Shown: positions 1-64,000 of the stretch, piece after piece
How positions within the stretch are numbered: position 1 is the first letter of the stretch
Layout: each line of letters opens with the position of its first letter
DNA from: Eledone cirrhosa
Lineage: Eukaryota
NCBI GenBank assembly: GCA_964016885.1
Contig: OZ024741.1
Location: forward strand, 99,014,001 to 99,078,000
Direction: 5' to 3'
Length of the DNA: 64,000 bases
Position numbers and translations under genes: made by a program
The notes under the pieces: model-generated
Told to the model about the DNA's origin: nothing
Seen by the model: only the letters and a program-made list of their open reading frames with translations
The model's database searches: none

Positions 1-974
1 TTAATATTATAGTTCTATGAAAATGTAACAATAGATAACTAAATTATTTTACTATTAGTATATTTAAGAAATTATCATTATAGATTTGATCGTTCATATA
101 AGCATCATATTAATTTTCAACACAATTATTTTGTTACTATGAGTATATGATAATAATATTACGTAATTATTTATAGCTGTTATTACATTAAACATAGATG
201 TATTTATTTTTATATGTTACACTCTAAGAATTAACTAAGTGAAATAGCGTAAAAATAAAGGCTTCGTTGGTTTAAGCTATTTTTATAAAGGATGCCACAG
301 AATGTACGATATATAATGATTACAATATTTTTTAGCAACAACTCTAGTCCCACACTTTTGAAGGTTTATTATAACATTCTGTGGCACTTTTGAGCTTGCG
401 CATTTTTCATGTCTAGTTTAATATTTTTTTAAGGCAACGCTTGTAATAACTCTAGTTAAACAGGATATATATTAATAATAAATTATCGTTGTAATGTAAT
501 TAGATTATGTAATTGTTATTATAAATTATCTTATAAATATTAGTGTAAGATGTATAAAAATATTTTCAGACTTTTAATATAAACAACTACAAAAAACAAT
601 CAATATTAAATCAATATATTATACATAATAGAAAACATAAAATAAACAATACAAAAACAAAATATTTACATACAATTGCAATTATCAGTGTATATACATT
701 TTCTTTATATTCCCTGAGCAAATTAATAAGATTTGTTTTTATTGTACATAATTTGATGACTTGTTGGAGTGTATTAAAAGATAGCAACAATTTGTGATTA
801 AATTGTTATCTTAAGCAACTCACTTTTTAATATTTGTTGGCTGAGCGAAATTGTAAAAGCCTATGAGCAAATATAAAAAAAAATACACAAACAACATTTC
901 CTTGTGTTATTACAACATTAGATAAAATAATTGAGCAATGTCGTTATATTTTGCTCTTATTGCACATTAATAGT

Positions 975-1140
975 GTTTCTATTTTTCGGCACAAATCCAT
1001 TACGGCAGTCCATTACTGGTACTTTATTTTATCGAATTAGTAAGTATGAAAGTCGAAGTTAACCTCGGCAGGATTTGAACTTAGAATGCAAAGGACCATA
1101 ACAATACTGCAAAGCATGGTGTCTGACGCTCTACCAATAC
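975..1140 (-). mobile_element. tRNA-derived SINE, degenerate copy
   Basis: Matches the core tactggtactttattttatcga...aacctcggcaggatttgaact that recurs throughout the window. Confidence 0.75.
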
Positions 1141-1609
1141 TTGTTTTGAGCTGGTCATTAATTTATTGTGGTCGTGCGTGGAGTAGAGCAATCGCTAGTT
1201 GAAATATTATGAACAAAACATTTTTATTTGCCGAAGAACATATTTTCAATACTGTTTGTGAATGTGACGAAGGAAATACATTCTGATATGGAACAGTGTA
1301 CAAAGTGTGTCTGTGAATAACATAATGTTACCTCATGTTGTTGTCAAGACATAATGGATTTCGTATATCCAATTAGAAGATGAAACCTAGCCATCTCGGA
1401 TTAGTTATATTTCATGCCATGTGTAAACGTGTTTGAGGATAGCAAAATATGCGTGTTTCTTGTCTGGAAACTTTCTGCTAAACTGATTGGTTTCGTTTTT
1501 GGCACTATACAATACTCATCCAACAGATAGCTGTATTGGATCCTTGATTGGTTAATATTTAGGTGAGGGTGCTTGATGCAGAGTTAGTGCAAAATGGATC
1601 AATGAGTGT

Positions 1610-2262
1610 AATAATAATAATGATAATAATAATGAAAATATTGTGTACAATGCTGAGGTGCACTACAACTCATCAAAAGTGCATATATAATACATAGGGT
1701 AATATAAAAACGTCAGGAAAAAAGAACAGTGCATGAGTCATGATATACACATATGTGCTTGTGTATGGAAGGGGGACATCAGGTGTAGTTTTGGTGTATT
1801 TCGGAATGTATGATGGTTTTAAAGGATGCAGTGTGTCATCAGCTAACAACTGATGCAGGAAGTTTGTTCCATCCTTCAGCAACTCTGAGCATGAAGAAAT
1901 ATTTCCTAAAGTCATGGGAGCTGTGTTGTTTTCTGACTTTGTAGGCATGTCCACGTGTTAAACACATGGAGATCAAAAAGGTGTTCGGGGTTGTTGTTGG
2001 TCGGATGGTTAATAACTTTGTGGGTGTTTACCAAGTCCATTGCCAGAGGGAAGCAAAATATTCAGGGTATGGTAGGTGTCTGATGGAGGGTATGCGCTTG
2101 GTTGCATGTCTCTGAACAGTTTCCAGGAGGTCAATGTTCTGAGCAAGATAGGGGTTCCAGACTGATGACGCAAACTCCAAGTGTATTCGTACCATAGATG
2201 TATACAGCTTTAAATAGATGGCTGGAGAGCAGCTAATGAAGGTCTTGCTGATTGATGCCAAG
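1610..2262 (-). mobile_element. CR1/L2-group LINE 3' fragment (RT C-terminus, 3' UTR, (TTA)n tail)
   Basis: ORF 2028-2261 LYTSMVRIHLEFASSVWNPYLAQNIDLLETVQRHATKRIP is the typical post-RT motif of CR1-group LINEs; an (AAT)n run at ~1610-1632 marks the tail. Confidence 0.8.
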
Positions 2263-2448
2263 TCAATCTTAATAAATTGACTGATTTATCTGTTCACTAC
2301 TGCTAATCCACCGCTGTTTGTACAATTTTTTAGATAATGTCAATTTGAGCTTGAATCATTGGCGTAATGAAATTTGAAAAGATTATAAGCAAATCTTTTT
2401 TAAAATACACAGACAACATTTAACTGTATCGTTGCAACATTAGATCTA

Positions 2449-2630
2449 ATAATTGTTTCTACTTTAGGCACAAGGCCAGCAATTACCCAGTGCATTACTG
2501 GTACTTTATTTTATCTACCCCGTAAGGATGAAAGGCAAAGTCAACCTCGGCAGGATTTGAACTCAGATCGTAAAGGGACGTAACTATGCTGGAAAGCATG
2601 GCATCCGACCCTCTACCAATACTGCCAAAA
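2449..2630 (-). mobile_element. tRNA-derived SINE
   Basis: Near full-length match to the intact copy at 57491-57680. Confidence 0.85.
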
Positions 2631-2654
2631 TAATGGAGCAACATTTGTGCAGAA

Positions 2655-3119
2655 TTATTGTTTGTGCAATAAGATATTTGCAGATCTGTACTTGGTCTGC
2701 TCTTTAGCCAACTCGGTACGTTTAGAAGCTCTACGCTCGGCTTGCTTTTGAGATATAATAGCTGAATTTGCAGATCTATACTTGGCCTGCTTGTTTGCCA
2801 ACTCATACCGTTTTGAACATCTATACTTGGCCTGTTTTTGTGTTAATTTAGCAAAATTCACAGCTCTATAATCGGCCTGTTTTTGTCTCAACTTCTCCCG
2901 ATTCCGCATCCGGTAAGCTGCTTTCACATCCAATTTAATACGCCCATCTAGATTATTAGCACAGGAATGTGAACAAGCTTGTGGGACCGCATCATTGTAT
3001 GTATATGAACTGCCTGCAACATCAAGACCCAATTCACAAGTGCAGCGTTGCTCATTCACATCGGCAGTGGGGACACCAAAATCAGTGACAGGTCTCGATT
3101 CACTCGCGAGATACATCAC
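2655..3119 (-). CDS. ORF fragment with 14-aa basic repeats (KQAKYRSAN-like), probably transposon-derived
   Basis: About 5 imperfect repeats with a 42-bp period; the ORF ends next to a SINE. Confidence 0.35.
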   Translation of the reverse strand: MMYLASESRPVTDFGVPTADVNEQRCTCELGLDVAGSSYTYNDAVPQACSHSCANNLDGRIKLDVKAAYRMRNREKLRQKQADYRAVNFAKLTQKQAKYRCSKRYELANKQAKYRSANSAIISQKQAERRASKRTELAKEQTKYRSANILLHKQ

Positions 3120-3147
3120 AGCTACACTATATATTTAAACATATATA

Positions 3148-3205
3148 CAGTGATACCTCGCTACTTGGCGGTTCAACTATCGCGGATTCACGATTTCGCG
3201 CATTT
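3148..3205. mobile_element. Tigger/pogo-like terminal repeat fragment
   Basis: TA|cagtgatacctcgctact...tcgcg start resembles Tigger termini; partner end not found. Confidence 0.4.
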
Positions 3206-3336
3206 CTAGAATATATATATGAACACCTAAAATTTTTCATTAAATCCATTAAAATATTAATAATTGTTTCTACTTTTGGCACAAGGCCAGCAATTATCCA
3301 GTACATTACTGGTACTTTATTTTATCGACCCCATAA

Positions 3337-3871
3337 GGATGAAAGGCAAAGTTAACCTCGGCGGGATTTGAACTCAGAATGGCAAGGGCCGTAACTCTAT
3401 GCGTCAAAGCATGGCGTCCAACCCTCTACCGATACTGCCAATTCACCAAATATTAATAATAAACACAGTTCTAATCATACGCTATATATATATATATATA
3501 TATATATAAATATAAGTAATTAATACCGTATAAATGGTACAAAGACTGTTTATGTTAAATGTATTTCTCAACAGAGTATTGAATACTTAGGAGAAATTCA
3601 AAACGAAGATGAAAGGCAAAGTTAACCTCGGCGGGATTTGAACTCAGAATGGCAAGGGCCGTAACTCTATGCGTCAAAGCATGGCGTCCAACCCTCTACC
3701 GATACTGCCAATTCACCAAATATTAATAATAAACACAGTTCTAATCATACGCTATATATATATATATATATAAATATAAGTAATTAATACCGTATAAATG
3801 GTACAAAGACTGTTTATGTAAAATGTATTTCTCAACAGAGTATTGAATACTTAGGAGAAATTCAAAACGAA
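3337..3871. repeat. Direct tandem duplication of ~265-270 bp (SINE part, (TA)n and flank)
   Basis: 3337-3607 is repeated almost exactly at 3608-3871. Confidence 0.85.
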
Positions 3872-4059
3872 GAGTGATAAAATTTCAAGCAAAGAGTTTA
3901 ATTAGGTAATGACTTACAAATTTGTTTCAGTATATAGACAAAGCCTGAAGCGCTAATTATAATAATTAGTTAATAATATTATATTAAAGATATACTGAAA
4001 CAAATTTGTAAGTCATTACCTAATTAAACTCTTTGCTTGAAATGTTATCATTCTTCGTT
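3866..4059. repeat. Inverted repeat, ~70-bp arms with a ~55-bp spacer
   Basis: 3866-3935 is the near-perfect reverse complement of 3990-4059. Confidence 0.8.
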
Positions 4060-5099
4060 GAGAGAGAGAGAGAGAGAGAGAGATTTATCTAGTCCTTCGC
4101 TCAAGATTAATCTATAAGTTTAGATGTCTGCCTTCGTTTAAGTAAATATTACAGTAAGATTTTTAATATAAACAACTACAAAAAACAATTAATATTAAAA
4201 CGAAAAAATTATCAATGATAAAAGAAGCGGATGCAACTTTTTTTTTTTATAAAGTTATATTCCTGTTTCTTTAAAGAACATTTCATTTTTGTTCTATTGT
4301 AGGCGAAATAATGCAATGGTTTAATAGGGAAGATATAACTTACCAATTATGTCTCTAACCGTGTAACGCTTTTTAAGTAGATAACTACAATTGAAAATAC
4401 TAAAGAAATGGAACCAACAATTCAATTTGAAAGTCGTCTACTTATAGTGACAGTGTATTACTGGTACTTTATTTTATCGACCCCGTAACGACGAAAGGCA
4501 AAAATGCAAATGTTTAAAATTTAAATTGCCTTAATTCTATCGTCTGCTGTTTCATTAAAGGGAGATTCTCGTCTGTATTTAATTCTATCGTCTACTGTTC
4601 CACTAAACAGATATACCTCCACTATCGTCTCTATTTATACATTTTAACTTATAACTTATACACATTTGATTTGAAATATTTTATCTAGTCCGCCCTCTCA
4701 ATATTATGATGATTTCTTTCGAATGAAACAGTTCTAGTCCTGTAGAAGCCATTTATATATATAATTGAACTGAGTTAAAAATTCACAATATTTATAATTA
4801 AATAAGCTCATATATATATGTGTGTATTTATCTGTTTATTGTATTATATATAATGTGTGTATATACAGGATGTCCCCCAAAAATATATACACACTTCAAC
4901 AGCATTCTAATAACTATTGCCTGTACAGGTAATCAAAGTGTCAATCGAATGTTAGTTTCGTGTTTTAACAGTACAAATTTACAATACACACATAAAACCA
5001 GTCTATATACATACATGAGTGTGTATACACATACATGAATGTGTATATACAATATATATGTATATATATATATATAGACACATATATTCACGGTGCAAC

Positions 5100-5441
5100 G
5101 GAACATTAAAATATAGATGCGGGAGGGGGGTGTATATATAGGGGCGCTGGGGATAAAGGAGTGTAAAGCGTGTGTAATTGATATATTGAAGGAGAGGAGC
5201 GTGCAGCGATAGAGTAACAAATATATAGAGAGGGGGAGAGATGGTATTGAAGGGGAGGAGTGCAAAGCGAAAGAGTAAGAGAGATATATATAGAGACGGA
5301 ACAGATAGAGAGAAACAGGCGTAAGTAACAGTGGAAGAGATATATAGAGAGGGGGAAATGTGTTATTGAAGGGGAGGAGTGTAAAGCGAAAGCGTAAGAT
5401 ATATATAGAGAGAGGGGGAATAGTATAAATATATATATATA

Positions 5442-5480
<39 letters not shown>
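5100..5480. repeat. Purine-rich minisatellite followed by (TA)n
   Basis: Recurring tattgaaggggaggagtgtaaagcg and tatatagagagggg units. Confidence 0.7.
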
Positions 5481-5934
5481 ACACTTACTCTGATTGGTTG
5501 AAAATTAGCCAATGACATACGATCACCACCACCACGGCTATCCCCGAAAAATTTATGAAGAAGCTAGGCATATATGTTAGAACACGAAAAGTGAACATTC
5601 TGTTGTTTCACACTTTTCGTGTTCTAACAGATATATAAATTCATATTTCTATATGTGCAGGACAAGATTTATTCTTCTTGCTAGAAATGTGTATATAAAC
5701 AGTTGCAATAATATATGTAGACACGTCAACACGTCTTAATTGCGCATTTCTCAGTAGACTGGAAAAATGAACAGCTTCGGTCTTTGTTGTGACCATCATC
5801 AAAAGCTTTTTGCATCCCTCACAATCCACAGAGATATACATAACTAAAAGCTTTAGATATATATATATATAAAGCCTAGAGTTAGGTATTTCTGCGATGA
5901 TTCCTCACAATTTCATGTGTGTATTATATATATA

Positions 5935-6865
<931 letters not shown>

Positions 6866-7374
6866 GTCTCTGTGTGTGCGTGTATTCTTATTTCTATGTT
6901 AATACATTCATTTATAGATTTTCATAACATTGTTTAATTATATTTAATAATTCAAATATGTTTTCAATTTCGTTCAATATGTGTAAATTTCCTAAGTTAA
7001 ACATTTCGATTATAATTTTGATTTTCGTTGCATATTTAAAGTGGCTTAAAACGTAATTCTGGGATAGCTTTCATTATGTTATAGTTTTCGATTGTCTTCG
7101 ATTTCTTTTTATAGTTAAACGCAACACTGGAACACACGTAGAAACAAATAGAATCGATGGTATATTTTAACCGTATATTTGGTATATAGTTGAAAAGAAT
7201 ACAATAATATTACAGATCGTATATTTTAACAGTGTGACAGTGTCATTGATGTATTTGCTGAACAGAATAGTCATCACACTTCAGTAAGAGTTGTATCTCT
7301 GTTTATTGTTAACTATGCCTGACTAGTCTATCCTGTGTTATCTGAAAATAAAGAGTATAGGGTGACAGCTTGAT

Positions 7375-7453
7375 TAGTGTAGCTCACTCGGTAGAGCATC
7401 CGATTTTTATAGCATATACTCTGAGGGTTTCGGGTTCAAGTCCATCTGTGGGG
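7375..7453 (+). pseudogene. tRNA-Lys(TTT) pseudogene with a deletion in the intron 3' part
   Basis: tagctcactcggtagagcatccgatttttatagcatatact ctgaggg...ggttcaagtcc. Confidence 0.8.
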
Positions 7454-8321
7454 AATATGGTATTTTTTTTTCCTCCAGGAGAGTCTTCGTTGTGAAATAT
7501 GTTTTATACCGCCTTAGTTCCTAATAATTTTATTAACGTTGTTTCACCGATATTTTAATCATTCTGTTAATAACCTATTTCTATTTAACTTCACAGTGTT
7601 ACCTATAAGGATTACAGTTCCAATGACCTGAAATATGAAACACATTAGAAGAGATAATAGAAATCTTAAGTATAATGAAATAATACAGACACAATACTAG
7701 GCGGACAAGCTTGAATTATGTGTAAATAAGTCTTTAACAAGAATAATTTATTTACAAAATATATAGGAAAGTATCGTCTTTCATATATCAGCTTCCAGGC
7801 GTTTCAAAGCGATTCTTGAAAAACTGTAACGACATTGAAATGAATGTGTACACAGCCTATACTTTACAATACTGGGATAACGTTGAATAGACCATACCTT
7901 GCAATTCACACAACGATGCTACATGTATGTTTAATATATGTACTATTAAATCGTTTTCGAGTGAACTACGTCACATTGCTCCAGTCGGTACAGCTTCAAT
8001 GCGCTAAAGTATCTGTAGCCAAGGCCTTTCTCTTAATGGATTAGCAGTATCGGTATAGCGTTGGACAATATGCTTTACTGCATAGAGTTACGTTCTAAGT
8101 TCAAATCTCACTGAGGTTAGCTTTGCCTTTCATCTTTGCGGGGTCGATAAAATAAAGTACCAGTAATGCACTGGGTAATTGCTGGCCTTGTGCCAAAAGT
8201 AGAAACAATTATTATGAAATATATATTTTACATGCTAATTACTGATAGTTTCACCTTTTATTTAATTTAATATATTAAAAGCATTACTGTAGTGTAAACT
8301 TTGTCAGTACATTTCATCGTG

Positions 8322-8413
8322 GCTATCAGCCTGTCACTCGATTGAGCATCAACCTTTACAGATTAAAATGTGGAGATATCTGAGTGGCGCGGGTTCAGGT
8401 CCTTCTGTTGTCG
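8322..8413 (+). pseudogene. Old tRNA-Lys relic
   Basis: gagcatcaacctttacagattaaaatgtggagatatctgag...gggttcaggtcc aligns with the family. Confidence 0.6.
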
Positions 8414-8755
8414 ATACAATTATTTTCTTCGAGAAAATATTCATAAAATATGTATTTCACATGTTAATTTTCTGATAGTTTCACCTTTTACTTAATGTAT
8501 TATGTAGTTATTATAAAGTTATATATGACGAACACTGCGAGATCTAGTGTCTCGGCTTGATAAGCGCTTCTTTAAAAATGTAGTATTACGTACATAGTTT
8601 ATTCCAAATAATAAGTATACACAATGATGTATTCTATCCATGAACTTACTTTGAACAAGAAGTCACAGTATACAAAAGCTAAATCTTTGTCGTGCGAAAT
8701 ACGTGACTAGTATATCGCATCACATCTGAAAATAAAGACATCCTAACTATGTACC

Positions 8756-8847
8756 GTCGGCATAGCTCAGTCGGTTGAGTATCAGGTTTTTATAGATTCA
8801 GCTGTGAAGATAACTGAGGGCCGCGGATTCAAGTCCTTCTGCAGGCG
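8756..8847 (+). pseudogene. Intron-containing tRNA-Lys(TTT) pseudogene
   Basis: 92 nt, colinear with the consensus, many stem-breaking substitutions. Confidence 0.8.
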
Positions 8848-9803
8848 AAGAATTTTTTATGGGAGACTTCAAATGAAATACGTTTTATACATCTTAAGTT
8901 CCTCATAATTTTAGTTTTTATTGTTTAATGTTGTCTCTCGGGTATTTTAATTACTTTATTGATAACTTATTCTCATTTAACATTATAAGGTTACATATAT
9001 TATGAAAACATTAGAAGATGTAATCGAAATCTCGGAACAGAATAATAGCTTTGCGCGTGGGGCGCGGCTGAGACACCGCTCAACTGGAGTTTAATGTCTG
9101 TCTTATCCCCTCTGTCTTTCTTTCGATACTTGATCCTGTTTTTTTTCTTATTATTATTTACTTTTTTCTTCCCTTTTTTGTTCCCTTTAAAAGTGTATTT
9201 TTGTTTTTTATTAGACACTGCTCAATTATTTCTGTGTAATTATATCCTATAAATAAAAGTTTCTTTATTAGTTAAACAAAAGTATGGAGTTCAGTGAAAA
9301 AGAAGTTATGTATTGTTCTGACCTAGTTTCTAATAGCAGCGAGGTCAAATCTCAACTTGAGCAAAATTATTTATTATAAGATGTATCGAGTCGCAATCAT
9401 GAAAATAAATATCTGGCTTATATTTTGTCTTAATAAAGTTAAGACAGCAGAATAACTGGCGCAAAATTTGAAAATAGTATCACAACAATATTATTCGTTA
9501 AGGCGAGAAACATACATTATACATCGCTAGTGAGAGTTACATCTCGGAAATTCAGACGTAGCCTGGAAAATGTTATTCCTACTGATAATAAGTATATACA
9601 CTGATGTACTCTATCTATGAAGTTACTCTGGGTAAGTAAAACGATACAAAAGTTAAATCTCCCTAGTGCGAAATACGTAACTGATATATTCCATCTGATC
9701 TGAAAAGTAATCTGATCTGAAAAGTTAATGTGGAGAATATGATTTTTATAGATAATTAAAAATGTCAAAATATTTTCCATAAATAGGAAAAAAAAAATTG
9801 CTT

Positions 9804-9895
9804 CGCCCGCAGAGGGACTTGAACCCGCGACCCTCAGATACCATCACATTTGAAACCGTAAAAGTCTGATGCTCTACCGACTGAGCTATGCGGGC
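9804..9895 (-). tRNA. tRNA-Lys(TTT) with 19-nt intron, intact
   Basis: Exons match the consensus GCCCGCATAGCTCAGTCGGTAGAGCATCAGACTTTTA / ATCTGAGGGTCGCGGGTTCAAGTCCCTCTGCGGGCG; intron cggtttcaaatgtgatggt; downstream oligo-T. Confidence 0.93.
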
Positions 9896-10943
9896 GGACA
9901 TGTTTGTGGTGTCAGTTATAGTCTTTACTTCTCAAATAAGATGGGACATATCTGTAATACATTCGTATTATGGTGGTGGGTTGGCAGTGTCGGTAGAGGG
10001 TCGGACGCCATGCTTAGCAGCATCGAGTTACGGCCTTTTCAGTCTCAATTCAAATCCCGCCGAGGTTACCTTTGCCTTTCGTCCACAATATAGTGTTTGA
10101 AGATTGTGGTTTAAATATCTATTGCATCAATTATCGTCTTTACTTTTCAGATAAGATGGGACATATCTATGTAGGAATAATATTTTTGAGGTTCTGTTTG
10201 GGTTTCGGAGATGTTACTCTCACTAAAATGTATTTCGAGACATTTTAATTTCTCGCCTTAGCGAATAATGTTGTGATAGTAATCCATCAACGGACTGAAC
10301 CTGGAGAATGCTGAATGTTGCCAGTTAAAGTATCTCAAACGGCGAATGGGAAATTCTTTTTTTTGTTCTTCAACCTTGTCCACAATCATTTATGAAATAG
10401 GTTTTATACATCCTACATTTCTGAAAATTTCGTCAAAAATTGTACAAGAAATCTGAGTGTTTCAGGTTCAAGTCACTCATCGAACGAAGAGAATTTTTTT
10501 TTTTTTGTGGTTGGGCGGGTATCATGAAGGTAGTTAGTATTCATTATGAAATAGGTTTTATACATTCGAACTTTCGGATATTTTGAACATTTGTTTAAGG
10601 TTATCTCAAAGATTTGTTGATCATATCATCTATACTCTAATTCACTCTATCCCTATAAAGTTACATATGAAAAGAAACACAAAATATTTAACAAAATGAA
10701 ACATGTGCAACTGTTACACTTTCAATGACTTGAAATATGAAACAAATTAGAAGACGTAATTGATATTTTAAACATAATAAAATGTTAAATACATACACAA
10801 TAGTTGTCAAGCTTGCAACGTATAAATTTGCCTTCGACAAAAATAGTTTATGTACGAAATCTATAAGAAAATATTGTCATATTTATCTTAACATCTCGGC
10901 TTAATTAAGCGATTCCTTACAAATGTAATTATATCAACTTATA

Positions 10944-11265
10944 AGGGCGGTGGATTGGCGGTATTGGTAGAGGGTCGGACGCCATGTTTTCCAGCAAAGA
11001 GTCACGTCCCTTTACGGTCTGAGTTCTAATCCCGCCAAGGTTAACTTTGCCTTTCATCCTTTCGGAGTCGATAAAATAAAGCACCAGTAATGCACTGGGA
11101 TAATTCCTGGCCTTGTGCCAAATGTAGAAACAATTATTTCAACGTATAGAGCGCTGGACACTTGCTTTGTGAAAATAAAGTACCAGTAATGCACTGGGTC
11201 GATTTAATCGACTTTCCCTTCCCCCCAAATTCCTGGCCTTGTGCCTATAGTAGAAATCATTATTT
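10944..11265 (+). mobile_element. Two tandem SINE copies
   Basis: gggcggtggattggc head with A/B boxes; separated by ttatttcaac target-like repeats. Confidence 0.8.
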
Positions 11266-11537
11266 CAACCTATAACTATACTATTTTCACATCAATATTA
11301 TTGGCTATGTCGAGAAATTAAAATCTCACCAAATACATTATACATCGTTAGTGAGATATAATCGACGAAACTCAAACAATATCGAAAATGTTATTTCTAC
11401 AAATAAACTTATGTATTCTATTTATGAAGTTACTCTGGGCAAAAGATACAACTGTTAAATCTCCCTAGTGCCAAATATTTAATATATTCCATTTTATTTG
11501 AAAAGTAAAGACTATAATTGACAATGTGAATATGTCC

Positions 11538-11629
11538 GCCCGCATAGCTCAGTCGGTAGAGCATCAGACTTTTACGGAATCAAATGTAAAGATATTTGAG
11601 GGTCGCGGGTCTAAGTCTCTCTACCGGCG
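11538..11629 (+). pseudogene. Intron-containing tRNA-Lys(TTT) pseudogene
   Basis: Intact 5' exon; B box mutated (ggtctaag) and acceptor-stem mismatches. Confidence 0.85.
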
Positions 11630-11634
11630 AATAT

Positions 11635-11775
11635 TTTGAATAGCTTCCTGCATTCAGCGTTAGCGGCCTTCATTCGGTAATCAACGTCTTTTTCAGCAGT
11701 GGCATTTGATGTTAGTACGATGCAAAGGAATGAAAATTGTTCGGCATCCTCCGAGTCCAGTCCGTTGATGGATTA
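11635..11775 (-). mobile_element. RTE-like LINE fragment
   Basis: Translates as EQFSFLCIVLTSNATAEKDVDYRMKAA; homologous to 23625-23690. Confidence 0.55.
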
Positions 11776-12054
11776 CTATCACAACAATATTATTTGCCTT
11801 TCATCCTTATGGAGTCGATAAAATAAAGTACCAGTAATACACTGGGTAATTGCTGGCCTAGTGCCAAAAGTAGAAACAATTATTTGTTAAGGCGAGAAAT
11901 TAAAATCTCATAAATTATAGTTTACATCATTAGTGAAATTTACATCTACGAAACTCAAATAGAATCTTTAACATATAATTCCTACAATTAATAAGTATAT
12001 ATGTCCCATCTTATCTGAAAAGTAATGACCATAATTGACGTCACAAATATGTCC

Positions 12055-12146
12055 GCCCGCGTATCTCAGTCGGTAGAGCATCAGACGTTTAGAGACTCAA
12101 ATGTGAAGGTAACTGAGGGTCACGGGTTCAAGTCCCTCTGCGAGCG
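12055..12146 (+). pseudogene. Intron-containing tRNA-Lys(TTT) pseudogene
   Basis: 92 nt with several substitutions, including U33G. Confidence 0.85.
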
Positions 12147-12434
12147 AATCTACGCTTTTTTTTTTTTATTTATAGAAAAATATTTTGACATTTATTTGTA
12201 ATTATGTATAAAGGTCATGTTTTACAGGTGAAATTTCTGAAAGCTTAAGTTTTTATTTAACATTATTGCACATCATTTTTAATCTCTACATTTGTGGTGA
12301 CGAACAAAATAAAATTATCACTATGTTATTGTCACTGTAATATTTCCTGTCCAATGTGACGAATAAATCTCACCTAACATATAATTTATTGCACATCCTT
12401 AGTGAGATTTGAAACCAACATCCTCAAACATTAT

Positions 12435-12775
12435 ATCAGTTCAACATTTTTTCCAGCCTGTGGCGTTTGAGACGTTTGGTGGACTTGGGCCGCTGAGAGC
12501 GAAGTTCTTGTCTTCACTGGCGGCTCACTTTACTGAGGTGCCAGGTGATGCCTGTGAGGATGCCTGGTTATTTCAGCGCCTTAGCCTCACCATCACCCCG
12601 TGGTAATGCTGCGAGCGTGTTATCTTGCCTGGAAGTGTGCAGTTAACCTCTAAGGTATGAGATGCGGCCGATTATCACACTTCGTGGCGAACTCCCCCCC
12701 CCCCCCCTTTTCCCCTTCTTTTTTCCTTTATCAATTTTGTTCAATGAATTTATATTATTGTGTTATTATAAACGG
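12435..12775 (+). mobile_element. CRE-like non-LTR retrotransposon 3' fragment (RLE C-terminus plus 3' UTR)
   Basis: FQPVAFETFGGLGP...AWLFQRLSLTI.RGNAASVL motif; paralogous copies at ~15810-16170, ~17800-18000 and ~23890-24225. Confidence 0.75.
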
Positions 12776-13030
12776 GTTAGGTGGCATAGAGGAGCGGGAG
12801 TTCTTATTCATTTATGATATATGTTTTATCATCGCAATTTTCTGATACTTTCATATTTTAAGGTTACATTATACATCGTTAGTAAGTTACATATACGAAA
12901 CTCAAACGGAACAACGAAAATGTTATTATATATAAATGTTGAATCTCCCTAGTGCAGAATACCAAACTGATATATTCCCTTTTTATCTTTAATGTAAAGA
13001 CTATAACAGAGCTCTAATGTCAAGACTATA

Positions 13031-13122
13031 ACCCGCATAGCTCAGTCGGTAGCGCATCAGACTCTTACAGATTCTAATGTGAAGGTATCTGAGGATCGTT
13101 GGTTCAAGACCCTCAGCGGTCG
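13031..13122 (+). pseudogene. tRNA-Lys pseudogene with the anticodon changed to CTT
   Basis: TCAGA-CT-CTT-A-intron; also G1A and changes in the D- and T-stems. Confidence 0.8.
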
Positions 13123-13774
13123 AATTTTTTTTTTTTTTTTCATTTATGGGGAAATTTTGATATTTATTTATATATATGGATAAAATGCATATTCTATATA
13201 TTAAATTTCTGATAGCTTAAGTATTTATTTAATGTTATTGTACATCTCTCATAATCTGAACGTTCCATGGTGATGTCTAACACTTAAAAATTTGTTGTGA
13301 CAAACAGAATAATATTGGTGTACGCAACAGAGAGACGGAGTGTTTTTTAGCCTCTCCTTAAAATCAGTAGCTTACTACACAGACTGACTGACCCCAAAGT
13401 CACCAACAATCACACAACAACATCCTAAAAGCATCTATCTTTCTATATCAACACACCACGTTTTACCCACAAATCTGTAAGTACATTTTAAAAAATACTT
13501 TAGAAAAAATTCTTTACTATTATTATTTTCTGTAACTACAAATTTTTCACTAAAGCCACATGTCCTGCACGAACACATATTCACCTGATCCGGAAAATAA
13601 AAATCCTACGAAATACATTATATATCGTTAGTGTTAGTTACATCTACGAAATTCAGACGTAACCTGGAAAATGTTATTCCTATTGATAATGAGTATATAC
13701 ACCGTGGTATTCAATCTGTGGGTAAATGAAAATATACAATGTTAAATATTATAATTAACCCAGTGAATATGTCC

Positions 13775-13841
13775 GCCCGCATAGCTCAGTCGGTAGAGCA
13801 TCAGACTTTTACAGATTCAGATGTGAAGGTATCTGCGGGCG
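13775..13841 (+). pseudogene. tRNA-Lys(TTT) pseudogene, T-arm deleted
   Basis: ...gaaggtatctg|cgggcg: 25-nt deletion between two TCTG repeats. Confidence 0.85.
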
Positions 13842-14344
13842 AATTGTTTTTTTGTTTTTTTTTTCATTTATGGGGACATTTTGATATCTATTTGTATTTA
13901 TGAATAAAATGCATATTCTATATATTAACTTTCTGATAATGTTATTGTACATCTCTCAATAATTGAAAGTTCCATGGTGAAGTCCAACACGTAAACATTT
14001 GTGGTGACAAACAATAAAATTATAACTATCTTAATGTCACTGTAATATTTCTTGTCCAATGAGACGAATACATCTCACTGAACATAAAACATATTAATTA
14101 TCCTTAGGGAGATTTTTAACCACAATCCTTAAACACAACACCAAAATATTTAATCCTCCAATGAGAAAGTATTCAACATACTGTATTGTATATATGAAAC
14201 AACTGACTTTCTATATAAGGTGAGTGTAAGCAAAAGCTAATTCTCCTTATCTAGATCGGCGTATCTTGTCTTGTCTGAAAATAATTATTTCTACTTTAGG
14301 CTTGTCTGAAAATAATGACTGAAAGGATGGACGAAGCTTGTGAC

Positions 14345-14436
14345 CACCGAATGTATTAGTTGGAAGAGCATCAGGTTTTACAATATATATTGTGAAGGTA
14401 TCAGAGAGTTTCCAGTTCAACTAACTCAAACGGCGA
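14345..14436 (+). pseudogene. Old tRNA-Lys relic (paralogs at ~18345-18440, ~22385-22470, ~33390-33481)
   Basis: agagcatcaggttttacaatatatattgtgaaggtatcagagag retains the anticodon arm and intron end. Confidence 0.6.
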
Positions 14437-15433
14437 ATGGGAAACGTATTTTGAGGCGGGGGTCTTCAATCTTGCCCATATTCATTTATGAATAGGTTTT
14501 ATACATCCCAAGTTACTGATATTTTCGTCAAGAATTGTATAAGAAATCTGAGTGTTTCAGGTTCAAATCACTCAACGAGAGAAGATAATCTGTTTTTGGT
14601 GGTGGGGTGGGTGTCATGAAGGTAGTTAGCATTCATTATGAAATATGTTTTATACATCCTAATTTTCTGATAATTTTAATTTTTCGATTAAGGTTATCTC
14701 ACAGATTATTGATAATATTATTAATACACTATTCCACACTATCTTTATAAAGATACATATGAAAAGAATCACGAAATATTTAACAAAATGATTTTAGATA
14801 TGAAACAATTTAGAAGACAATCGAAATCTTAAATATAATAAAATGTTAAATGCATACACAATACAAGTTGTCAACTTTACAACGTGTCAAGTTTACAACT
14901 TTCGACAAAAATAGTTTCTGTACGAAATCTATATGAAAATATTGTCATATTTATCTCAGCATCTCGGCTTATTTAAGCGAATCATTACAAATTGTATTAT
15001 TTCAATTGGCAGTATTGGTAGAGGGTCGGACACCATGCTTTGACGCATAGAGTTACGGCCCTTGCCATTCTGAGTTCAAATCCCGCCGAGGTTAACTTTG
15101 CCTTTCATCCTTACGGGGTCGATAAAATAAAGTACCAGTAATGCACTGGGTAATTGCTGGCCTTGTGCCTAACGTAGAAATAATTATTTCAACATATAAC
15201 TATATTATTATCACATCAATATTAAAATCTCGCGAAATATATTAAAATCTCGCGAAACTCAAACAGAATCTCGAAAATGTTATTTCTACAAATAAACTTG
15301 TTTTCTATCTATGATGCTACTATGGGTAAATAAAGAGATACAAATGTTAAATCACCATAGTGCGGAATACCTTACTGATACATCATATCTTATTTGAAAC
15401 GTAAAAACTATAATTGACGATACAATCATATCC

Positions 15434-15522
15434 GCCCGCATAGCTCAGTCGGTAGAACAGACTTTTACTGATTCAATTGTAAAGATATCTGAGGGTTGCG
15501 GGTTCAAGTACCTCTGCGGGCG
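15434..15522 (+). pseudogene. Intron-containing tRNA-Lys(TTT) pseudogene
   Basis: 3-nt deletion at the D-stem/anticodon-stem junction. Confidence 0.85.
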
Positions 15523-16568
15523 TATTCATTTTCTTTTATGGGGAAATATTTTAACATTTATTTGTAATTAACTATAAAAACCACATTTTATTCGTTAAAT
15601 TTCTGATAGGTTACGTGTTTATTTAACATTATTGCACATCATTTTTAATCTCGACATTCCATGGTGAAGTGTAACACTTAAACATTTGTGGTGATAAACA
15701 GAATAATATTATAACTATGCTATTGTCACTGTAATATTTCTTGTCCAATGTCCATATAATTTATTACACATCCTTAGTGTGATTTGAAACCACAGTCCTC
15801 AACCACTATATATAAATTAATCATTTTTTCCAGCCTGTAGCGTTCGAGACGTTTGGTGGACTTGGGCCGGTGGCAGCGAAGTTTCTTGTCATCACTGGCG
15901 GCTCACCTTACTGAGGTGTCAGGTGATGCCCGCCCGTGAGGATGCCTGGTTATTTCAGCGGCTTAGCCTCACCATCAGTCGTAGTAATGCTGCGAACACG
16001 TTGTCTTGCCTGAAAGTGTGCAGTTAACCCCTAGGGTGTAAGGTGCGGCCGATTATTACACTTGGTGGTATGTTCCCCGCACCCCCAAACGACCCACTTT
16101 TTTACCTTCTGTTTTCTTTCCTTTATCATTTTTGCTCAATGAATTTATATTATTGTTATTATAAACGGTTTAGACATTGTATTTGTAATGTCGTTTTGAA
16201 CGAATTGCGAACAATTTACAATGTTATTTACGTATTTGTTATGTTATTTATGTATATATTTAAAATATATTTGCAACGTTATTCTACTGTAAATTTATAC
16301 AATTTCTATATTAAATTGCTGAAAAGAAAAACCCACTATATTCTGGAGATCTCTGTGTGTTGCAGTTACAAATCACTCAGCATACGAAGAACATTCTTAT
16401 AATATTTATGTTAGGTGGCACGGGGGTCGGGGAGTTCTTTTTCATTCATGATACGCGTTTTATCATCGCAATTTTCCGATACTTTCATAATTTAGGGTTG
16501 CATTTTACATCGTTGGCGAGAGTTACATCTACGAAACTCAAGAGGAACAACGAAATGTTATTCCTACA

Positions 16569-17332
16569 AATAATTGTTTCTACTTTTGGCACAAGTACCC
16601 AGTACATTACTGGTACTTTATTTTATCGACCCCGTAAGGATGAAAGGCAAAGTTGACCTCGGCGGGATTTGAACTCAGAATGGAAAGGGCCGTAACTCTA
16701 TGCGTCAAAGCATCACGTCCGACCCACTACCGATACTGCTAATCCACCACAAATAATGGTTTCTCATTTAGGCACAAGGCCATTAATTTTGGGGAAAGGA
16801 AAGTGGATTAAATCGGCCCCAGTGCGTTACTGGTACTTTATTTTATTGACCTCGTAAGGATGAAAGGTAAATCTAACCTCGGTAGGATTTCAACTGAGGA
16901 TGATAATTTTATGCAGCAAAGCATGGTGTGTGACGCTCTACTGATACTGCCAAACCACCGTCCTGTTATTCCTACAAATAGTGGTTTCTACTATAGGCAC
17001 AAGGCCAGCAATTTTGGAGGAGGGGAAAGTCGATTAAATCGACCCCAGTGCGTGACTGGTACTTTATTTTATCGACCCCATAAGGATGAATTGCAAAGTT
17101 ACCCTCAGTGGGATTTGAACTCAGATCATAATGGGCCGTAATTCTATGCTGCAACGCATGGCGTCCAACCCCCTAACGATACTGCCAATCCACCGTCCTG
17201 TTATTCCTACAAATAATTGTTTCTACTTTTGGCACAAGGCCAGCAATTACCCAGTGCGTTACTGGTACTTTATTTTATCGACCCCGTAAGGATGAAAGGT
17301 AAAGTTAACCTCGGCGGGATTTGAACTCAGAA
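16569..17332 (-). mobile_element. Four tandem SINE copies at one site
   Basis: Copies separated by repeats of (tgttattccta)caaataa. Confidence 0.8.
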
Positions 17333-17417
17333 TTCCTACAAATAATAAGAATGTATTACAGATATGTCTCATCATATTTGATAAGTAAAGACTATAATTG
17401 ACGCAGTAAATATGTCC

Positions 17418-17509
17418 GCCCGCATAGCTCAGTCGGTAGCGCATCAGACTTTTACAGATTATAATGTGAAGGTATCTGAGGGTCGCGGGTTCAAGTCCCT
17501 CTGCGGGCG
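17418..17509 (+). tRNA. tRNA-Lys(TTT) with 19-nt intron, near-intact (A23C)
   Basis: One D-stem mismatch against the consensus; oligo-T terminator follows. Confidence 0.8.
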
Positions 17510-19055
17510 AATTTTTTTTTTTTATTTCATTTATTTGTAAATAAGTATAAAAACCACATTTTACTCGTTAAATTTCTGAAAGCTTAAGTTTCTATTTAAC
17601 ATTATTGCACATCATTTTTAATCTCGACATTCCATGGTGAAGTGTAACACTGAAACATTTGTAGTGATAAACAGAATAATATTATAACTATATTATTGTC
17701 ACTGTAATATTTCTTGTCCAATGTGACGAATAAATCTCACCTAACATATAATTTATTACACATCCTTAGTGAGATTTGAAACCCAAATCCTCAAACACTA
17801 TATAAAGTAATCATTTTCCAGCCTGTGGGTGGCGAGACGTTTGGTGGACTTGGGCCGCTGACATCAAAGTTCTTGTCTTCACTGGTGGCTCACCTTACTG
17901 AGGTGTCAGGTGATGCCCGTGAGAATGCCTGGTTATTTCAGCCTTGTCATCACCCGTGGTAATGCTGCGAGCGTGTTGTCTTGCCTCAAAGTGTGCAGTT
18001 AAGTTTCTATTTAACATCATTGTACATCATTCTTAACCTGAACGTTCCATAGTGAAGTGTAACACTTAAACATATGTGGTGACAAACAGAATAATATTGT
18101 AAATATGTTATTGTCACTGTAATATTTCTTATTAATGTAACGAATAAATCTCACCTAACATAAAACATATAACACATAATAATATTTTAAACCACAATCC
18201 TCAAACACAACACTAAAATATTGAGTCCCCCAAATAGACTGTATTGTATATCTGAAAAATTTGACTTTTAATACGAGGTAAAAGTAAACAAAAGCTCATT
18301 CTCCGTATCGAGATCAGCGAAATTTGTGTCTTAGGTGAAAGTGAAAGTGCAGATCGAGAACTCAGCATATCGCACTAGAATTTTACAAACTGTATTGTGG
18401 AAATATCTGAGTGTTGCAGGTTCAAGTCAATCAGCGGATGATGAGAATTCTTATGTTATTATTAGGTGTGGAGTGCTTCCTATTCATTTGTGAAATACAT
18501 TTTATCATCCCAATATCTGATACATTTAGTTTTTGTTTAACGTTACATTATACATCGTTAGTGAGAATTACATCTACGCAACACAGGCGGAACCTTGAAA
18601 ATGTTAGTCCTCCTTATGTATTCTATCTACGAAGTTACTCTATGTAAATGAAAAGATACTGTTAAATCTCTCCAGTGAGAAATACGTACCTGGTACATTT
18701 ACAAAAGTAAAGACACAATTGACACAAGTAAAGCCATTTTCCACACTAAATTTCTGATAGCATAAGTTTTTTTTATTTAACATTATTTCACATCATTCTT
18801 AATCTGGACATTCCTCCTTAAGGTTGGAAATTAAAATCTCGTTAGTGAGATTTACATCTACGAAATTCAGACGGAACCTGGAAAATGTTATTCTTACAAA
18901 TAATAAGTATACACTCTGGTGTATTCTATCTATTCAGTTAGTCTGGGTAAATGAAAAGATACAAATGTTAAATCTCTCTAGTGCGGAATAGCTACCTGAT
19001 ATATTCCCTTTTTATCTGAAATGTAAAGACTATAATTGAATCCACGAATGTGCCC

Positions 19056-19156
19056 GCCCACGTATCTCTGTCGGTAGAGCATCAGACTTTTACAGATGTG
19101 AAGGTATATGTGGGTTGCGGGTTCAAGTCCCAATCTGAGGGTTGCGGGTTCAGGCC
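19056..19156 (+). pseudogene. tRNA-Lys pseudogene with a 13-nt intron and a partly duplicated 3' exon
   Basis: cagacttttacagatgtgaaggt...; gggttgcgggttca occurs twice. Confidence 0.75.
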
Positions 19157-19564
19157 AACTTTTTATTTTATTTATTTTTTTTTTTTTATAGGGAAATTTT
19201 GAGTTCAAATCCCGCCGAGGTTAGCTTTGTCTTTCATCCTTACGAGTTCGATTTAATCGACTTTCCCTCCCCCCAAAATTGCTGGGCTTGTACCTATAGT
19301 AGAAATAATTATTTCAAACTATAACTATTTATTTTCACATCAATATTCGCTATGGCGAGAAATTAAAATCTCACCAAATATATTATACATAGTTAGTGAG
19401 ATATATAAAATGTTATTTCTACTAATAAACTTGTGTATTCTATTTGTGAAGTTACTCTGGGTAAATAAAAAGGTACAACTGTTAAATCTCCCTAGTACCG
19501 AATATCTAATATATTCCATTTTATTTGAAAAGTAAAGACTATAATTGACAACATGAATCAGTCC

Positions 19565-19656
19565 GCCCGCATAGCTCAGTCGGTAGAGCATCAGCCTTTT
19601 ACGGATTCAAATGTAAAGGCATCTGAGGGTCTCCGGTTCAAGTCCCTCTGCGGGCG
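19565..19656 (+). pseudogene. Intron-containing tRNA-Lys(TTT), probably a pseudogene
   Basis: A31C and T-stem mismatches. Confidence 0.8.
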
Positions 19657-19814
19657 AAGATTTTTTTTTTCCCCTGAGAGGCATCGTGATTCGAAGTGGT
19701 TTATGAAATATGTTTATACTTCCTAAGTTCCTGTATCAGAAACTATTGACTTTTCTATACGAGGTGAAAGTAAATAAAAGCTAATTCTCCATAACAAGAT
19801 CGGCGTAACTTGTC

Positions 19815-19906
19815 TGTAGAGCAGACAAGTCGGTAGAGCATCAGACTTTTACAGATTCAAACGTGACGGCATCTGAGGGTCGTGGGTTGAAGTCCCTCTG
19901 CAGGCG
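19815..19906 (+). pseudogene. tRNA-Lys pseudogene, 5' end lost, B box mutated
   Basis: agtcggtagagcatcagactttt...ggttgaagtccc. Confidence 0.75.
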
Positions 19907-20547
19907 AATTATTATTATTATTTTTTCATTTATAGGGAAATTTTGATATTTATTTGTATTTATGGATAAAATACATATTCTATATATTAAATTTCTGATA
20001 GCTTAAGTATCTAATTAATGTTATTATACATCTCTCATAATCTGAAAGTTCCATGGTGAAGTCCAACACTTAAACATTTAAAATAAAGCACGAGTAATGC
20101 ACTGGGATAATTGCTGGCCTTGTGCCAAAAGTAGAAACAATTACTTCAACGTTTAGAGCGCCGGACACTATGCTTTGTGGCATAGAGTTGTGGCCCTTTA
20201 TGTTCTGAGTTCAAATCCAGCCGAGATTAGCGTTGTCCTTACGAGGTCGAGAACATAAAGTACCAGTAATGCACTGGGTCGATTTAATCGACTTTCCCTT
20301 CCCCCAAAATTGCTAGCCTTGTGCCTATAGTAGAAATCATTATTTCAAATTATAATATATTATTTTCACATTAATATTATTCGCTATGTCGAGAAATTAA
20401 TATCTCACCAAAAATATTATACATAGTTAGTGAGATATATAAAATGTTATTTCTACAAATAAACTTATGTATTCTATTTATGAAGTTTCTTTGGGTAAAT
20501 AAAAAGATACAACTATTAAGACTATAATTGAGAGTATGAATACGTCC

Positions 20548-20639
20548 GCCCGCATAGCTCAGTCGGTAGAGCATCAGACTTTTACGGATTCAAGTGTAAA
20601 GGTATCTGAGGGTCGCGGGTTCAAGTCCCTCTGCGGGCG
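20548..20639 (+). tRNA. tRNA-Lys(TTT) with 19-nt intron, intact
   Basis: Consensus exons; intron cggattcaagtgtaaaggt; long oligo-T terminator just downstream. Confidence 0.93.
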
Positions 20640-20739
20640 TAGATTTTTTTTTTTTATAAGAGTCTTCGTGATTCGTAGTCGTTTATGAAATATGTTTATA
20701 CCTCCTAAGTTCCTGATAATTTTTTTAACGTTGTTCACT

Positions 20740-20803
20740 GAGCATCAGACTTTTACAGATTCGAATGTGACAGCATCTGAGGGTTCAAGTCCCTCTACGG
20801 GCG
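20740..20803 (+). pseudogene. Partial tRNA-Lys copy
   Basis: 5'-truncated; 7-nt deletion between two GGGT repeats. Confidence 0.75.
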
Positions 20804-20971
20804 AAGATTTTTTTTCTTTTTTCATTTATTGGGAAATTTTGATATTTAATTATGGATAAAATATTTATGGTTAAAATGCATATTCTATATATTAAATTTC
20901 TGATAGCTTAAGTATTTATATAATGTTATTGTACATCTATCATAATCTGAAAGTTCCATGGTGAAGTCCAA

Positions 20972-21409
20972 GGTACGTATATATATATATATATATATAT
21001 ATGGGAGGGGGGTATCTGTGATCTATATATACTGGTCATAGACACCCACAAACATATACACACACACTCACATATATATGCACAACAACACCGCCAGCTC
21101 TCTTCCAGTCTCTGTCTCGGTCTCCTTTCTCTCTCTCTATCTCTATGTCTCTCTTTCAATCTACTCTGTCACAACCACTATCTCTTCCTCTCTATCTTTC
21201 TCTTTCTTTGTTTATGAAGGTACCCAGAAAAACCCCATATCTCGGAAAGCCGTGCTCCGATTTACTCGAAACTTGTTTTATTCTATTTGTATTCCCATTT
21301 CAAGGTCAACTTCCTTTCAAAGTATTTTCCCATTATGCACCCTTTTGGCTGTATTACATTACAGATAAGCAAGCAAGCAAACAATCACAGAGTTTTAGTA
21401 GTATATAGA
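20972..21409 (-). mobile_element. Helitron-like non-autonomous fragment
   Basis: Minus strand starts A|TCTATATACTACTAAAA, a Helitron-type 5' end; contains GA/TA microsatellites; interrupts a duplicated tRNA flank. Confidence 0.45.
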
Positions 21410-21817
21410 TAAATTATGTATAAAAATCATACACGTTAAATTTCTAATAGCTTAAGTGTCATTCTAATAGCTTATGTGTCATTATGGCACATAATGTTAT
21501 GTTAATGTTATAGGTAGTGGGGTGATGTTTCTTCCTATTCATTTATGATATACAATCAATCATCTCAATTTTTTTATTGATAATATATAACCATATTTAT
21601 ATCTCAATAATATTATTCGCTAAGGCGATAAATTAAAATCTCTCGAAATACATTATACATCGTTAGTGAGACATACATCTACGAAATTCAGACGGAATCT
21701 GGAAAATATTATTCCTATTGATAATTAGTATACACTCTAGTGTATTCTATGACGTTACGCAGGGTAAATGAAAAATATACAATGTTAAAAACTATAATTG
21801 ACGCCATTAACTTGTCC

Positions 21818-21910
21818 GTCCGCATAGCTCAGTCGGAAAAGCATCAGACTTTTTGCAGATTCAAATGTGAAGGTATCTGAGGGTGCCGCGTTCAAGTCCC
21901 TCTGCGGGCG
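21818..21910 (+). pseudogene. Intron-containing tRNA-Lys pseudogene
   Basis: D-loop and T-stem changes, 1-nt insertion near the anticodon. Confidence 0.8.
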
Positions 21911-23019
21911 AATTCTTTTTCATTTATGGGGAAATATTTTGATATTTATTTGTAATTATGCATAAAATGCATATTCTATGTGTTAAATTTCTGATAGCTT
22001 AAGTATCTAATTAATGTTATTGTACATCTCTCATTGTTTGAACGTTCCATGTTGAAGTCCAACACTTAAACATATCTACTGACAAACAAAATATTATAAC
22101 TATGTTGTTGTCACTGCAATATTTCTTGTCCAACATGACGAATACATCTCACCTAACATAAAACATATTACACAACCTTAGTGAAATTTTAAACAATCCT
22201 CAAACACAGCACCAAAATATTTAATCCTCCATTGAGAAAGTATTCAACATACTGTATTGCATATATGAAACAATTGATTTTCTATATAAGGTGAGTGTAA
22301 GCAAAAGCTAATTCTCCTTATCTAGATCGGCGTATCTTGTGTCTTGTCTGAAAATAATGGCTGAATGGGCGAATGCATATTGTGATATGGAATATATTAG
22401 TTGGTAGATTTTACAAAATATATTGTGAAGATATCTGAGGGTTTACCATTTCAAGTAACTCAACGGGCTAGGGGAATTTTTTTTGGGGGGGGGGTCATAA
22501 AGGTAAACAGCATTCATTATGTAATAGGTTTTATACATCCTAATTTTCTGATAATTTTAATTTTTGTTTAACGTTATCTGACATGTCTTGATAATATTAT
22601 TAATACCATAAGGGCGGTGAATTGGCAGTATCGGTAGAGGGTCGGACATGCTTTCCAGCATAGTTACGTCCCTTTACGATCTGAGTTCAATTAGAAGACA
22701 TAGTCGAAATCTTAAACATACTTAAATAGTTACTACAACGACAATACAAGTCAGTCAAGCTTGCAGTGTGTATAAATACGCCACCGACAACAATAGTTTA
22801 TACACAAAATATATCAGAACATATTACCTAATCATCTATGTTTAAGCGATTCCTTACAAACTACATTATTCTATTACGGACTGAGTTCAAATCCTGCCGA
22901 GGTTAACTTTGCCTTTTATCCTTACGGGGTCGATAAAATAAAGTACCAGTAATGCACTGGGATAATTGCTGGCCTTGTGCCAAAAGTAGAAACTATTATT
23001 TCAACATATAACCATACCA

Positions 23020-23690
23020 CTATCGTCGTCGTAGACGTTGGTAGAACTCGTTGCCAAGTATTGGGGTGCTCACTGACATGTCCTTCTTTGCGAATTAAGT
23101 CCTGTGTTGGATTTGAAGAGACGTCCACAGTCACCACATGGTAGGATAGGAAAGTTCTTGGGATGGAAATCTCTGGCTTTTATTTGAGTTTTCTCCGTCT
23201 ATTCTGTTTGTCTTCTGGTTTTTTGAAAGTTGTTTTTTTGTGGATTGTTTTTCTCCAATTGGTTCTTTCTGCGGCTTCCGTCTCCCAATGGACAGCGTAT
23301 ATTTCTGTACTCAGCAAGGTGTTTTTGAGATGATTATTGAATCGATGACGCGGAGGTCTACGTGGCCCCTTGCCTGAAGCGAGCTCAGCGAAGGGGATTT
23401 GTTTAGGTAGCCAGCTGACCGACATTCGGACAAGGTGTCCAGGCCATCGATGTCGGTGGTGAGTCATGATGTTTTTAGGCTCTCCATCTTTGCTCAAAGG
23501 AGAACTTGGTTGTTTGTGATCCTGTAGAGTACCCAGGTCTCACGGGCATACAGGAGAGTTGAGATTAAACCGCTCGTTTGACCATGAGCTTGGTTGTTTG
23601 TGTTAGCACAGGATTGTTGAAGACTATTTTGAATAGATTCCCGTACTTAGCAGCCTTCATTCGGTTATCGACGTCTTTTTCAGCGTATTC
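23020..23690 (-). mobile_element. RTE-clade LINE 3' fragment
   Basis: RWPGHLVRM...LPKQIPFAELASGKGPR.PP..RF...LK...WE..A..R..WR motif. Confidence 0.8.
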
Positions 23691-24384
23691 CCTTTTTTAT
23701 TTGTAGAAAAATATTTTGACACATAATGAACTGGAATACTTAAACATTTGTGGTGACAAACAATAAAATTATAACTATGTTATTGTCTCTGTAATATTTC
23801 TTGTCCAATGGCACGAATAAATCTCATCTAACATAATTTATTACACACCCTTAGTGAGATTTTAAACCACAACCCTCTAACACTATTTCAATTAATCATT
23901 TTTTCCAGTTTGTGGCGTTCGAGACGTTTGGTGAGATTGGGCCACTGAGAGCGAAGTTCTTGTCTTCACTGGCGGCTCAGGTGATACATGTGAGAATGCC
24001 TAGTTATTTCAGCGCCTTAGCCTCACCATCATCCGTGGTAATGCTGCGAGCGTGTTATCTTGCCTGGAAGTGTGCAGTTAACATCTAGGTGTGAGATGTG
24101 GCCGATTATCACACTTTGTAGCGAATCCCCCCCCCCCACACACACACATATTTTTTACTTCTTTTTTCTTTCGTTTATCATTTTTGTTCAATGAATTTAT
24201 ATTATTGTGTTATTATAAACGGTTTAGGTGGGATAGAGGAGCGGGGGTTCTTAATCATTCATGATATCCATGTTATCATCGCCATTCTATGATACTTTCA
24301 TATTTTAATGTTTCATTACACATCGTTAGTGAGAGGAGTTACATCTTCGACACTCAAACGGAACAACGAAAATGTTATTCCTAC

Positions 24385-24845
24385 AAATAATGGTTTCTTA
24401 AATAGGCACTTTGGGGGGGGGAGTCGATTAAATCGACCCAGTGCGTGACTGGTACTTTATTTCATCGACCCCGTAAAGCTGAAAGGCAAACTTAACCTCG
24501 GTGGGATTTGAACTCAGATCATAAAGGGCAGTAACTCTATGCTGCAAAGCATGGCGTCCGACCCTCTACCGATACTGTCACTCGTTATTCCTACAAATAA
24601 TGAATTCTAGTATAGGCACAAGGCCATAATTTTTTTTTGGAGGGGGGGTGGGGGCGTCGATTAAATCGACTCCTGTGCGTAACTGGTACTTTATTTCATC
24701 CACCTCGTAAGGATGAAAGGCAAAGTTAACCTCGGCGGGATTTGAACTCAGATCATAAAGGGCTGTAACTCTATGCTGCAAGGCATGGCGTCCGATATTG
24801 CAAATCCACCGATTGCCAATCTACCGATATTGCCAGTCCACCGAC
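24385..24845 (-). mobile_element. Two tandem SINE copies
   Basis: Bounded and separated by gttattcctacaaataa. Confidence 0.8.
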
Positions 24846-25039
24846 CTGTTATTCCTACAAATAACAAGAATGTATTACAGATATGTCTCAGATAGATTAC
24901 ACATCGTTAGTGAGAGTAACATCTAAGAAACTCAGAGGAACCTCAAAAATATAATTCCTACAAACAATAAATATATATTACAGCTATCTCCCATCTTATT
25001 TGAAAAGTAAAGACTATTATTGACGCAGCTAATATGTCC

Positions 25040-25131
25040 GCCCGCATAGCTCAGTCGGTAGAGCATCAGATTTTTACAGATTCGAATGTGAAGGTATCTG
25101 AGGGCCGCGGGTTCAAGTCCCTCTGCGGGCG
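25040..25131 (+). tRNA. tRNA-Lys(TTT) with 19-nt intron, near-intact (C32T, T47C)
   Basis: All stems as in the consensus; oligo-T terminator. Confidence 0.85.
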
Positions 25132-26339
25132 ATCTTTTTTTTTTTATTTTTTTTTTCCTTTTATGGGAAATTTTGATATTTAATTGTATTTATGTATAAA
25201 ATACATATCCTATATATTATTTAATGTTATTGTAGATCTCTCATAATCTGAACGTTCCATGGTAATGTCCAACACTTAAAATGTATTGTGACAAACAGAA
25301 TAATATTGGTGTACGCAACAGAGAGACGGACGTGTGTTTTAACCTCTCCCCAAAGTCACCATCAAGTCACACAGCAAAATCCTAAAAGAATCTCTCTTTC
25401 TATATCAACAACACATCATGTTTTACCCACAAATCTGTAAGTACTTTAAAAAAGACTTTACTATTGTTATTTTCTGTAACTACAAATCATTCACTAAAGC
25501 CACATGCTCTGCACTAACACATATTCACCTGACACGGAAAACATTATATGTAATTACATTTTTATACCCAAGTGTCTGCAAGTACAACCAAAGGCTCACC
25601 GTAATCTACACCAAATCAAAATAAAACATTACAGACAATTGTCTAAATAAATTTTAAAATATGTGGAATTGAAGAGAAATAACCAAAGTTAGAAACTATG
25701 CCAAATTACCATCGAATACATCATAAAAAGGATATATAAATGTGCACATGGTAGATTAACATTTTGCCGCTGGTGAGTTTTTCCAAGATTTTGATACTTT
25801 TTTTTTGTGCGCATTCTTAAAAAAACGTTTATAGCAACACTTACACAAGAGAACGAGCTGCCCATTTGAGAATTTTCCTCTAACAAACCGCCCTGGAACT
25901 GACCTTATAGCCTATCCCAAGCAAATAAAAAAATAAACAAATTCATTAGAATTTCACCAAATTTCAAAAGGACCAAAGCCAATGAGCCAGCTCCTTCGGT
26001 AAAAAGAAGGCATAAGAGCTTCACTCACAGTAGTTGATTCAGCAGCCAGCTCGACAGCTGAAATAGGTAGGAGTAACAACTATCACTACCACTAACAAAA
26101 GGAAGGAAACAACAATACCAACAACAACATACCAGCAATCACCACGCGATAATACTATTACTACTGCCACGGATCTTATAAAAATTGTGTTGTTTCAAGC
26201 GAGAGAGTAAGGGCCTCCCTGTGGTTGCTTGACATGCTGGAGGCGGCGGTCAAATCTCTTTCATGTAAGATTCCATATTTAAGTAAGTAGAAGCTTGGTT
26301 GTGGTTTTCATTACTAATTTTGATGATAATATACATATA

Positions 26340-28320
26340 CAGTCAATTTTTCATTTAATGACCGTGAAGGGGACCTTTTCGCGGGTCGGTCATTAAAAAA
26401 TATAATGACTAAATTAAAAAATTTCGAAGATCAAAATAATTTTTTACTGAAAAATTGAAGAAACCTAATTTTTAAATGTCCTAATATAGTCCGTTATTAG
26501 CGGCCTTCTTTTTTTCTTGGTTCTCAGCAAGCTTTCACGCAGTTGACCAACAATTATCAGCGCGCTGTTTTCATTTTTCAGAAAATATCTTTCAAGGCCC
26601 TCCAAATATGCCAAGGCGTCCGCATATCCAATTGCGCCCTTGGGCGGATCTGTGATGCAAGACTCTTCTAGTTCTTCACATTCCATCGTATACTCATTGA
26701 GATTTGTCAAAAAATCATCATCAGTATCAATCCTCTCATCCTCAGTTGGGAAGTGGTTTAATTCAGCTTCTTCTACTAGTGTTTCTTCTAGTGCGTATTT
26801 TCTATTATCGTCTTGAAATTCCGGTTTTCTCACGGAGGACTCCTCGTTTTCATTCTTATCAATGGAGCAGCGCCAGTTATCAAACGCTTTCGTGAAACAG
26901 TTTTTTATTGTTTCTTTTATCACTGCACCCCACGATTCGGTGCACAGTGGCAGAGAATCGACTATTTTGTACTCTTTTAATTGTATTTCATAGGATTTTT
27001 CTAAATTATCTTCCTCCATGCTTAAATTCTTGTGAGGATTTTTTTGTACTTTGCTTTGAATGATCGAATGATTCCCTGATCAAGGGTTGTATTTTCGATG
27101 TTGTGTTTGCAGGGAGATAATAAAGTTCAACATTTGAAAATTCTTTGTCGATACAGTGTACAGTTGCGTTGTCCAAAAGCAACAGAATTGTTCTATTGGA
27201 ACTAATCATTTGATCATTTAATCCCTCCAACCAATCTAGAAAAATTGTAGTTGTCATCCAGGCCTTTTTACTGAATGTGTAAAAGGGTTCATGGTGTCGA
27301 AATTAAGGTCCTTGAAACCCCGTGGGCACTTGTACTTTCCTATAATCAGAGGTTTTAGTTTTTCACCCAACATGCTAGTGCAGAACAGAATGGTGAATCT
27401 TTCTTTGGAAAACTTTCCCCTTGCCTTGTTCTCGTCGCTGAGAATTAGTGTTCTGGTTGGGGGGCACTTAAAAAACAGGCCCGTTTCATCACAGTTGAAC
27501 ACGTCTTCTGGCCGGTATTTTTTGTAAATTTCTTCGAAATCGTTCCAAGTTTCTCTCAAACTGATGGGGTCCACCAATCCTTTCTCTCCAGATATTAAAC
27601 CGAATTTGATCCTGTATTTTTATTTGAAGCGTGTGATCCACGTAGAAGAAGCCTGAAATCGTGTACACCCAATTTTTTGTTTATTTTAATCGCCATCATT
27701 GCCGAAAGGTCATTAGTCATTGTGTGATTTGCCTTTCTTTTCTTTTGAACCCACTCATGTAAAATTTTGTAGACATCGTCGTTTTTTTTTTGCTCTTCAG
27801 AATGTTTTTTCGAGCATTCGATTCATCGTTTTGGGTCAAATATTTTTCTTTGTTTTTCATAATTGTGTTTATGGTCCCCTTTGGCATGCCAAATTTTGTT
27901 GCAAGTTGGTCCTGGGTAACACTGGGATTTGCTAATTTGTAATCAACGACCTTCTTTTTCTGATCAATAGTAAACGTCTTTCGTTTTTTCTTGATGTTAC
28001 TTGTTCTTGGGTACATGGTGTAATATTGTTTTGGGTTAGGAAACATGACAAGTAACACACAAGTTAAATATACGTCCAGCCATGTTTAGCTACTTTATTA
28101 AGACTCTCTAGAACGCTCAAACAGCTCCTCTGTGAGCGACCAGACAAGGGGAGGTAACTCTGGTTCAAACCACGACACATGGGTATGTTCATTGCAATTT
28201 TTGTCAAAAATCGTGGTCATTAAAAAAATAGTCATTAACTCCGATCGCCTAGAATTAAATGGCTGGAAATCCGATTTATCGGTCATTAAATAAAAAAGTC
28301 ATTAAATAAAAAAACAACTG
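26340..28320 (-). mobile_element. Tigger/pogo DNA transposon, full length (1981 bp), frameshifted transposase
   Basis: TA|cagtcaatttttcatttaatgac ... gtcattaaataaaaaaacaactg|TA TIRs; CENP-B HTH (KRKTFTIDQKK), VFNCDETGLF, LLLDNATVH and LPANTTSKIQP motifs split across 4 ORFs. Confidence 0.92.
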
Positions 28321-28877
28321 TATATATTTATTACAGATATATATATACATAATTATACATCCTGTATTCAAGAAGGATTCTTTTATCGACACCTTCGGGC
28401 CCCAGTTGGGTGCCAATCCTGTACTAAACGGCGGTGGGTTCCGGGGGTAAATATGTACCGGTATTGAGTGAACCAACTTTCGATTTGACATTTTGTTCTT
28501 GATCGCACGTGACACATGTATCGTGAATGCATCATATACATGTTTTTTTTCCTCCACAGTCTCTGACACTTCTCGGAATTATCCAGTTTCAGCTTCCTCT
28601 CTTCGTTGCTTTAGCACCTTTCGGCTCCAACTTTTCACTTCTGTCGAATTCGCCGCTCTGGATGCATGCACGACATACACGGAATCCATCTCGGCACTTC
28701 TTCGATTCGGTGCATCTCAAGACCTCAGGGTTCCTTTTTCAATTTTCGACCTCCTCTCTCCTTCGTCTTTATGACTCACTGTTCTAAAAATAAAAGAAAT
28801 AGATTTTTCTTTTTTTTTTTCTTCGTTTTTCTTCTTTCCTTTTTTTTTTCCTTTACTGTTATCGGATTTGCTGCTTA

Positions 28878-30420
28878 GGGTGCCCGGACACACACGTCAC
28901 TCGTCTCCACACCATGCACGCTCGCTCCCCCAGGCACAGTTTAATATCCTCCGCTCTAGCTCACTCCCAACCTGCTATTCCGTGTGGTCCAGGCATCTCT
29001 TCTCCTTACCCATATGGCGGAAGATTTGACCTCCCACACCCCTGAACGTAATGCCCGCCTCTCCTCAACCTTCCACCCCACGGGAGGTTGACCGGTGCCA
29101 CTCGTGCGCCACGTGTAACAGACGCAAGAGTGGAAGGAACTGCTCCAACTGCAACACCTTCTTCCACCTCCATTGCACCAAACTCACAATACACGCGTCA
29201 GATTCCTTGCACCGGTGGCACTGCCCATCATGCCTATCCACCCCGACACCAAAGGTGGTCATGGGCGCCCGACTCAACGGGGACCTGAAACCGCTCGACT
29301 CGGATGAGTGTCTGGCGGATGAGTGTCACCTCTTTCTGCGACCCTTCACCCGCGAGCCTCTCGGCACTCTCGTGCTGCCCAACAGTGCCAAAACAACGCC
29401 TCCAATCCACCCACGACAGCACGAAACCTCTCTGGGATAGAGTCAACCTCAAAATAATTGAGGACGACGTTCCAGCGGCTGTTCGTGTGCCGGCCTCAAG
29501 CGACGCTGTGCTCAAACCAACACCGTATTTTTTGTTAGCACTTCGCCTCAAACATCCGGACCCTCCTGTTGACATCAGGGATGCTCCCGCCCCGGCCAGC
29601 AATCTCTCACCGGCAGAGTCTAGCGAGACCGTGGTAGCCGCCCTAAGATCTTTTGCTGGTAGCAGCAGTGGCGGAGTAGACGGGTTGCGCCCCGGTCACC
29701 TTCGGGACCTCATCTCGTCTCACGCGGCGGAAGCGGGGGTCCGACTGCTCTAGTCATCAGTCATTAACAGACCTCGCCATTTTCTCCTCCGCGCCAACTT
29801 GCCAAGCCATTCCCGCGATCTTTTCTCCTCAGTCAGCTTGACCGCCCTGAGGAAGAGTGACGGAGGTGTCTGCACCCATCGCGGTGGGTAACGTCTCCGA
29901 AGACTTGCAGCCAAGATAGCTTGCAAGTCACTCAAAGACGACTTGGCGAGGTGCTGAGCTCTATCCAGCTCGGAGTGGGATTCAAGTGCGGTTGTGAGGC
30001 CGCAACTCATGTAGCCAGACACTGCATAGAGCACGCGGCTCCCTCGTCACTCCACCTCCCCGTGAATCCGTCGAGACCTTAGGCGTACATGGACCCCGTA
30101 CTTCCGAGCTCCTCCGCAATATCGGAGCGTCGGCGGCTCGTCTGGGGAGGGAGCCCCATGAGGTTGGGTGGCTGCTGCAGCGGGTGCCATTGGCCATCGT
30201 CCAAGGGAATGCTTTTGCCGTTTGTCCGCGTCCGCGGGGCGCAGCACTTCTTCCCTCAGGCCTTAGGGCCAAAGCCCACTCACCACCCCTTCACCCCCTA
30301 CCCTCTCTTCTGCGACACCAGAGCTCTTGCTATCCCCTCCCCTTTCCGTTCTTTTTCTTCTTTCTTTTTCTTTTTTGCTCTATATTTACTTATTCTTTCT
30401 TTCCTTTTGTTTCCCTTTTT
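28878..30420 (+). mobile_element. Internally deleted CRE-like non-LTR retrotransposon (PHD finger, RT start, RLE end)
   Basis: C4HC3 pattern CATC...CSNC..FFHLHC...WHCPSC; SSSGGVDGLRPGHLRDL and LTALRKSDGGV RT motifs; jumps to SVETLGVHGP...WLLQRVPLAIVQGNAFAV; pyrimidine-rich 3' UTR. Confidence 0.8.
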
Positions 30421-30449
30421 ATTATTATTGCCGTCATTATAGTTGTCAT

Positions 30450-30990
30450 TCTTTGCAACATAGAGTTACGACCCTTTATGGTCTGAGTTCAAATCTCGCC
30501 GAGGTTAACTTTGCCTTTCATCCTTATGAGGTCGATAAAATAAAGGACCAGTAAATTACTGGGGTCGATTTAATCCACTTTCCCCTTCCCCCAAATTACT
30601 GGCCTTGTAGAAATCATTATTATAGTTACTGTAGGGCGGTGGATTGGCAGTATCGGTAGAAAGTTGGACACCATGCTTTGCAACATAGAGTTACGGCCCT
30701 TTACGGGGGTCGATTTAATCGACTTTTCCCTCCCCCAAAATTGCTGGCCTTGTGCCTATATAAGAAATCATTATTTCATCATTATTTCAACATATAAGGG
30801 CGGTGAATTGGCAGTATCAGTAGAGGGTCGGATGCCATGCTTTCCAGCATAGTTACGTCCCTTTACGGTCTGAGTTCAAATCCCGCCGAGGTTAACTTTG
30901 CCTTTCATCCTTACGGGGATCGATAAAATAAAGTACCAGTAATGTACTGGGTATTTGCTGGCCTTGGGCCAAAAGTAGAAACAATTATTT
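30450..30990 (+). mobile_element. Cluster of three SINE copies
   Basis: Family matches; the last copy is flanked by ttatttcaacatataa direct repeats. Confidence 0.8.
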
Positions 30991-31220
30991 CAACATATAA
31001 CTATATTATTATCACATCAATATTATTCACTAAGGCGAGAATTAAAAATCTCACGAAATACATTATACATCGTTAGAGACAGTTACATCTAAGAAATTCA
31101 GACGTAACCTGGAAAATGTTATTCCTACTGATAATAAGTATACACACAGTGGTATTCAATCTATGGGTTAATGAAAATATACAAATGTTAAAGACTATAA
31201 TTCAAACCGAATATATGTCC

Positions 31221-31312
31221 GCCCGCATAGCTCAGTCGGTAGAGCATCAGACTTTTACAAATTCTAATGTGAAGGTATCTGAGGGTCGCGGGTTCAAGTC
31301 CCTCTGCGGGCG
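31221..31312 (+). tRNA. tRNA-Lys(TTT) with 19-nt intron, intact
   Basis: Consensus exons; intron caaattctaatgtgaaggt. Confidence 0.93.
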
Positions 31313-31719
31313 AATCTACCTTCTTTTTTATTTATGGAAAAATAAATTTGCAATTTTGAATAAATATCATATTTTATAAGTTAAATTTCTAATATCTTCA
31401 GTTTTTTATTTAACTTTATTGCATATCAATCTTAATCTGAGCGTTTCATGGTGAAGTGCAATACTTAAACACATGTGGTGACAAACAATAATTATATAAC
31501 TATGTTTTTGTCACTGTAATATTTCTTGTCCAATATGACGAATAAATCTCACCTAACATAACACATATTACACATTCTTAATGAGATTTGAAACCACAAT
31601 CTTCAAACACAACACCAGAATATTTAGTGTTCCAAAACAGAAAATATTCACAATACTGTATTATATATAAGAAACTTTTGTCTTTCGATACGAGGTTAAA
31701 GTAAACAAAAGCTAATTCT

Positions 31720-32562
31720 AAAAGTTAGTGCGACTCATACTCCCTTATATACACACATATATATACACCAGGTCCGAACACAAAACAACCAAACACTCAT
31801 TGTCACTGCCTCTGTCTCTCCCACTCTCACCAACTCTCACTATTTTGAGCAAATAGGGTCCCAGGCGCTGGCCGCCCCGCGACCACGGCGGACAGAACAG
31901 AGAAGGCGTTTCCCCAGAGAATGGTGAGGGAGACGCCTCGAAGAGCCATTCCAGCTCGCGAGGCTCACACGTTCGGGTAGCCAACACTATGCCGATGGTA
32001 GTGAACAGGGGATGGCTCTAGGATAAGGACACCAGAAGTCTCTACAGCCACAGGTTCGACTGCAAACCTGTCGGTGTGCGACCGATATATGGAGAATTTA
32101 CCTCCTCGGCCCCAAGGTTGCTGCTGGAGAATATGTCGCTGCATGTGGCGTCCCAAATGAGGGGTTTACCATAGTGGAACGGGAAAATGGTATGCCATCT
32201 GGCCTTTTGCTGTCCCCTCGGTCCAGCCGCACCGGCTCGAGCTGGGAGGGAAAGCCTACAGCATCCAAGCCATATTTGATGACTTTGTTGACAGCAAAAT
32301 TGCATCGAAGGCGGCTGACACTGTAGCCGCAGGACAGCGGGTGGACGCTGTGTGTAGAGGGGCATCGGCATGGCGAAGCAGTTCCTCAACAGGAAGAGGG
32401 GTGGGTCGGCGTCAATCATGCCCAGTCCACTCGTGAGAGTCGTGAGCTGCTGGTGCCTGGATCTGATGGTGGAGCGGATGCCCGGTGGGAAGATCAACCA
32501 CCCGCAGATGAGGACATCTCCTTTTTGGGGTTACTTGCTCCTGGTGGAGAATGGATCGCTGC
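31720..32562 (-). mobile_element. CRE-like retrotransposon fragment, degenerate
   Basis: LFLLRNCFAMP, GKPLIWDATCSD, AVETSGVL and EPRELEWLF motifs across frames. Confidence 0.78.
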
Positions 32563-32671
32563 ATAAGAAGTCAAAATATAAAATATTTGATACCGTAATT
32601 CGAAATATGTGACTGATATATCGCATCATATCTGAAAATATGAAGTATAAGTGGCAGTTTGAATATCGTCC

Positions 32672-32763
32672 GCCTACATAGCTCAGTCGGTAGAGCATCA
32701 GACTTTTATAGCATATACTGTAAAGGTATCTGAGGGTCGCGGTTTCAAGTCCCTCTGCGGGCG
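32672..32763 (+). pseudogene. Intron-containing tRNA-Lys(TTT), probably a pseudogene
   Basis: Acceptor-stem mismatch and G53T in the B box. Confidence 0.8.
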
Positions 32764-32894
32764 AATCTACCTTCCTTTTTTTTTTTTTTCTTTATGGAAA
32801 AATATTTTGACATTTATTTGTAAGTATTTATAAAGATCATATTTTACAGGTGAAATTTCTGATAGGTTACGTGTTTATTTAGCATTATTGTACC

Positions 32895-33080
32895 GGTGGA
32901 TTGGCAGTATCGGTAGAGGGGCGGACGCCATGCTTTCCAGCATAGTTACGTCCCTTTACGATCTGAGTTCAAATCCCGCCGAGGTTGACTTTGCCTTTCA
33001 TCATTACGGGGTCGATAAAATAAAGCACCAGTAATGCACTGGTTAATTGCTGGCCTTGTATCTAAAGTAGAAACAATTAT
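32895..33080 (+). mobile_element. tRNA-derived SINE
   Basis: Flanked by attattgtac direct repeats. Confidence 0.85.
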
Positions 33081-33805
33081 TGTACATCTCTCATAATCTG
33101 GACGTTTCATGGTGAACAGAATAATATAACTATGTTAATGTCACAGTAATATTTCTTATTGAATGTAACGAATAAATCTCACCTAACATAACTTAACACA
33201 CATGCTTTGTGAGGTTTTAAACTACAATCCTCAAACACATCACCAAAATATTTAGTTATCCAGTCAGAAGACATTCACAATACTGTTTTCTATATCAGAA
33301 ACTATTGATGCGAGGTGAAACTAAACAAAAGCTAGTTCTCCTTATCGGATCAGCGTAACTTATGGATGAAAGGACGAGCGCAGCATGTGACCGCCGAATA
33401 TATTAATTGGTAGAGCATCAGAGTTTTACAAAATGTATTGTGAAGACATCTCTGTTCTCGTTTCAAGTAACTCAACGGGTGAAGGGAATTTTTTACCGGT
33501 GTTCGCATTCATTTATGACATACGTTTTATCCATCTTAAGCTCCTGATAATGTCGACAAGAATTGTATACGAAATCTGAATGTTGTTGATTCATGTCACA
33601 GGAGAAGAGAATACTTTTTTAAGGGATCATGATGGTTGTCCGCATTCATTTATGAAATAGGTTTTATATATATCATAATCTTCTGATAACTTTAATTCGT
33701 ATTTAAGTTATGTTGATCATATTATTAATACCCTATTTCTTTTTATCTTGTTAAAGTTCATAAGAAAGACATCACTACATTTTAACAAATGTTGAACGTG
33801 CAAAA

Positions 33806-34040
33806 GTCAATCTTGCAAAATGGAGATATTTAAAGGATGGGGACGTTGTGTGTGACAGCGACATCGAACCACAGAATATGGAGCACCCCCCGATATGCCC
33901 CCTGCTGGAACACCCTTGCATAGCATTGGACTTGGCAGAATTTGATGAGAAAGGACAGCAATATGTTCACCTGTGGTGGAACCACAGCTAACCAAGCTCT
34001 GTAACTGACACTCTTGTGGACACGATCAGAAAAAGAACGT
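33806..34040 (+). mobile_element. LINE 3' end, possibly Ingi/Vingi-like
   Basis: C-x-C...Q..EH...CP knuckle-like C-terminus, then gacacgatcagaaaaagaa tail. Confidence 0.4.
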
Positions 34041-35374
34041 AATGAAACATGTACAAGTGTTACACTTTCAATTACTTGAAATATGAAACAGATTAGAAGA
34101 CATAATCAAAATTTTAAACACAATTAAATGATACATGCATACATAATACATGTTGTCAAGCTTTCACTGTGTACAAGTATGGCACCGACAACAATATATC
34201 TATGTACACTATGTATAATACTATATTGTCTCTTATATCTCCGCTTTTGGATTTGATTAAGCAAGTGATAATAATAGTTATATCTCACTATATAACTATT
34301 ATTATTATCACAACAATATTATTCCCTAAGGCAAAAAGTTAAATATTCCCAAATCCATTAAACATTGTTAGTGAGAAGTACACCGACTAATCTCAAAGTA
34401 AACTTCGACAAGGTTAGTCTTCCAAATAGTAAGTATACATATTGATGTATCCTACTTACTCTGGGTAAGTGAAAGCATACAAAAATTAAAACTCCGTAGT
34501 GCAAAATACGTAACATATATGCCACCGAGTCTGAAAATACGCACAACCAATACTGTATTCTATATTTACAAAACAGTTGCCTGTCCTTAGGTGGTGAAAT
34601 ATTAAGAACAAAAGCTATCGCTATGGTGAAACCTTTGTCAGTAGTTTTCATCTGTTGACCATCAAACTCGAACAGTTAAATCTGTTTCACATGTTAATTT
34701 ACTGATCATTTCAATATTTACTTAATTTTTGTTGTTATTTTAGTTTTTATACAGTTATATATGATTACTGTTATGAGATCTAATCCCTGTACTTCTGAAG
34801 TTGTCACTAATCTATTAGTGTGAAGTATGTTCAATAGTCAACTACATGGTTTAAGAGGAACAGGATCAGAGATTTGTTCTGAACAAGTGTCTAAGAGCCG
34901 TGAGTAATATTATTTATTATAACATTTTTTTTAGGCAGATTCGTCAAATAATATCTATCTTAAACTATATTTTAATAAATTTAGGTATAAAAACAATTAA
35001 GACAACAGAATAAGTACCGCAAAATTTCATCATATAACTATATTATTATCAAACAATATTATTTGTTAAGGCGAGAAATTTAAATTTCACCTAATGGAAC
35101 ATACATTACATATCACTTGTGAGAATTACACGGACGAAACTCCAATGGAACCTCGCAAAGATCAACTATATGAGTAGTAAGTAAACACAATGATGTGTTT
35201 TAACTATGGATAAGAAGCCAAAATATAAAATATTTGATATCCGTAATTCGAAATATGTGACTGATATATCCCATCATATCTGAAAATATGAAGTCTTATT
35301 GTTAACTTCGCCTGACTAGTCTATCCTGTGTTATCTTAAAATAAAGAGTCTAAGTGACAGCTAGAATTCTATCC

Positions 35375-35466
35375 GCCTGCATAGCTCAGTCGGTAGAGCA
35401 TCCGACTTTTATAGCATATATTATGAAGGTATCTGAAGGTCGCGGGTTCAAGTCCCTCTGTGGGCG
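35375..35466 (+). pseudogene. Intron-containing tRNA-Lys(TTT) variant
   Basis: A29C breaks the anticodon stem; two G-U pairs in the acceptor stem. Confidence 0.75.
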
Positions 35467-35889
35467 AATATTATTTTTTTTTTCCGTGTGAGGCTTTGTA
35501 GTTTGTAGTCGTTTATGAAATATCTTTTACACCTCCTACGTTCGTGATAATTTTTAACGTTGTTTCACTGATATTTTAATCATTCTGTTAATAACCTATT
35601 CCTATTTAACTTTATAGTGTTATCTATAAGGATTACAGTTCCAATGACCTGAAATATGAAACACATTAGAAGAGGTCATAGAAGTCTTAAGTATAATGAA
35701 GTAATTGTTTCTACGTTAGGCACAAGGCCAGCAATTAACCAGTGTATTACTGGTACTTTATTTTATCGACCACGTAAGGATGAAAGGCAAAGTTAACCTC
35801 GGCGGGATTTGAACTCAGAATGGCAAGGGCCGTTGAAATAATAAAGATGTATCATATCTAGGCGGACAAGCTTGAATTGTGTAAATAAG

Positions 35890-36548
35890 GAAAGAAAGAA
35901 GAAGAACCGGAAGGGTAGGGGATGACAATAGCTCTGGTGTTGGAGAAGAGAGGGGGTGGGGGGTGAGGGTGATTGAGCTTTGGGCCTAGGTCAACAGGAC
36001 AGAAGTGTTGCGCTCCGCTGACAAGACGGCATAAGCATTCCCCCGAACGATGGTTAATGACACCCGCTGCAACAACCAAATGACCACGAGGGGCTCCCTT
36101 CTGTGACGAGCCGCCGACGCTACGATCTTGCGGAGGAGCTCGGCAGTATGGGGTACAAGTACGTCTGATGTCTCAATGGTGACCGGTGCATAGAGGAAGC
36201 GGCCTTTTGCGTTCTTCTGCGAGGTGGGCTGCAATGCCGGGGTTTGTGGCCGAAGCAACTAAGTTGGAGGCGGAGAACGTGAAGCAGGCGGTGGCGTCCC
36301 AGATGAAGAATCTACCTCCTTCGAATGGGAAGAGGGGTGATTCCGTCAGGGCGCTTGCCATCTCCACCGTCGAGGCCTGCTGGTTCCAGTTGAGATGGAA
36401 AGCCAGCTGCGTCCAGGCTTTTTCTCAATATGTCGTTGAGAGCGGCGTGTTTAGGGAACCGGCGTGCTCTGGCGACAAGAGAGAGGGTGCAGGCTCAATT
36501 TGTCAACAACCGCTCCGCAGAGGCATTTATGTGGCTCACACACGTGCA
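35890..36548 (-). mobile_element. CRE-like 5'-truncated copy (CCHC, RLE, 3' UTR); duplicated at ~40675-41356, 45425-46106, 49711-50392 and 55090-55497
   Basis: CEPHKCLCG...HPLSC, DGKRPDG, IWDATAC, ETSDVL and LLQRVSLTIVRGN motifs; 3' UTR homologous to 30240-30370. Confidence 0.85.
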
Positions 36549-37087
36549 ACTATTTGATAATAATACATATAATAATCTGTTAGACACGCAGTGACTAACA
36601 ATAGAATGTTTTAAGTCTGCGTGTCTGATGTCTTGTGATGACATACATGCGTAGCTTGTGAATGAAAATGTCAAGGGGTATCGCTGGCCGTGGTGATGCC
36701 TCCCAAACATCTTTTGTAATGTATCGTCTTATTGGCTAATTTCATCGTCTTATTGGCTAATCAACCAACGAGAGTAACTGTTGCTCAAAAGCATCATCCA
36801 CTTTGTTTCCACGTTTATTTATCGTTTCGCTTTCGAATCTTCCTCCAGTATTTCGTCGTTTTATCATCAAAACATTTTCTCGTTTGGGAAAGTTATATTG
36901 TTAATTTATATATGATTTTTTAATTTTATATTAACTATTAAAAGTCTGAAAATATTTTTATACATCTTACAATAATATTTATAAGATCATTTATAAAATA
37001 ACAATTATATAATCTAATTACATTACAACGATAATTTATTATTAATATATATCATGTTTAACAAGCGTTGCCTTTAAAAAATATTAA

Positions 37088-37538
37088 ACTAGACCTGAAA
37101 AATGCGCAAGATCAAAAGAACCACAGAATGTTATAATAAACCTTCAAAAGTGTGGGGCTAGAGTTGTTGCTAAAAAACATTGTAATCATTATCTATCGTA
37201 CACCCTGTGGCATCCTTTTATAAAAAAAAAAAGAGACTCATAACGAACTCAAGACGGCACGATAATTATTTAAGTGAATTTATAATATAGAAGTCGGTTT
37301 AAGTGCATTTCGTATTAATCATTAGTAAACATCTAATATGAGATGCTGAACATTAGCTTAAATAATTATCGTGTCGTCTTGAGTTTGTTATGAGTCTCTT
37401 TTTTATAAAAGGATGCCACAGAGTGTACGATAGATAATGATTACAATATTTTTGAGCAACAACTCTAGTCCCACACTTTTGAAGGTTTATTATAATATTC
37501 TGTGGCTCTTTTGAGCTTGCGTATTTTTCAGGTCTAGT
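37088..37538. repeat. Long inverted repeat (~185-bp arms); shorter versions at ~41906-42288, 46656-47038 and 50933-51314
   Basis: The arms are reverse complements; the same sequence occurs once at ~280-580. Confidence 0.85.
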
Positions 37539-38022
37539 CATATATGTAACCTCATTGTGTTAATTGTAAAGTATGACCTATTCACAGTTTTCCTAATATT
37601 GTATTGTAAAATATGATCGTTGTACGCATTCATTTCAATGTTTTTACAGTTTGTCATGAATCGCTCTCATACACCCGGAAGCTGAGATATAAAAGATACT
37701 TTCCTATATATTTTGTAAATAAAATATTCTTGTTAAAGACTTATTTACACATAATTGAAGATTGTCTGCCTAGTATTGTGTATGTCTTTATTATTTCATT
37801 ATACTTAAGATTTCTATTACCCGTTCTAATGTGTGTGATATTTCAGGTCATTGGTACTGTAATCCTTATTGTAACACTATAAAGATAAATAAGAATAGGT
37901 TATTAATAGAATGGTTAAAACATATTTGAAACAACCTTAAAGAACAAAAACATGGGATATATAAATCATATTTCTTAAACGAGTACAAACCACAAAAACA
38001 CACATGGGAAAAAAATTATATT

Positions 38023-38114
38023 CGCCCGCAGAGGGACTTTAACCCGCGACCCTCAGATACCTTCACAGTATATGCTATAAAAGTCTGATGCTCTACCGAC
38101 TGAGCTATGCGGGA
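38023..38114 (-). pseudogene. Intron-containing tRNA-Lys(TTT) pseudogene
   Basis: G1T and C56A (B box). Confidence 0.8.
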
Positions 38115-38534
38115 GGACAATATTCTAGCTGTCACTTAGACTCTTTATTTTTAGATAACACAGGATAGATTAATCAGGCGTAGTTAACAATAAGACTTCA
38201 TATTTTCAGATATGATGGGATATATCAATGACATATTTCATGTTACGGATATATAATATTTTATATTTTGACTTCTTATCCATAGATAGAACACATCATT
38301 GTGTTTACTTACTACTGATATTGCTGATATTTGCGAGGTTTCATTTCAGTTCCGTCCGTGTAATTCTCGCAAGTGATGTGTAGTGTATGTTCTATTTGGT
38401 GAATTTAAATTTCTCGCCTGAGTGAATATTCTTGTGATAATAATATAGTAATATGATGACATTTTGCGGTAGTTATTCTGCTGTCTTAATTGTTTTATAC
38501 CTTAATTTATTAAAATATAGTTTAAGGATAGATA

Positions 38535-38870
38535 TGTAGCAGTTGCCTCTCTTGTTGTGACTCACAACCCCAATAGATTAACAACATCTAGACGGGAAGT
38601 AGAACCCTTTCTGTAACTTCCGGTCAGAACCCTATAAAACTAACAACTTTAAGTTCTCACCCTCTCATTTGCCCTTCCGGCGCCTGGCCTTCGCCAGGCG
38701 TCTTCTGCCAGCCTGCGTTTGCCTGGCAATCAAAACGGTAACTACTAACTTTGCCTAATTCTTTCGTTTATTCATTGACATGTCAACTATACTGTTAAAT
38801 TGTTGATTAAATATTATACACACAAACCATGTCTCTTTGCTACATTCATACACACGAGTTCTCCGCTATA
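38535..38870. mobile_element. Solo LTR, 336 bp (copies at 43285-43620 and 52296-52631)
   Basis: TGTAGC...GCTATA termini; GATA 4-bp TSD clear at 52292/52632; TATA-like ctataaaa; empty paralogous sites near 34955, 48030 and 53410. Confidence 0.75.
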
Positions 38871-39136
38871 GATTTTTTTGACGATTGTGTTTCAAAAAAT
38901 GTTATAATAAATTATATTACTCACGGCTCTTAGTCACTTGTTAAGAATAAATCTCTCATCCTGTTCCTCTTAAAGCATTGAACATACTCTACACGAGTAG
39001 ATTAGTGACAACTTCAGAAGCACAAGGATTAGATCTCGTAACAGTAAACTAAAATTAAGTAAATAGTGAAATGATCAGTAAATTAACATGCGAAATACGT
39101 ATTTTATAAATACTTTCACGAATAAAAGAATTACTT

Positions 39137-39227
39137 CGACAAAAGAGGTCCTTGAACTCGTGACACATAGAAAGTTCCACAGATTTAACTGTTCAGGTTT
39201 GATGGTCAACTGATGAAAGCTACTGAC
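39137..39227 (-). pseudogene. Highly decayed tRNA-Lys relic (also 43887-43977, and on + at 58943-59033)
   Basis: 91 nt, retains gtcacg(g/a)gttc(a/g)ag..cctc....gtcg and the family spacing. Confidence 0.55.
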
Positions 39228-40159
39228 AAAGGTTTCACTACAGCGATAGCTTTTGTTCTCAATAGTTCACCACCTAAGGAAAGGCAACTGTTTTGTAAAT
39301 ATAGAATACAGTATTGGTTGTGCTTATTTTCAGACTCGATGTGATATATGTTACGTATTTTGCACTACGGAGTTTTAATTTTTATAGGATTTCTCTTACC
39401 CAGACTAACTCCATAGATAGGATACATCAACAAGTATACTTACAATTTGGAAGACTAACCTAGTCGAGGTTAACTTTGAGATTAGTCGGTGTACTTCTCA
39501 CTAACAATGATTAATGGATTTGGGAATATTGTAATTGTTTGCCTTAGGGAATAATATTGTTGTGATAATAATAAGTTATATAGTGAGATATAACTTATAT
39601 TATTATCACTCGCATAATCAAATCCAAAATCGGATATATAAGAGACAATATTATAAATATTGTACATGAATATATTATTGTCGGAGCCATATTTATACAC
39701 AGTGCAAGTTTGACAAATAGTATTGTGTATGCATTTATCATTTAATTGTGTTTAAAATTTTGATTATGTCTTCTAATCTGTTTCATATTTCAAGTCATTG
39801 AAAGTGTAACACGTGTACATGTTTCATTTTGTTCTTCTTATCGTGTCCACAAGAGTGTCAGTTACAGAGCTTGGTTAGATGTGATTTCCAAGTAGAACAT
39901 ACACTACACATCGCTTGTGAGAATTACACGGACGAAACTCCAATGGAACCTCGCAAAGATCAGCTATATGAGTAGTAAGTAAACACAACTATGGATAAGA
40001 AGTCAACATATAAAATATTTCATATACGTAATTCGAAATATGTGACTGATATATCCCATCATATCTGAAAATATGAAGTCTTATTGTTAACTTCGCCTGA
40101 CTAGTCTATCCTGTGTTATCTTAAAATAAAGAGTCTAAGTGACAGCTAGAATTCTATCC

Positions 40160-40251
40160 GCCTGCATAGCTCAGTCGATAGAGCATCAGACTTTTATAGC
40201 ATATATTATGAAGGTATCTGAGGGTCGCGGGTTCAATTCCCTCTGAGGGCG
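40160..40251 (+). pseudogene. Intron-containing tRNA-Lys(TTT), probably a pseudogene
   Basis: G19A and acceptor-stem mismatch. Confidence 0.78.
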
Positions 40252-42772
40252 AATATAATTTTTTTTTTTCGTGTGAGGCTTTGTAGTTTGTAGTTGATTA
40301 TGAAATATCTTTTACACCTCCTACGTTCGTGATAATTTTTAACGTTGTTTCACTGATATTTTAATCATTCTTTTAATAACCTATTCCTATTTAACTTTAT
40401 AGTGTTACCTATAAGGATTACAGTTCCAATGACCTGAAATATGAAACACATTAGAAGAGGTCATAGAAATCTTAAGTATAATGTAATAATTGTTTCTACG
40501 TTAGGCACAAGGCCAGCAAATACCCAGTTTATTACTGCTACTTTATTTTATCGACCACGTAAGGATGAAAGGCAAAGTTAACCTCGACGGGATTTGAACT
40601 CAGAATGGCAAGGGCCGTTGAAATAATAAAGATGTATCACATCTAGGCGGACAAGCTTGAATTGAGTAAATAAGGAAAGAAAGAAGAAGAACCGGAAGGG
40701 TAGGGGATGACAATAGCTCTGGTGTTGGAGAAGAGAGGGGGTGGTGGGTGAGGGTGATTGAGCTTTGGGCCTAGGTCAACAGGACAGAAGTGCTGCGCTC
40801 CGCTGACAAGACGACAAAAGTATTCCCCCTGACGATGGTCAATGACACCCGCTGCAACAACCAGCCGATCACGCGGGGCTCCCTCCTGTGACGAGCCGCC
40901 GACGCTACGATCTTGCGGAGGAGCTCGGCAGTATGGGGTACAAGTACGTCTGATGTCTCAATGGTGACCGGTGCCTAGAGGAAGCGGCCGGAAAAACCCG
41001 GTATATTATTATTTAGCGTTCTTCTGCGAAGCAGGCTGCAATGCCGGGGTTTGTGGCCGAAGCGACTAAGTTGGAGGCGGAGAACGTGAAGCAGGCGGTG
41101 GCGTCCCAGATGAAGAATCTACCTCCTTCGAATGGGAAGAGGGGTGATTCCGTCAGGGCGCTTGCCATCTCCACCGTCGAGGCCTGCTGGTTCCAGTTGA
41201 GATGGAAAGCCAGCTGCGTCCAGGCTTTTTCTCAATATGTCGTTGAGAGCGGCGTGTTTAGGGAACCGGCGTGCTCTGGCGACAAGAGAGAGGGTGCAGG
41301 CTCAATTTGTCAACAACCGCTCCGCAGAGGCATTTATGTGGCTCACACACGTGCAACTATTTGATAATAATACATATAATAATCTGTTAGACACGCGGTG
41401 ACTAACAATAGAATGTTTTAAGTCTGCGTGTCTGATGTGTTGTGATGACATACATGCGTAGCTTGTGAATGAAAATGTCAAGGGGTATCGCTGGCCGTGG
41501 TAATGCATCCCAAACATCTTTTGTAATGTATCGTCTTATTGGCTAATTTCATCGTCTTATTGGCTAATCAACCAACGAGAGTAACTGTTTCTCAAAAGCA
41601 TCCGCCACTTTGTTTCCACGTTTATTTATCGTTTTGCTTTCGAATCTTCCTCCAGTATTTCGTCGTTTTATCATCAAAACATTTTCTCGTTTGGGAAAGT
41701 TATATTGTTCATTTATATATGATTTTTTAATTTTATATTAACTATTAAAAGTCTGAAAATATGTTTATACATCTTACAATAATATTTATAAGATCATTTA
41801 TAAAATAACATTTATATAATCTAATTACATTACAACGATAATTTATTATTAATATATATCATGTTTAACTAGATTTATTACAAGTGTTGCTTAAAAAAAT
41901 ATTAAACTAGACCTGAAAAATGCGCAAGATCAAAAGAGCCACAGAATGTTATAATAAACCTTCAAAAGTGTGGGACTAGAGTTGTTGCTCAAAAATATTG
42001 TAATCATTATCTATCGTACACTCTATGGCATCCTTTTATAAAAAAAAGAGACTCATAACGAACTCAAGACGGCACGATAATTATTTAAGTGAATTTATAA
42101 TATAGAATTCGGTTTAAGTACATATCGTATTAATCATTACTAAACATCTTTTTTATAAAAGGATGCCACAGAGTGTACGATAGATAATGATTACAATATT
42201 TTTGAGCAACAACTCTAGTCCCACACTTTTGAAGGTTTATTATAACATTCTGTGGCTCTTTTGAGCTTGCGTATTTTTCAGGTCTAGTCATATATGTAAC
42301 CTCATTGTGTTAATTGTAAAGTATGACCTATTCACAGTTATCTTAATATTGTATTGTAAAATATGATCGTTGTACGTATTCATTTCAATGTGTTTACAGT
42401 TTGTCATGAATCGCTTTCATACACCCGGAAGCTGAGATATAAAAGATACTTTCCTATATATTTTGTAAATAAACTATTCTTGTTAAAGACTTATTTACAC
42501 ATAATTGAAGATTGTCTGCATAGTATTGTGTATGTCTTTATTATTTCATTATACTTAAGATTTCTATTACCCGTTCTAATGTGTGTGATATTTCAGGTCA
42601 TTGGTACTGTAATCCTTATTGTAACACTATAAAGATAAATAAGAATAGGTTATTAATAGAATGGTTAAAAGATCTTTGAAACAACCTTAAAGAATAAAAT
42701 CATGGGATATATAAATCATATTTCATAAACGAATACAAACCACAAAAACTCTCATGGGAAAAAAATTATATT

Positions 42773-42864
42773 CGCCCGCAGAGGGACTTGAACCCGCGAC
42801 CCTCAGATACCTTAACAGTATAGGTTATAAAAGTCTGATGCTCTACCGACTGAGCTATGCAGGC
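42773..42864 (-). tRNA. tRNA-Lys(TTT) with 19-nt intron (U4-G69 wobble)
   Basis: Otherwise consensus; intron taacctatactgttaaggt. Confidence 0.88.
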
Positions 42865-44909
42865 GGACAATATTCTAGCTGTCACTTAGATTCTTTATTT
42901 TTAGATAACACAGGATAGATTAGTCAGGCGTAGTTAACAATAAGACTTCATATTTTCAGATATGATGGGATATATCAATGACATATTTCATGTTACGGAT
43001 ATATAATATTTTATATTTTGACTTCTTATCCATAGATAGAACACATCATTGTGTTTACTTACTACTGATATTGCTGATATTTGCGAGGTTTCATTTCAGT
43101 TCCGTCCGTGTAATTCTCGCAAGTGATGTGTAGTGTATGTTCTATTTGGTGAATTTAAATTTCTCGCCTGAGTGAATATTCTTGTGATAATAATATAGTA
43201 ATATGATGACATTTTGCGGTAGTTATTCTGCTGTCTTAATTGTTTTATACCTTAATTTATTAAAATATAGTTTAAGGATAGATATGTAGCAGTTGCCTCT
43301 CTTGTTGTGACTCACAACCCCAATAGATTAACAACATCTAGACGGGAAGTAGAACCCTTTCTGTAACTTCCGGTCAGAACCCTATAAAACTAACAACTTT
43401 AAGTTCTCACCCTCTCATTTGCCCTTCCGGCGCCTGGCCTTCGCCAGGCGTCTTCTGCCAGCCTGCGTTTGCCTGGCAATCAAAACGGTAACTACTAACT
43501 TTGCCTAATTCTTTCGTTTATTCATTGACATGTCAACTATACTGTTAAATTGTTGATTAAATATTATACACACAAACCATGTCTCTTTGCTACATTCATA
43601 CACACGAGTTCTCCGCTATAGATTTTTTTGACGATTGTGTTTCAAAAAATGTTATAATAAATTATATTACTCACGGCTCTTAGTCACTTGTTAAGAATAA
43701 ATCTCTCATCCTGTTCCTCTTAAAGCATTGAACATACTCTACACGAGTAGATTAGTGACAACTTCAGAAGCACAAGGATTAGATCTCGTAACAGTAAACT
43801 AAAATTAAGTAAATAGTGAAATGATCAGTAAATTAACATGCGAAATACGTATTTTATAAATACTTTCACGAATAAAAGAATTACTTCGACAAAAGAGGTC
43901 CTTGAACTCGTGACACATAGAAAGTTCCACAGATTTAACTGTTCAGGTTTGATGGTCAACTGATGAAAGCTACTGACAAAGGTTTCACTACAGCGATAGC
44001 TTTTGTTCTCAATAGTTCACCACCTAAGGAAAGGCAACTGTTTTGTAAATATAGAATACAGTATTGGTTGTGCTTATTTTCAGACTCGATGTGATATATG
44101 TTACGTATTTTGCACTACGGAGTTTTAATTTTTATAGGATTTCTCTTACCCAGACTAACTCCATAGATAGGATACATCAACAAGTATACTTACAATTTGG
44201 AAGACTAACCTAGTCGAGGTTAACTTTGAGATTAGTCGGTGTACTTCTCACTAACAATGATTAATGGATTTGGGAATATTGTAATTGTTTGCCTTAGGGA
44301 ATAATATTGTTGTGATAATAATAAGTTATATAGTGAGATATAACTTATATTATTATCACTCGCATAATCAAATCCAAAATCGGATATATAAGAGACAATA
44401 TTATAAATATTGTACATGAATATATTATTGTCGGAGCCATATTTATACACAGTGCAAGTTTGACAAATAGTATTGTGTATGCATTTATCATTTAATTGTG
44501 TTTAAAATTTTGATTATGTCTTCTAATCTGTTTCATATTTCAAGTCATTGAAAGTGTAACACGTGTACATGTTTCATTTTGTTCTTCTTATCGTGTCCAC
44601 AAGAGTGTCAGTTACAGAGCTTGGTTAGATGTGATTTCCAAGTAGAACATACACTACACATCGCTTGTGAGAATTACACGGACGAAACTCCAATGGAACC
44701 TCGCAAAGATCAGCTATATGAGTAGTAAGTAAACACAACTATGGATAAGAAGTCAACATATAAAATATTTCATATACGTAATTCGAAATATGTGACTGAT
44801 ATATCCCATCATATCTGAAAATATGAAGTCTTATTGTTAACTTCGCCTGACTAGTCTATCCTGTGTTATCTTAAAATAAAGAGTCTAAGTGACAGCTAGA
44901 ATTCTATCC

Positions 44910-45001
44910 GCCTGCATAGCTCAGTCGATAGAGCATCAGACTTTTATAGCATATATTATGAAGGTATCTGAGGGTCGCGGGTTCAATTCCCTCTGAGGGC
45001 G
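44910..45001 (+). pseudogene. Intron-containing tRNA-Lys(TTT), probably a pseudogene
   Basis: Identical to 40160-40251. Confidence 0.78.
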
Positions 45002-47522
45002 AATATAATTTTTTTTTTTCGTGTGAGGCTTTGTAGTTTGTAGTTGATTATGAAATATCTTTTACACCTCCTACGTTCGTGATAATTTTTAACGTTGTTT
45101 CACTGATATTTTAATCATTCTTTTAATAACCTATTCCTATTTAACTTTATAGTGTTACCTATAAGGATTACAGTTCCAATGACCTGAAATATGAAACACA
45201 TTAGAAGAGGTCATAGAAATCTTAAGTATAATGTAATAATTGTTTCTACGTTAGGCACAAGGCCAGCAAATACCCAGTTTATTACTGCTACTTTATTTTA
45301 TCGACCACGTAAGGATGAAAGGCAAAGTTAACCTCGACGGGATTTGAACTCAGAATGGCAAGGGCCGTTGAAATAATAAAGATGTATCACATCTAGGCGG
45401 ACAAGCTTGAATTGAGTAAATAAGGAAAGAAAGAAGAAGAACCGGAAGGGTAGGGGATGACAATAGCTCTGGTGTTGGAGAAGAGAGGGGGTGGTGGGTG
45501 AGGGTGATTGAGCTTTGGGCCTAGGTCAACAGGACAGAAGTGCTGCGCTCCGCTGACAAGACGACAAAAGTATTCCCCCTGACGATGGTCAATGACACCC
45601 GCTGCAACAACCAGCCGATCACGCGGGGCTCCCTCCTGTGACGAGCCGCCGACGCTACGATCTTGCGGAGGAGCTCGGCAGTATGGGGTACAAGTACGTC
45701 TGATGTCTCAATGGTGACCGGTGCCTAGAGGAAGCGGCCGGAAAAACCCGGTATATTATTATTTAGCGTTCTTCTGCGAAGCAGGCTGCAATGCCGGGGT
45801 TTGTGGCCGAAGCGACTAAGTTGGAGGCGGAGAACGTGAAGCAGGCGGTGGCGTCCCAGATGAAGAATCTACCTCCTTCGAATGGGAAGAGGGGTGATTC
45901 CGTCAGGGCGCTTGCCATCTCCACCGTCGAGGCCTGCTGGTTCCAGTTGAGATGGAAAGCCAGCTGCGTCCAGGCTTTTTCTCAATATGTCGTTGAGAGC
46001 GGCGTGTTTAGGGAACCGGCGTGCTCTGGCGACAAGAGAGAGGGTGCAGGCTCAATTTGTCAACAACCGCTCCGCAGAGGCATTTATGTGGCTCACACAC
46101 GTGCAACTATTTGATAATAATACATATAATAATCTGTTAGACACGCGGTGACTAACAATAGAATGTTTTAAGTCTGCGTGTCTGATGTGTTGTGATGACA
46201 TACATGCGTAGCTTGTGAATGAAAATGTCAAGGGGTATCGCTGGCCGTGGTAATGCATCCCAAACATCTTTTGTAATGTATCGTCTTATTGGCTAATTTC
46301 ATCGTCTTATTGGCTAATCAACCAACGAGAGTAACTGTTTCTCAAAAGCATCCGCCACTTTGTTTCCACGTTTATTTATCGTTTTGCTTTCGAATCTTCC
46401 TCCAGTATTTCGTCGTTTTATCATCAAAACATTTTCTCGTTTGGGAAAGTTATATTGTTCATTTATATATGATTTTTTAATTTTATATTAACTATTAAAA
46501 GTCTGAAAATATGTTTATACATCTTACAATAATATTTATAAGATCATTTATAAAATAACATTTATATAATCTAATTACATTACAACGATAATTTATTATT
46601 AATATATATCATGTTTAACTAGATTTATTACAAGTGTTGCTTAAAAAAATATTAAACTAGACCTGAAAAATGCGCAAGATCAAAAGAGCCACAGAATGTT
46701 ATAATAAACCTTCAAAAGTGTGGGACTAGAGTTGTTGCTCAAAAATATTGTAATCATTATCTATCGTACACTCTATGGCATCCTTTTATAAAAAAAAGAG
46801 ACTCATAACGAACTCAAGACGGCACGATAATTATTTAAGTGAATTTATAATATAGAATTCGGTTTAAGTACATATCGTATTAATCATTACTAAACATCTT
46901 TTTTATAAAAGGATGCCACAGAGTGTACGATAGATAATGATTACAATATTTTTGAGCAACAACTCTAGTCCCACACTTTTGAAGGTTTATTATAACATTC
47001 TGTGGCTCTTTTGAGCTTGCGTATTTTTCAGGTCTAGTCATATATGTAACCTCATTGTGTTAATTGTAAAGTATGACCTATTCACAGTTATCTTAATATT
47101 GTATTGTAAAATATGATCGTTGTACGTATTCATTTCAATGTGTTTACAGTTTGTCATGAATCGCTTTCATACACCCGGAAGCTGAGATATAAAAGATACT
47201 TTCCTATATATTTTGTAAATAAACTATTCTTGTTAAAGACTTATTTACACATAATTGAAGATTGTCTGCATAGTATTGTGTATGTCTTTATTATTTCATT
47301 ATACTTAAGATTTCTATTACCCGTTCTAATGTGTGTGATATTTCAGGTCATTGGTACTGTAATCCTTATTGTAACACTATAAAGATAAATAAGAATAGGT
47401 TATTAATAGAATGGTTAAAAGATCTTTGAAACAACCTTAAAGAATAAAATCATGGGATATATAAATCATATTTCATAAACGAATACAAACCACAAAAACT
47501 CTCATGGGAAAAAAATTATATT

Positions 47523-47614
47523 CGCCCGCAGAGGGACTTGAACCCGCGACCCTCAGATACCTTAACAGTATAGGTTATAAAAGTCTGATGCTCTACCGAC
47601 TGAGCTATGCAGGC
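47523..47614 (-). tRNA. tRNA-Lys(TTT) with 19-nt intron (U4-G69 wobble)
   Basis: Identical to 42773-42864. Confidence 0.88.
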
Positions 47615-49195
47615 GGACAATATTCTAGCTGTCACTTAGATTCTTTATTTTTAGATAACACAGGATAGATTAGTCAGGCGTAGTTAACAATAAGACTTCA
47701 TATTTTCAGATATGATAGGATATATCAGTGACATATTTCATGTTACGGATATATAATATTTTAATTTTGACTTCTTATCCATAGATAGAACACATCATTG
47801 TGTTTACTTACTACTGATATTGCTGATATTTGCCAGGTTTCATTTCAGTTCCGTCCGTGTAATTCTCGCAAGTGATGTGTAGTGTATGTTCTATTTGGTG
47901 AAATTTAAATTTCTCGCCTGAGTGAATATTCTTGTGATAATAATATAGTAATATGATGACATTTTGCGGTAGTTATTCTGCTGTCTTAATTGTTTTATAC
48001 CTTAATTTATTAAAATATAGTTTAGGATAAATATTTTTTGACGATTGTGTTTCAAAAAATGTTATAATAAATTATATTACTCACGGCTCTTAGACACTTG
48101 TTAAGAACAAATCTCTGATCCTGTTCCTCTTAAACCATGTAGTTGACTATTGAACATACTCTACACTAGTAGATTAGTGACAACTTTAGAAGCACAAGGA
48201 TTAGATCTCGTAACAGTAATCAAAAATTAAGTAAATAGTGAAATGATCAGTAAATTAACATGCGAAATACGTATTTTATAAATACTTTCACGAATAAAAG
48301 AATTACTTCGACAAAAGAGGTCCTTGAACTCGTGACACAGAAAGTTTCACAGATTTAACATATTTTCAGACTCGATGGCATATATGTTACGTATTTTGCA
48401 CTACAGAGTTTTAATTTTTATATGATTTCTCTTACCCAGACTAACTCCATAGATAGGATACATCAACATGTATACTTACTATTTGGAAGACTAACCTAGT
48501 CGAGGTTAACTTTGAGATTAGTCGGTGTACTTCTCACTAACAATGATTAATGGATTTGGGAATATTGTATTTGTTTGCCTTAGGGAATAATATTGTTGTG
48601 ATAATAATAAGTTATATAGTGAGATATAACTTATATTATTATCACTCGCATAACCAAATCCAAAATCGGATATATAAGAGACAATATTATAAATATTGTA
48701 CATGAATATATTATTGTCGGAGCCATATTTATACACAGTGCAAGTTTGACAAATAGTATTGTGTATGCATTTATCATTTAATTGTGTTTAAAATTTTGAT
48801 TATGTCTTCTAATCTGTTTCATATTTCAAGTCATTGAAAGTGTAACACTTGTACATGTTTCATTTTGTTCTTCTTATCGTGTCCACAAGAGTGTCAGTTA
48901 CAGAGCTTGGTTAGACGTGATTTCCAAGTAGAACATACACTACACATCGCTTGTGAGAATTACACGGACGAAACTCCAATGGAACCTCGCAAAGATCAGC
49001 TATATGAGTAGTAAGTAAACACAACTATGGATAAGAAGTCAACATATAAAATATTTGATATCCGTAATTCGAAATATGTGACTGATATATCCCATCATAT
49101 CTGAAAATATGAAGTCTTATTGTTAACTTCGCCTGACTAGTCTATCCTGTGTTATCTTAAAATAAAGAGTCTAAGTGACAGCTAGAATTCTATCC

Positions 49196-49287
49196 GCCTG
49201 CATAGCTCAGTCGGTAGAGCATCAGACTTTTATAGCATATATTATGAAGGTATCTGAGGGTCGCGGGTTCAAGTCCCTCTGTGGGCG
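49196..49287 (+). tRNA. tRNA-Lys(TTT) with 19-nt intron (two G-U pairs in the acceptor stem)
   Basis: A and B boxes and anticodon arm intact; oligo-T terminator. Confidence 0.82.
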
Positions 49288-51798
49288 AATATAATTTTTT
49301 TTTTTCGTGTGAGGCTTTGTAGTTTGTAGTTGTTTATGAAATATCTTTTTCACCTCCTACGTTCGTGATAATTTTTAACGTTGTTTCACTGATATTTTAA
49401 TCATTCTGTTAATAACCTATTCCTATTTAACTTTATAGTGTTACCTATAAGGATTACAGTTCCAATGACCTGAAATATGAAACACATTAGAAGAGGTCAT
49501 AGAAATCTTAAGTACAATGTAATAATTGTTTCTACGTTAGGCACAAGGCCAGCAAATACCCAGTGTATTACTGGTACTTTATTTTATCGACCCCGTAAGG
49601 ATGAAAGGCAAAGTTAACCTCGACGGGATTTGAACTCAGAATGGCAAGGGCCGTTGAAATAATAAAGATGTATCACATCTAGGCGGACAAGCTTGAATTG
49701 TGTAAATAAGGAAAGAAAGAAGAAGAACCGGAAGGGTAGGGGATGACAATAGCTCTTGTGTTGGAGAAGAGAGGGGGTGGAGGGTGAGGGTGATTGATCT
49801 TTGGGCCTAGGTCAACAGGACAGAAGTGCTGCGCTCCGCTGACAAGACGGCAAAAGTATTCCCCCTGACGATGGTCAATGACAGCCGCTGCAACAACCAG
49901 CCGATCACGCGGGGCTCCCTCCTGTGACGAGCCGCTGACGCTACGATCTTGCGGAGGAGCTCGGCAGTATGGGGTACAAGTACGTCTGATGTCTCAATGG
50001 TGACCGGTGCCTAGAGGAAGCGGCCGGAAAAACCCGGTATATGATTATTTTGGGTTCTTCTGCGAAGCAGGCTGCAATGCCGGGGTTTGTGGCCGAAGCG
50101 ACTAAGTTGGAGGCGGAGAACGTGAAGCAGGCGGTGGCGTCCCAGATGAAGAATATACCTCCTTCGAATGGGAAGAGGGGTGATTCCGTCAGGGCGCTTG
50201 CCATCTCCACCGTCGAGGCCTGCTGGTTCCAGTTGAGATGGAAAGCCAGCTGCGTCCAGGCTTTTTCTCAATATGTCGTTGAGAGCGGCGTGTTTAGGGA
50301 ACCGGCGTGCTCTGGCGACAAGAGAGAGGGTGCAGGCTCAATTTGTCAACAACCGCTCCGCAGAGGCATTTATGTGGCTCACACACGTGCAACTATTTGA
50401 TAATAATACATATAATAATCTGTTAGACACGCAGTGACTAACAATAGAATGTTTTAAGTCTGCGTGTCTGATGTGTTGTGATGACATACATGCGTAGCTT
50501 GTGAATGAAAATGTCAAGGGGTATCGCTGGCCGTGGTGATGCCTCCCAAACATCTTTTGTAATGTATCGTCTTATTGGCTAATTTCATCGTCTTATTGGC
50601 TAATCAACCAACGAGAGTAACTGTTGCTCAAAAGCATCCGCCACTTTGTTTCCACGTTTATTTATCGTTTCGCTTTCGAATCTTCCTCCAGTATTTCGTC
50701 GTTTTATCATCAAAACATTTTCTCGTTTGGGAAAGTTATATTGTTAATTTATATAGGATTTTTTAATTTTATGTTAACTATTAAAAGTCTGAAAATATGT
50801 TTATACATCTTACAATAATATTTATAAGATCATTTATAAAATAACATTTATATAATCTAATTACATTACAACGATAATTTATTATTAATATTTAACTAGA
50901 GTTATTACAAGTGTTGCTTAAAAAAATATTAAACTAGACCTGAAAAATGCGCAAGATCAAAAGAGCCACAGAATGTTATAATAAACCTTCAAAAGTGTGG
51001 GACTAGAGTTGTTGCTCAAAAATATTGTAATCATTATCTATCGTACACTCTATGGCATCATTTTATAAAAAAAGAGACTCATAACGAACTCAAGACGGCA
51101 CGATAATTATTTAAGTGAATGTATAATATAGAATTCGGTTTAAGTACATATCGTATTAATCATTACTAAACATCTTTTTTATAAAAGGATGCCACAGAGT
51201 GTACGATAGATAATGATTACAATATTTTTTAGTAACAACTCTAGTCCCACACTTTTGAAGGTTTATTATAACATTCTGTGGCTCTTTTGAGCCTGCGCAT
51301 TTTTCAGGTCTAGTCATATATGTAACCTCATTGTGTTAATTGTAAAGTATGACCTATTCACAGTTATCTTAATATTGTATTGTAAAATATGATCGTTGTA
51401 CGCATTCATTTCAATGCGTTTACAGTTTGTCATGAATCGCTTTCATACACCCGGAAGCTGAGATATAAAAAATACTTTCCTATATATTTTGTAAATAAAA
51501 TATTCTTGTTAAAGACTTATTTACACATAATTGAAGATTGTCTGCCTAGTATTGTGTATGTCTTTATTATTTCATTATACTTAAGATTTCTATTACCCGT
51601 TCTAATGTGTGTGATATTTCAGGTCATTGGTACTGTAATCCTTATTGTAACACTATAAAGATAAATAAGAATAGGTTATTAATAGAATGGTTAAAAGATC
51701 TTTAAAACAATCTTAAAGAATAAAATCATGGGATATATAAATCATATTTCATAAACGAATACAAACCACAAAAACTCTCATGGGAAAAAAATTATATT

Positions 51799-51890
51799 CG
51801 CCCGCAGAGGGACTTGAACCCGCGACCCTCAGATACCTTAACAGTATAGGTTATAAAAGTCTGATGCTCTACCGACTGAGCTATGCGGGC
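51799..51890 (-). tRNA. tRNA-Lys(TTT) with 19-nt intron, intact
   Basis: Consensus exons; intron taacctatactgttaaggt. Confidence 0.93.
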
Positions 51891-52899
51891 GGACAATATT
51901 CTAGCTGTCACTTAGACTCTTTATTTTTAAATAACACAGGATAGATAACAATAAGACTTCATATTTTCAGATATGATGGGATATATCAGTGACATATTTC
52001 ATGTTACGGATATATAATATTTTAATTTTACCTCCTTACCCATAGATAGAACACATCATTGTGTTTACTTACTACTGATATTGCTGATATTTGCCAGGTT
52101 TCATTTCAGTTCCGTCCGTGTAATTCTCGCAAGTGATGTGTAGTGTATGTTCTATTTGGTGAAATTTAAATTTCTCGCCTGAGTGAATATTCTTGTGATA
52201 ATAATATAGTAATATGATGACATTTTGCGGTAGTTATTCTGCTGTCTTAATTGTTTTATACCTTAATTTATTAAAATATAGTTTAAGGATAGATATGTAG
52301 CAGTTGCCTCTCTTGTTGTGACTCACAACCCCAATAGATTAACAACATCTAGACGGGAAGTAGAACCCCTTCTGTAACTTCCGGTCAGAACCCTATAAAA
52401 CTAACAACTTTAAGTTCTCACCCTCTCATTTGCCCTTCCGGCGCCTGGCCTTCGCCAGGCGTCTTCTGCCAGCCTGCGTTTGCCTGGCAATCAAAACGGT
52501 AACTACTAACTTTGCTTCATTCTTTCGTTTATTCATTGACATGTCAACTATACTGTTAAATTGTTGATTAAATATTATACACACAAACCATGTCTCTTTG
52601 TTACATTCATACACACGAGTTCTCCGCTATAGATATTTTTTGACGATTGTGTTTCAAAAAATGTTATAATAAATTATATTACTCACGGCTCTTAGTCACT
52701 TGTTAAGAATAAAATCTCTCATCCTGTTCCTCTTAAAGCATTGAACATACTCTACACGAGTAGATTAGTGACAACTTCAGAAGCACAAGGATTAGATCTC
52801 GTAACAGTAAACTAAAATTAAGTAAATAGTGAAATGATCAGTAAATTAACATGCGAAATACGTATTTTATAAATACTTTCACGAATAAAAGAATTACTT

Positions 52900-52991
52900 C
52901 GACAAAAGAGGTCCTTGAACTCGTGACCCTCAGATACCTTAACAGTATAGGTTATAAAAGTCTGATGCTCTACCGACTGAGCTATGCGGGC
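52900..52991 (-). pseudogene. Chimeric tRNA-Lys: intact 5' exon and intron joined to a relic T-arm/acceptor
   Basis: The sequence switches within gtc from the consensus gene to the 39137-type relic. Confidence 0.85.
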
Positions 52992-54574
52992 GGACAATAT
53001 TCTAGCTGTCACTTAGATTCTTTATTTTTAGATAACACAGGATAGATTAGTCAGGCGTAGTTAACAATAAGACTTCATATTTTCAGATATGATAGGATAT
53101 ATCAGTGACATATTTCATGTTACGGATATATAATATTTTAATTTTGACTTCTTATCCATAGATAGAACACATCATTGTGTTTACTTACTACTGATATTGC
53201 TGATATTTGCGAGGTTTCATTTCAGTTCCGTCCGTGTAATTCTCGCAAGTGATGTGTAGTGTATGTTCTATTTGGTGAAATTTAAATTTTTCGCCTGAGT
53301 GAATATTGGTGTGATAATAATATAATAATATGATGACATTTTGCGGTAGTTATTCTGCTGTCTTAATTGTTTTATACCTTAATTTATTAAAATATAGTTT
53401 AGGATAAATATTTTTTGACGATTGTGTTTCAAAAAATGTTATAATAAATTATATTACTCACGGCTCTTAGACACTTGTTAAGAACAAATCTCTGATCCTG
53501 TTCCTCTTAAACCATGTAGTTGACTATTGAACATACTCTACACTAGTAGATTAGTGACAACTTTAGAAGCACAAGGATTAGATCTCGTAACAGTAATCAA
53601 AAATTAAGTAAATAGTGAAATGATCAGTAAATTAACATGCGAAATACGTATTTTATAAATACTTTCACGAATAAAAGAATTACTTCGACAAAAGAGGTCC
53701 TTGAACTCGTGACACATAGAAAGTTTCACAGATTTAACATATTTTCAGACTCGATGGCATATATGTTACGTATTTTGCACTACGGAGTTTTAATTTTTAT
53801 ATGATTTCTCTTACCCAGACTAACTCCATAGATAGGATACATCAACATGTATACTTACTATTTGGAAGACCAACCTAGTCGAGGTTAACTTTGAGATTAG
53901 TCGGTGTACTTCTCACTAGCAATGATTAATGGATTTGGGAATATTGTAATTGTTTGCCTTAGGGAATAATATTGTTGTGATAATAATAAGTTATATAGTG
54001 AGATATAACTTATATTATTATCACTCGCATAATCAAATCCAAAATCAGATATATAAGAGACAATATTATAAATATTGTACATGAATATATTATTGTCGGA
54101 GCCATATTTATACACAGTGCAAGTTTGACAAATAGTATTGTGTATGCATTTATCATTTAATTGTGTTTAAAATTTTGATTATGTCTTCTAATCTGTTTCA
54201 TATTTCAAGTCATTGAATGTGTAACACTTGTACATGTTTCATTTTGTTCTTCTTATCGTGTCCACAAGAGTGTCAGTTACAGAGCTTGGTTAGATGTGAT
54301 TTCCAAGTAGAACATACACTACACATCGCTTGTGAGAATTACACGGACGAAACTCCAATGGAACCTCGCAAAGATCAGCTATATGAGTAGTAAGTAAACA
54401 CAACTATGGATAAGAAGTCAACATATAAAATATTTGATATCCGTAATTCGAAATATGTGACTGATATATCCCATCATATCTGAAAATATGAAGTCTTATT
54501 GTTAACTTCGCCTGACTAGTCTATCCTGTGTTATCTTAAAATAAAGAGTCTAAGTGACAGCTAGAATTCTATCC

Positions 54575-54666
54575 GCCTGCATAGCTCAGTCGGTAGAGCA
54601 TCAGACTTTTATAGCATATATTATGAAGGTATCTGAGGGTCGCGGGTTCAAGTCCCTCTGTGGGCG
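54575..54666 (+). tRNA. tRNA-Lys(TTT) with 19-nt intron (two G-U pairs in the acceptor stem)
   Basis: Identical to 49196-49287. Confidence 0.82.
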
Positions 54667-55708
54667 AATATAATTTTTTTTTTTCGTGTGAGGCTTTGTA
54701 GTTTGTAGTTGTTTATGAAATATCTTTTACACCTCCTACGTTCGTGATAATTTTTAACGTTGTTTCACTGATATTTTAATCATTCTGTTAATAACCTATT
54801 CCTATTTAACTTTATAGTGTTATCTATAAGGATTACAGTTCCAATGACCTGAAATATGAAACACATTAGAAGAGGTCATAGAAATCTTAAGTATAATGTA
54901 ATAATTGTTTCTACGTTAGGCACAAGGCCAGCAAATACCCAGTTTATTACTGCTACTTTATTTTATCGACCCCGTAAGGATGAAAGGCAAAGTTAACCTC
55001 GACGGGATTTGAACTCAGAATGGCAAGGGCCGTTGAAATAATAAAGATGTATCACATCTAGGCGGACAAGCTTGAATTGTGTAAATAAGGAAAGAAAGAA
55101 GAAGAACCGGAAGGGTAGGGGATGACAATAGCTCTGGTGTTGGAGAAGAGAGGGGGTGGGGGGTGAGGGTGATTGATCTTTGGGCCTAGGTCAACAGGAC
55201 AGAAGTGCTGCGCTCCGCTGACAAGACGGCAAAAGTATTCCCCCTGACGATGGTCAATGACAGCCGCTGCAACAACCAGCCGATCACGCGGGGCTCCCTC
55301 CTGTGACGAGCCGCTGACGCTACGATCTTGCGGAGGAGCTCGGCAGTATGGGGTACAAGTACGTCTGATGTCTCAATGGTGACCGGTGCCTAGAGGAAGC
55401 GGCCGGAAAAACCCGGTATATGTTTATTTTGCGTTCTTCTGCGAAGCAGGCTGCAATGCCGGGGTTTGTGGCCGAAGCGACTAAGTTGGAGGCGGAACCT
55501 CGCAAAGATCAGCTATATGAGTAGTAAGTAAACACAACTATGGATAAGAAGTCAACATATAAAATATTTCATATACGTAATTCGAAATATGTGACTGATA
55601 TATCCCATCATATCTGAGAATATGAAGTCTTATTGTTAACTTCGCCTGACTAGTCTATCCTGTGTTATCTTAAAATAAAGAGTCTAAGTGACAGCTAGAA
55701 TTCTATCC

Positions 55709-55785
55709 GCCTGCATAGCTCAGACTTTTATAGCATATACTGTGAAGGTATCTGAGGGTCACCGTTTCAAGTCTCTCTGCGTGCG
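55709..55785 (+). pseudogene. tRNA-Lys pseudogene, D-arm deleted; a separate 3' fragment at 55857-55877
   Basis: 15-nt deletion between two TCAG repeats. Confidence 0.85.
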
Positions 55786-56219
55786 AATGCAATTTTTTTT
55801 CCATTAGACTCTTCGTGGTTTGTATTCATTTATGAAATATGTTTTAGATATCCCAAGTTCAAGTCCCTCTGCGGGCGAATATAAGCTTTTTTTTATGAGA
55901 GTCTTTGTGGTTTGTATTCGTTTATGAAATACGTTTTAGATATCCCAAGTTCCGGATAATTTTAGTTTTTGTTGTTTAAGGTTGTTTCAAATATGTTCTA
56001 ATAATTCTATTAAGAACCTATTCCCATTTAACTTTACATTGTTACATATAAGGACTACAGTTCCAATGACCTGAAATATTAAATGCATTTGAAGAGATAA
56101 TAGAAATCTTCAGTATAATGAAATGATAAAGATATACACAGAACTAGACGGACAAACTTGAATTATGTGTAAATAAGTCTTCAGGAAGAATAGTTTATTC
56201 ACAAAATATATAAGAAAGA

Positions 56220-56900
56220 AAATAGGTTTATTTACAATACTTTATAACTTTGCCTATTAATCCGTATGGTGAGCAAAGTGGGGCCACGTGCTGGCCTCCC
56301 CACAGGCCCGGCGGACAGGATGGCGAAGGCGTTTCCCCGGAGGATGGTAAGGGAGATGCGCTGGAAGAGCCATTCCAACTCACGAGGCTCACAGCTGTGG
56401 CTGGCCAGTCCAGCGCCTATGGTGGTGAGTAGGGAGGTAGCCCTAGGGCCAAGGACACCAGAAGTCTCAACTGCCAAGGGCATGTCCACGAATCTGTCGG
56501 AGAGCGACCGGTACTTGGAGAGTTTGGCCTCCTCAGCCCAACGTGCAGCAGAACCTGGGTTAGTCGCAGACTGCACTAGGTTACGGCTGGAGAAAGTGTC
56601 GCTGCAAGTGGCATACCAGACGAGGGCTTTGCCACCGCGGAACGGGAAAATGGTCATACCGTCTGGCCTTTTGCTATCCCTTCGGTCCAGCCCCACCGGC
56701 TCGAGCTGGGAGGGGAAGCCTGCAGCATCCAAGCCATGCTTAATGACCTCGTTGAGGGCAGTGTGGCGTGGAAGGCGGCCAGCACTGTGGCGACAGGAAA
56801 GCGGGTGGTGTCCGAAATAGACCACGGTGGATCCACAGTGACATTTATGTGGCTCGCAGATCCGGAGTCCAAGCCTCAAGGAAACGCCGATGTGCAGGCT
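56220..56900 (-). mobile_element. CRE-like 5'-truncated retrotransposon with an open RLE domain (ORF 56232-56879)
   Basis: CHC...H...C knuckle, RH, RPD, E..K..KY, PLAVETSG and WLFQRISLTILRGN; interrupts aagaaag|tatcgtc, with an empty paralogous site at ~58314. Confidence 0.88.
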
Positions 56901-57074
56901 ATCGTCTTTTATATCTCAGCTTCCGGGCGTTTGAAACGTTTCTTGAAGAACTGTAACAACATGGTAATGAATGCGTACACCGATCAATGTTTACAATACA
57001 GTATTAGGATAACTGTCAATAGATCATACTTTACAATTCACACAATGAGGTCACATATATGATTATTATATGTA

Positions 57075-57735
57075 CTAGCAGAAAAACCAACCTTCGGGTG
57101 GTATCTGCTGGCATATGCAGTGTGTATATTGATATTATACGCAAGTAGATATAGATATTATATGCATGTAGATATGATACATCAAATAAAATCGTAATTG
57201 GCAATATACACAGAAATTGAAAGAAGACTGTGTTACACTCTCTTAAGTAATCAGTAACGTAATCTATGATACATTAAAAAAAGACGATAATATATATAAA
57301 CTGTATTAGGAGAAAATTAGTGACGGAAATATATATATGTTTATTCAAGCGATCGCTAACCGGAAGTTTTGACGTTTGAAAATGTTAAAGAAGTGAATTT
57401 TTAAATAAACAATAATATATATATAATCAACAGCCACGAAATTTAGTAGATAAATTATATAAAATTCATTCATTATTTATTCAAAGTAATAGGGCGGTGG
57501 ATTGGCAGTATCGGTAGAGGGTCGGGCACCATGCTTTCCAGCATAGTTACGTCCCTTTACGATCTGAGTTCAAATCCCGCCGAGGTTGACTTTGCCTTTC
57601 AACCTTACGGGGTCGATAAAATAAAGAACCAGTAATGCACTGGATAATTGCTGGCCTTGTGCCTAAAGTAGAAACAATTATTTATTCAAAGTAATCCAAC
57701 TTATTTTACTAATGGGTTAAAAAAAAAACTTGTTT
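57075..57735 (-). mobile_element. Helitron-like non-autonomous insertion with a nested SINE
   Basis: Minus strand ends in hairpin accacccgaaggttggt then ...CTAG|T; empty paralogous site tgtactatcaaattg at ~58487. Confidence 0.5.
57491..57680 (+). mobile_element. Full-length tRNA-derived SINE with TSD
   Basis: A box tggcagtatcgg, B box gagttcaaatcc; flanked by tttattcaaagtaat direct repeats. Confidence 0.92.
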
Positions 57736-57879
57736 ATCAAATTGTTGCAGAGTAAACTTTATCATATATCTCAGTCGATAGAGCTCAACCTTCTACAGCT
57801 TGATTTTTTTAGATATCTGACTTGTCTATCTTGTGTTATCTAAAAATAATATGTATAAGTGACAGCTCCAATATCGTCC

Positions 57880-57971
57880 GCCCGCATAGCTCAGTCGGTA
57901 GAGCATCAGACTTTTATAGCAAGTACTGTGAAGGTATCTGAGGGTCGCGGGTTCAAGTCCCTCTGCGGGCG
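57880..57971 (+). tRNA. tRNA-Lys(TTT) with 19-nt intron, intact
   Basis: Consensus exons; intron tagcaagtactgtgaaggt. Confidence 0.93.
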
Positions 57972-59768
57972 AATATAAGCTTCTCTTTTTATGAGAGTCT
58001 TTGTGGTTTGTATTCGTTTATGAAATACGTTTTAGATATCCCAAGTTCCGGATAATTTTAGTTTTTGTTGTTTAAGGTTGTTTCAAATATGTTTTAATAA
58101 TTCTATTAATAACCTATTCCCGTTTAACTTCATAGTGTTACTTATAAGGACTACAGTTCCAATGACCTGAAATATGAATCACATTAGAAGAGATAATAGA
58201 AATCTTAAGTATAATGAAATAATAAAGATATACACAGAACTAGGCGGACAAGCTTGAATTATGTGTAAATAGATCTTCAACAAGAATAGTTTATTTACAA
58301 AATATATAAGAAAGTATCGTCTTTCATATCTCAGCTTCCAGGCGTTTCGAAGCGATTCTTCACAAACTGTAACGAGATTGAAATGAATTGCGTACAACGA
58401 TCATATTTTATAATACAATATTAGGATAACTGTAATAGATCATACTTTACAATTCACACAATGAGGCTACATATATGATTATTATATGTACTATCAAATT
58501 GTTGCAGAGTAAACTTCGTCATATATCTCAGTCGATAGAGCTTCAACATTCTACAGCTTGATTTTTTGAGATATCTGTAGCCGATGCAATTCTTTTATAA
58601 GATTTATGAAATAAATATTTTCGGATAGTTTCACCATCTATTTAATTTAATATAGCGTTAACAGAAGGAATTACTATTAAATATCAAAAGCTATCGCTGT
58701 AGTATAAGCCTCATCAGTACCTTTAATCAAGTCTATCCACATAGGTCACTTGGGTGAGAATCAACCTCTTCCAGGTTAAAATGTGGAAATATCTAATTGT
58801 AACATATATCTGTATTATTATCACAATAATTTTCGTGTCTGACAATAAACACAACCAGTACTGTATTCTATATTTGAATCAATTGCCTTTCCTTAGGTGG
58901 TGAAATATTAAGAACAAAAGCTATCGCTGTAGTGAAACCTTTGTCAGTAGTTTTTATCGGTTGACCATCAAACCCAAACTATTAAAAATGTGGAACTTTC
59001 TGTGTGTCACGGGTTCGAGTACCTCTTTTGTCGATGTAATTCTTTTATTCGTGAAAGTATTTATAAAATACGCATTTCGCATGTTAATTTACTGATCTAT
59101 TCACTATTTATTTAATTTATTATACAGTCATTTTAGTTTTTATACAGTTTTGATATGATTACCATTACAATATCTAATCCCTGTTCTTGTGAAGTTGTGA
59201 CTTATCTAATAGTGTAGAGTATGTCCAATAGTCTACTCCATAGTTTCGGAGGAATAAAATCAGAGATGTCTTCTGAGAAAGTTTCTAACAGCAATGAGAA
59301 ATATTATTTATTATAACAATTTTTGAGACAGATTCGTCAAAAAATATCTACCTTAAACTATGTTGCAATAAATTTAGGTATAAAACCAATTAAGACAGCA
59401 GAATAACTACCGCAACATTTTATCATATAACTATATTATTATCACAACAATATTATTCGCTAAGGCAAGAAATTTAAATTTCACCAAATAGAACATATAT
59501 TACACATCGCTTGTGAGAATTACACGGACGAAACTCCAATGGAACCTCGCAAATATCAGCAATATGAGTAGTAAGTAAACACAATGATGTGTTCTAACTA
59601 TGGATAAGAAGTCAAAATATAAAATATTATATATCCGTAACATGAAATATGTGACTGATATATCCCATCATATCTGAAAATATGAAGCCTTATTGTTAAC
59701 TACGCCTGACGAATCTATCCTGTGTTATCTGAAAATAAAGAGTGTAAGTGACAGCTTGAATATTGTCC

Positions 59769-59860
59769 GCCCGCATAGCTCAGTCGGTAGAGCATCAGAC
59801 TTTTATGACGTATATTGTGAAGGTATCTGAGGGTCGCGGGTTCAAGTCCCTCTGCGGGCG
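59769..59860 (+). tRNA. tRNA-Lys(TTT) with 19-nt intron, intact
   Basis: Consensus exons; intron tgacgtatattgtgaaggt; oligo-T terminator. Confidence 0.93.
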
Positions 59861-60000
59861 AATATAATTTTTTTTTCCATGGGTGTCTTCGTGGTTTGTA
59901 TTTGTTTATGAAATATGTTTATATATCCCATGTTCCGGATAATTTTAGTTTTTGTTCTTTAACATTGTTTCACTGATATTATATTCATTCTATTAATGAC

Positions 60001-60093
<93 letters not shown>

Positions 60094-60118
60094 CCCTCTC
60101 TCTCTTTCTCTCTCTCTC
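60001..60118. repeat. (CT)n microsatellite
   Basis: Direct reading. Confidence 0.95.
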
Positions 60119-60119
60119 G

Positions 60120-60575
60120 TGAAGCTAAACTCCGCTAGTTGCAGATGCTCATCAACATGAGATATTTTTCTCCACAAAGTTTCATCACCAGCAGCTGAGT
60201 TTACAGAGCGATGATCAAGTCCAGTCCATAGACTGCCGGCCTCTGCTTCTCTTACCTGCCAATCTTCCTTCCAGGCATAACCTACTCACACCACGAGTTG
60301 ATCTTTTTATATGGCCGTATATTTTGAGTACTCTTGACTTGACAATTCATGTAATTGGTCAAAGTTTGGTAATGTTAAGCAGCTCACTGATACAGATACA
60401 GTTACCTAGACGCTTGCCAGTCATAAGTCTTATGATGTTGTTCTGGAATGTAGAGAGCTTCTGAAGTGACCATGTCGTCCAATTAACACAGTCAAGACCA
60501 TATAACACAACTGGTAGGATGTAATTATCAAAGATCTTAGCCTTCAAATGATAGGAAACTCGTTTTGATTTACAA
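60120..60575 (-). mobile_element. RTE-like LINE 3' fragment ending at the (GA)n run
   Basis: LKAKIFDNYILPVVLYGLDCVNWT motif. Confidence 0.7.
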
Positions 60576-60850
60576 GTAGAACATACACTACACATCACTT
60601 GTGAGAATTACACGGACGAAACTCCAATGGAACCTGACAAAGACCAGCTATATGAGTAGTAAGTAAACACAATGATGTGTTCTATCTTTGGATAAGAAGT
60701 CAAAATATATAATATTTGATATCCGTAATTCGAAATATGTGACTGAAAATTATATCTGAAAATATGAAGTCTTATTGTTAACTACGCCTGACTAGTCTAT
60801 CCTGTGTTATTTAAAAATAAAGAGTCTAAGTGACAGCTTGATTATTGTCC

Positions 60851-60942
60851 GCCCGCATAGCTCAGTCGGTAGAGCATCAGACTTTTATAGCATATATTGT
60901 GAAGGTATCTGAGGGTCGCGGGTTCAAGTCCCTCTGCGGGCG
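60851..60942 (+). tRNA. tRNA-Lys(TTT) with 19-nt intron (60888-60906), intact
   Basis: Consensus exons; intron tagcatatattgtgaaggt; long oligo-T terminator. Confidence 0.94.
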
Positions 60943-62442
60943 AAGATTTTTTTTTTTTTCGTGGGAGGCTTCGTTTATGAAATAGGTTTTATATTTCCTA
61001 AATTCCTGATGATTTTTGGTTTTGTTGCTTAAGTTGTCTCACTGATATTTTAATAATTCTATTAATAACGTATTTTTTTTAAACTTTATAGTGTTACATA
61101 TAAGTGTTGTGTTTTCAGATCAACGTTTGTTTCTTTGGGCAACTGAGCGAGAGTTATTTTTTCTATTGCCTAAATGGGGAGGGATTAGCGATACGCCTTT
61201 ACTTTTACTATCTTTCACGGGGAGGTGCTGAGATGTGAGTGTGAATTCATAAACATTGACGAGAGAATCTGACATGGCGGAAGCATATCTTCGAATAATA
61301 GCTAAGCTACAATGAATAAGACTAGCCTGTTCGTGCCAATGACAACGAGTATTGGGTTCATAATCAAATGCAGTGGTTATCAGCATGTCAAGAATTTGAT
61401 ATTTCACTACTGGAAACCGTTATGTTTAAACAAATCAATGACGATCTTCCCAAGCACCTGCCCGTTCTTACTTGGAAATCCGTACACAACAATAAGGATT
61501 ACAGTTCCAATAACCTAAAATATGAAACACATTAGAAGAGGTAATAGAAATCTTAAGTATAAAGATATATACAATACTAGGCGGACAAGCTTGAATTATG
61601 TGTAAATAAGTCTTCAACAAGAATAGTTTATTTACAAAATATATAGGAAAGTATCGTCTTTTATATCTCAGCTTCCGGGCGTTTCAAAGCGATTCTTCAC
61701 AAACTGTAACGACATTGAAATGAAATACGTACAACGATCATATTTTACAATACAATATTCGGATAACTGTAATAGATCATACTTTACAATTCAAACAATG
61801 AGGCTACATATATGATTATTATATGTACTATCAAATTGTTGCTGAGTCAACTTCGTCATATATCTCAGTCGATAGAGCTTCAACATTCTACAGCTTAATT
61901 TTTTTGAGATACAATTCTTTTATCAGTCGATGCAATTCTTTTATAAGATTTATGAAATAAATATTTTCGGATAGTTTCACCATCTATTTTATTTAATATA
62001 GTGTTAACAGAAGGAATTACTATTAAATATTTCCAGTTTTTAATACTATTAAATATTAAAAACTATCGCTGTAGTATAAGAATCATCCGTACCTTAAATC
62101 AAGGCTATCCACATAGGTCACTTGGTTGCGCATCAACCTCTTCCAGCTTAAAATGTGGAAATATCTACAGTAGCAACATATTTCTTTATTATTGTCACAA
62201 TCATTTTCGGTGTTGAAAATAAACAGAACCAATACTGTAATCTATATTTGAATCAATTGCCTTTCCTTAGGTGGTGAAATATTAAGAACAAAAGCTATCG
62301 CTATAGTGAAACCATTGTCAGTAGATTTCATCAGTTAGCCATCAAACCCGAAATGTTAAAACTATGGAACTTACTATATGTCACTGGTGCAAGTACCTAT
62401 TTTATAAAAACAATTAAGACAGCAGAATAACTACCGCAAAAT

Positions 62443-62750
62443 TTCTGGTGTCCTTGGCCCTAGGACTACCTACCTACTTACCACCATAGGTGCTGAGCTG
62501 TCTAAACGCATGTGTGAGCCTCGCGAGATACAATGGCTCTTCCAGCGCAGCTCCCTAACCATCCTCCGGGGAAATGCCTTCTCCATTCTGTCCGCCGGGC
62601 TGTGGGACGCCCAGCAAGTGGGACCCCATTCGCTCATAATACAGAGAGATGGGAAGAGCGAGAGAGGTGGAGGCGATGACAGTGGGAGTTCGACACTTCC
62701 GTGTTCGAACACATTTATCAATTCTATGTTGCTGTTGATAATTACGAACG
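62443..62750 (+). mobile_element. CRE-like 3' fragment
   Basis: SGVLGPR...EPREIQWLFQRSSLTILRGNAFSIL; empty paralogous site at ~59415-59430. Confidence 0.8.
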
Positions 62751-63095
62751 AATAAACTATCTTATTATCACGACAATATTATTCGCTAATGCGAGAAATG
62801 TAAATTTCACCAAATAGAACATACACTACACATCGCTTATGAGAATTACACGGACGGAACTGAAATGGAACCTCACAAATACCAGCAATATCAGTAGTAA
62901 GTAAACACTATGATGTGTTCTATCTATGGATAAGAAGTCAAACTAAAAAAATATTTCATATCCGTAATTCGAAATATGTGACTGATATATCCCATCATAT
63001 CTGAAAATATGAAGTCTTATTGTTAACTACGCCTGACTAGTCTATCTCGTGTTGTCAGAAAATAAAGAGTGTAAGTGACAACTAGAATATTGTCC

Positions 63096-63187
63096 GCCCG
63101 CATAGCCCAGTTGGTAGAGCATCAGACGTTTATAACATATATTGTGAAGGTATCTGAGGGTCGCGGTTTCAAGTCCCTCTGCGGGCG
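63096..63187 (+). pseudogene. Intron-containing tRNA-Lys pseudogene
   Basis: T12C, U33G and G53T. Confidence 0.8.
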
Positions 63188-63420
63188 CAGATTTTTTTTT
63201 TTTTTTTTTTTCGTGTGAGGCTTCGTGGAAATATGTTTCATATATCCCAATAAATTTAGCTTTTGTTGTTTAACGTTGTTTCACTGATATTTTAATCAAT
63301 CTATTAATAACCTATTCCTATTTAACGTTATAGTGTTACATTTAAATTTATAGTGTTACAAGTATTACAGTTCCAATGACCTGAACTAGAAGAGGTAATC
63401 GAAATCATAATTATAATGAA

Positions 63421-63778
63421 ATAATTGTTTCTACTTTTAGCAGGAGGCCGCAATTATCCCAGTACATTGTACTTTATTTTATCGACCCCATATGGATGAA
63501 AGGCAAAGTTAACGTCGTCAGGATTTGAAATCAGACGGAAAAGGGGCGTAACTCTATGCTACAAAGCATGGCGTCCGGCCCTCTGTCGATACTCCCAATC
63601 CACCGCCCTTATAATGAAAAACATTGTTTCTACTTTTGGCACAAGGCCAGCAATTATCCCAGTGAGGATGAAAGGCAAACTTAACCTCGGCGGGATTTGA
63701 CTCAGACCATAAAGGGCCGTAACTCTTTGCTGCAAAGGATGGTGTCCGACCCTCTACTGATACTGCCAATCCACCACC
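63421..63778 (-). mobile_element. Two tandem SINE copies
   Basis: Family match; ttataatgaaa repeated at the junctions. Confidence 0.8.
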
Positions 63779-64000
63779 AAAGATATACTAGGCGGACAAA
63801 CTTGAATTATGTTTAAATAAGTCAACAAGAATAGTTTATTTACAAAATATATAGGAAAATATATAGGAAAATATTTTCTTCGGGTCTTGAAAGCGATTCC
63901 TCACAAACTGTAACGACATTGAAATGAATGCGTACACCGATCATATTTTATAACACAATATTAGGATAACTGTGAATAGATCATACTTTACAATTCACAC

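What the first reader, a model, noticed from the sequence alone, without database searches (positions are those of the whole stretch)
7375..63187. Large cluster of intron-containing tRNA-Lys(UUU) genes in an animal genome
Seen: roughly 35-40 copies or relics of one 92-nt gene. Removing 19 nt after A37 gives a 73-nt cloverleaf very close to animal tRNA-Lys(UUU). Seven copies have identical intact exons, A/B boxes and downstream T-runs. Known: human and Drosophila Lys(UUU) genes lack introns (animal tRNA introns are mainly in Tyr-GUA, Ile-UAU, Leu-CAA and Arg-UCU), whereas budding yeast Lys(UUU) has one. Inference: a lineage-specific intron gain followed by amplification, creating a splicing-dependent Lys isodecoder pool and a possible source of excised or circular intron RNAs. 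I cannot confirm novelty without a database search.
Basis: partly seen in the sequence, partly recalled or inferred. Interest (0 to 1): 0.85.

Follow-up and report, generated by a model that had tools for sequence, protein, structure and literature searches.

The report
Cephalopod lysine tRNA genes carry introns
In this animal genome, likely an octopus, every intact gene found for the lysine tRNA that reads AAA codons carries a short intron that the standard tRNA-splicing enzymes likely remove; this intron is not among those usually listed for animals, yet it also turns up in many other, probably animal, environmental DNA sequences.

Summary
The window holds 38-42 copies or relics of a 92-nt tRNA-Lys(UUU) gene with a 19-nt intron at 37/38; seven have identical exons and 11 are intact. 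The cluster runs about 32 kb past the window. The intron is not special to the cluster: genome-wide, 49 of 49 intact genes have one, while Lys(CUU) has none (0 of 29). Exons are conserved (2.4% divergence) and introns drift (41%), but all 30 distinct introns keep the G that pairs with C32 for splicing. TSEN2, TSEN34 and RtcB exons are present. The only intronless copy is a dead, retro-copy-like relic that descends from an intron-bearing lineage, a fossil sign of exact splicing. The host is a cephalopod, likely an octopod. 'Lineage-specific gain' is doubtful: 99 of 126 metagenome hits are intron-bearing Lys(UUU) genes of animal type, though their hosts are unnamed. No RNA evidence was obtained. 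Ten literature searches found no report of this intron in animals; GtRNAdb could not be checked. No earlier scan note describes it; one note on another genome (e1-7832861) mentions an intron-bearing family with a Lys copy.

The parts
7373..63187 (.). Part of an ~89-kb array of tRNA-Lys(UUU) genes and relics that lies in the window (42 hits at E<=1e-3: 36 on +, 6 on -); it continues ~32 kb downstream
9804..9895 (-). Intact tRNA-Lys(UUU) gene, majority exons, 19-nt intron
20548..20639 (+). Intact tRNA-Lys(UUU) gene, majority exons, 19-nt intron
31221..31312 (+). Intact tRNA-Lys(UUU) gene, majority exons, 19-nt intron
42773..42864 (-). Intact tRNA-Lys(UUU) gene (C4T), 19-nt intron
47523..47614 (-). 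Intact tRNA-Lys(UUU) gene (C4T), part of a 99.5% identical 5.9-kb duplication
49196..49287 (+). Intact tRNA-Lys(UUU) gene (C4T, C68T); its intron is identical to that of the retro-copy-like gene on C4
51799..51890 (-). Intact tRNA-Lys(UUU) gene, majority exons, 19-nt intron
54575..54666 (+). Intact tRNA-Lys(UUU) gene (C4T, C68T); same intron as 49196
57880..57971 (+). Intact tRNA-Lys(UUU) gene, majority exons, 19-nt intron
59769..59860 (+). Intact tRNA-Lys(UUU) gene, majority exons, 19-nt intron
60851..60942 (+). Intact tRNA-Lys(UUU) gene used as reference: 5' exon 60851-60887, 3' exon 60907-60942
60888..60906 (+). 19-nt intron between positions 37 and 38; G at -3 can pair with C32 (A-I pair), followed by three more possible pairs
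60947..60959 (+). T13 run, Pol III terminator-like
17418..17509 (+). Near-intact copy, one D-stem break (A23C)
25040..25131 (+). Near-intact copy with C32T, which turns the A-I pair into U-G
35375..35466 (+). Near-intact copy, anticodon-stem break (A29C)
38023..38114 (-). Damaged copy (G1T, C56A)
40160..40251 (+). Damaged copy (G19A, G59T, C68A); duplicated at 44910-45001
63096..63187 (+). Damaged copy (T12C, T33G, G53T), last one in the window

Best explanation
These are the organism's ordinary tRNA-Lys(UUU) genes, and every intact copy found in the genome carries a short intron at 37/38 that the TSEN/RtcB pathway likely removes, so reading of AAA codons would depend on tRNA splicing. Shown: the gene structure, the intron in 49 of 49 intact copies, the conserved C32:G(-3) pairing potential, and TSEN2, TSEN34 and RtcB exons in the genome. 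Inferred: Pol III transcribes each gene from internal A/B boxes to the T-run; intron bases -3 to -6 pair with anticodon-loop bases 32-35, leaving a 3-nt bulge that TSEN34 cuts; TSEN2 cuts after base 37; RtcB joins the exons. The array grew by segmental and tandem DNA duplication and decays by birth and death, as other tRNA arrays in this genome do. Scattered solo copies are likely retro-copies of primary transcripts. The intron is probably not a cephalopod invention: it likely occurs in many other invertebrates, from one old gain or several.
For: 76 exact hits of a 20-nt 5'-exon motif genome-wide, all fetched: 49 keep the cloverleaf and 0 of 49 lack an intron (45 of 19 nt, 2 of 24, 1 of 17, 1 of 16), on 10 contigs. 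Three searches for intronless copies (exact junction, degenerate junction, BLAST with the spliced relic, best 40 of 94 candidates scored) return only one dead relic. Exon divergence is 0.024 against 0.411 in introns. G at -3 in 30 of 30 distinct introns; A at -5 in 27 of 27 19-mers; 4 or more contiguous loop-intron pairs in 24 of 30. This matches the 4-bp A-I helix starting at C32:G in human TSEN structures (PMC10539383). T-run in 46 of 49. TSEN34- and TSEN2-like exons (E 1e-13 and 1e-11 to solved Sen34 and Sen2) and RtcB exons. The intronless relic on C22 has the 3' trailer of an intron-bearing gene (12 of 13 nt; next best 9 of 13 among 89 copies), shares A49, G58, A70, T4 and a trailer base with intron-bearing L044, and sits in (TA)n. 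A solo copy on C4 has an intron found elsewhere only in five window genes, with only ~5 nt of leader and 8 nt of trailer in common. Controls: Lys(CUU) intronless in 29 of 29 tRNA copies among 30 fetched of 66 hits; Tyr(GUA) intron-bearing.
Against: No RNA evidence at all: no spliced reads, no Pol III data. The fossil of splicing is one locus. ViennaRNA's best fold does not give the canonical A-I register: 3 of 5 pre-tRNAs pair C32 with the -2 base, one slips further, and one pairs the intron internally. Intronless genes could hide in unassembled arrays or have a D-loop outside the patterns used. A fixed 50:64 mismatch weakens the T-stem. Most copies in the window (31 of 42) are damaged. The hosts of the metagenome hits are unnamed.
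Confidence: 0.88

Rival explanations
1. On origin only: the intron was gained in the cephalopod (or octopod) line, independently of the intron-bearing Lys(UUU) genes in other organisms, and then spread to all copies by gene turnover.
For: The introns here resemble the metagenome introns no more than shuffles do (best similarity 0.68; shuffled mean 0.65, max 0.74). The mature body differs by 5-12 of 73 nt from every complete animal-type hit. Human and Aedes aegypti lack it (PMC10275265; PMC11705514). UUU stands 28th and 35th of 45 on the axes of a GtRNAdb-based intron ranking (PMC12168002 Fig. S7, labels only).
Against: 99 of 126 metagenome loci share the first six acceptor bases of this genome's Lys(CUU), have the intron at the same place, and 126 of 126 have G at -3; the near-equivalent set holds 75 distinct introns in 31 similarity groups and 23 distinct bodies. 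Neighbouring tRNAs on some are near-identical to this genome's (Asn 73 of 73; Lys-CUU 71 and 67 of 73). Introns diverge 41% even within this genome, so a lack of similarity cannot reject common descent.
Confidence: 0.35
2. The array is a tRNA-derived repeat or pseudogene family, and the real supply of Lys(UUU) comes from intronless genes missing from the assembly.
For: Most window copies are damaged. The region is full of SINE-like and transposon debris. Tandem arrays can collapse in assemblies.
Against: 16 copies with identical exons carry 13 different introns. There is no SINE tail, only T-runs. Selection on G(-3) is complete. Intact copies lie on 10 contigs. Lys(CUU), Tyr and Asn arrays are assembled in the same genome.
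Confidence: 0.06
3. The genes encode a stop-reading (UUA) or other tRNA through different intron boundaries.
For: ARAGORN without intron search calls three copies tRNA-Stop(tta), one Val and one Tyr.
Against: With intron search on, ARAGORN window genes Lys(ttt) with a 19-nt intron (one further Lys call spans two copies). The intronless relic shows the junction exactly at 37/38 with UUU. The body has G73 like this genome's Lys(CUU).
Confidence: 0.02

Closest known systems
Canonical eukaryotic TSEN-spliced tRNA introns of animals: Tyr(GUA), Ile(UAU), Leu(CAA), Arg(UCU) (PMC10275265, PMC12168002, PMC10539383)
   Same: Position 37/38, short length, C32:G anticodon-intron pair with a 3-nt 3' bulge, variable intron sequence among paralogues, TSEN2/TSEN34/RtcB in the genome.
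   Different: The isotype. Lys(UUU) is not among the intron-bearing families listed for human or Aedes in the passages read. Here it is fixed in 49 of 49 intact genes.
Saccharomyces cerevisiae tRNA-Lys(UUU), one of ten intron-bearing families (PMC6582322)
   Same: Same isotype, intron in every family member, so splicing is obligatory.
   Different: The introns here are heterogeneous (30 distinct), whereas yeast family introns are identical or very similar (PMC10275265). Ligation would be by RtcB, not Trl1. No homology between the two introns was tested.
Homogeneous tRNA gene clusters of animals (PMC2888827)
   Same: Large same-isotype array formed by local duplication, with pseudogenes mixed in.
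   Different: Nothing essential; mean spacing exceeds that paper's 1000-nt cluster cut-off for many pairs.
tRNA retro-pseudogenes
   Same: Solo copies that share only a few nt of leader and the trailer with a parent and run into (TA)n microsatellite.
   Different: These keep the 3' trailer and have no CCA, so they copy precursors; most keep the intron, one has lost it exactly.

Membership tests
Canonical eukaryotic tRNA intron (TSEN substrate) | Inserted between nucleotides 37 and 38 | tested here: met
   intronless relic junction
Canonical eukaryotic tRNA intron (TSEN substrate) | A-I pair: C32 with the third-last intron base, leaving a 3-nt bulge | tested here: met
   G at -3 in 30 of 30 distinct introns; the energy-minimum fold prefers another register
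Canonical eukaryotic tRNA intron (TSEN substrate) | Intact cloverleaf after intron removal | tested here: met
   49 of 76 copies with 7/4/5/4 stem pairs and T-loop
Canonical eukaryotic tRNA intron (TSEN substrate) | TSEN and ligase encoded by the host | tested here: met
   TSEN34- and TSEN2-like exons, RtcB exons; TSEN15 and TSEN54 not searched, full genes not assembled
Canonical eukaryotic tRNA intron (TSEN substrate) | Removed in vivo | tested here: inconclusive
   No RNA data; one retro-copy-like relic with exact intron loss
Functional tRNA-Lys(UUU) gene | UUU anticodon in a 7-nt loop, A/B boxes, Pol III terminator | tested here: met
Functional tRNA-Lys(UUU) gene | Transcribed, charged with lysine | not testable with these tools
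   Retro-copy-like solos suggest past germ-line transcription; charging untested
tRNA-derived SINE | tRNA head followed by a conserved unrelated body and LINE-like tail, very high dispersed copy number | tested here: not met
   T-run directly after the gene; 76 exact-motif copies; exons conserved while introns diverge
Suppressor tRNA (UUA) | UUA anticodon in the mature loop | tested here: not met
   Artefact of a search without introns

The most novel reading that the evidence does not exclude
The Lys(UUU) intron is an old, overlooked fifth animal tRNA intron, kept across much of the invertebrates (cephalopods and many unnamed marine animals) and lost in vertebrates and flies. The textbook animal list would then reflect model-organism sampling, and AAA decoding in these animals would hang wholly on TSEN, possibly with an intron-dependent anticodon-loop modification.
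Probability: 0.35. Interest if true: 0.65.

Novelty: new variant of a known kind. Interest (0 to 1): 0.45.

Why it matters
[quoted passage not shown] An animal in which a whole major isoacceptor family outside the usual four is spliced, with signs of the same state in many other animals, gives a clean comparative test of gain versus loss. It also offers a test of whether the intron steers anticodon-loop modification of Lys(UUU). The intronless relic is a rare snapshot of how an intron can be lost through a reverse-transcribed, spliced precursor. Practically, tRNA-seq references and intron-blind annotation of such genomes will mis-call these genes, even as stop suppressors. The mechanism itself is ordinary.

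Tried and rejected
No RNA holder was listed for a 1.5-kb stretch with two genes (three runs of unknown kind, one study); this is no evidence either way. No reads could be laid, so splicing and expression remain open at read level. The records behind the metagenome loci are not held, so their hosts could not be placed from protein genes. An Rfam search of the whole genome scored only 63 of about 552,000 candidates and gave 16 intronless tRNAs of other types, useless as a census. An apparent intron-bearing tRNA-Asn was an ARAGORN mis-call of Tyr(GUA); true Asn(GUU) in this genome matches an intronless gene end to end. The second 'zero-intron' row (C24) and a hit on C19 are 5' fragments that run into intron-like sequence, not intronless genes. 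The ESM Atlas gave no clade for the host. C167 is not mitochondrial. The idea that the non-animal-type metagenome hits are giant-virus genes was tested with one motif in viral contigs: no match, left open. Five long window ORFs have no Pfam match. Intron similarity could not date the intron. I did not search for Ile(UAU), Leu(CAA) or Arg(UCU) genes, so an origin of the intron from them is untested. Ten paper searches found no report of an animal Lys(UUU) intron.
Full report
Observation. Rfam finds 22 tRNA matches in the window. A profile made from 21 of them finds 34, 38 and 42 copies at E<=1e-10, 1e-5 and 1e-3; five shuffles gave at best E 0.17. Seven copies have identical exons and four more differ only by C4T and/or C68T; all 11 end in a T-run. 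Removing 19 nt after base 37 gives a 73-nt tRNA with a UUU anticodon. ARAGORN with introns on agrees for 16 genes; with introns off it mis-calls three as Stop(tta). The window is G000:C2:99014001-99078000 of a 3.0-Gb assembly. The array spans C2:99021380-99110186 (71 hits), with no hit in the 10 kb upstream. It includes a 1290-bp tandem unit repeated about 17 times at ~99.5% identity past the window, and 2-6-kb duplications inside it.

Host. The genome has molluscan-type hemocyanin genes (39 domain hits). One unit scores 650-659 bits against PDB 6r83, 4yd9 and 1js8, against at most 507 for the others listed. That those three are squid and octopus proteins, and that seven units per gene (as in the C1 genes) is the octopod pattern, is recalled. 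So the host is a cephalopod, likely an octopod.

The intron is genome-wide. An exact 20-nt 5'-exon motif has 76 hits; all were fetched and classified. 49 keep a full cloverleaf and T-loop, on 10 contigs, 24 of them in this array and 11 in the window. All 49 have an intron (16-24 nt). An exact junction motif, a degenerate junction motif and a BLAST with the spliced relic (best 40 of 94 candidates scored) return one intronless copy only, on C22, with 11 differences from the majority sequence and broken acceptor and T stems. Divergent copies missing the motif were not all examined (one search had 122 candidates, 40 scored). As controls, of 66 Lys(CUU) motif hits 30 were fetched: 29 are tRNA copies, all intronless, and one is a SINE-like match. 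Tyr(GUA) genes carry introns, as expected.

Signs of function. Among 30 distinct gene-intron combinations, exons differ by 2.4% and introns by 41%. In the introns only the 3' end is held: G at -3 in 30 of 30, A at -5 in 27 of 27 19-mers, while -2 and -1 vary; 24 of 30 can form four or more pairs from C32 inward. Human TSEN structures show the same geometry, a 4-bp helix starting at C32:G and a 3-nt bulge (PMC10539383, passages). All 16 Drosophila intronic tRNAs have C-G there (PMC6614914, passages). Against this, ViennaRNA's minimum-energy folds do not show the canonical register in any of five precursors tried; the conservation of -3 rather than -2 favours the canonical one. TSEN34-like (C15), TSEN2-like (C21) and RtcB (C6) exons are present.

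Fossils of transcription and splicing (inferred). Of 23 solo copies, five (L002, L008, L009, L011, L047) share an intron and at most a few leader and trailer bases with a gene elsewhere and then run straight into (TA)n, as expected of reverse-transcribed primary transcripts. L047 on C4 has an intron found, among fetched loci, only in window genes 35375, 40160, 44910, 49196 and 54575, which suggests that this array was transcribed in the germ line. The intronless C22 relic keeps a 3' trailer matching intron-bearing C15:1072820 at 12 of 13 nt (next best 9 of 13 among 89 copies). It shares T50, C64 and T68 with that gene, and T4, A49, G58, A70 and a trailer base with a decayed intron-bearing sister, L044. 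It therefore lost the intron, exactly at 37/38. Copying of a spliced, still-trailered precursor is the simplest route. It is one locus, and an exact DNA deletion is not formally excluded.

Breadth. All 126 have G at -3. None has this genome's acceptor stem. 99 of 126 start with the same six bases as this genome's Lys(CUU). A near-equivalent rule on the 123 complete genes gives 99 loci with 23 bodies and 75 introns in 31 groups, 96 with a T-run; that rule admits a few doubtful ones (L097, L118, L175). Neighbours point to animals: an Asn gene on L136 is identical to one here (73 of 73), and Lys(CUU) genes on L120 and L148 match at 71 and 67 of 73. Only these few could be checked, several loci come from related assemblies, and no host is named. 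The rest have other acceptor stems and sit in dense mixed tRNA runs; they are probably not animal. Intron sequences do not link this genome to any of them above shuffle level, so one old gain and several gains cannot be told apart.

What is known. Humans have introns in Tyr(GUA), Ile(UAU), Arg(UCU) and Leu(CAA) (PMC10275265, passages). [quoted passage not shown] A GtRNAdb survey names the same four for animals (PMC12168002, passages), and UUU lies 28th and 35th of 45 on its Fig. S7 axes (supplement labels only, values not visible). Budding yeast Lys(UUU) is spliced; deleting the introns is viable but slows late growth on glycerol (PMC6582322, passages). Large same-isotype clusters are common in animals (PMC2888827, passages). 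PMC4090602 (passages and section 5), PMC8450103, PMC10886601, PMC12257675, PMC10485636 and the planarian preprint 10.1101/2020.08.25.266106 (passages) said nothing on animal Lys(UUU) introns. That Drosophila Lys(UUU) is intronless is recalled. Ten searches found no report; automated annotations in GtRNAdb or RefSeq may well hold it and could not be seen.

Verdict. The feature is real, probably functional and mechanistically ordinary. What is new is the isotype in an animal, its fixation in the whole family, the apparent breadth among unnamed animals, and a fossil of intron loss. The cluster and the 'isodecoder pool' idea add nothing. Interest 0.45.

Noticed in passing
L001:1458-1543 (G000:C22:28601874, minus strand): Intronless, dead Lys(UUU) copy with the 3' trailer of an intron-bearing paralogue, in (TA)n; likely a retro-copy of a spliced but untrimmed precursor, which would mean splicing can come before 3'-end trimming in this animal.
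   Followed up: yes
L001, L044, L057: A58 is changed in three retro-copy-like relics (to G, G and T); possibly a reverse-transcription error at m1A58, but the numbers are tiny and two share ancestry.
   Followed up: partly
all intact copies, positions 50 and 64: A fixed pyrimidine mismatch in the T-stem (C-U in 46 of 49, flipped to U-C in 3); similar mismatches occur in some metagenome bodies.
   Followed up: partly
G000:C2:99080707-99101436 (L033-L035): About 17 tandem 1290-bp units, ~99.5% identical, each with one Lys(UUU) gene: a very recent expansion just downstream of the window.
   Followed up: partly
window 25200-28400: Broken reading frames on the minus strand that look like a decayed Tigger/pogo-type DDE transposase (judged by eye from recalled motifs).
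   Followed up: no
window 28900-30300, 31850-32560, 56230-57060: GC-rich decayed retroelement-like segments; five ORFs tested had no Pfam match.
   Followed up: partly
window, e.g. 10945-11135, 30460-31000: Many copies of a tRNA-headed SINE-like repeat lie between the genes (the likeness to octopus SINEs is recalled, not tested).
   Followed up: no
L097, L175: Metagenome contigs where both Lys(UUU) and Asn(GUU) genes carry introns.
   Followed up: no
L075, L106, L107, L110, L118, L127, L149, L154, L179: Intron-bearing Lys(UUU) genes in dense mixed tRNA runs of non-animal type, possibly giant viruses; one motif found nothing in viral contigs.
   Followed up: partly
G000:C4:79.56-79.62 Mb and 128.67-128.74 Mb; C1:49.30-49.40 Mb; C4:117.36-117.42 Mb; C1:243.65-243.68 Mb: Other same-isotype arrays: Lys(CUU), Tyr(GUA), Asn(GUU) and Thr.
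   Followed up: partly
L195-L197, L200-L202: Six dispersed tRNA-Ala(GGC)-like copies; this anticodon is unusual in eukaryotes (recalled), perhaps a tRNA-derived repeat.
   Followed up: no
window 9803, 17417, 20547: ARAGORN without intron search calls these genes tRNA-Stop(tta); apparent ochre suppressors in other animal genomes may be the same artefact.
   Followed up: yes

Follow-up and report, generated by a model that had tools for sequence, protein, structure and literature searches.

Intron-bearing tRNA-Lys(UUU) genes clustered in the octopod Eledone cirrhosa: probable TSEN/RtcB splicing and selection on exons and intron

Do identical exons around divergent introns reflect selection on both a mature tRNA and its splicing, and by which machinery would such introns be removed? 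These questions are raised by a tRNA-Lys(UUU) gene cluster of ~90 kb in the octopod Eledone cirrhosa, in which the window (the whole stretch of DNA analysed, 64 kb) lies and which runs beyond it to about window position 96,200 (C2:99,110,186). The reading favoured here, at a probability of roughly 0.88, is that of tRNA genes with introns at position 37/38 that would be cut by TSEN and joined by RtcB, with exons and pairing intron bases under purifying selection and with copies undergoing birth and death. The splicing mechanism is textbook knowledge and not new; the unusual point, which an earlier sequence-only reading of seven copies did not raise, is which tRNA bears the intron, along with the failure to find any intact intronless gene for it in the genome.

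Array and gene anatomy

Within the window, 36 copies and fragments were counted: seven with identical (reference) exons, four with G-U-compatible changes only, 15 degenerate copies and ten fragments. All seven intron strings reported earlier are present, each different and each located between exons of 37 and 36 nt; the exon identity, however, had been the selection criterion, and only 7/36 window copies qualify. The features are as follows:

7373..63187, both strands: array of 36 tRNA-Lys(UUU) copies and fragments, 25 of them degenerate or partial
9804..9895, minus strand: gene with reference exons; intron 9840-9858; T-tract 3'
20548..20639, plus strand: gene with reference exons; intron 20585-20603; T-tract 3'
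31221..31312, plus strand: gene with reference exons; intron 31258-31276
34762..55496: recent segmental duplications in blocks of 1-6 kb, 88-99.5% identical; tRNA copies multiplied by the blocks
42773..42864, minus strand: likely functional copy in which C4T gives a U-G wobble in the acceptor stem; intron as in the copy at 51890
47523..47614, minus strand: copy with C4T, likely functional; intron as in the copy at 51890
49196..49287, plus strand: likely functional copy bearing C4T and C68T, each compatible with wobble pairing
51799..51890, minus strand: gene with reference exons; intron 51835-51853
54575..54666, plus strand: likely functional copy bearing C4T and C68T
57880..57971, plus strand: gene with reference exons; intron 57917-57935
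59769..59860, plus strand: gene with reference exons; intron 59806-59824
60851..60942, plus strand: gene with reference exons; intron 60888-60906

Four of the seven reference-exon genes (51890, 57880, 59769 and 60851) are close paralogs. Genome-wide, 106 tRNA-Lys(UUU) copies and fragments were collected, most of them clustered. A tRNA-derived SINE would number thousands of dispersed copies that carry a body and tail of non-tRNA origin and whose cloverleaf is free of selection. This candidate was rejected on account of the low and clustered copy number, the constrained exons and the lack of any extra body in those dispersed copies that were inspected. No convincing target-site duplication was detected at the 14 dispersed copies examined.

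Each of the seven reference-exon genes scores 59 bits with the Rfam tRNA model (RF00005; cut-off 29) and displays a cloverleaf with the anticodon UUU, A and B boxes within the gene and a 3' T-tract. Removal of the 19 nt following A37 yields a 7-nt anticodon loop and 20/20 checked stem pairs. The genes have one constant pyrimidine mismatch at 50/64. The intron thus resides at the canonical position 37/38, one base 3' of the anticodon. ARAGORN run without intron search labels these genes as Stop, Val or Tyr, of which annotators should be aware; with introns allowed it calls Lys, but the intron boundary slides by 0-2 bases between copies. Calls of 'Ser', 'Tyr' or 'Asn' introns beside Lys genes were dismissed upon reading the sequences by eye: they are Ile-UAU in the own genome (intron-bearing genes adjoining Lys-UUU genes on C1, named Ser or Tyr by ARAGORN) and Tyr-GUA in metagenomes. 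No further unusual intron was found among these adjoining calls by the same by-eye reading.

Constraint on exons and intron 3' ends

The introns of the seven genes all begin with YR and end in approximately TGTRAAGGT (exact in 5/7, one base off in 2/7), as described before. Their uniform length of 19 nt holds for the seven, but not beyond them: 65/70 genomic matches have 19 nt and the others 16, 17, 18, 24 and 24 nt. With a genomic range of 16-24 nt and metagenome introns of 13-32 nt, 19 nt is not a requirement. The proposed concentration of variation in the loop was borne out, mean pairwise differences amounting to 0.548 at intron positions 3-10 vs 0.090 at positions 11-19, 0.26-0.27 in the flanks and 0 in the exons. 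In the whole genome, 26 distinct introns occur on near-identical intact exons.

The earlier argument for purifying selection on mature tRNA and splicing was circular, because the seven copies had been picked for identical exons. The claim itself held for exons and intron 3' end in a test on 49 full-length cluster copies not picked by exon identity, for which changes were counted by parsimony on four trees (three of them flank-only). Exon changes were depleted on internal branches (5-15 internal vs 77-100 terminal) relative to flank changes (174-189 vs 305-385; Fisher p 1e-4 to 9e-12). These trees are poorly resolved, many of the 49 copies are tandem repeats that hardly differ, and the rate for the flanks may be inflated by gaps in them. 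C4T and C68T, both compatible with wobble pairing, made up most of the internal exon changes on the three flank-only trees (4/6, 4/5 and 5/7). At intron positions -5 to -3, 2 changes were counted vs 13-15 expected at the flank rate; the loop evolved at or above that rate. From these counts we infer purifying selection on the exons and on those intron bases for which pairing with the anticodon loop is predicted.

One could instead ascribe the exon identity to ascertainment combined with gene conversion or recent duplication, the cluster then consisting of largely neutral tRNA-derived repeats. Such an origin would agree with the 25/36 degenerate or partial window copies, with the duplicated 1-6 kb blocks of up to 99.5% identity and with up- and downstream flanks that group some copies differently, suggesting exchange. 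Conversion would, however, have to homogenise two exons of 36-37 nt and yet skip the 8-nt loop between them (difference 0.55), and identical exons recur on other chromosomes with unrelated flanks. Together with the depletion of internal exon changes on all four trees, this renders neutrality very improbable, and the 49-copy test already largely refutes it. In the favoured reading, copies arise through duplication, both tandem and segmental, and the majority decay; the parsimony counts show this birth and death in the concentration of exon changes on terminal branches.

Predicted anticodon-intron pairing and probable splicing

Pairing of the intron with the anticodon loop, as envisaged by the sequence-only reading, is possible as an unbroken helix of 8 bp; this helix, however, pairs C32 with -2 G and is one register off the C32/-3 G pair required by TSEN. 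The long helix and the C32/-3 G pair, both put forward in that reading, thus belong to different registers. According to published rules, TSEN substrates possess a proximal anticodon-intron pair and a 3-nt bulge (PMC10485636, PMC6614914); the pair is a long-known rule and not new. The -3 G, correctly noted before in all seven introns, is complementary to C32 in 44/44 intact genomic copies and was found in 69/70 genomic pattern matches as well as in 67/67 and 33/33 distinct metagenome introns (100/100). As a mark of dead copies, loss of -3 G was discarded (3/42 degenerate vs 0/44 intact, too few to separate).

In folding predictions, pairing of C32 with -3 G needs a slip by one base relative to the unbroken helix. 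[quoted passage not shown] The probability of the C32/-3 G pair in minimum-energy folding is near 0 in most introns. It is conceivable that the long slipped register (C32 with -2 G, 2-nt bulge) is the functional helix, tolerated or used by TSEN. This register is the lowest-energy fold in all seven, -2 is G in 37/44 intact copies, and intron position +1 pairs with -8 in 23 of the 26 different introns of intact copies (0.88, against 0.73 after shuffling; uncorrected p 0.004), as expected of a long helix in E. cirrhosa; the same +1:-8 pair is, however, also feasible in the -3 register with U36 bulged. Whereas -3 is invariant, -2 is A or T in 7/44 intact copies, and only 7/67 and 0/33 distinct metagenome introns possess -2 G. 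Considering also that Drosophila precursors are reported to invariably have the 3-nt bulge (PMC6614914), a functional slipped register appears highly unlikely. The 26 introns represent a natural series that could serve as a test bed for TSEN rules in an animal, with the prediction that -2 G decoys for -3 G.

The course of events favoured here would start with Pol III transcription of a precursor with short leader, intron and a trailer ending in the T-tract, as indicated by gene anatomy and by dispersed copies stopping at the terminator. The free precursor RNA is predicted to favour the register slipped by one base. The intron 3' end would pair with C32-U35, and conservation and the published TSEN rules point to C32/-3 G with a 3-nt bulge as the enzyme-competent form. 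TSEN would then cut and RtcB ligate, the respective genes being present and their activity on the Lys-UUU precursor presumed: the TSEN catalytic domain (PF01974) matches at two loci (C15 and C21), of which the one on C15 is Sen34 (87% identical to Octopus bimaculoides Sen34), and RtcB exons are located at one locus (C6).

Pattern searches of the E. cirrhosa genome, which yield lower bounds and could miss a diverged gene, revealed no intact intronless Lys-UUU gene. The pattern for intronless anticodon loops matched 58 times, with 57 matches representing Lys-CUU, the intronless sister tRNA (positive control), and one Lys-UUU. This lone copy (on C22) is decayed, lies within TA repeats, has its exons joined exactly at 37/38 and agrees in 12/13 bases of the trailer with a C15 gene that carries the intron; it resembles a retrocopy made from a precursor after splicing. 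Retrocopy-like copies in the genome lend indirect support to transcription and splicing of the precursor in vivo. Since no intact intronless Lys-UUU gene was found, AAA decoding in E. cirrhosa would depend on tRNA splicing.

Origin of the intron and relation to known systems

A GtRNAdb-based statement from 2025 holds introns to be essentially absent from metazoan tRNAs except Tyr, Ile, Leu-CAA and Arg-UCU (PMC12530127), and Lys-UUU is not among the four listed for Metazoa (PMC12530127, PMC12168002). A literature search, the scope of which did not extend to subscription reviews and GtRNAdb, retrieved no paper on animal Lys-UUU introns. Two origins were considered. A recent lineage-specific gain in octopods, which would be compatible with the TSEN/RtcB mechanism, would conform to the said absence from other metazoan tRNAs (PMC12530127) and to the one 19-nt template which most introns of the E. 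cirrhosa genome follow. It is considered quite unlikely in view of the introns in budding yeast Lys-UUU genes (PMC6582322) and of 67 distinct introns of 13-32 nt at the same site of Lys-UUU genes with animal-type exons in metagenomes, the hosts of these contigs being not firmly identified. On the metagenome contigs, a CDK-inhibitor gene (L142) falls into mixed eukaryote clusters and an LRR gene (L129) into arthropod-dominated clusters, the latter as a lead only to the host.

Alternatively, though with a low probability, the Lys-UUU intron may be a fifth, overlooked animal tRNA intron, old and perhaps shared with fungi, retained in cephalopods and several other invertebrate groups and lost in the model animals dominating the databases. 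It could then have been retained for a function, e.g. directing tRNA-Lys(UUU) modification or slowing splicing via a two-register helix such that TSEN activity sets AAA decoding. The present findings add a further tRNA to the four which papers from 2025 give as intron-bearing in animals, and suggest that this set of four reflects the choice of genomes sampled.

The Lys-UUU genes share with metazoan TSEN/RtcB-spliced tRNAs (Tyr-GUA, Ile-UAU, Leu-CAA, Arg-UCU) the intron at 37/38, C32 complementary to the third-last intron base, a short anticodon-intron helix, a variable loop and the presence of TSEN and RtcB in the genome; they differ in the isoacceptor, which is outside the metazoan four (PMC12530127, PMC12168002). 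In Saccharomyces cerevisiae, the genes for tRNA-Lys(UUU) likewise contain an intron, and an intronless strain is reported to be viable and, on glycerol, to show a late growth defect (PMC6582322). In contrast to animals, which ligate with RtcB, fungi employ Trl1 (PMC10485636).

Resemblance to the archaeal bulge-helix-bulge (BHB) lies in the -3 register, in which four pairs can be made by C32-U35 with a 3-nt bulge on either side, and in the predicted closing pair +2:-7, which occurs in 25/26 own and in 52/67 and 23/30 metagenome introns, in each of these sets more often than after column shuffling. Unlike in the archaeal motif, the subsequent closing pairs are weak in E. cirrhosa (+3:-8 in just 3/26 own introns), and many metagenome introns have mismatches in the central helix (U34:-5 paired in 21/67). 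A strict BHB (3-nt bulge, 4-bp helix, 3-nt bulge, with a closing helix on each side) was rejected, as closing pairs beyond the first mostly fail in E. cirrhosa; the predicted structure is at most a relaxed BHB-like motif.

Clusters of tRNA genes are known to evolve by birth and death. The E. cirrhosa cluster conforms to this: its copies multiply by tandem as well as segmental duplication, many of them have decayed, and the exons are conserved and the flanks diverged; unlike in other such clusters, the intron adds a contrast within the gene, its 3' end being constrained and its loop free.

Copies of tRNA-Lys(UUU) in the genome

The seven strings highlighted by the sequence-only reading each mark the intron of a tRNA-Lys(UUU) gene; all seven genes have the same exons of 37 and 36 bases and score 59 bits against the Rfam tRNA model. 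The window corresponds to C2:99,014,001-99,078,000 of a 3.0-Gb genome, and the seven belong to a Lys-UUU cluster extending on contig C2 from window position ~7,400 to ~30 kb beyond the window's end. BLAST with one copy as query, covering the window and own-genome loci around Lys-UUU matches, retrieved 106 copies and fragments (36 within the window), which were classed strictly by exon, one change at any unpaired site sufficing for assignment as degenerate.

Copies and fragments of tRNA-Lys(UUU) by exon class
Identical exons: 16 overall, 7 in the window
Stem-compatible exon changes only: 28 overall, 4 in the window
Degenerate exons: 42 overall, 15 in the window
Fragments: 20 overall, 10 in the window

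Duplications of 1-6 kb are present inside the window. Past it, at C2:99080700-99101450 (L075-L077), locate 17 near-identical 1.29-kb tandem units, each of which contains a single Lys-UUU copy with the C4T and C68T changes. At C1:206118000-206128300 (L082, L083), Lys-UUU genes alternate with intron-bearing Ile-UAU-like genes mislabelled Ser or Tyr by ARAGORN. A T-stem pyrimidine mismatch at mature 50/64 is constant in intact copies, i.e. those with identical or stem-compatible exons (e.g. window 20548-20639), as C50/U64 in 42/44 and swapped to U50/C64 in 2/44. The only two stop-free frames of at least 200 codons in the window (26468-27079 and 56235-56915, both minus strand) look by eye like retrotransposon remnants. 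A further family of dispersed tRNA-like sequences shares a single body, while its anticodons vary (GGC, AGC, GAC, GGT and GTC; L243, L245-L253); it is probably a tRNA-derived SINE head.

Searches of the genome with four patterns for a Lys-UUU anticodon arm lacking an intron, which give lower bounds, together detected a single locus, C22:28601802-28601874 (L061, L212); 57 of the 58 matches to the loosest pattern are intronless Lys-CUU genes. Intronless tRNA-Lys(CUU) clusters of ~20 copies each locate at C4:79.56-79.62 Mb and C4:128.67-128.74 Mb. The C22 copy sits between TA repeats, its acceptor and T stems are broken, its exons meet precisely at 37/38, and its trailer of 13 bases agrees with that of the intron-bearing gene C15:1072820 at 12/13 positions. 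Judged from these features, it probably derives by retroposition from a precursor that had been spliced but still carried its trailer, the alternative being an old intronless gene. If the retrocopy reading is true, splicing can come before 3' trimming.

Dispersed intron-bearing copies
C1:192115379
C1:264329474
C1:278670099
C1:299701662
C3:113910624

In these dispersed copies the intron is retained, together with a few bases of leader and a trailer that extends as far as the terminator, beyond which (TA)n begins. They resemble unspliced transcripts, retroposed from genes located at C1:206.1 Mb and at C1:298.3 Mb, and no clear target-site duplications were found at them. Matches to the catalytic domain of the tRNA-splicing endonuclease (TSEN) were detected on two own-genome contigs, one TSEN-family exon being 87% identical to Sen34 of Octopus bimaculoides and 84% to that of Argonauta hians, which identifies the host as an octopod. 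The tRNA ligase RtcB is also encoded.

Intron variation and selection

All seven introns are indeed 19 nt long with G at -3 (counted from the 3' end), and all also start with YR; the proposed TGTRAAGGT end is exact in five but not in the remaining two. Variation resides mostly in the loop, as had been claimed, with a mean pairwise difference of 0.548 at positions 3-10 versus 0.090 at positions 11-19, next to 0 in the exons and 0.26-0.27 in aligned flanks. Exon identity is true of the seven, but they had been picked for it, and four of them are close paralogs. Intron length is not fixed: among 70 genomic matches to a pattern allowing a 0-30-base gap, 65 have 19 nt and five 16-24 nt; none is intronless.

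Selection was assessed on every full-length copy of the cluster whose intron measures 19 nt, 49 in total (7 with identical, 16 with compatible and 26 with degenerate exons), fragments and copies of other intron length being excluded. Trees were built from the upstream flank, from the downstream flank, from both flanks and from all columns. Across these four, parsimony assigned 5-15 exon changes to internal branches and 77-100 to terminal ones, compared to 174-189 and 305-385 flank changes, respectively (Fisher p 1e-4 to 9e-12), the trees being weakly resolved and many copies near-identical tandem repeats, some maybe assembly duplicates. Most internal exon changes on the three flank-only trees are C4T and C68T, which convert acceptor-stem pairs to G-U wobbles. 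Relative to the flank rate, which gapped flanks may overstate as a neutral rate, the intron has 2 changes at -5 to -3 versus 13-15 expected, 19-21 versus 40-47 at positions 11-19, and 38-61 versus 36-41 in the loop. On this sequence comparison, the pattern is one of birth-and-death evolution with selection on exons and the intron 3' end. The purifying selection originally proposed was borne out on copies not picked for identical exons, but needs correction with respect to length and register.

Register of the anticodon-intron pairing

With the cloverleaf fixed, the predicted fold is an unbroken helix that joins C32 to G at -2 and leaves 2 bases bulged; in the seven, the energy penalty for shifting C32 to the -3 G instead is 2.3-4.8 kcal/mol. 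The -3 G of the proposed pairing is present, but the long helix and the C32:-3 pair are distinct registers, offset by a single base on the U tract, because folding pairs C32 with -2 and -3 must be forced. Conservation favours the -3 register, G occupying -3 in 44/44 and -2 in 37/44 intact copies. According to passages of PMC10485636 and PMC6614914, the critical proximal anticodon-intron pair is placed at -3, with an invariant 3-base bulge, and an over-tight helix reduces splicing.

The -3 register permits four pairs (C32-U35 with -3 to -6), and the archaeal bulge-helix-bulge geometry predicts +2:-7 as closing pair. With 24 position pairs per set, uncorrected p values and shuffles that ignore relatedness, this pair occurs in 25/26 distinct intact introns of the own genome (0.96 vs 0.82 shuffled, p 0.011), 52/67 of a first (0.78 vs 0.69, p 0.002) and 23/30 of a second metagenome set (0.77 vs 0.46, p <0.001). 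The originally proposed +1:-8 pair is enriched in the own genome (23/26, p 0.004), which counts against a single-register reading, and not in either metagenome set. Both enrichments are regarded as leads.

Occurrence beyond the octopod and known systems

A metagenome scan for exon ends with a 5-35-base gap, in which intronless genes could not appear, returned 126 stretches; 121 analysed loci gave 100 distinct introns, all with -3 G. Sixty-seven of them (13-32 nt) locate in animal-type exons, i.e. the exon type of the octopod's own Lys-CUU gene, and the other 33 mostly within dense tRNA arrays, two contigs of which are labelled giant-virus MAGs (GVMAG) in IMG/VR. The 50/64-type mismatch recurs in 11/66 animal-type Lys-UUU genes. 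Giant-virus-like contigs (L107, L113, L141, L168 and, from IMG/VR, L236-L240) carry Lys-UUU introns of 10-24 nt with -3 G; some arrays (e.g. L104, L127, L139) hold both intron-bearing and intronless Lys-UUU calls. Intron-bearing Lys-UUU adjoins a CDK-inhibitor gene at two metagenome loci (L103, L142) and an LRR gene at two others (L122, L129); the LRR gene resembles arthropod-dominated clusters, a tentative lead on the host. At one locus, a Lys-CUU gene differs by two bases from the octopod's.

That the window introns are real, TSEN-type and mechanistically ordinary is well supported; interest arises from which isoacceptor carries them and from its apparent occurrence across non-model animals. 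The literature search returned no report of a Lys-UUU intron in animals, and automated annotations may well show it already. Passages of PMC12530127 describe metazoan introns as prevalent in Tyr-GUA, Ile-UAU, Leu-CAA and Arg-UCU and essentially absent elsewhere; an identical picture emerges from PMC12168002 (576 genomes), whose per-tRNA supplementary figure may bear on Lys-UUU, and an excerpt of PMC4536317 does not mention Lys. The same isoacceptor, Lys-UUU, is likewise intron-bearing in budding yeast, where, as stated in an excerpt of PMC6582322, removal of the intron leads to a late growth defect on glycerol.
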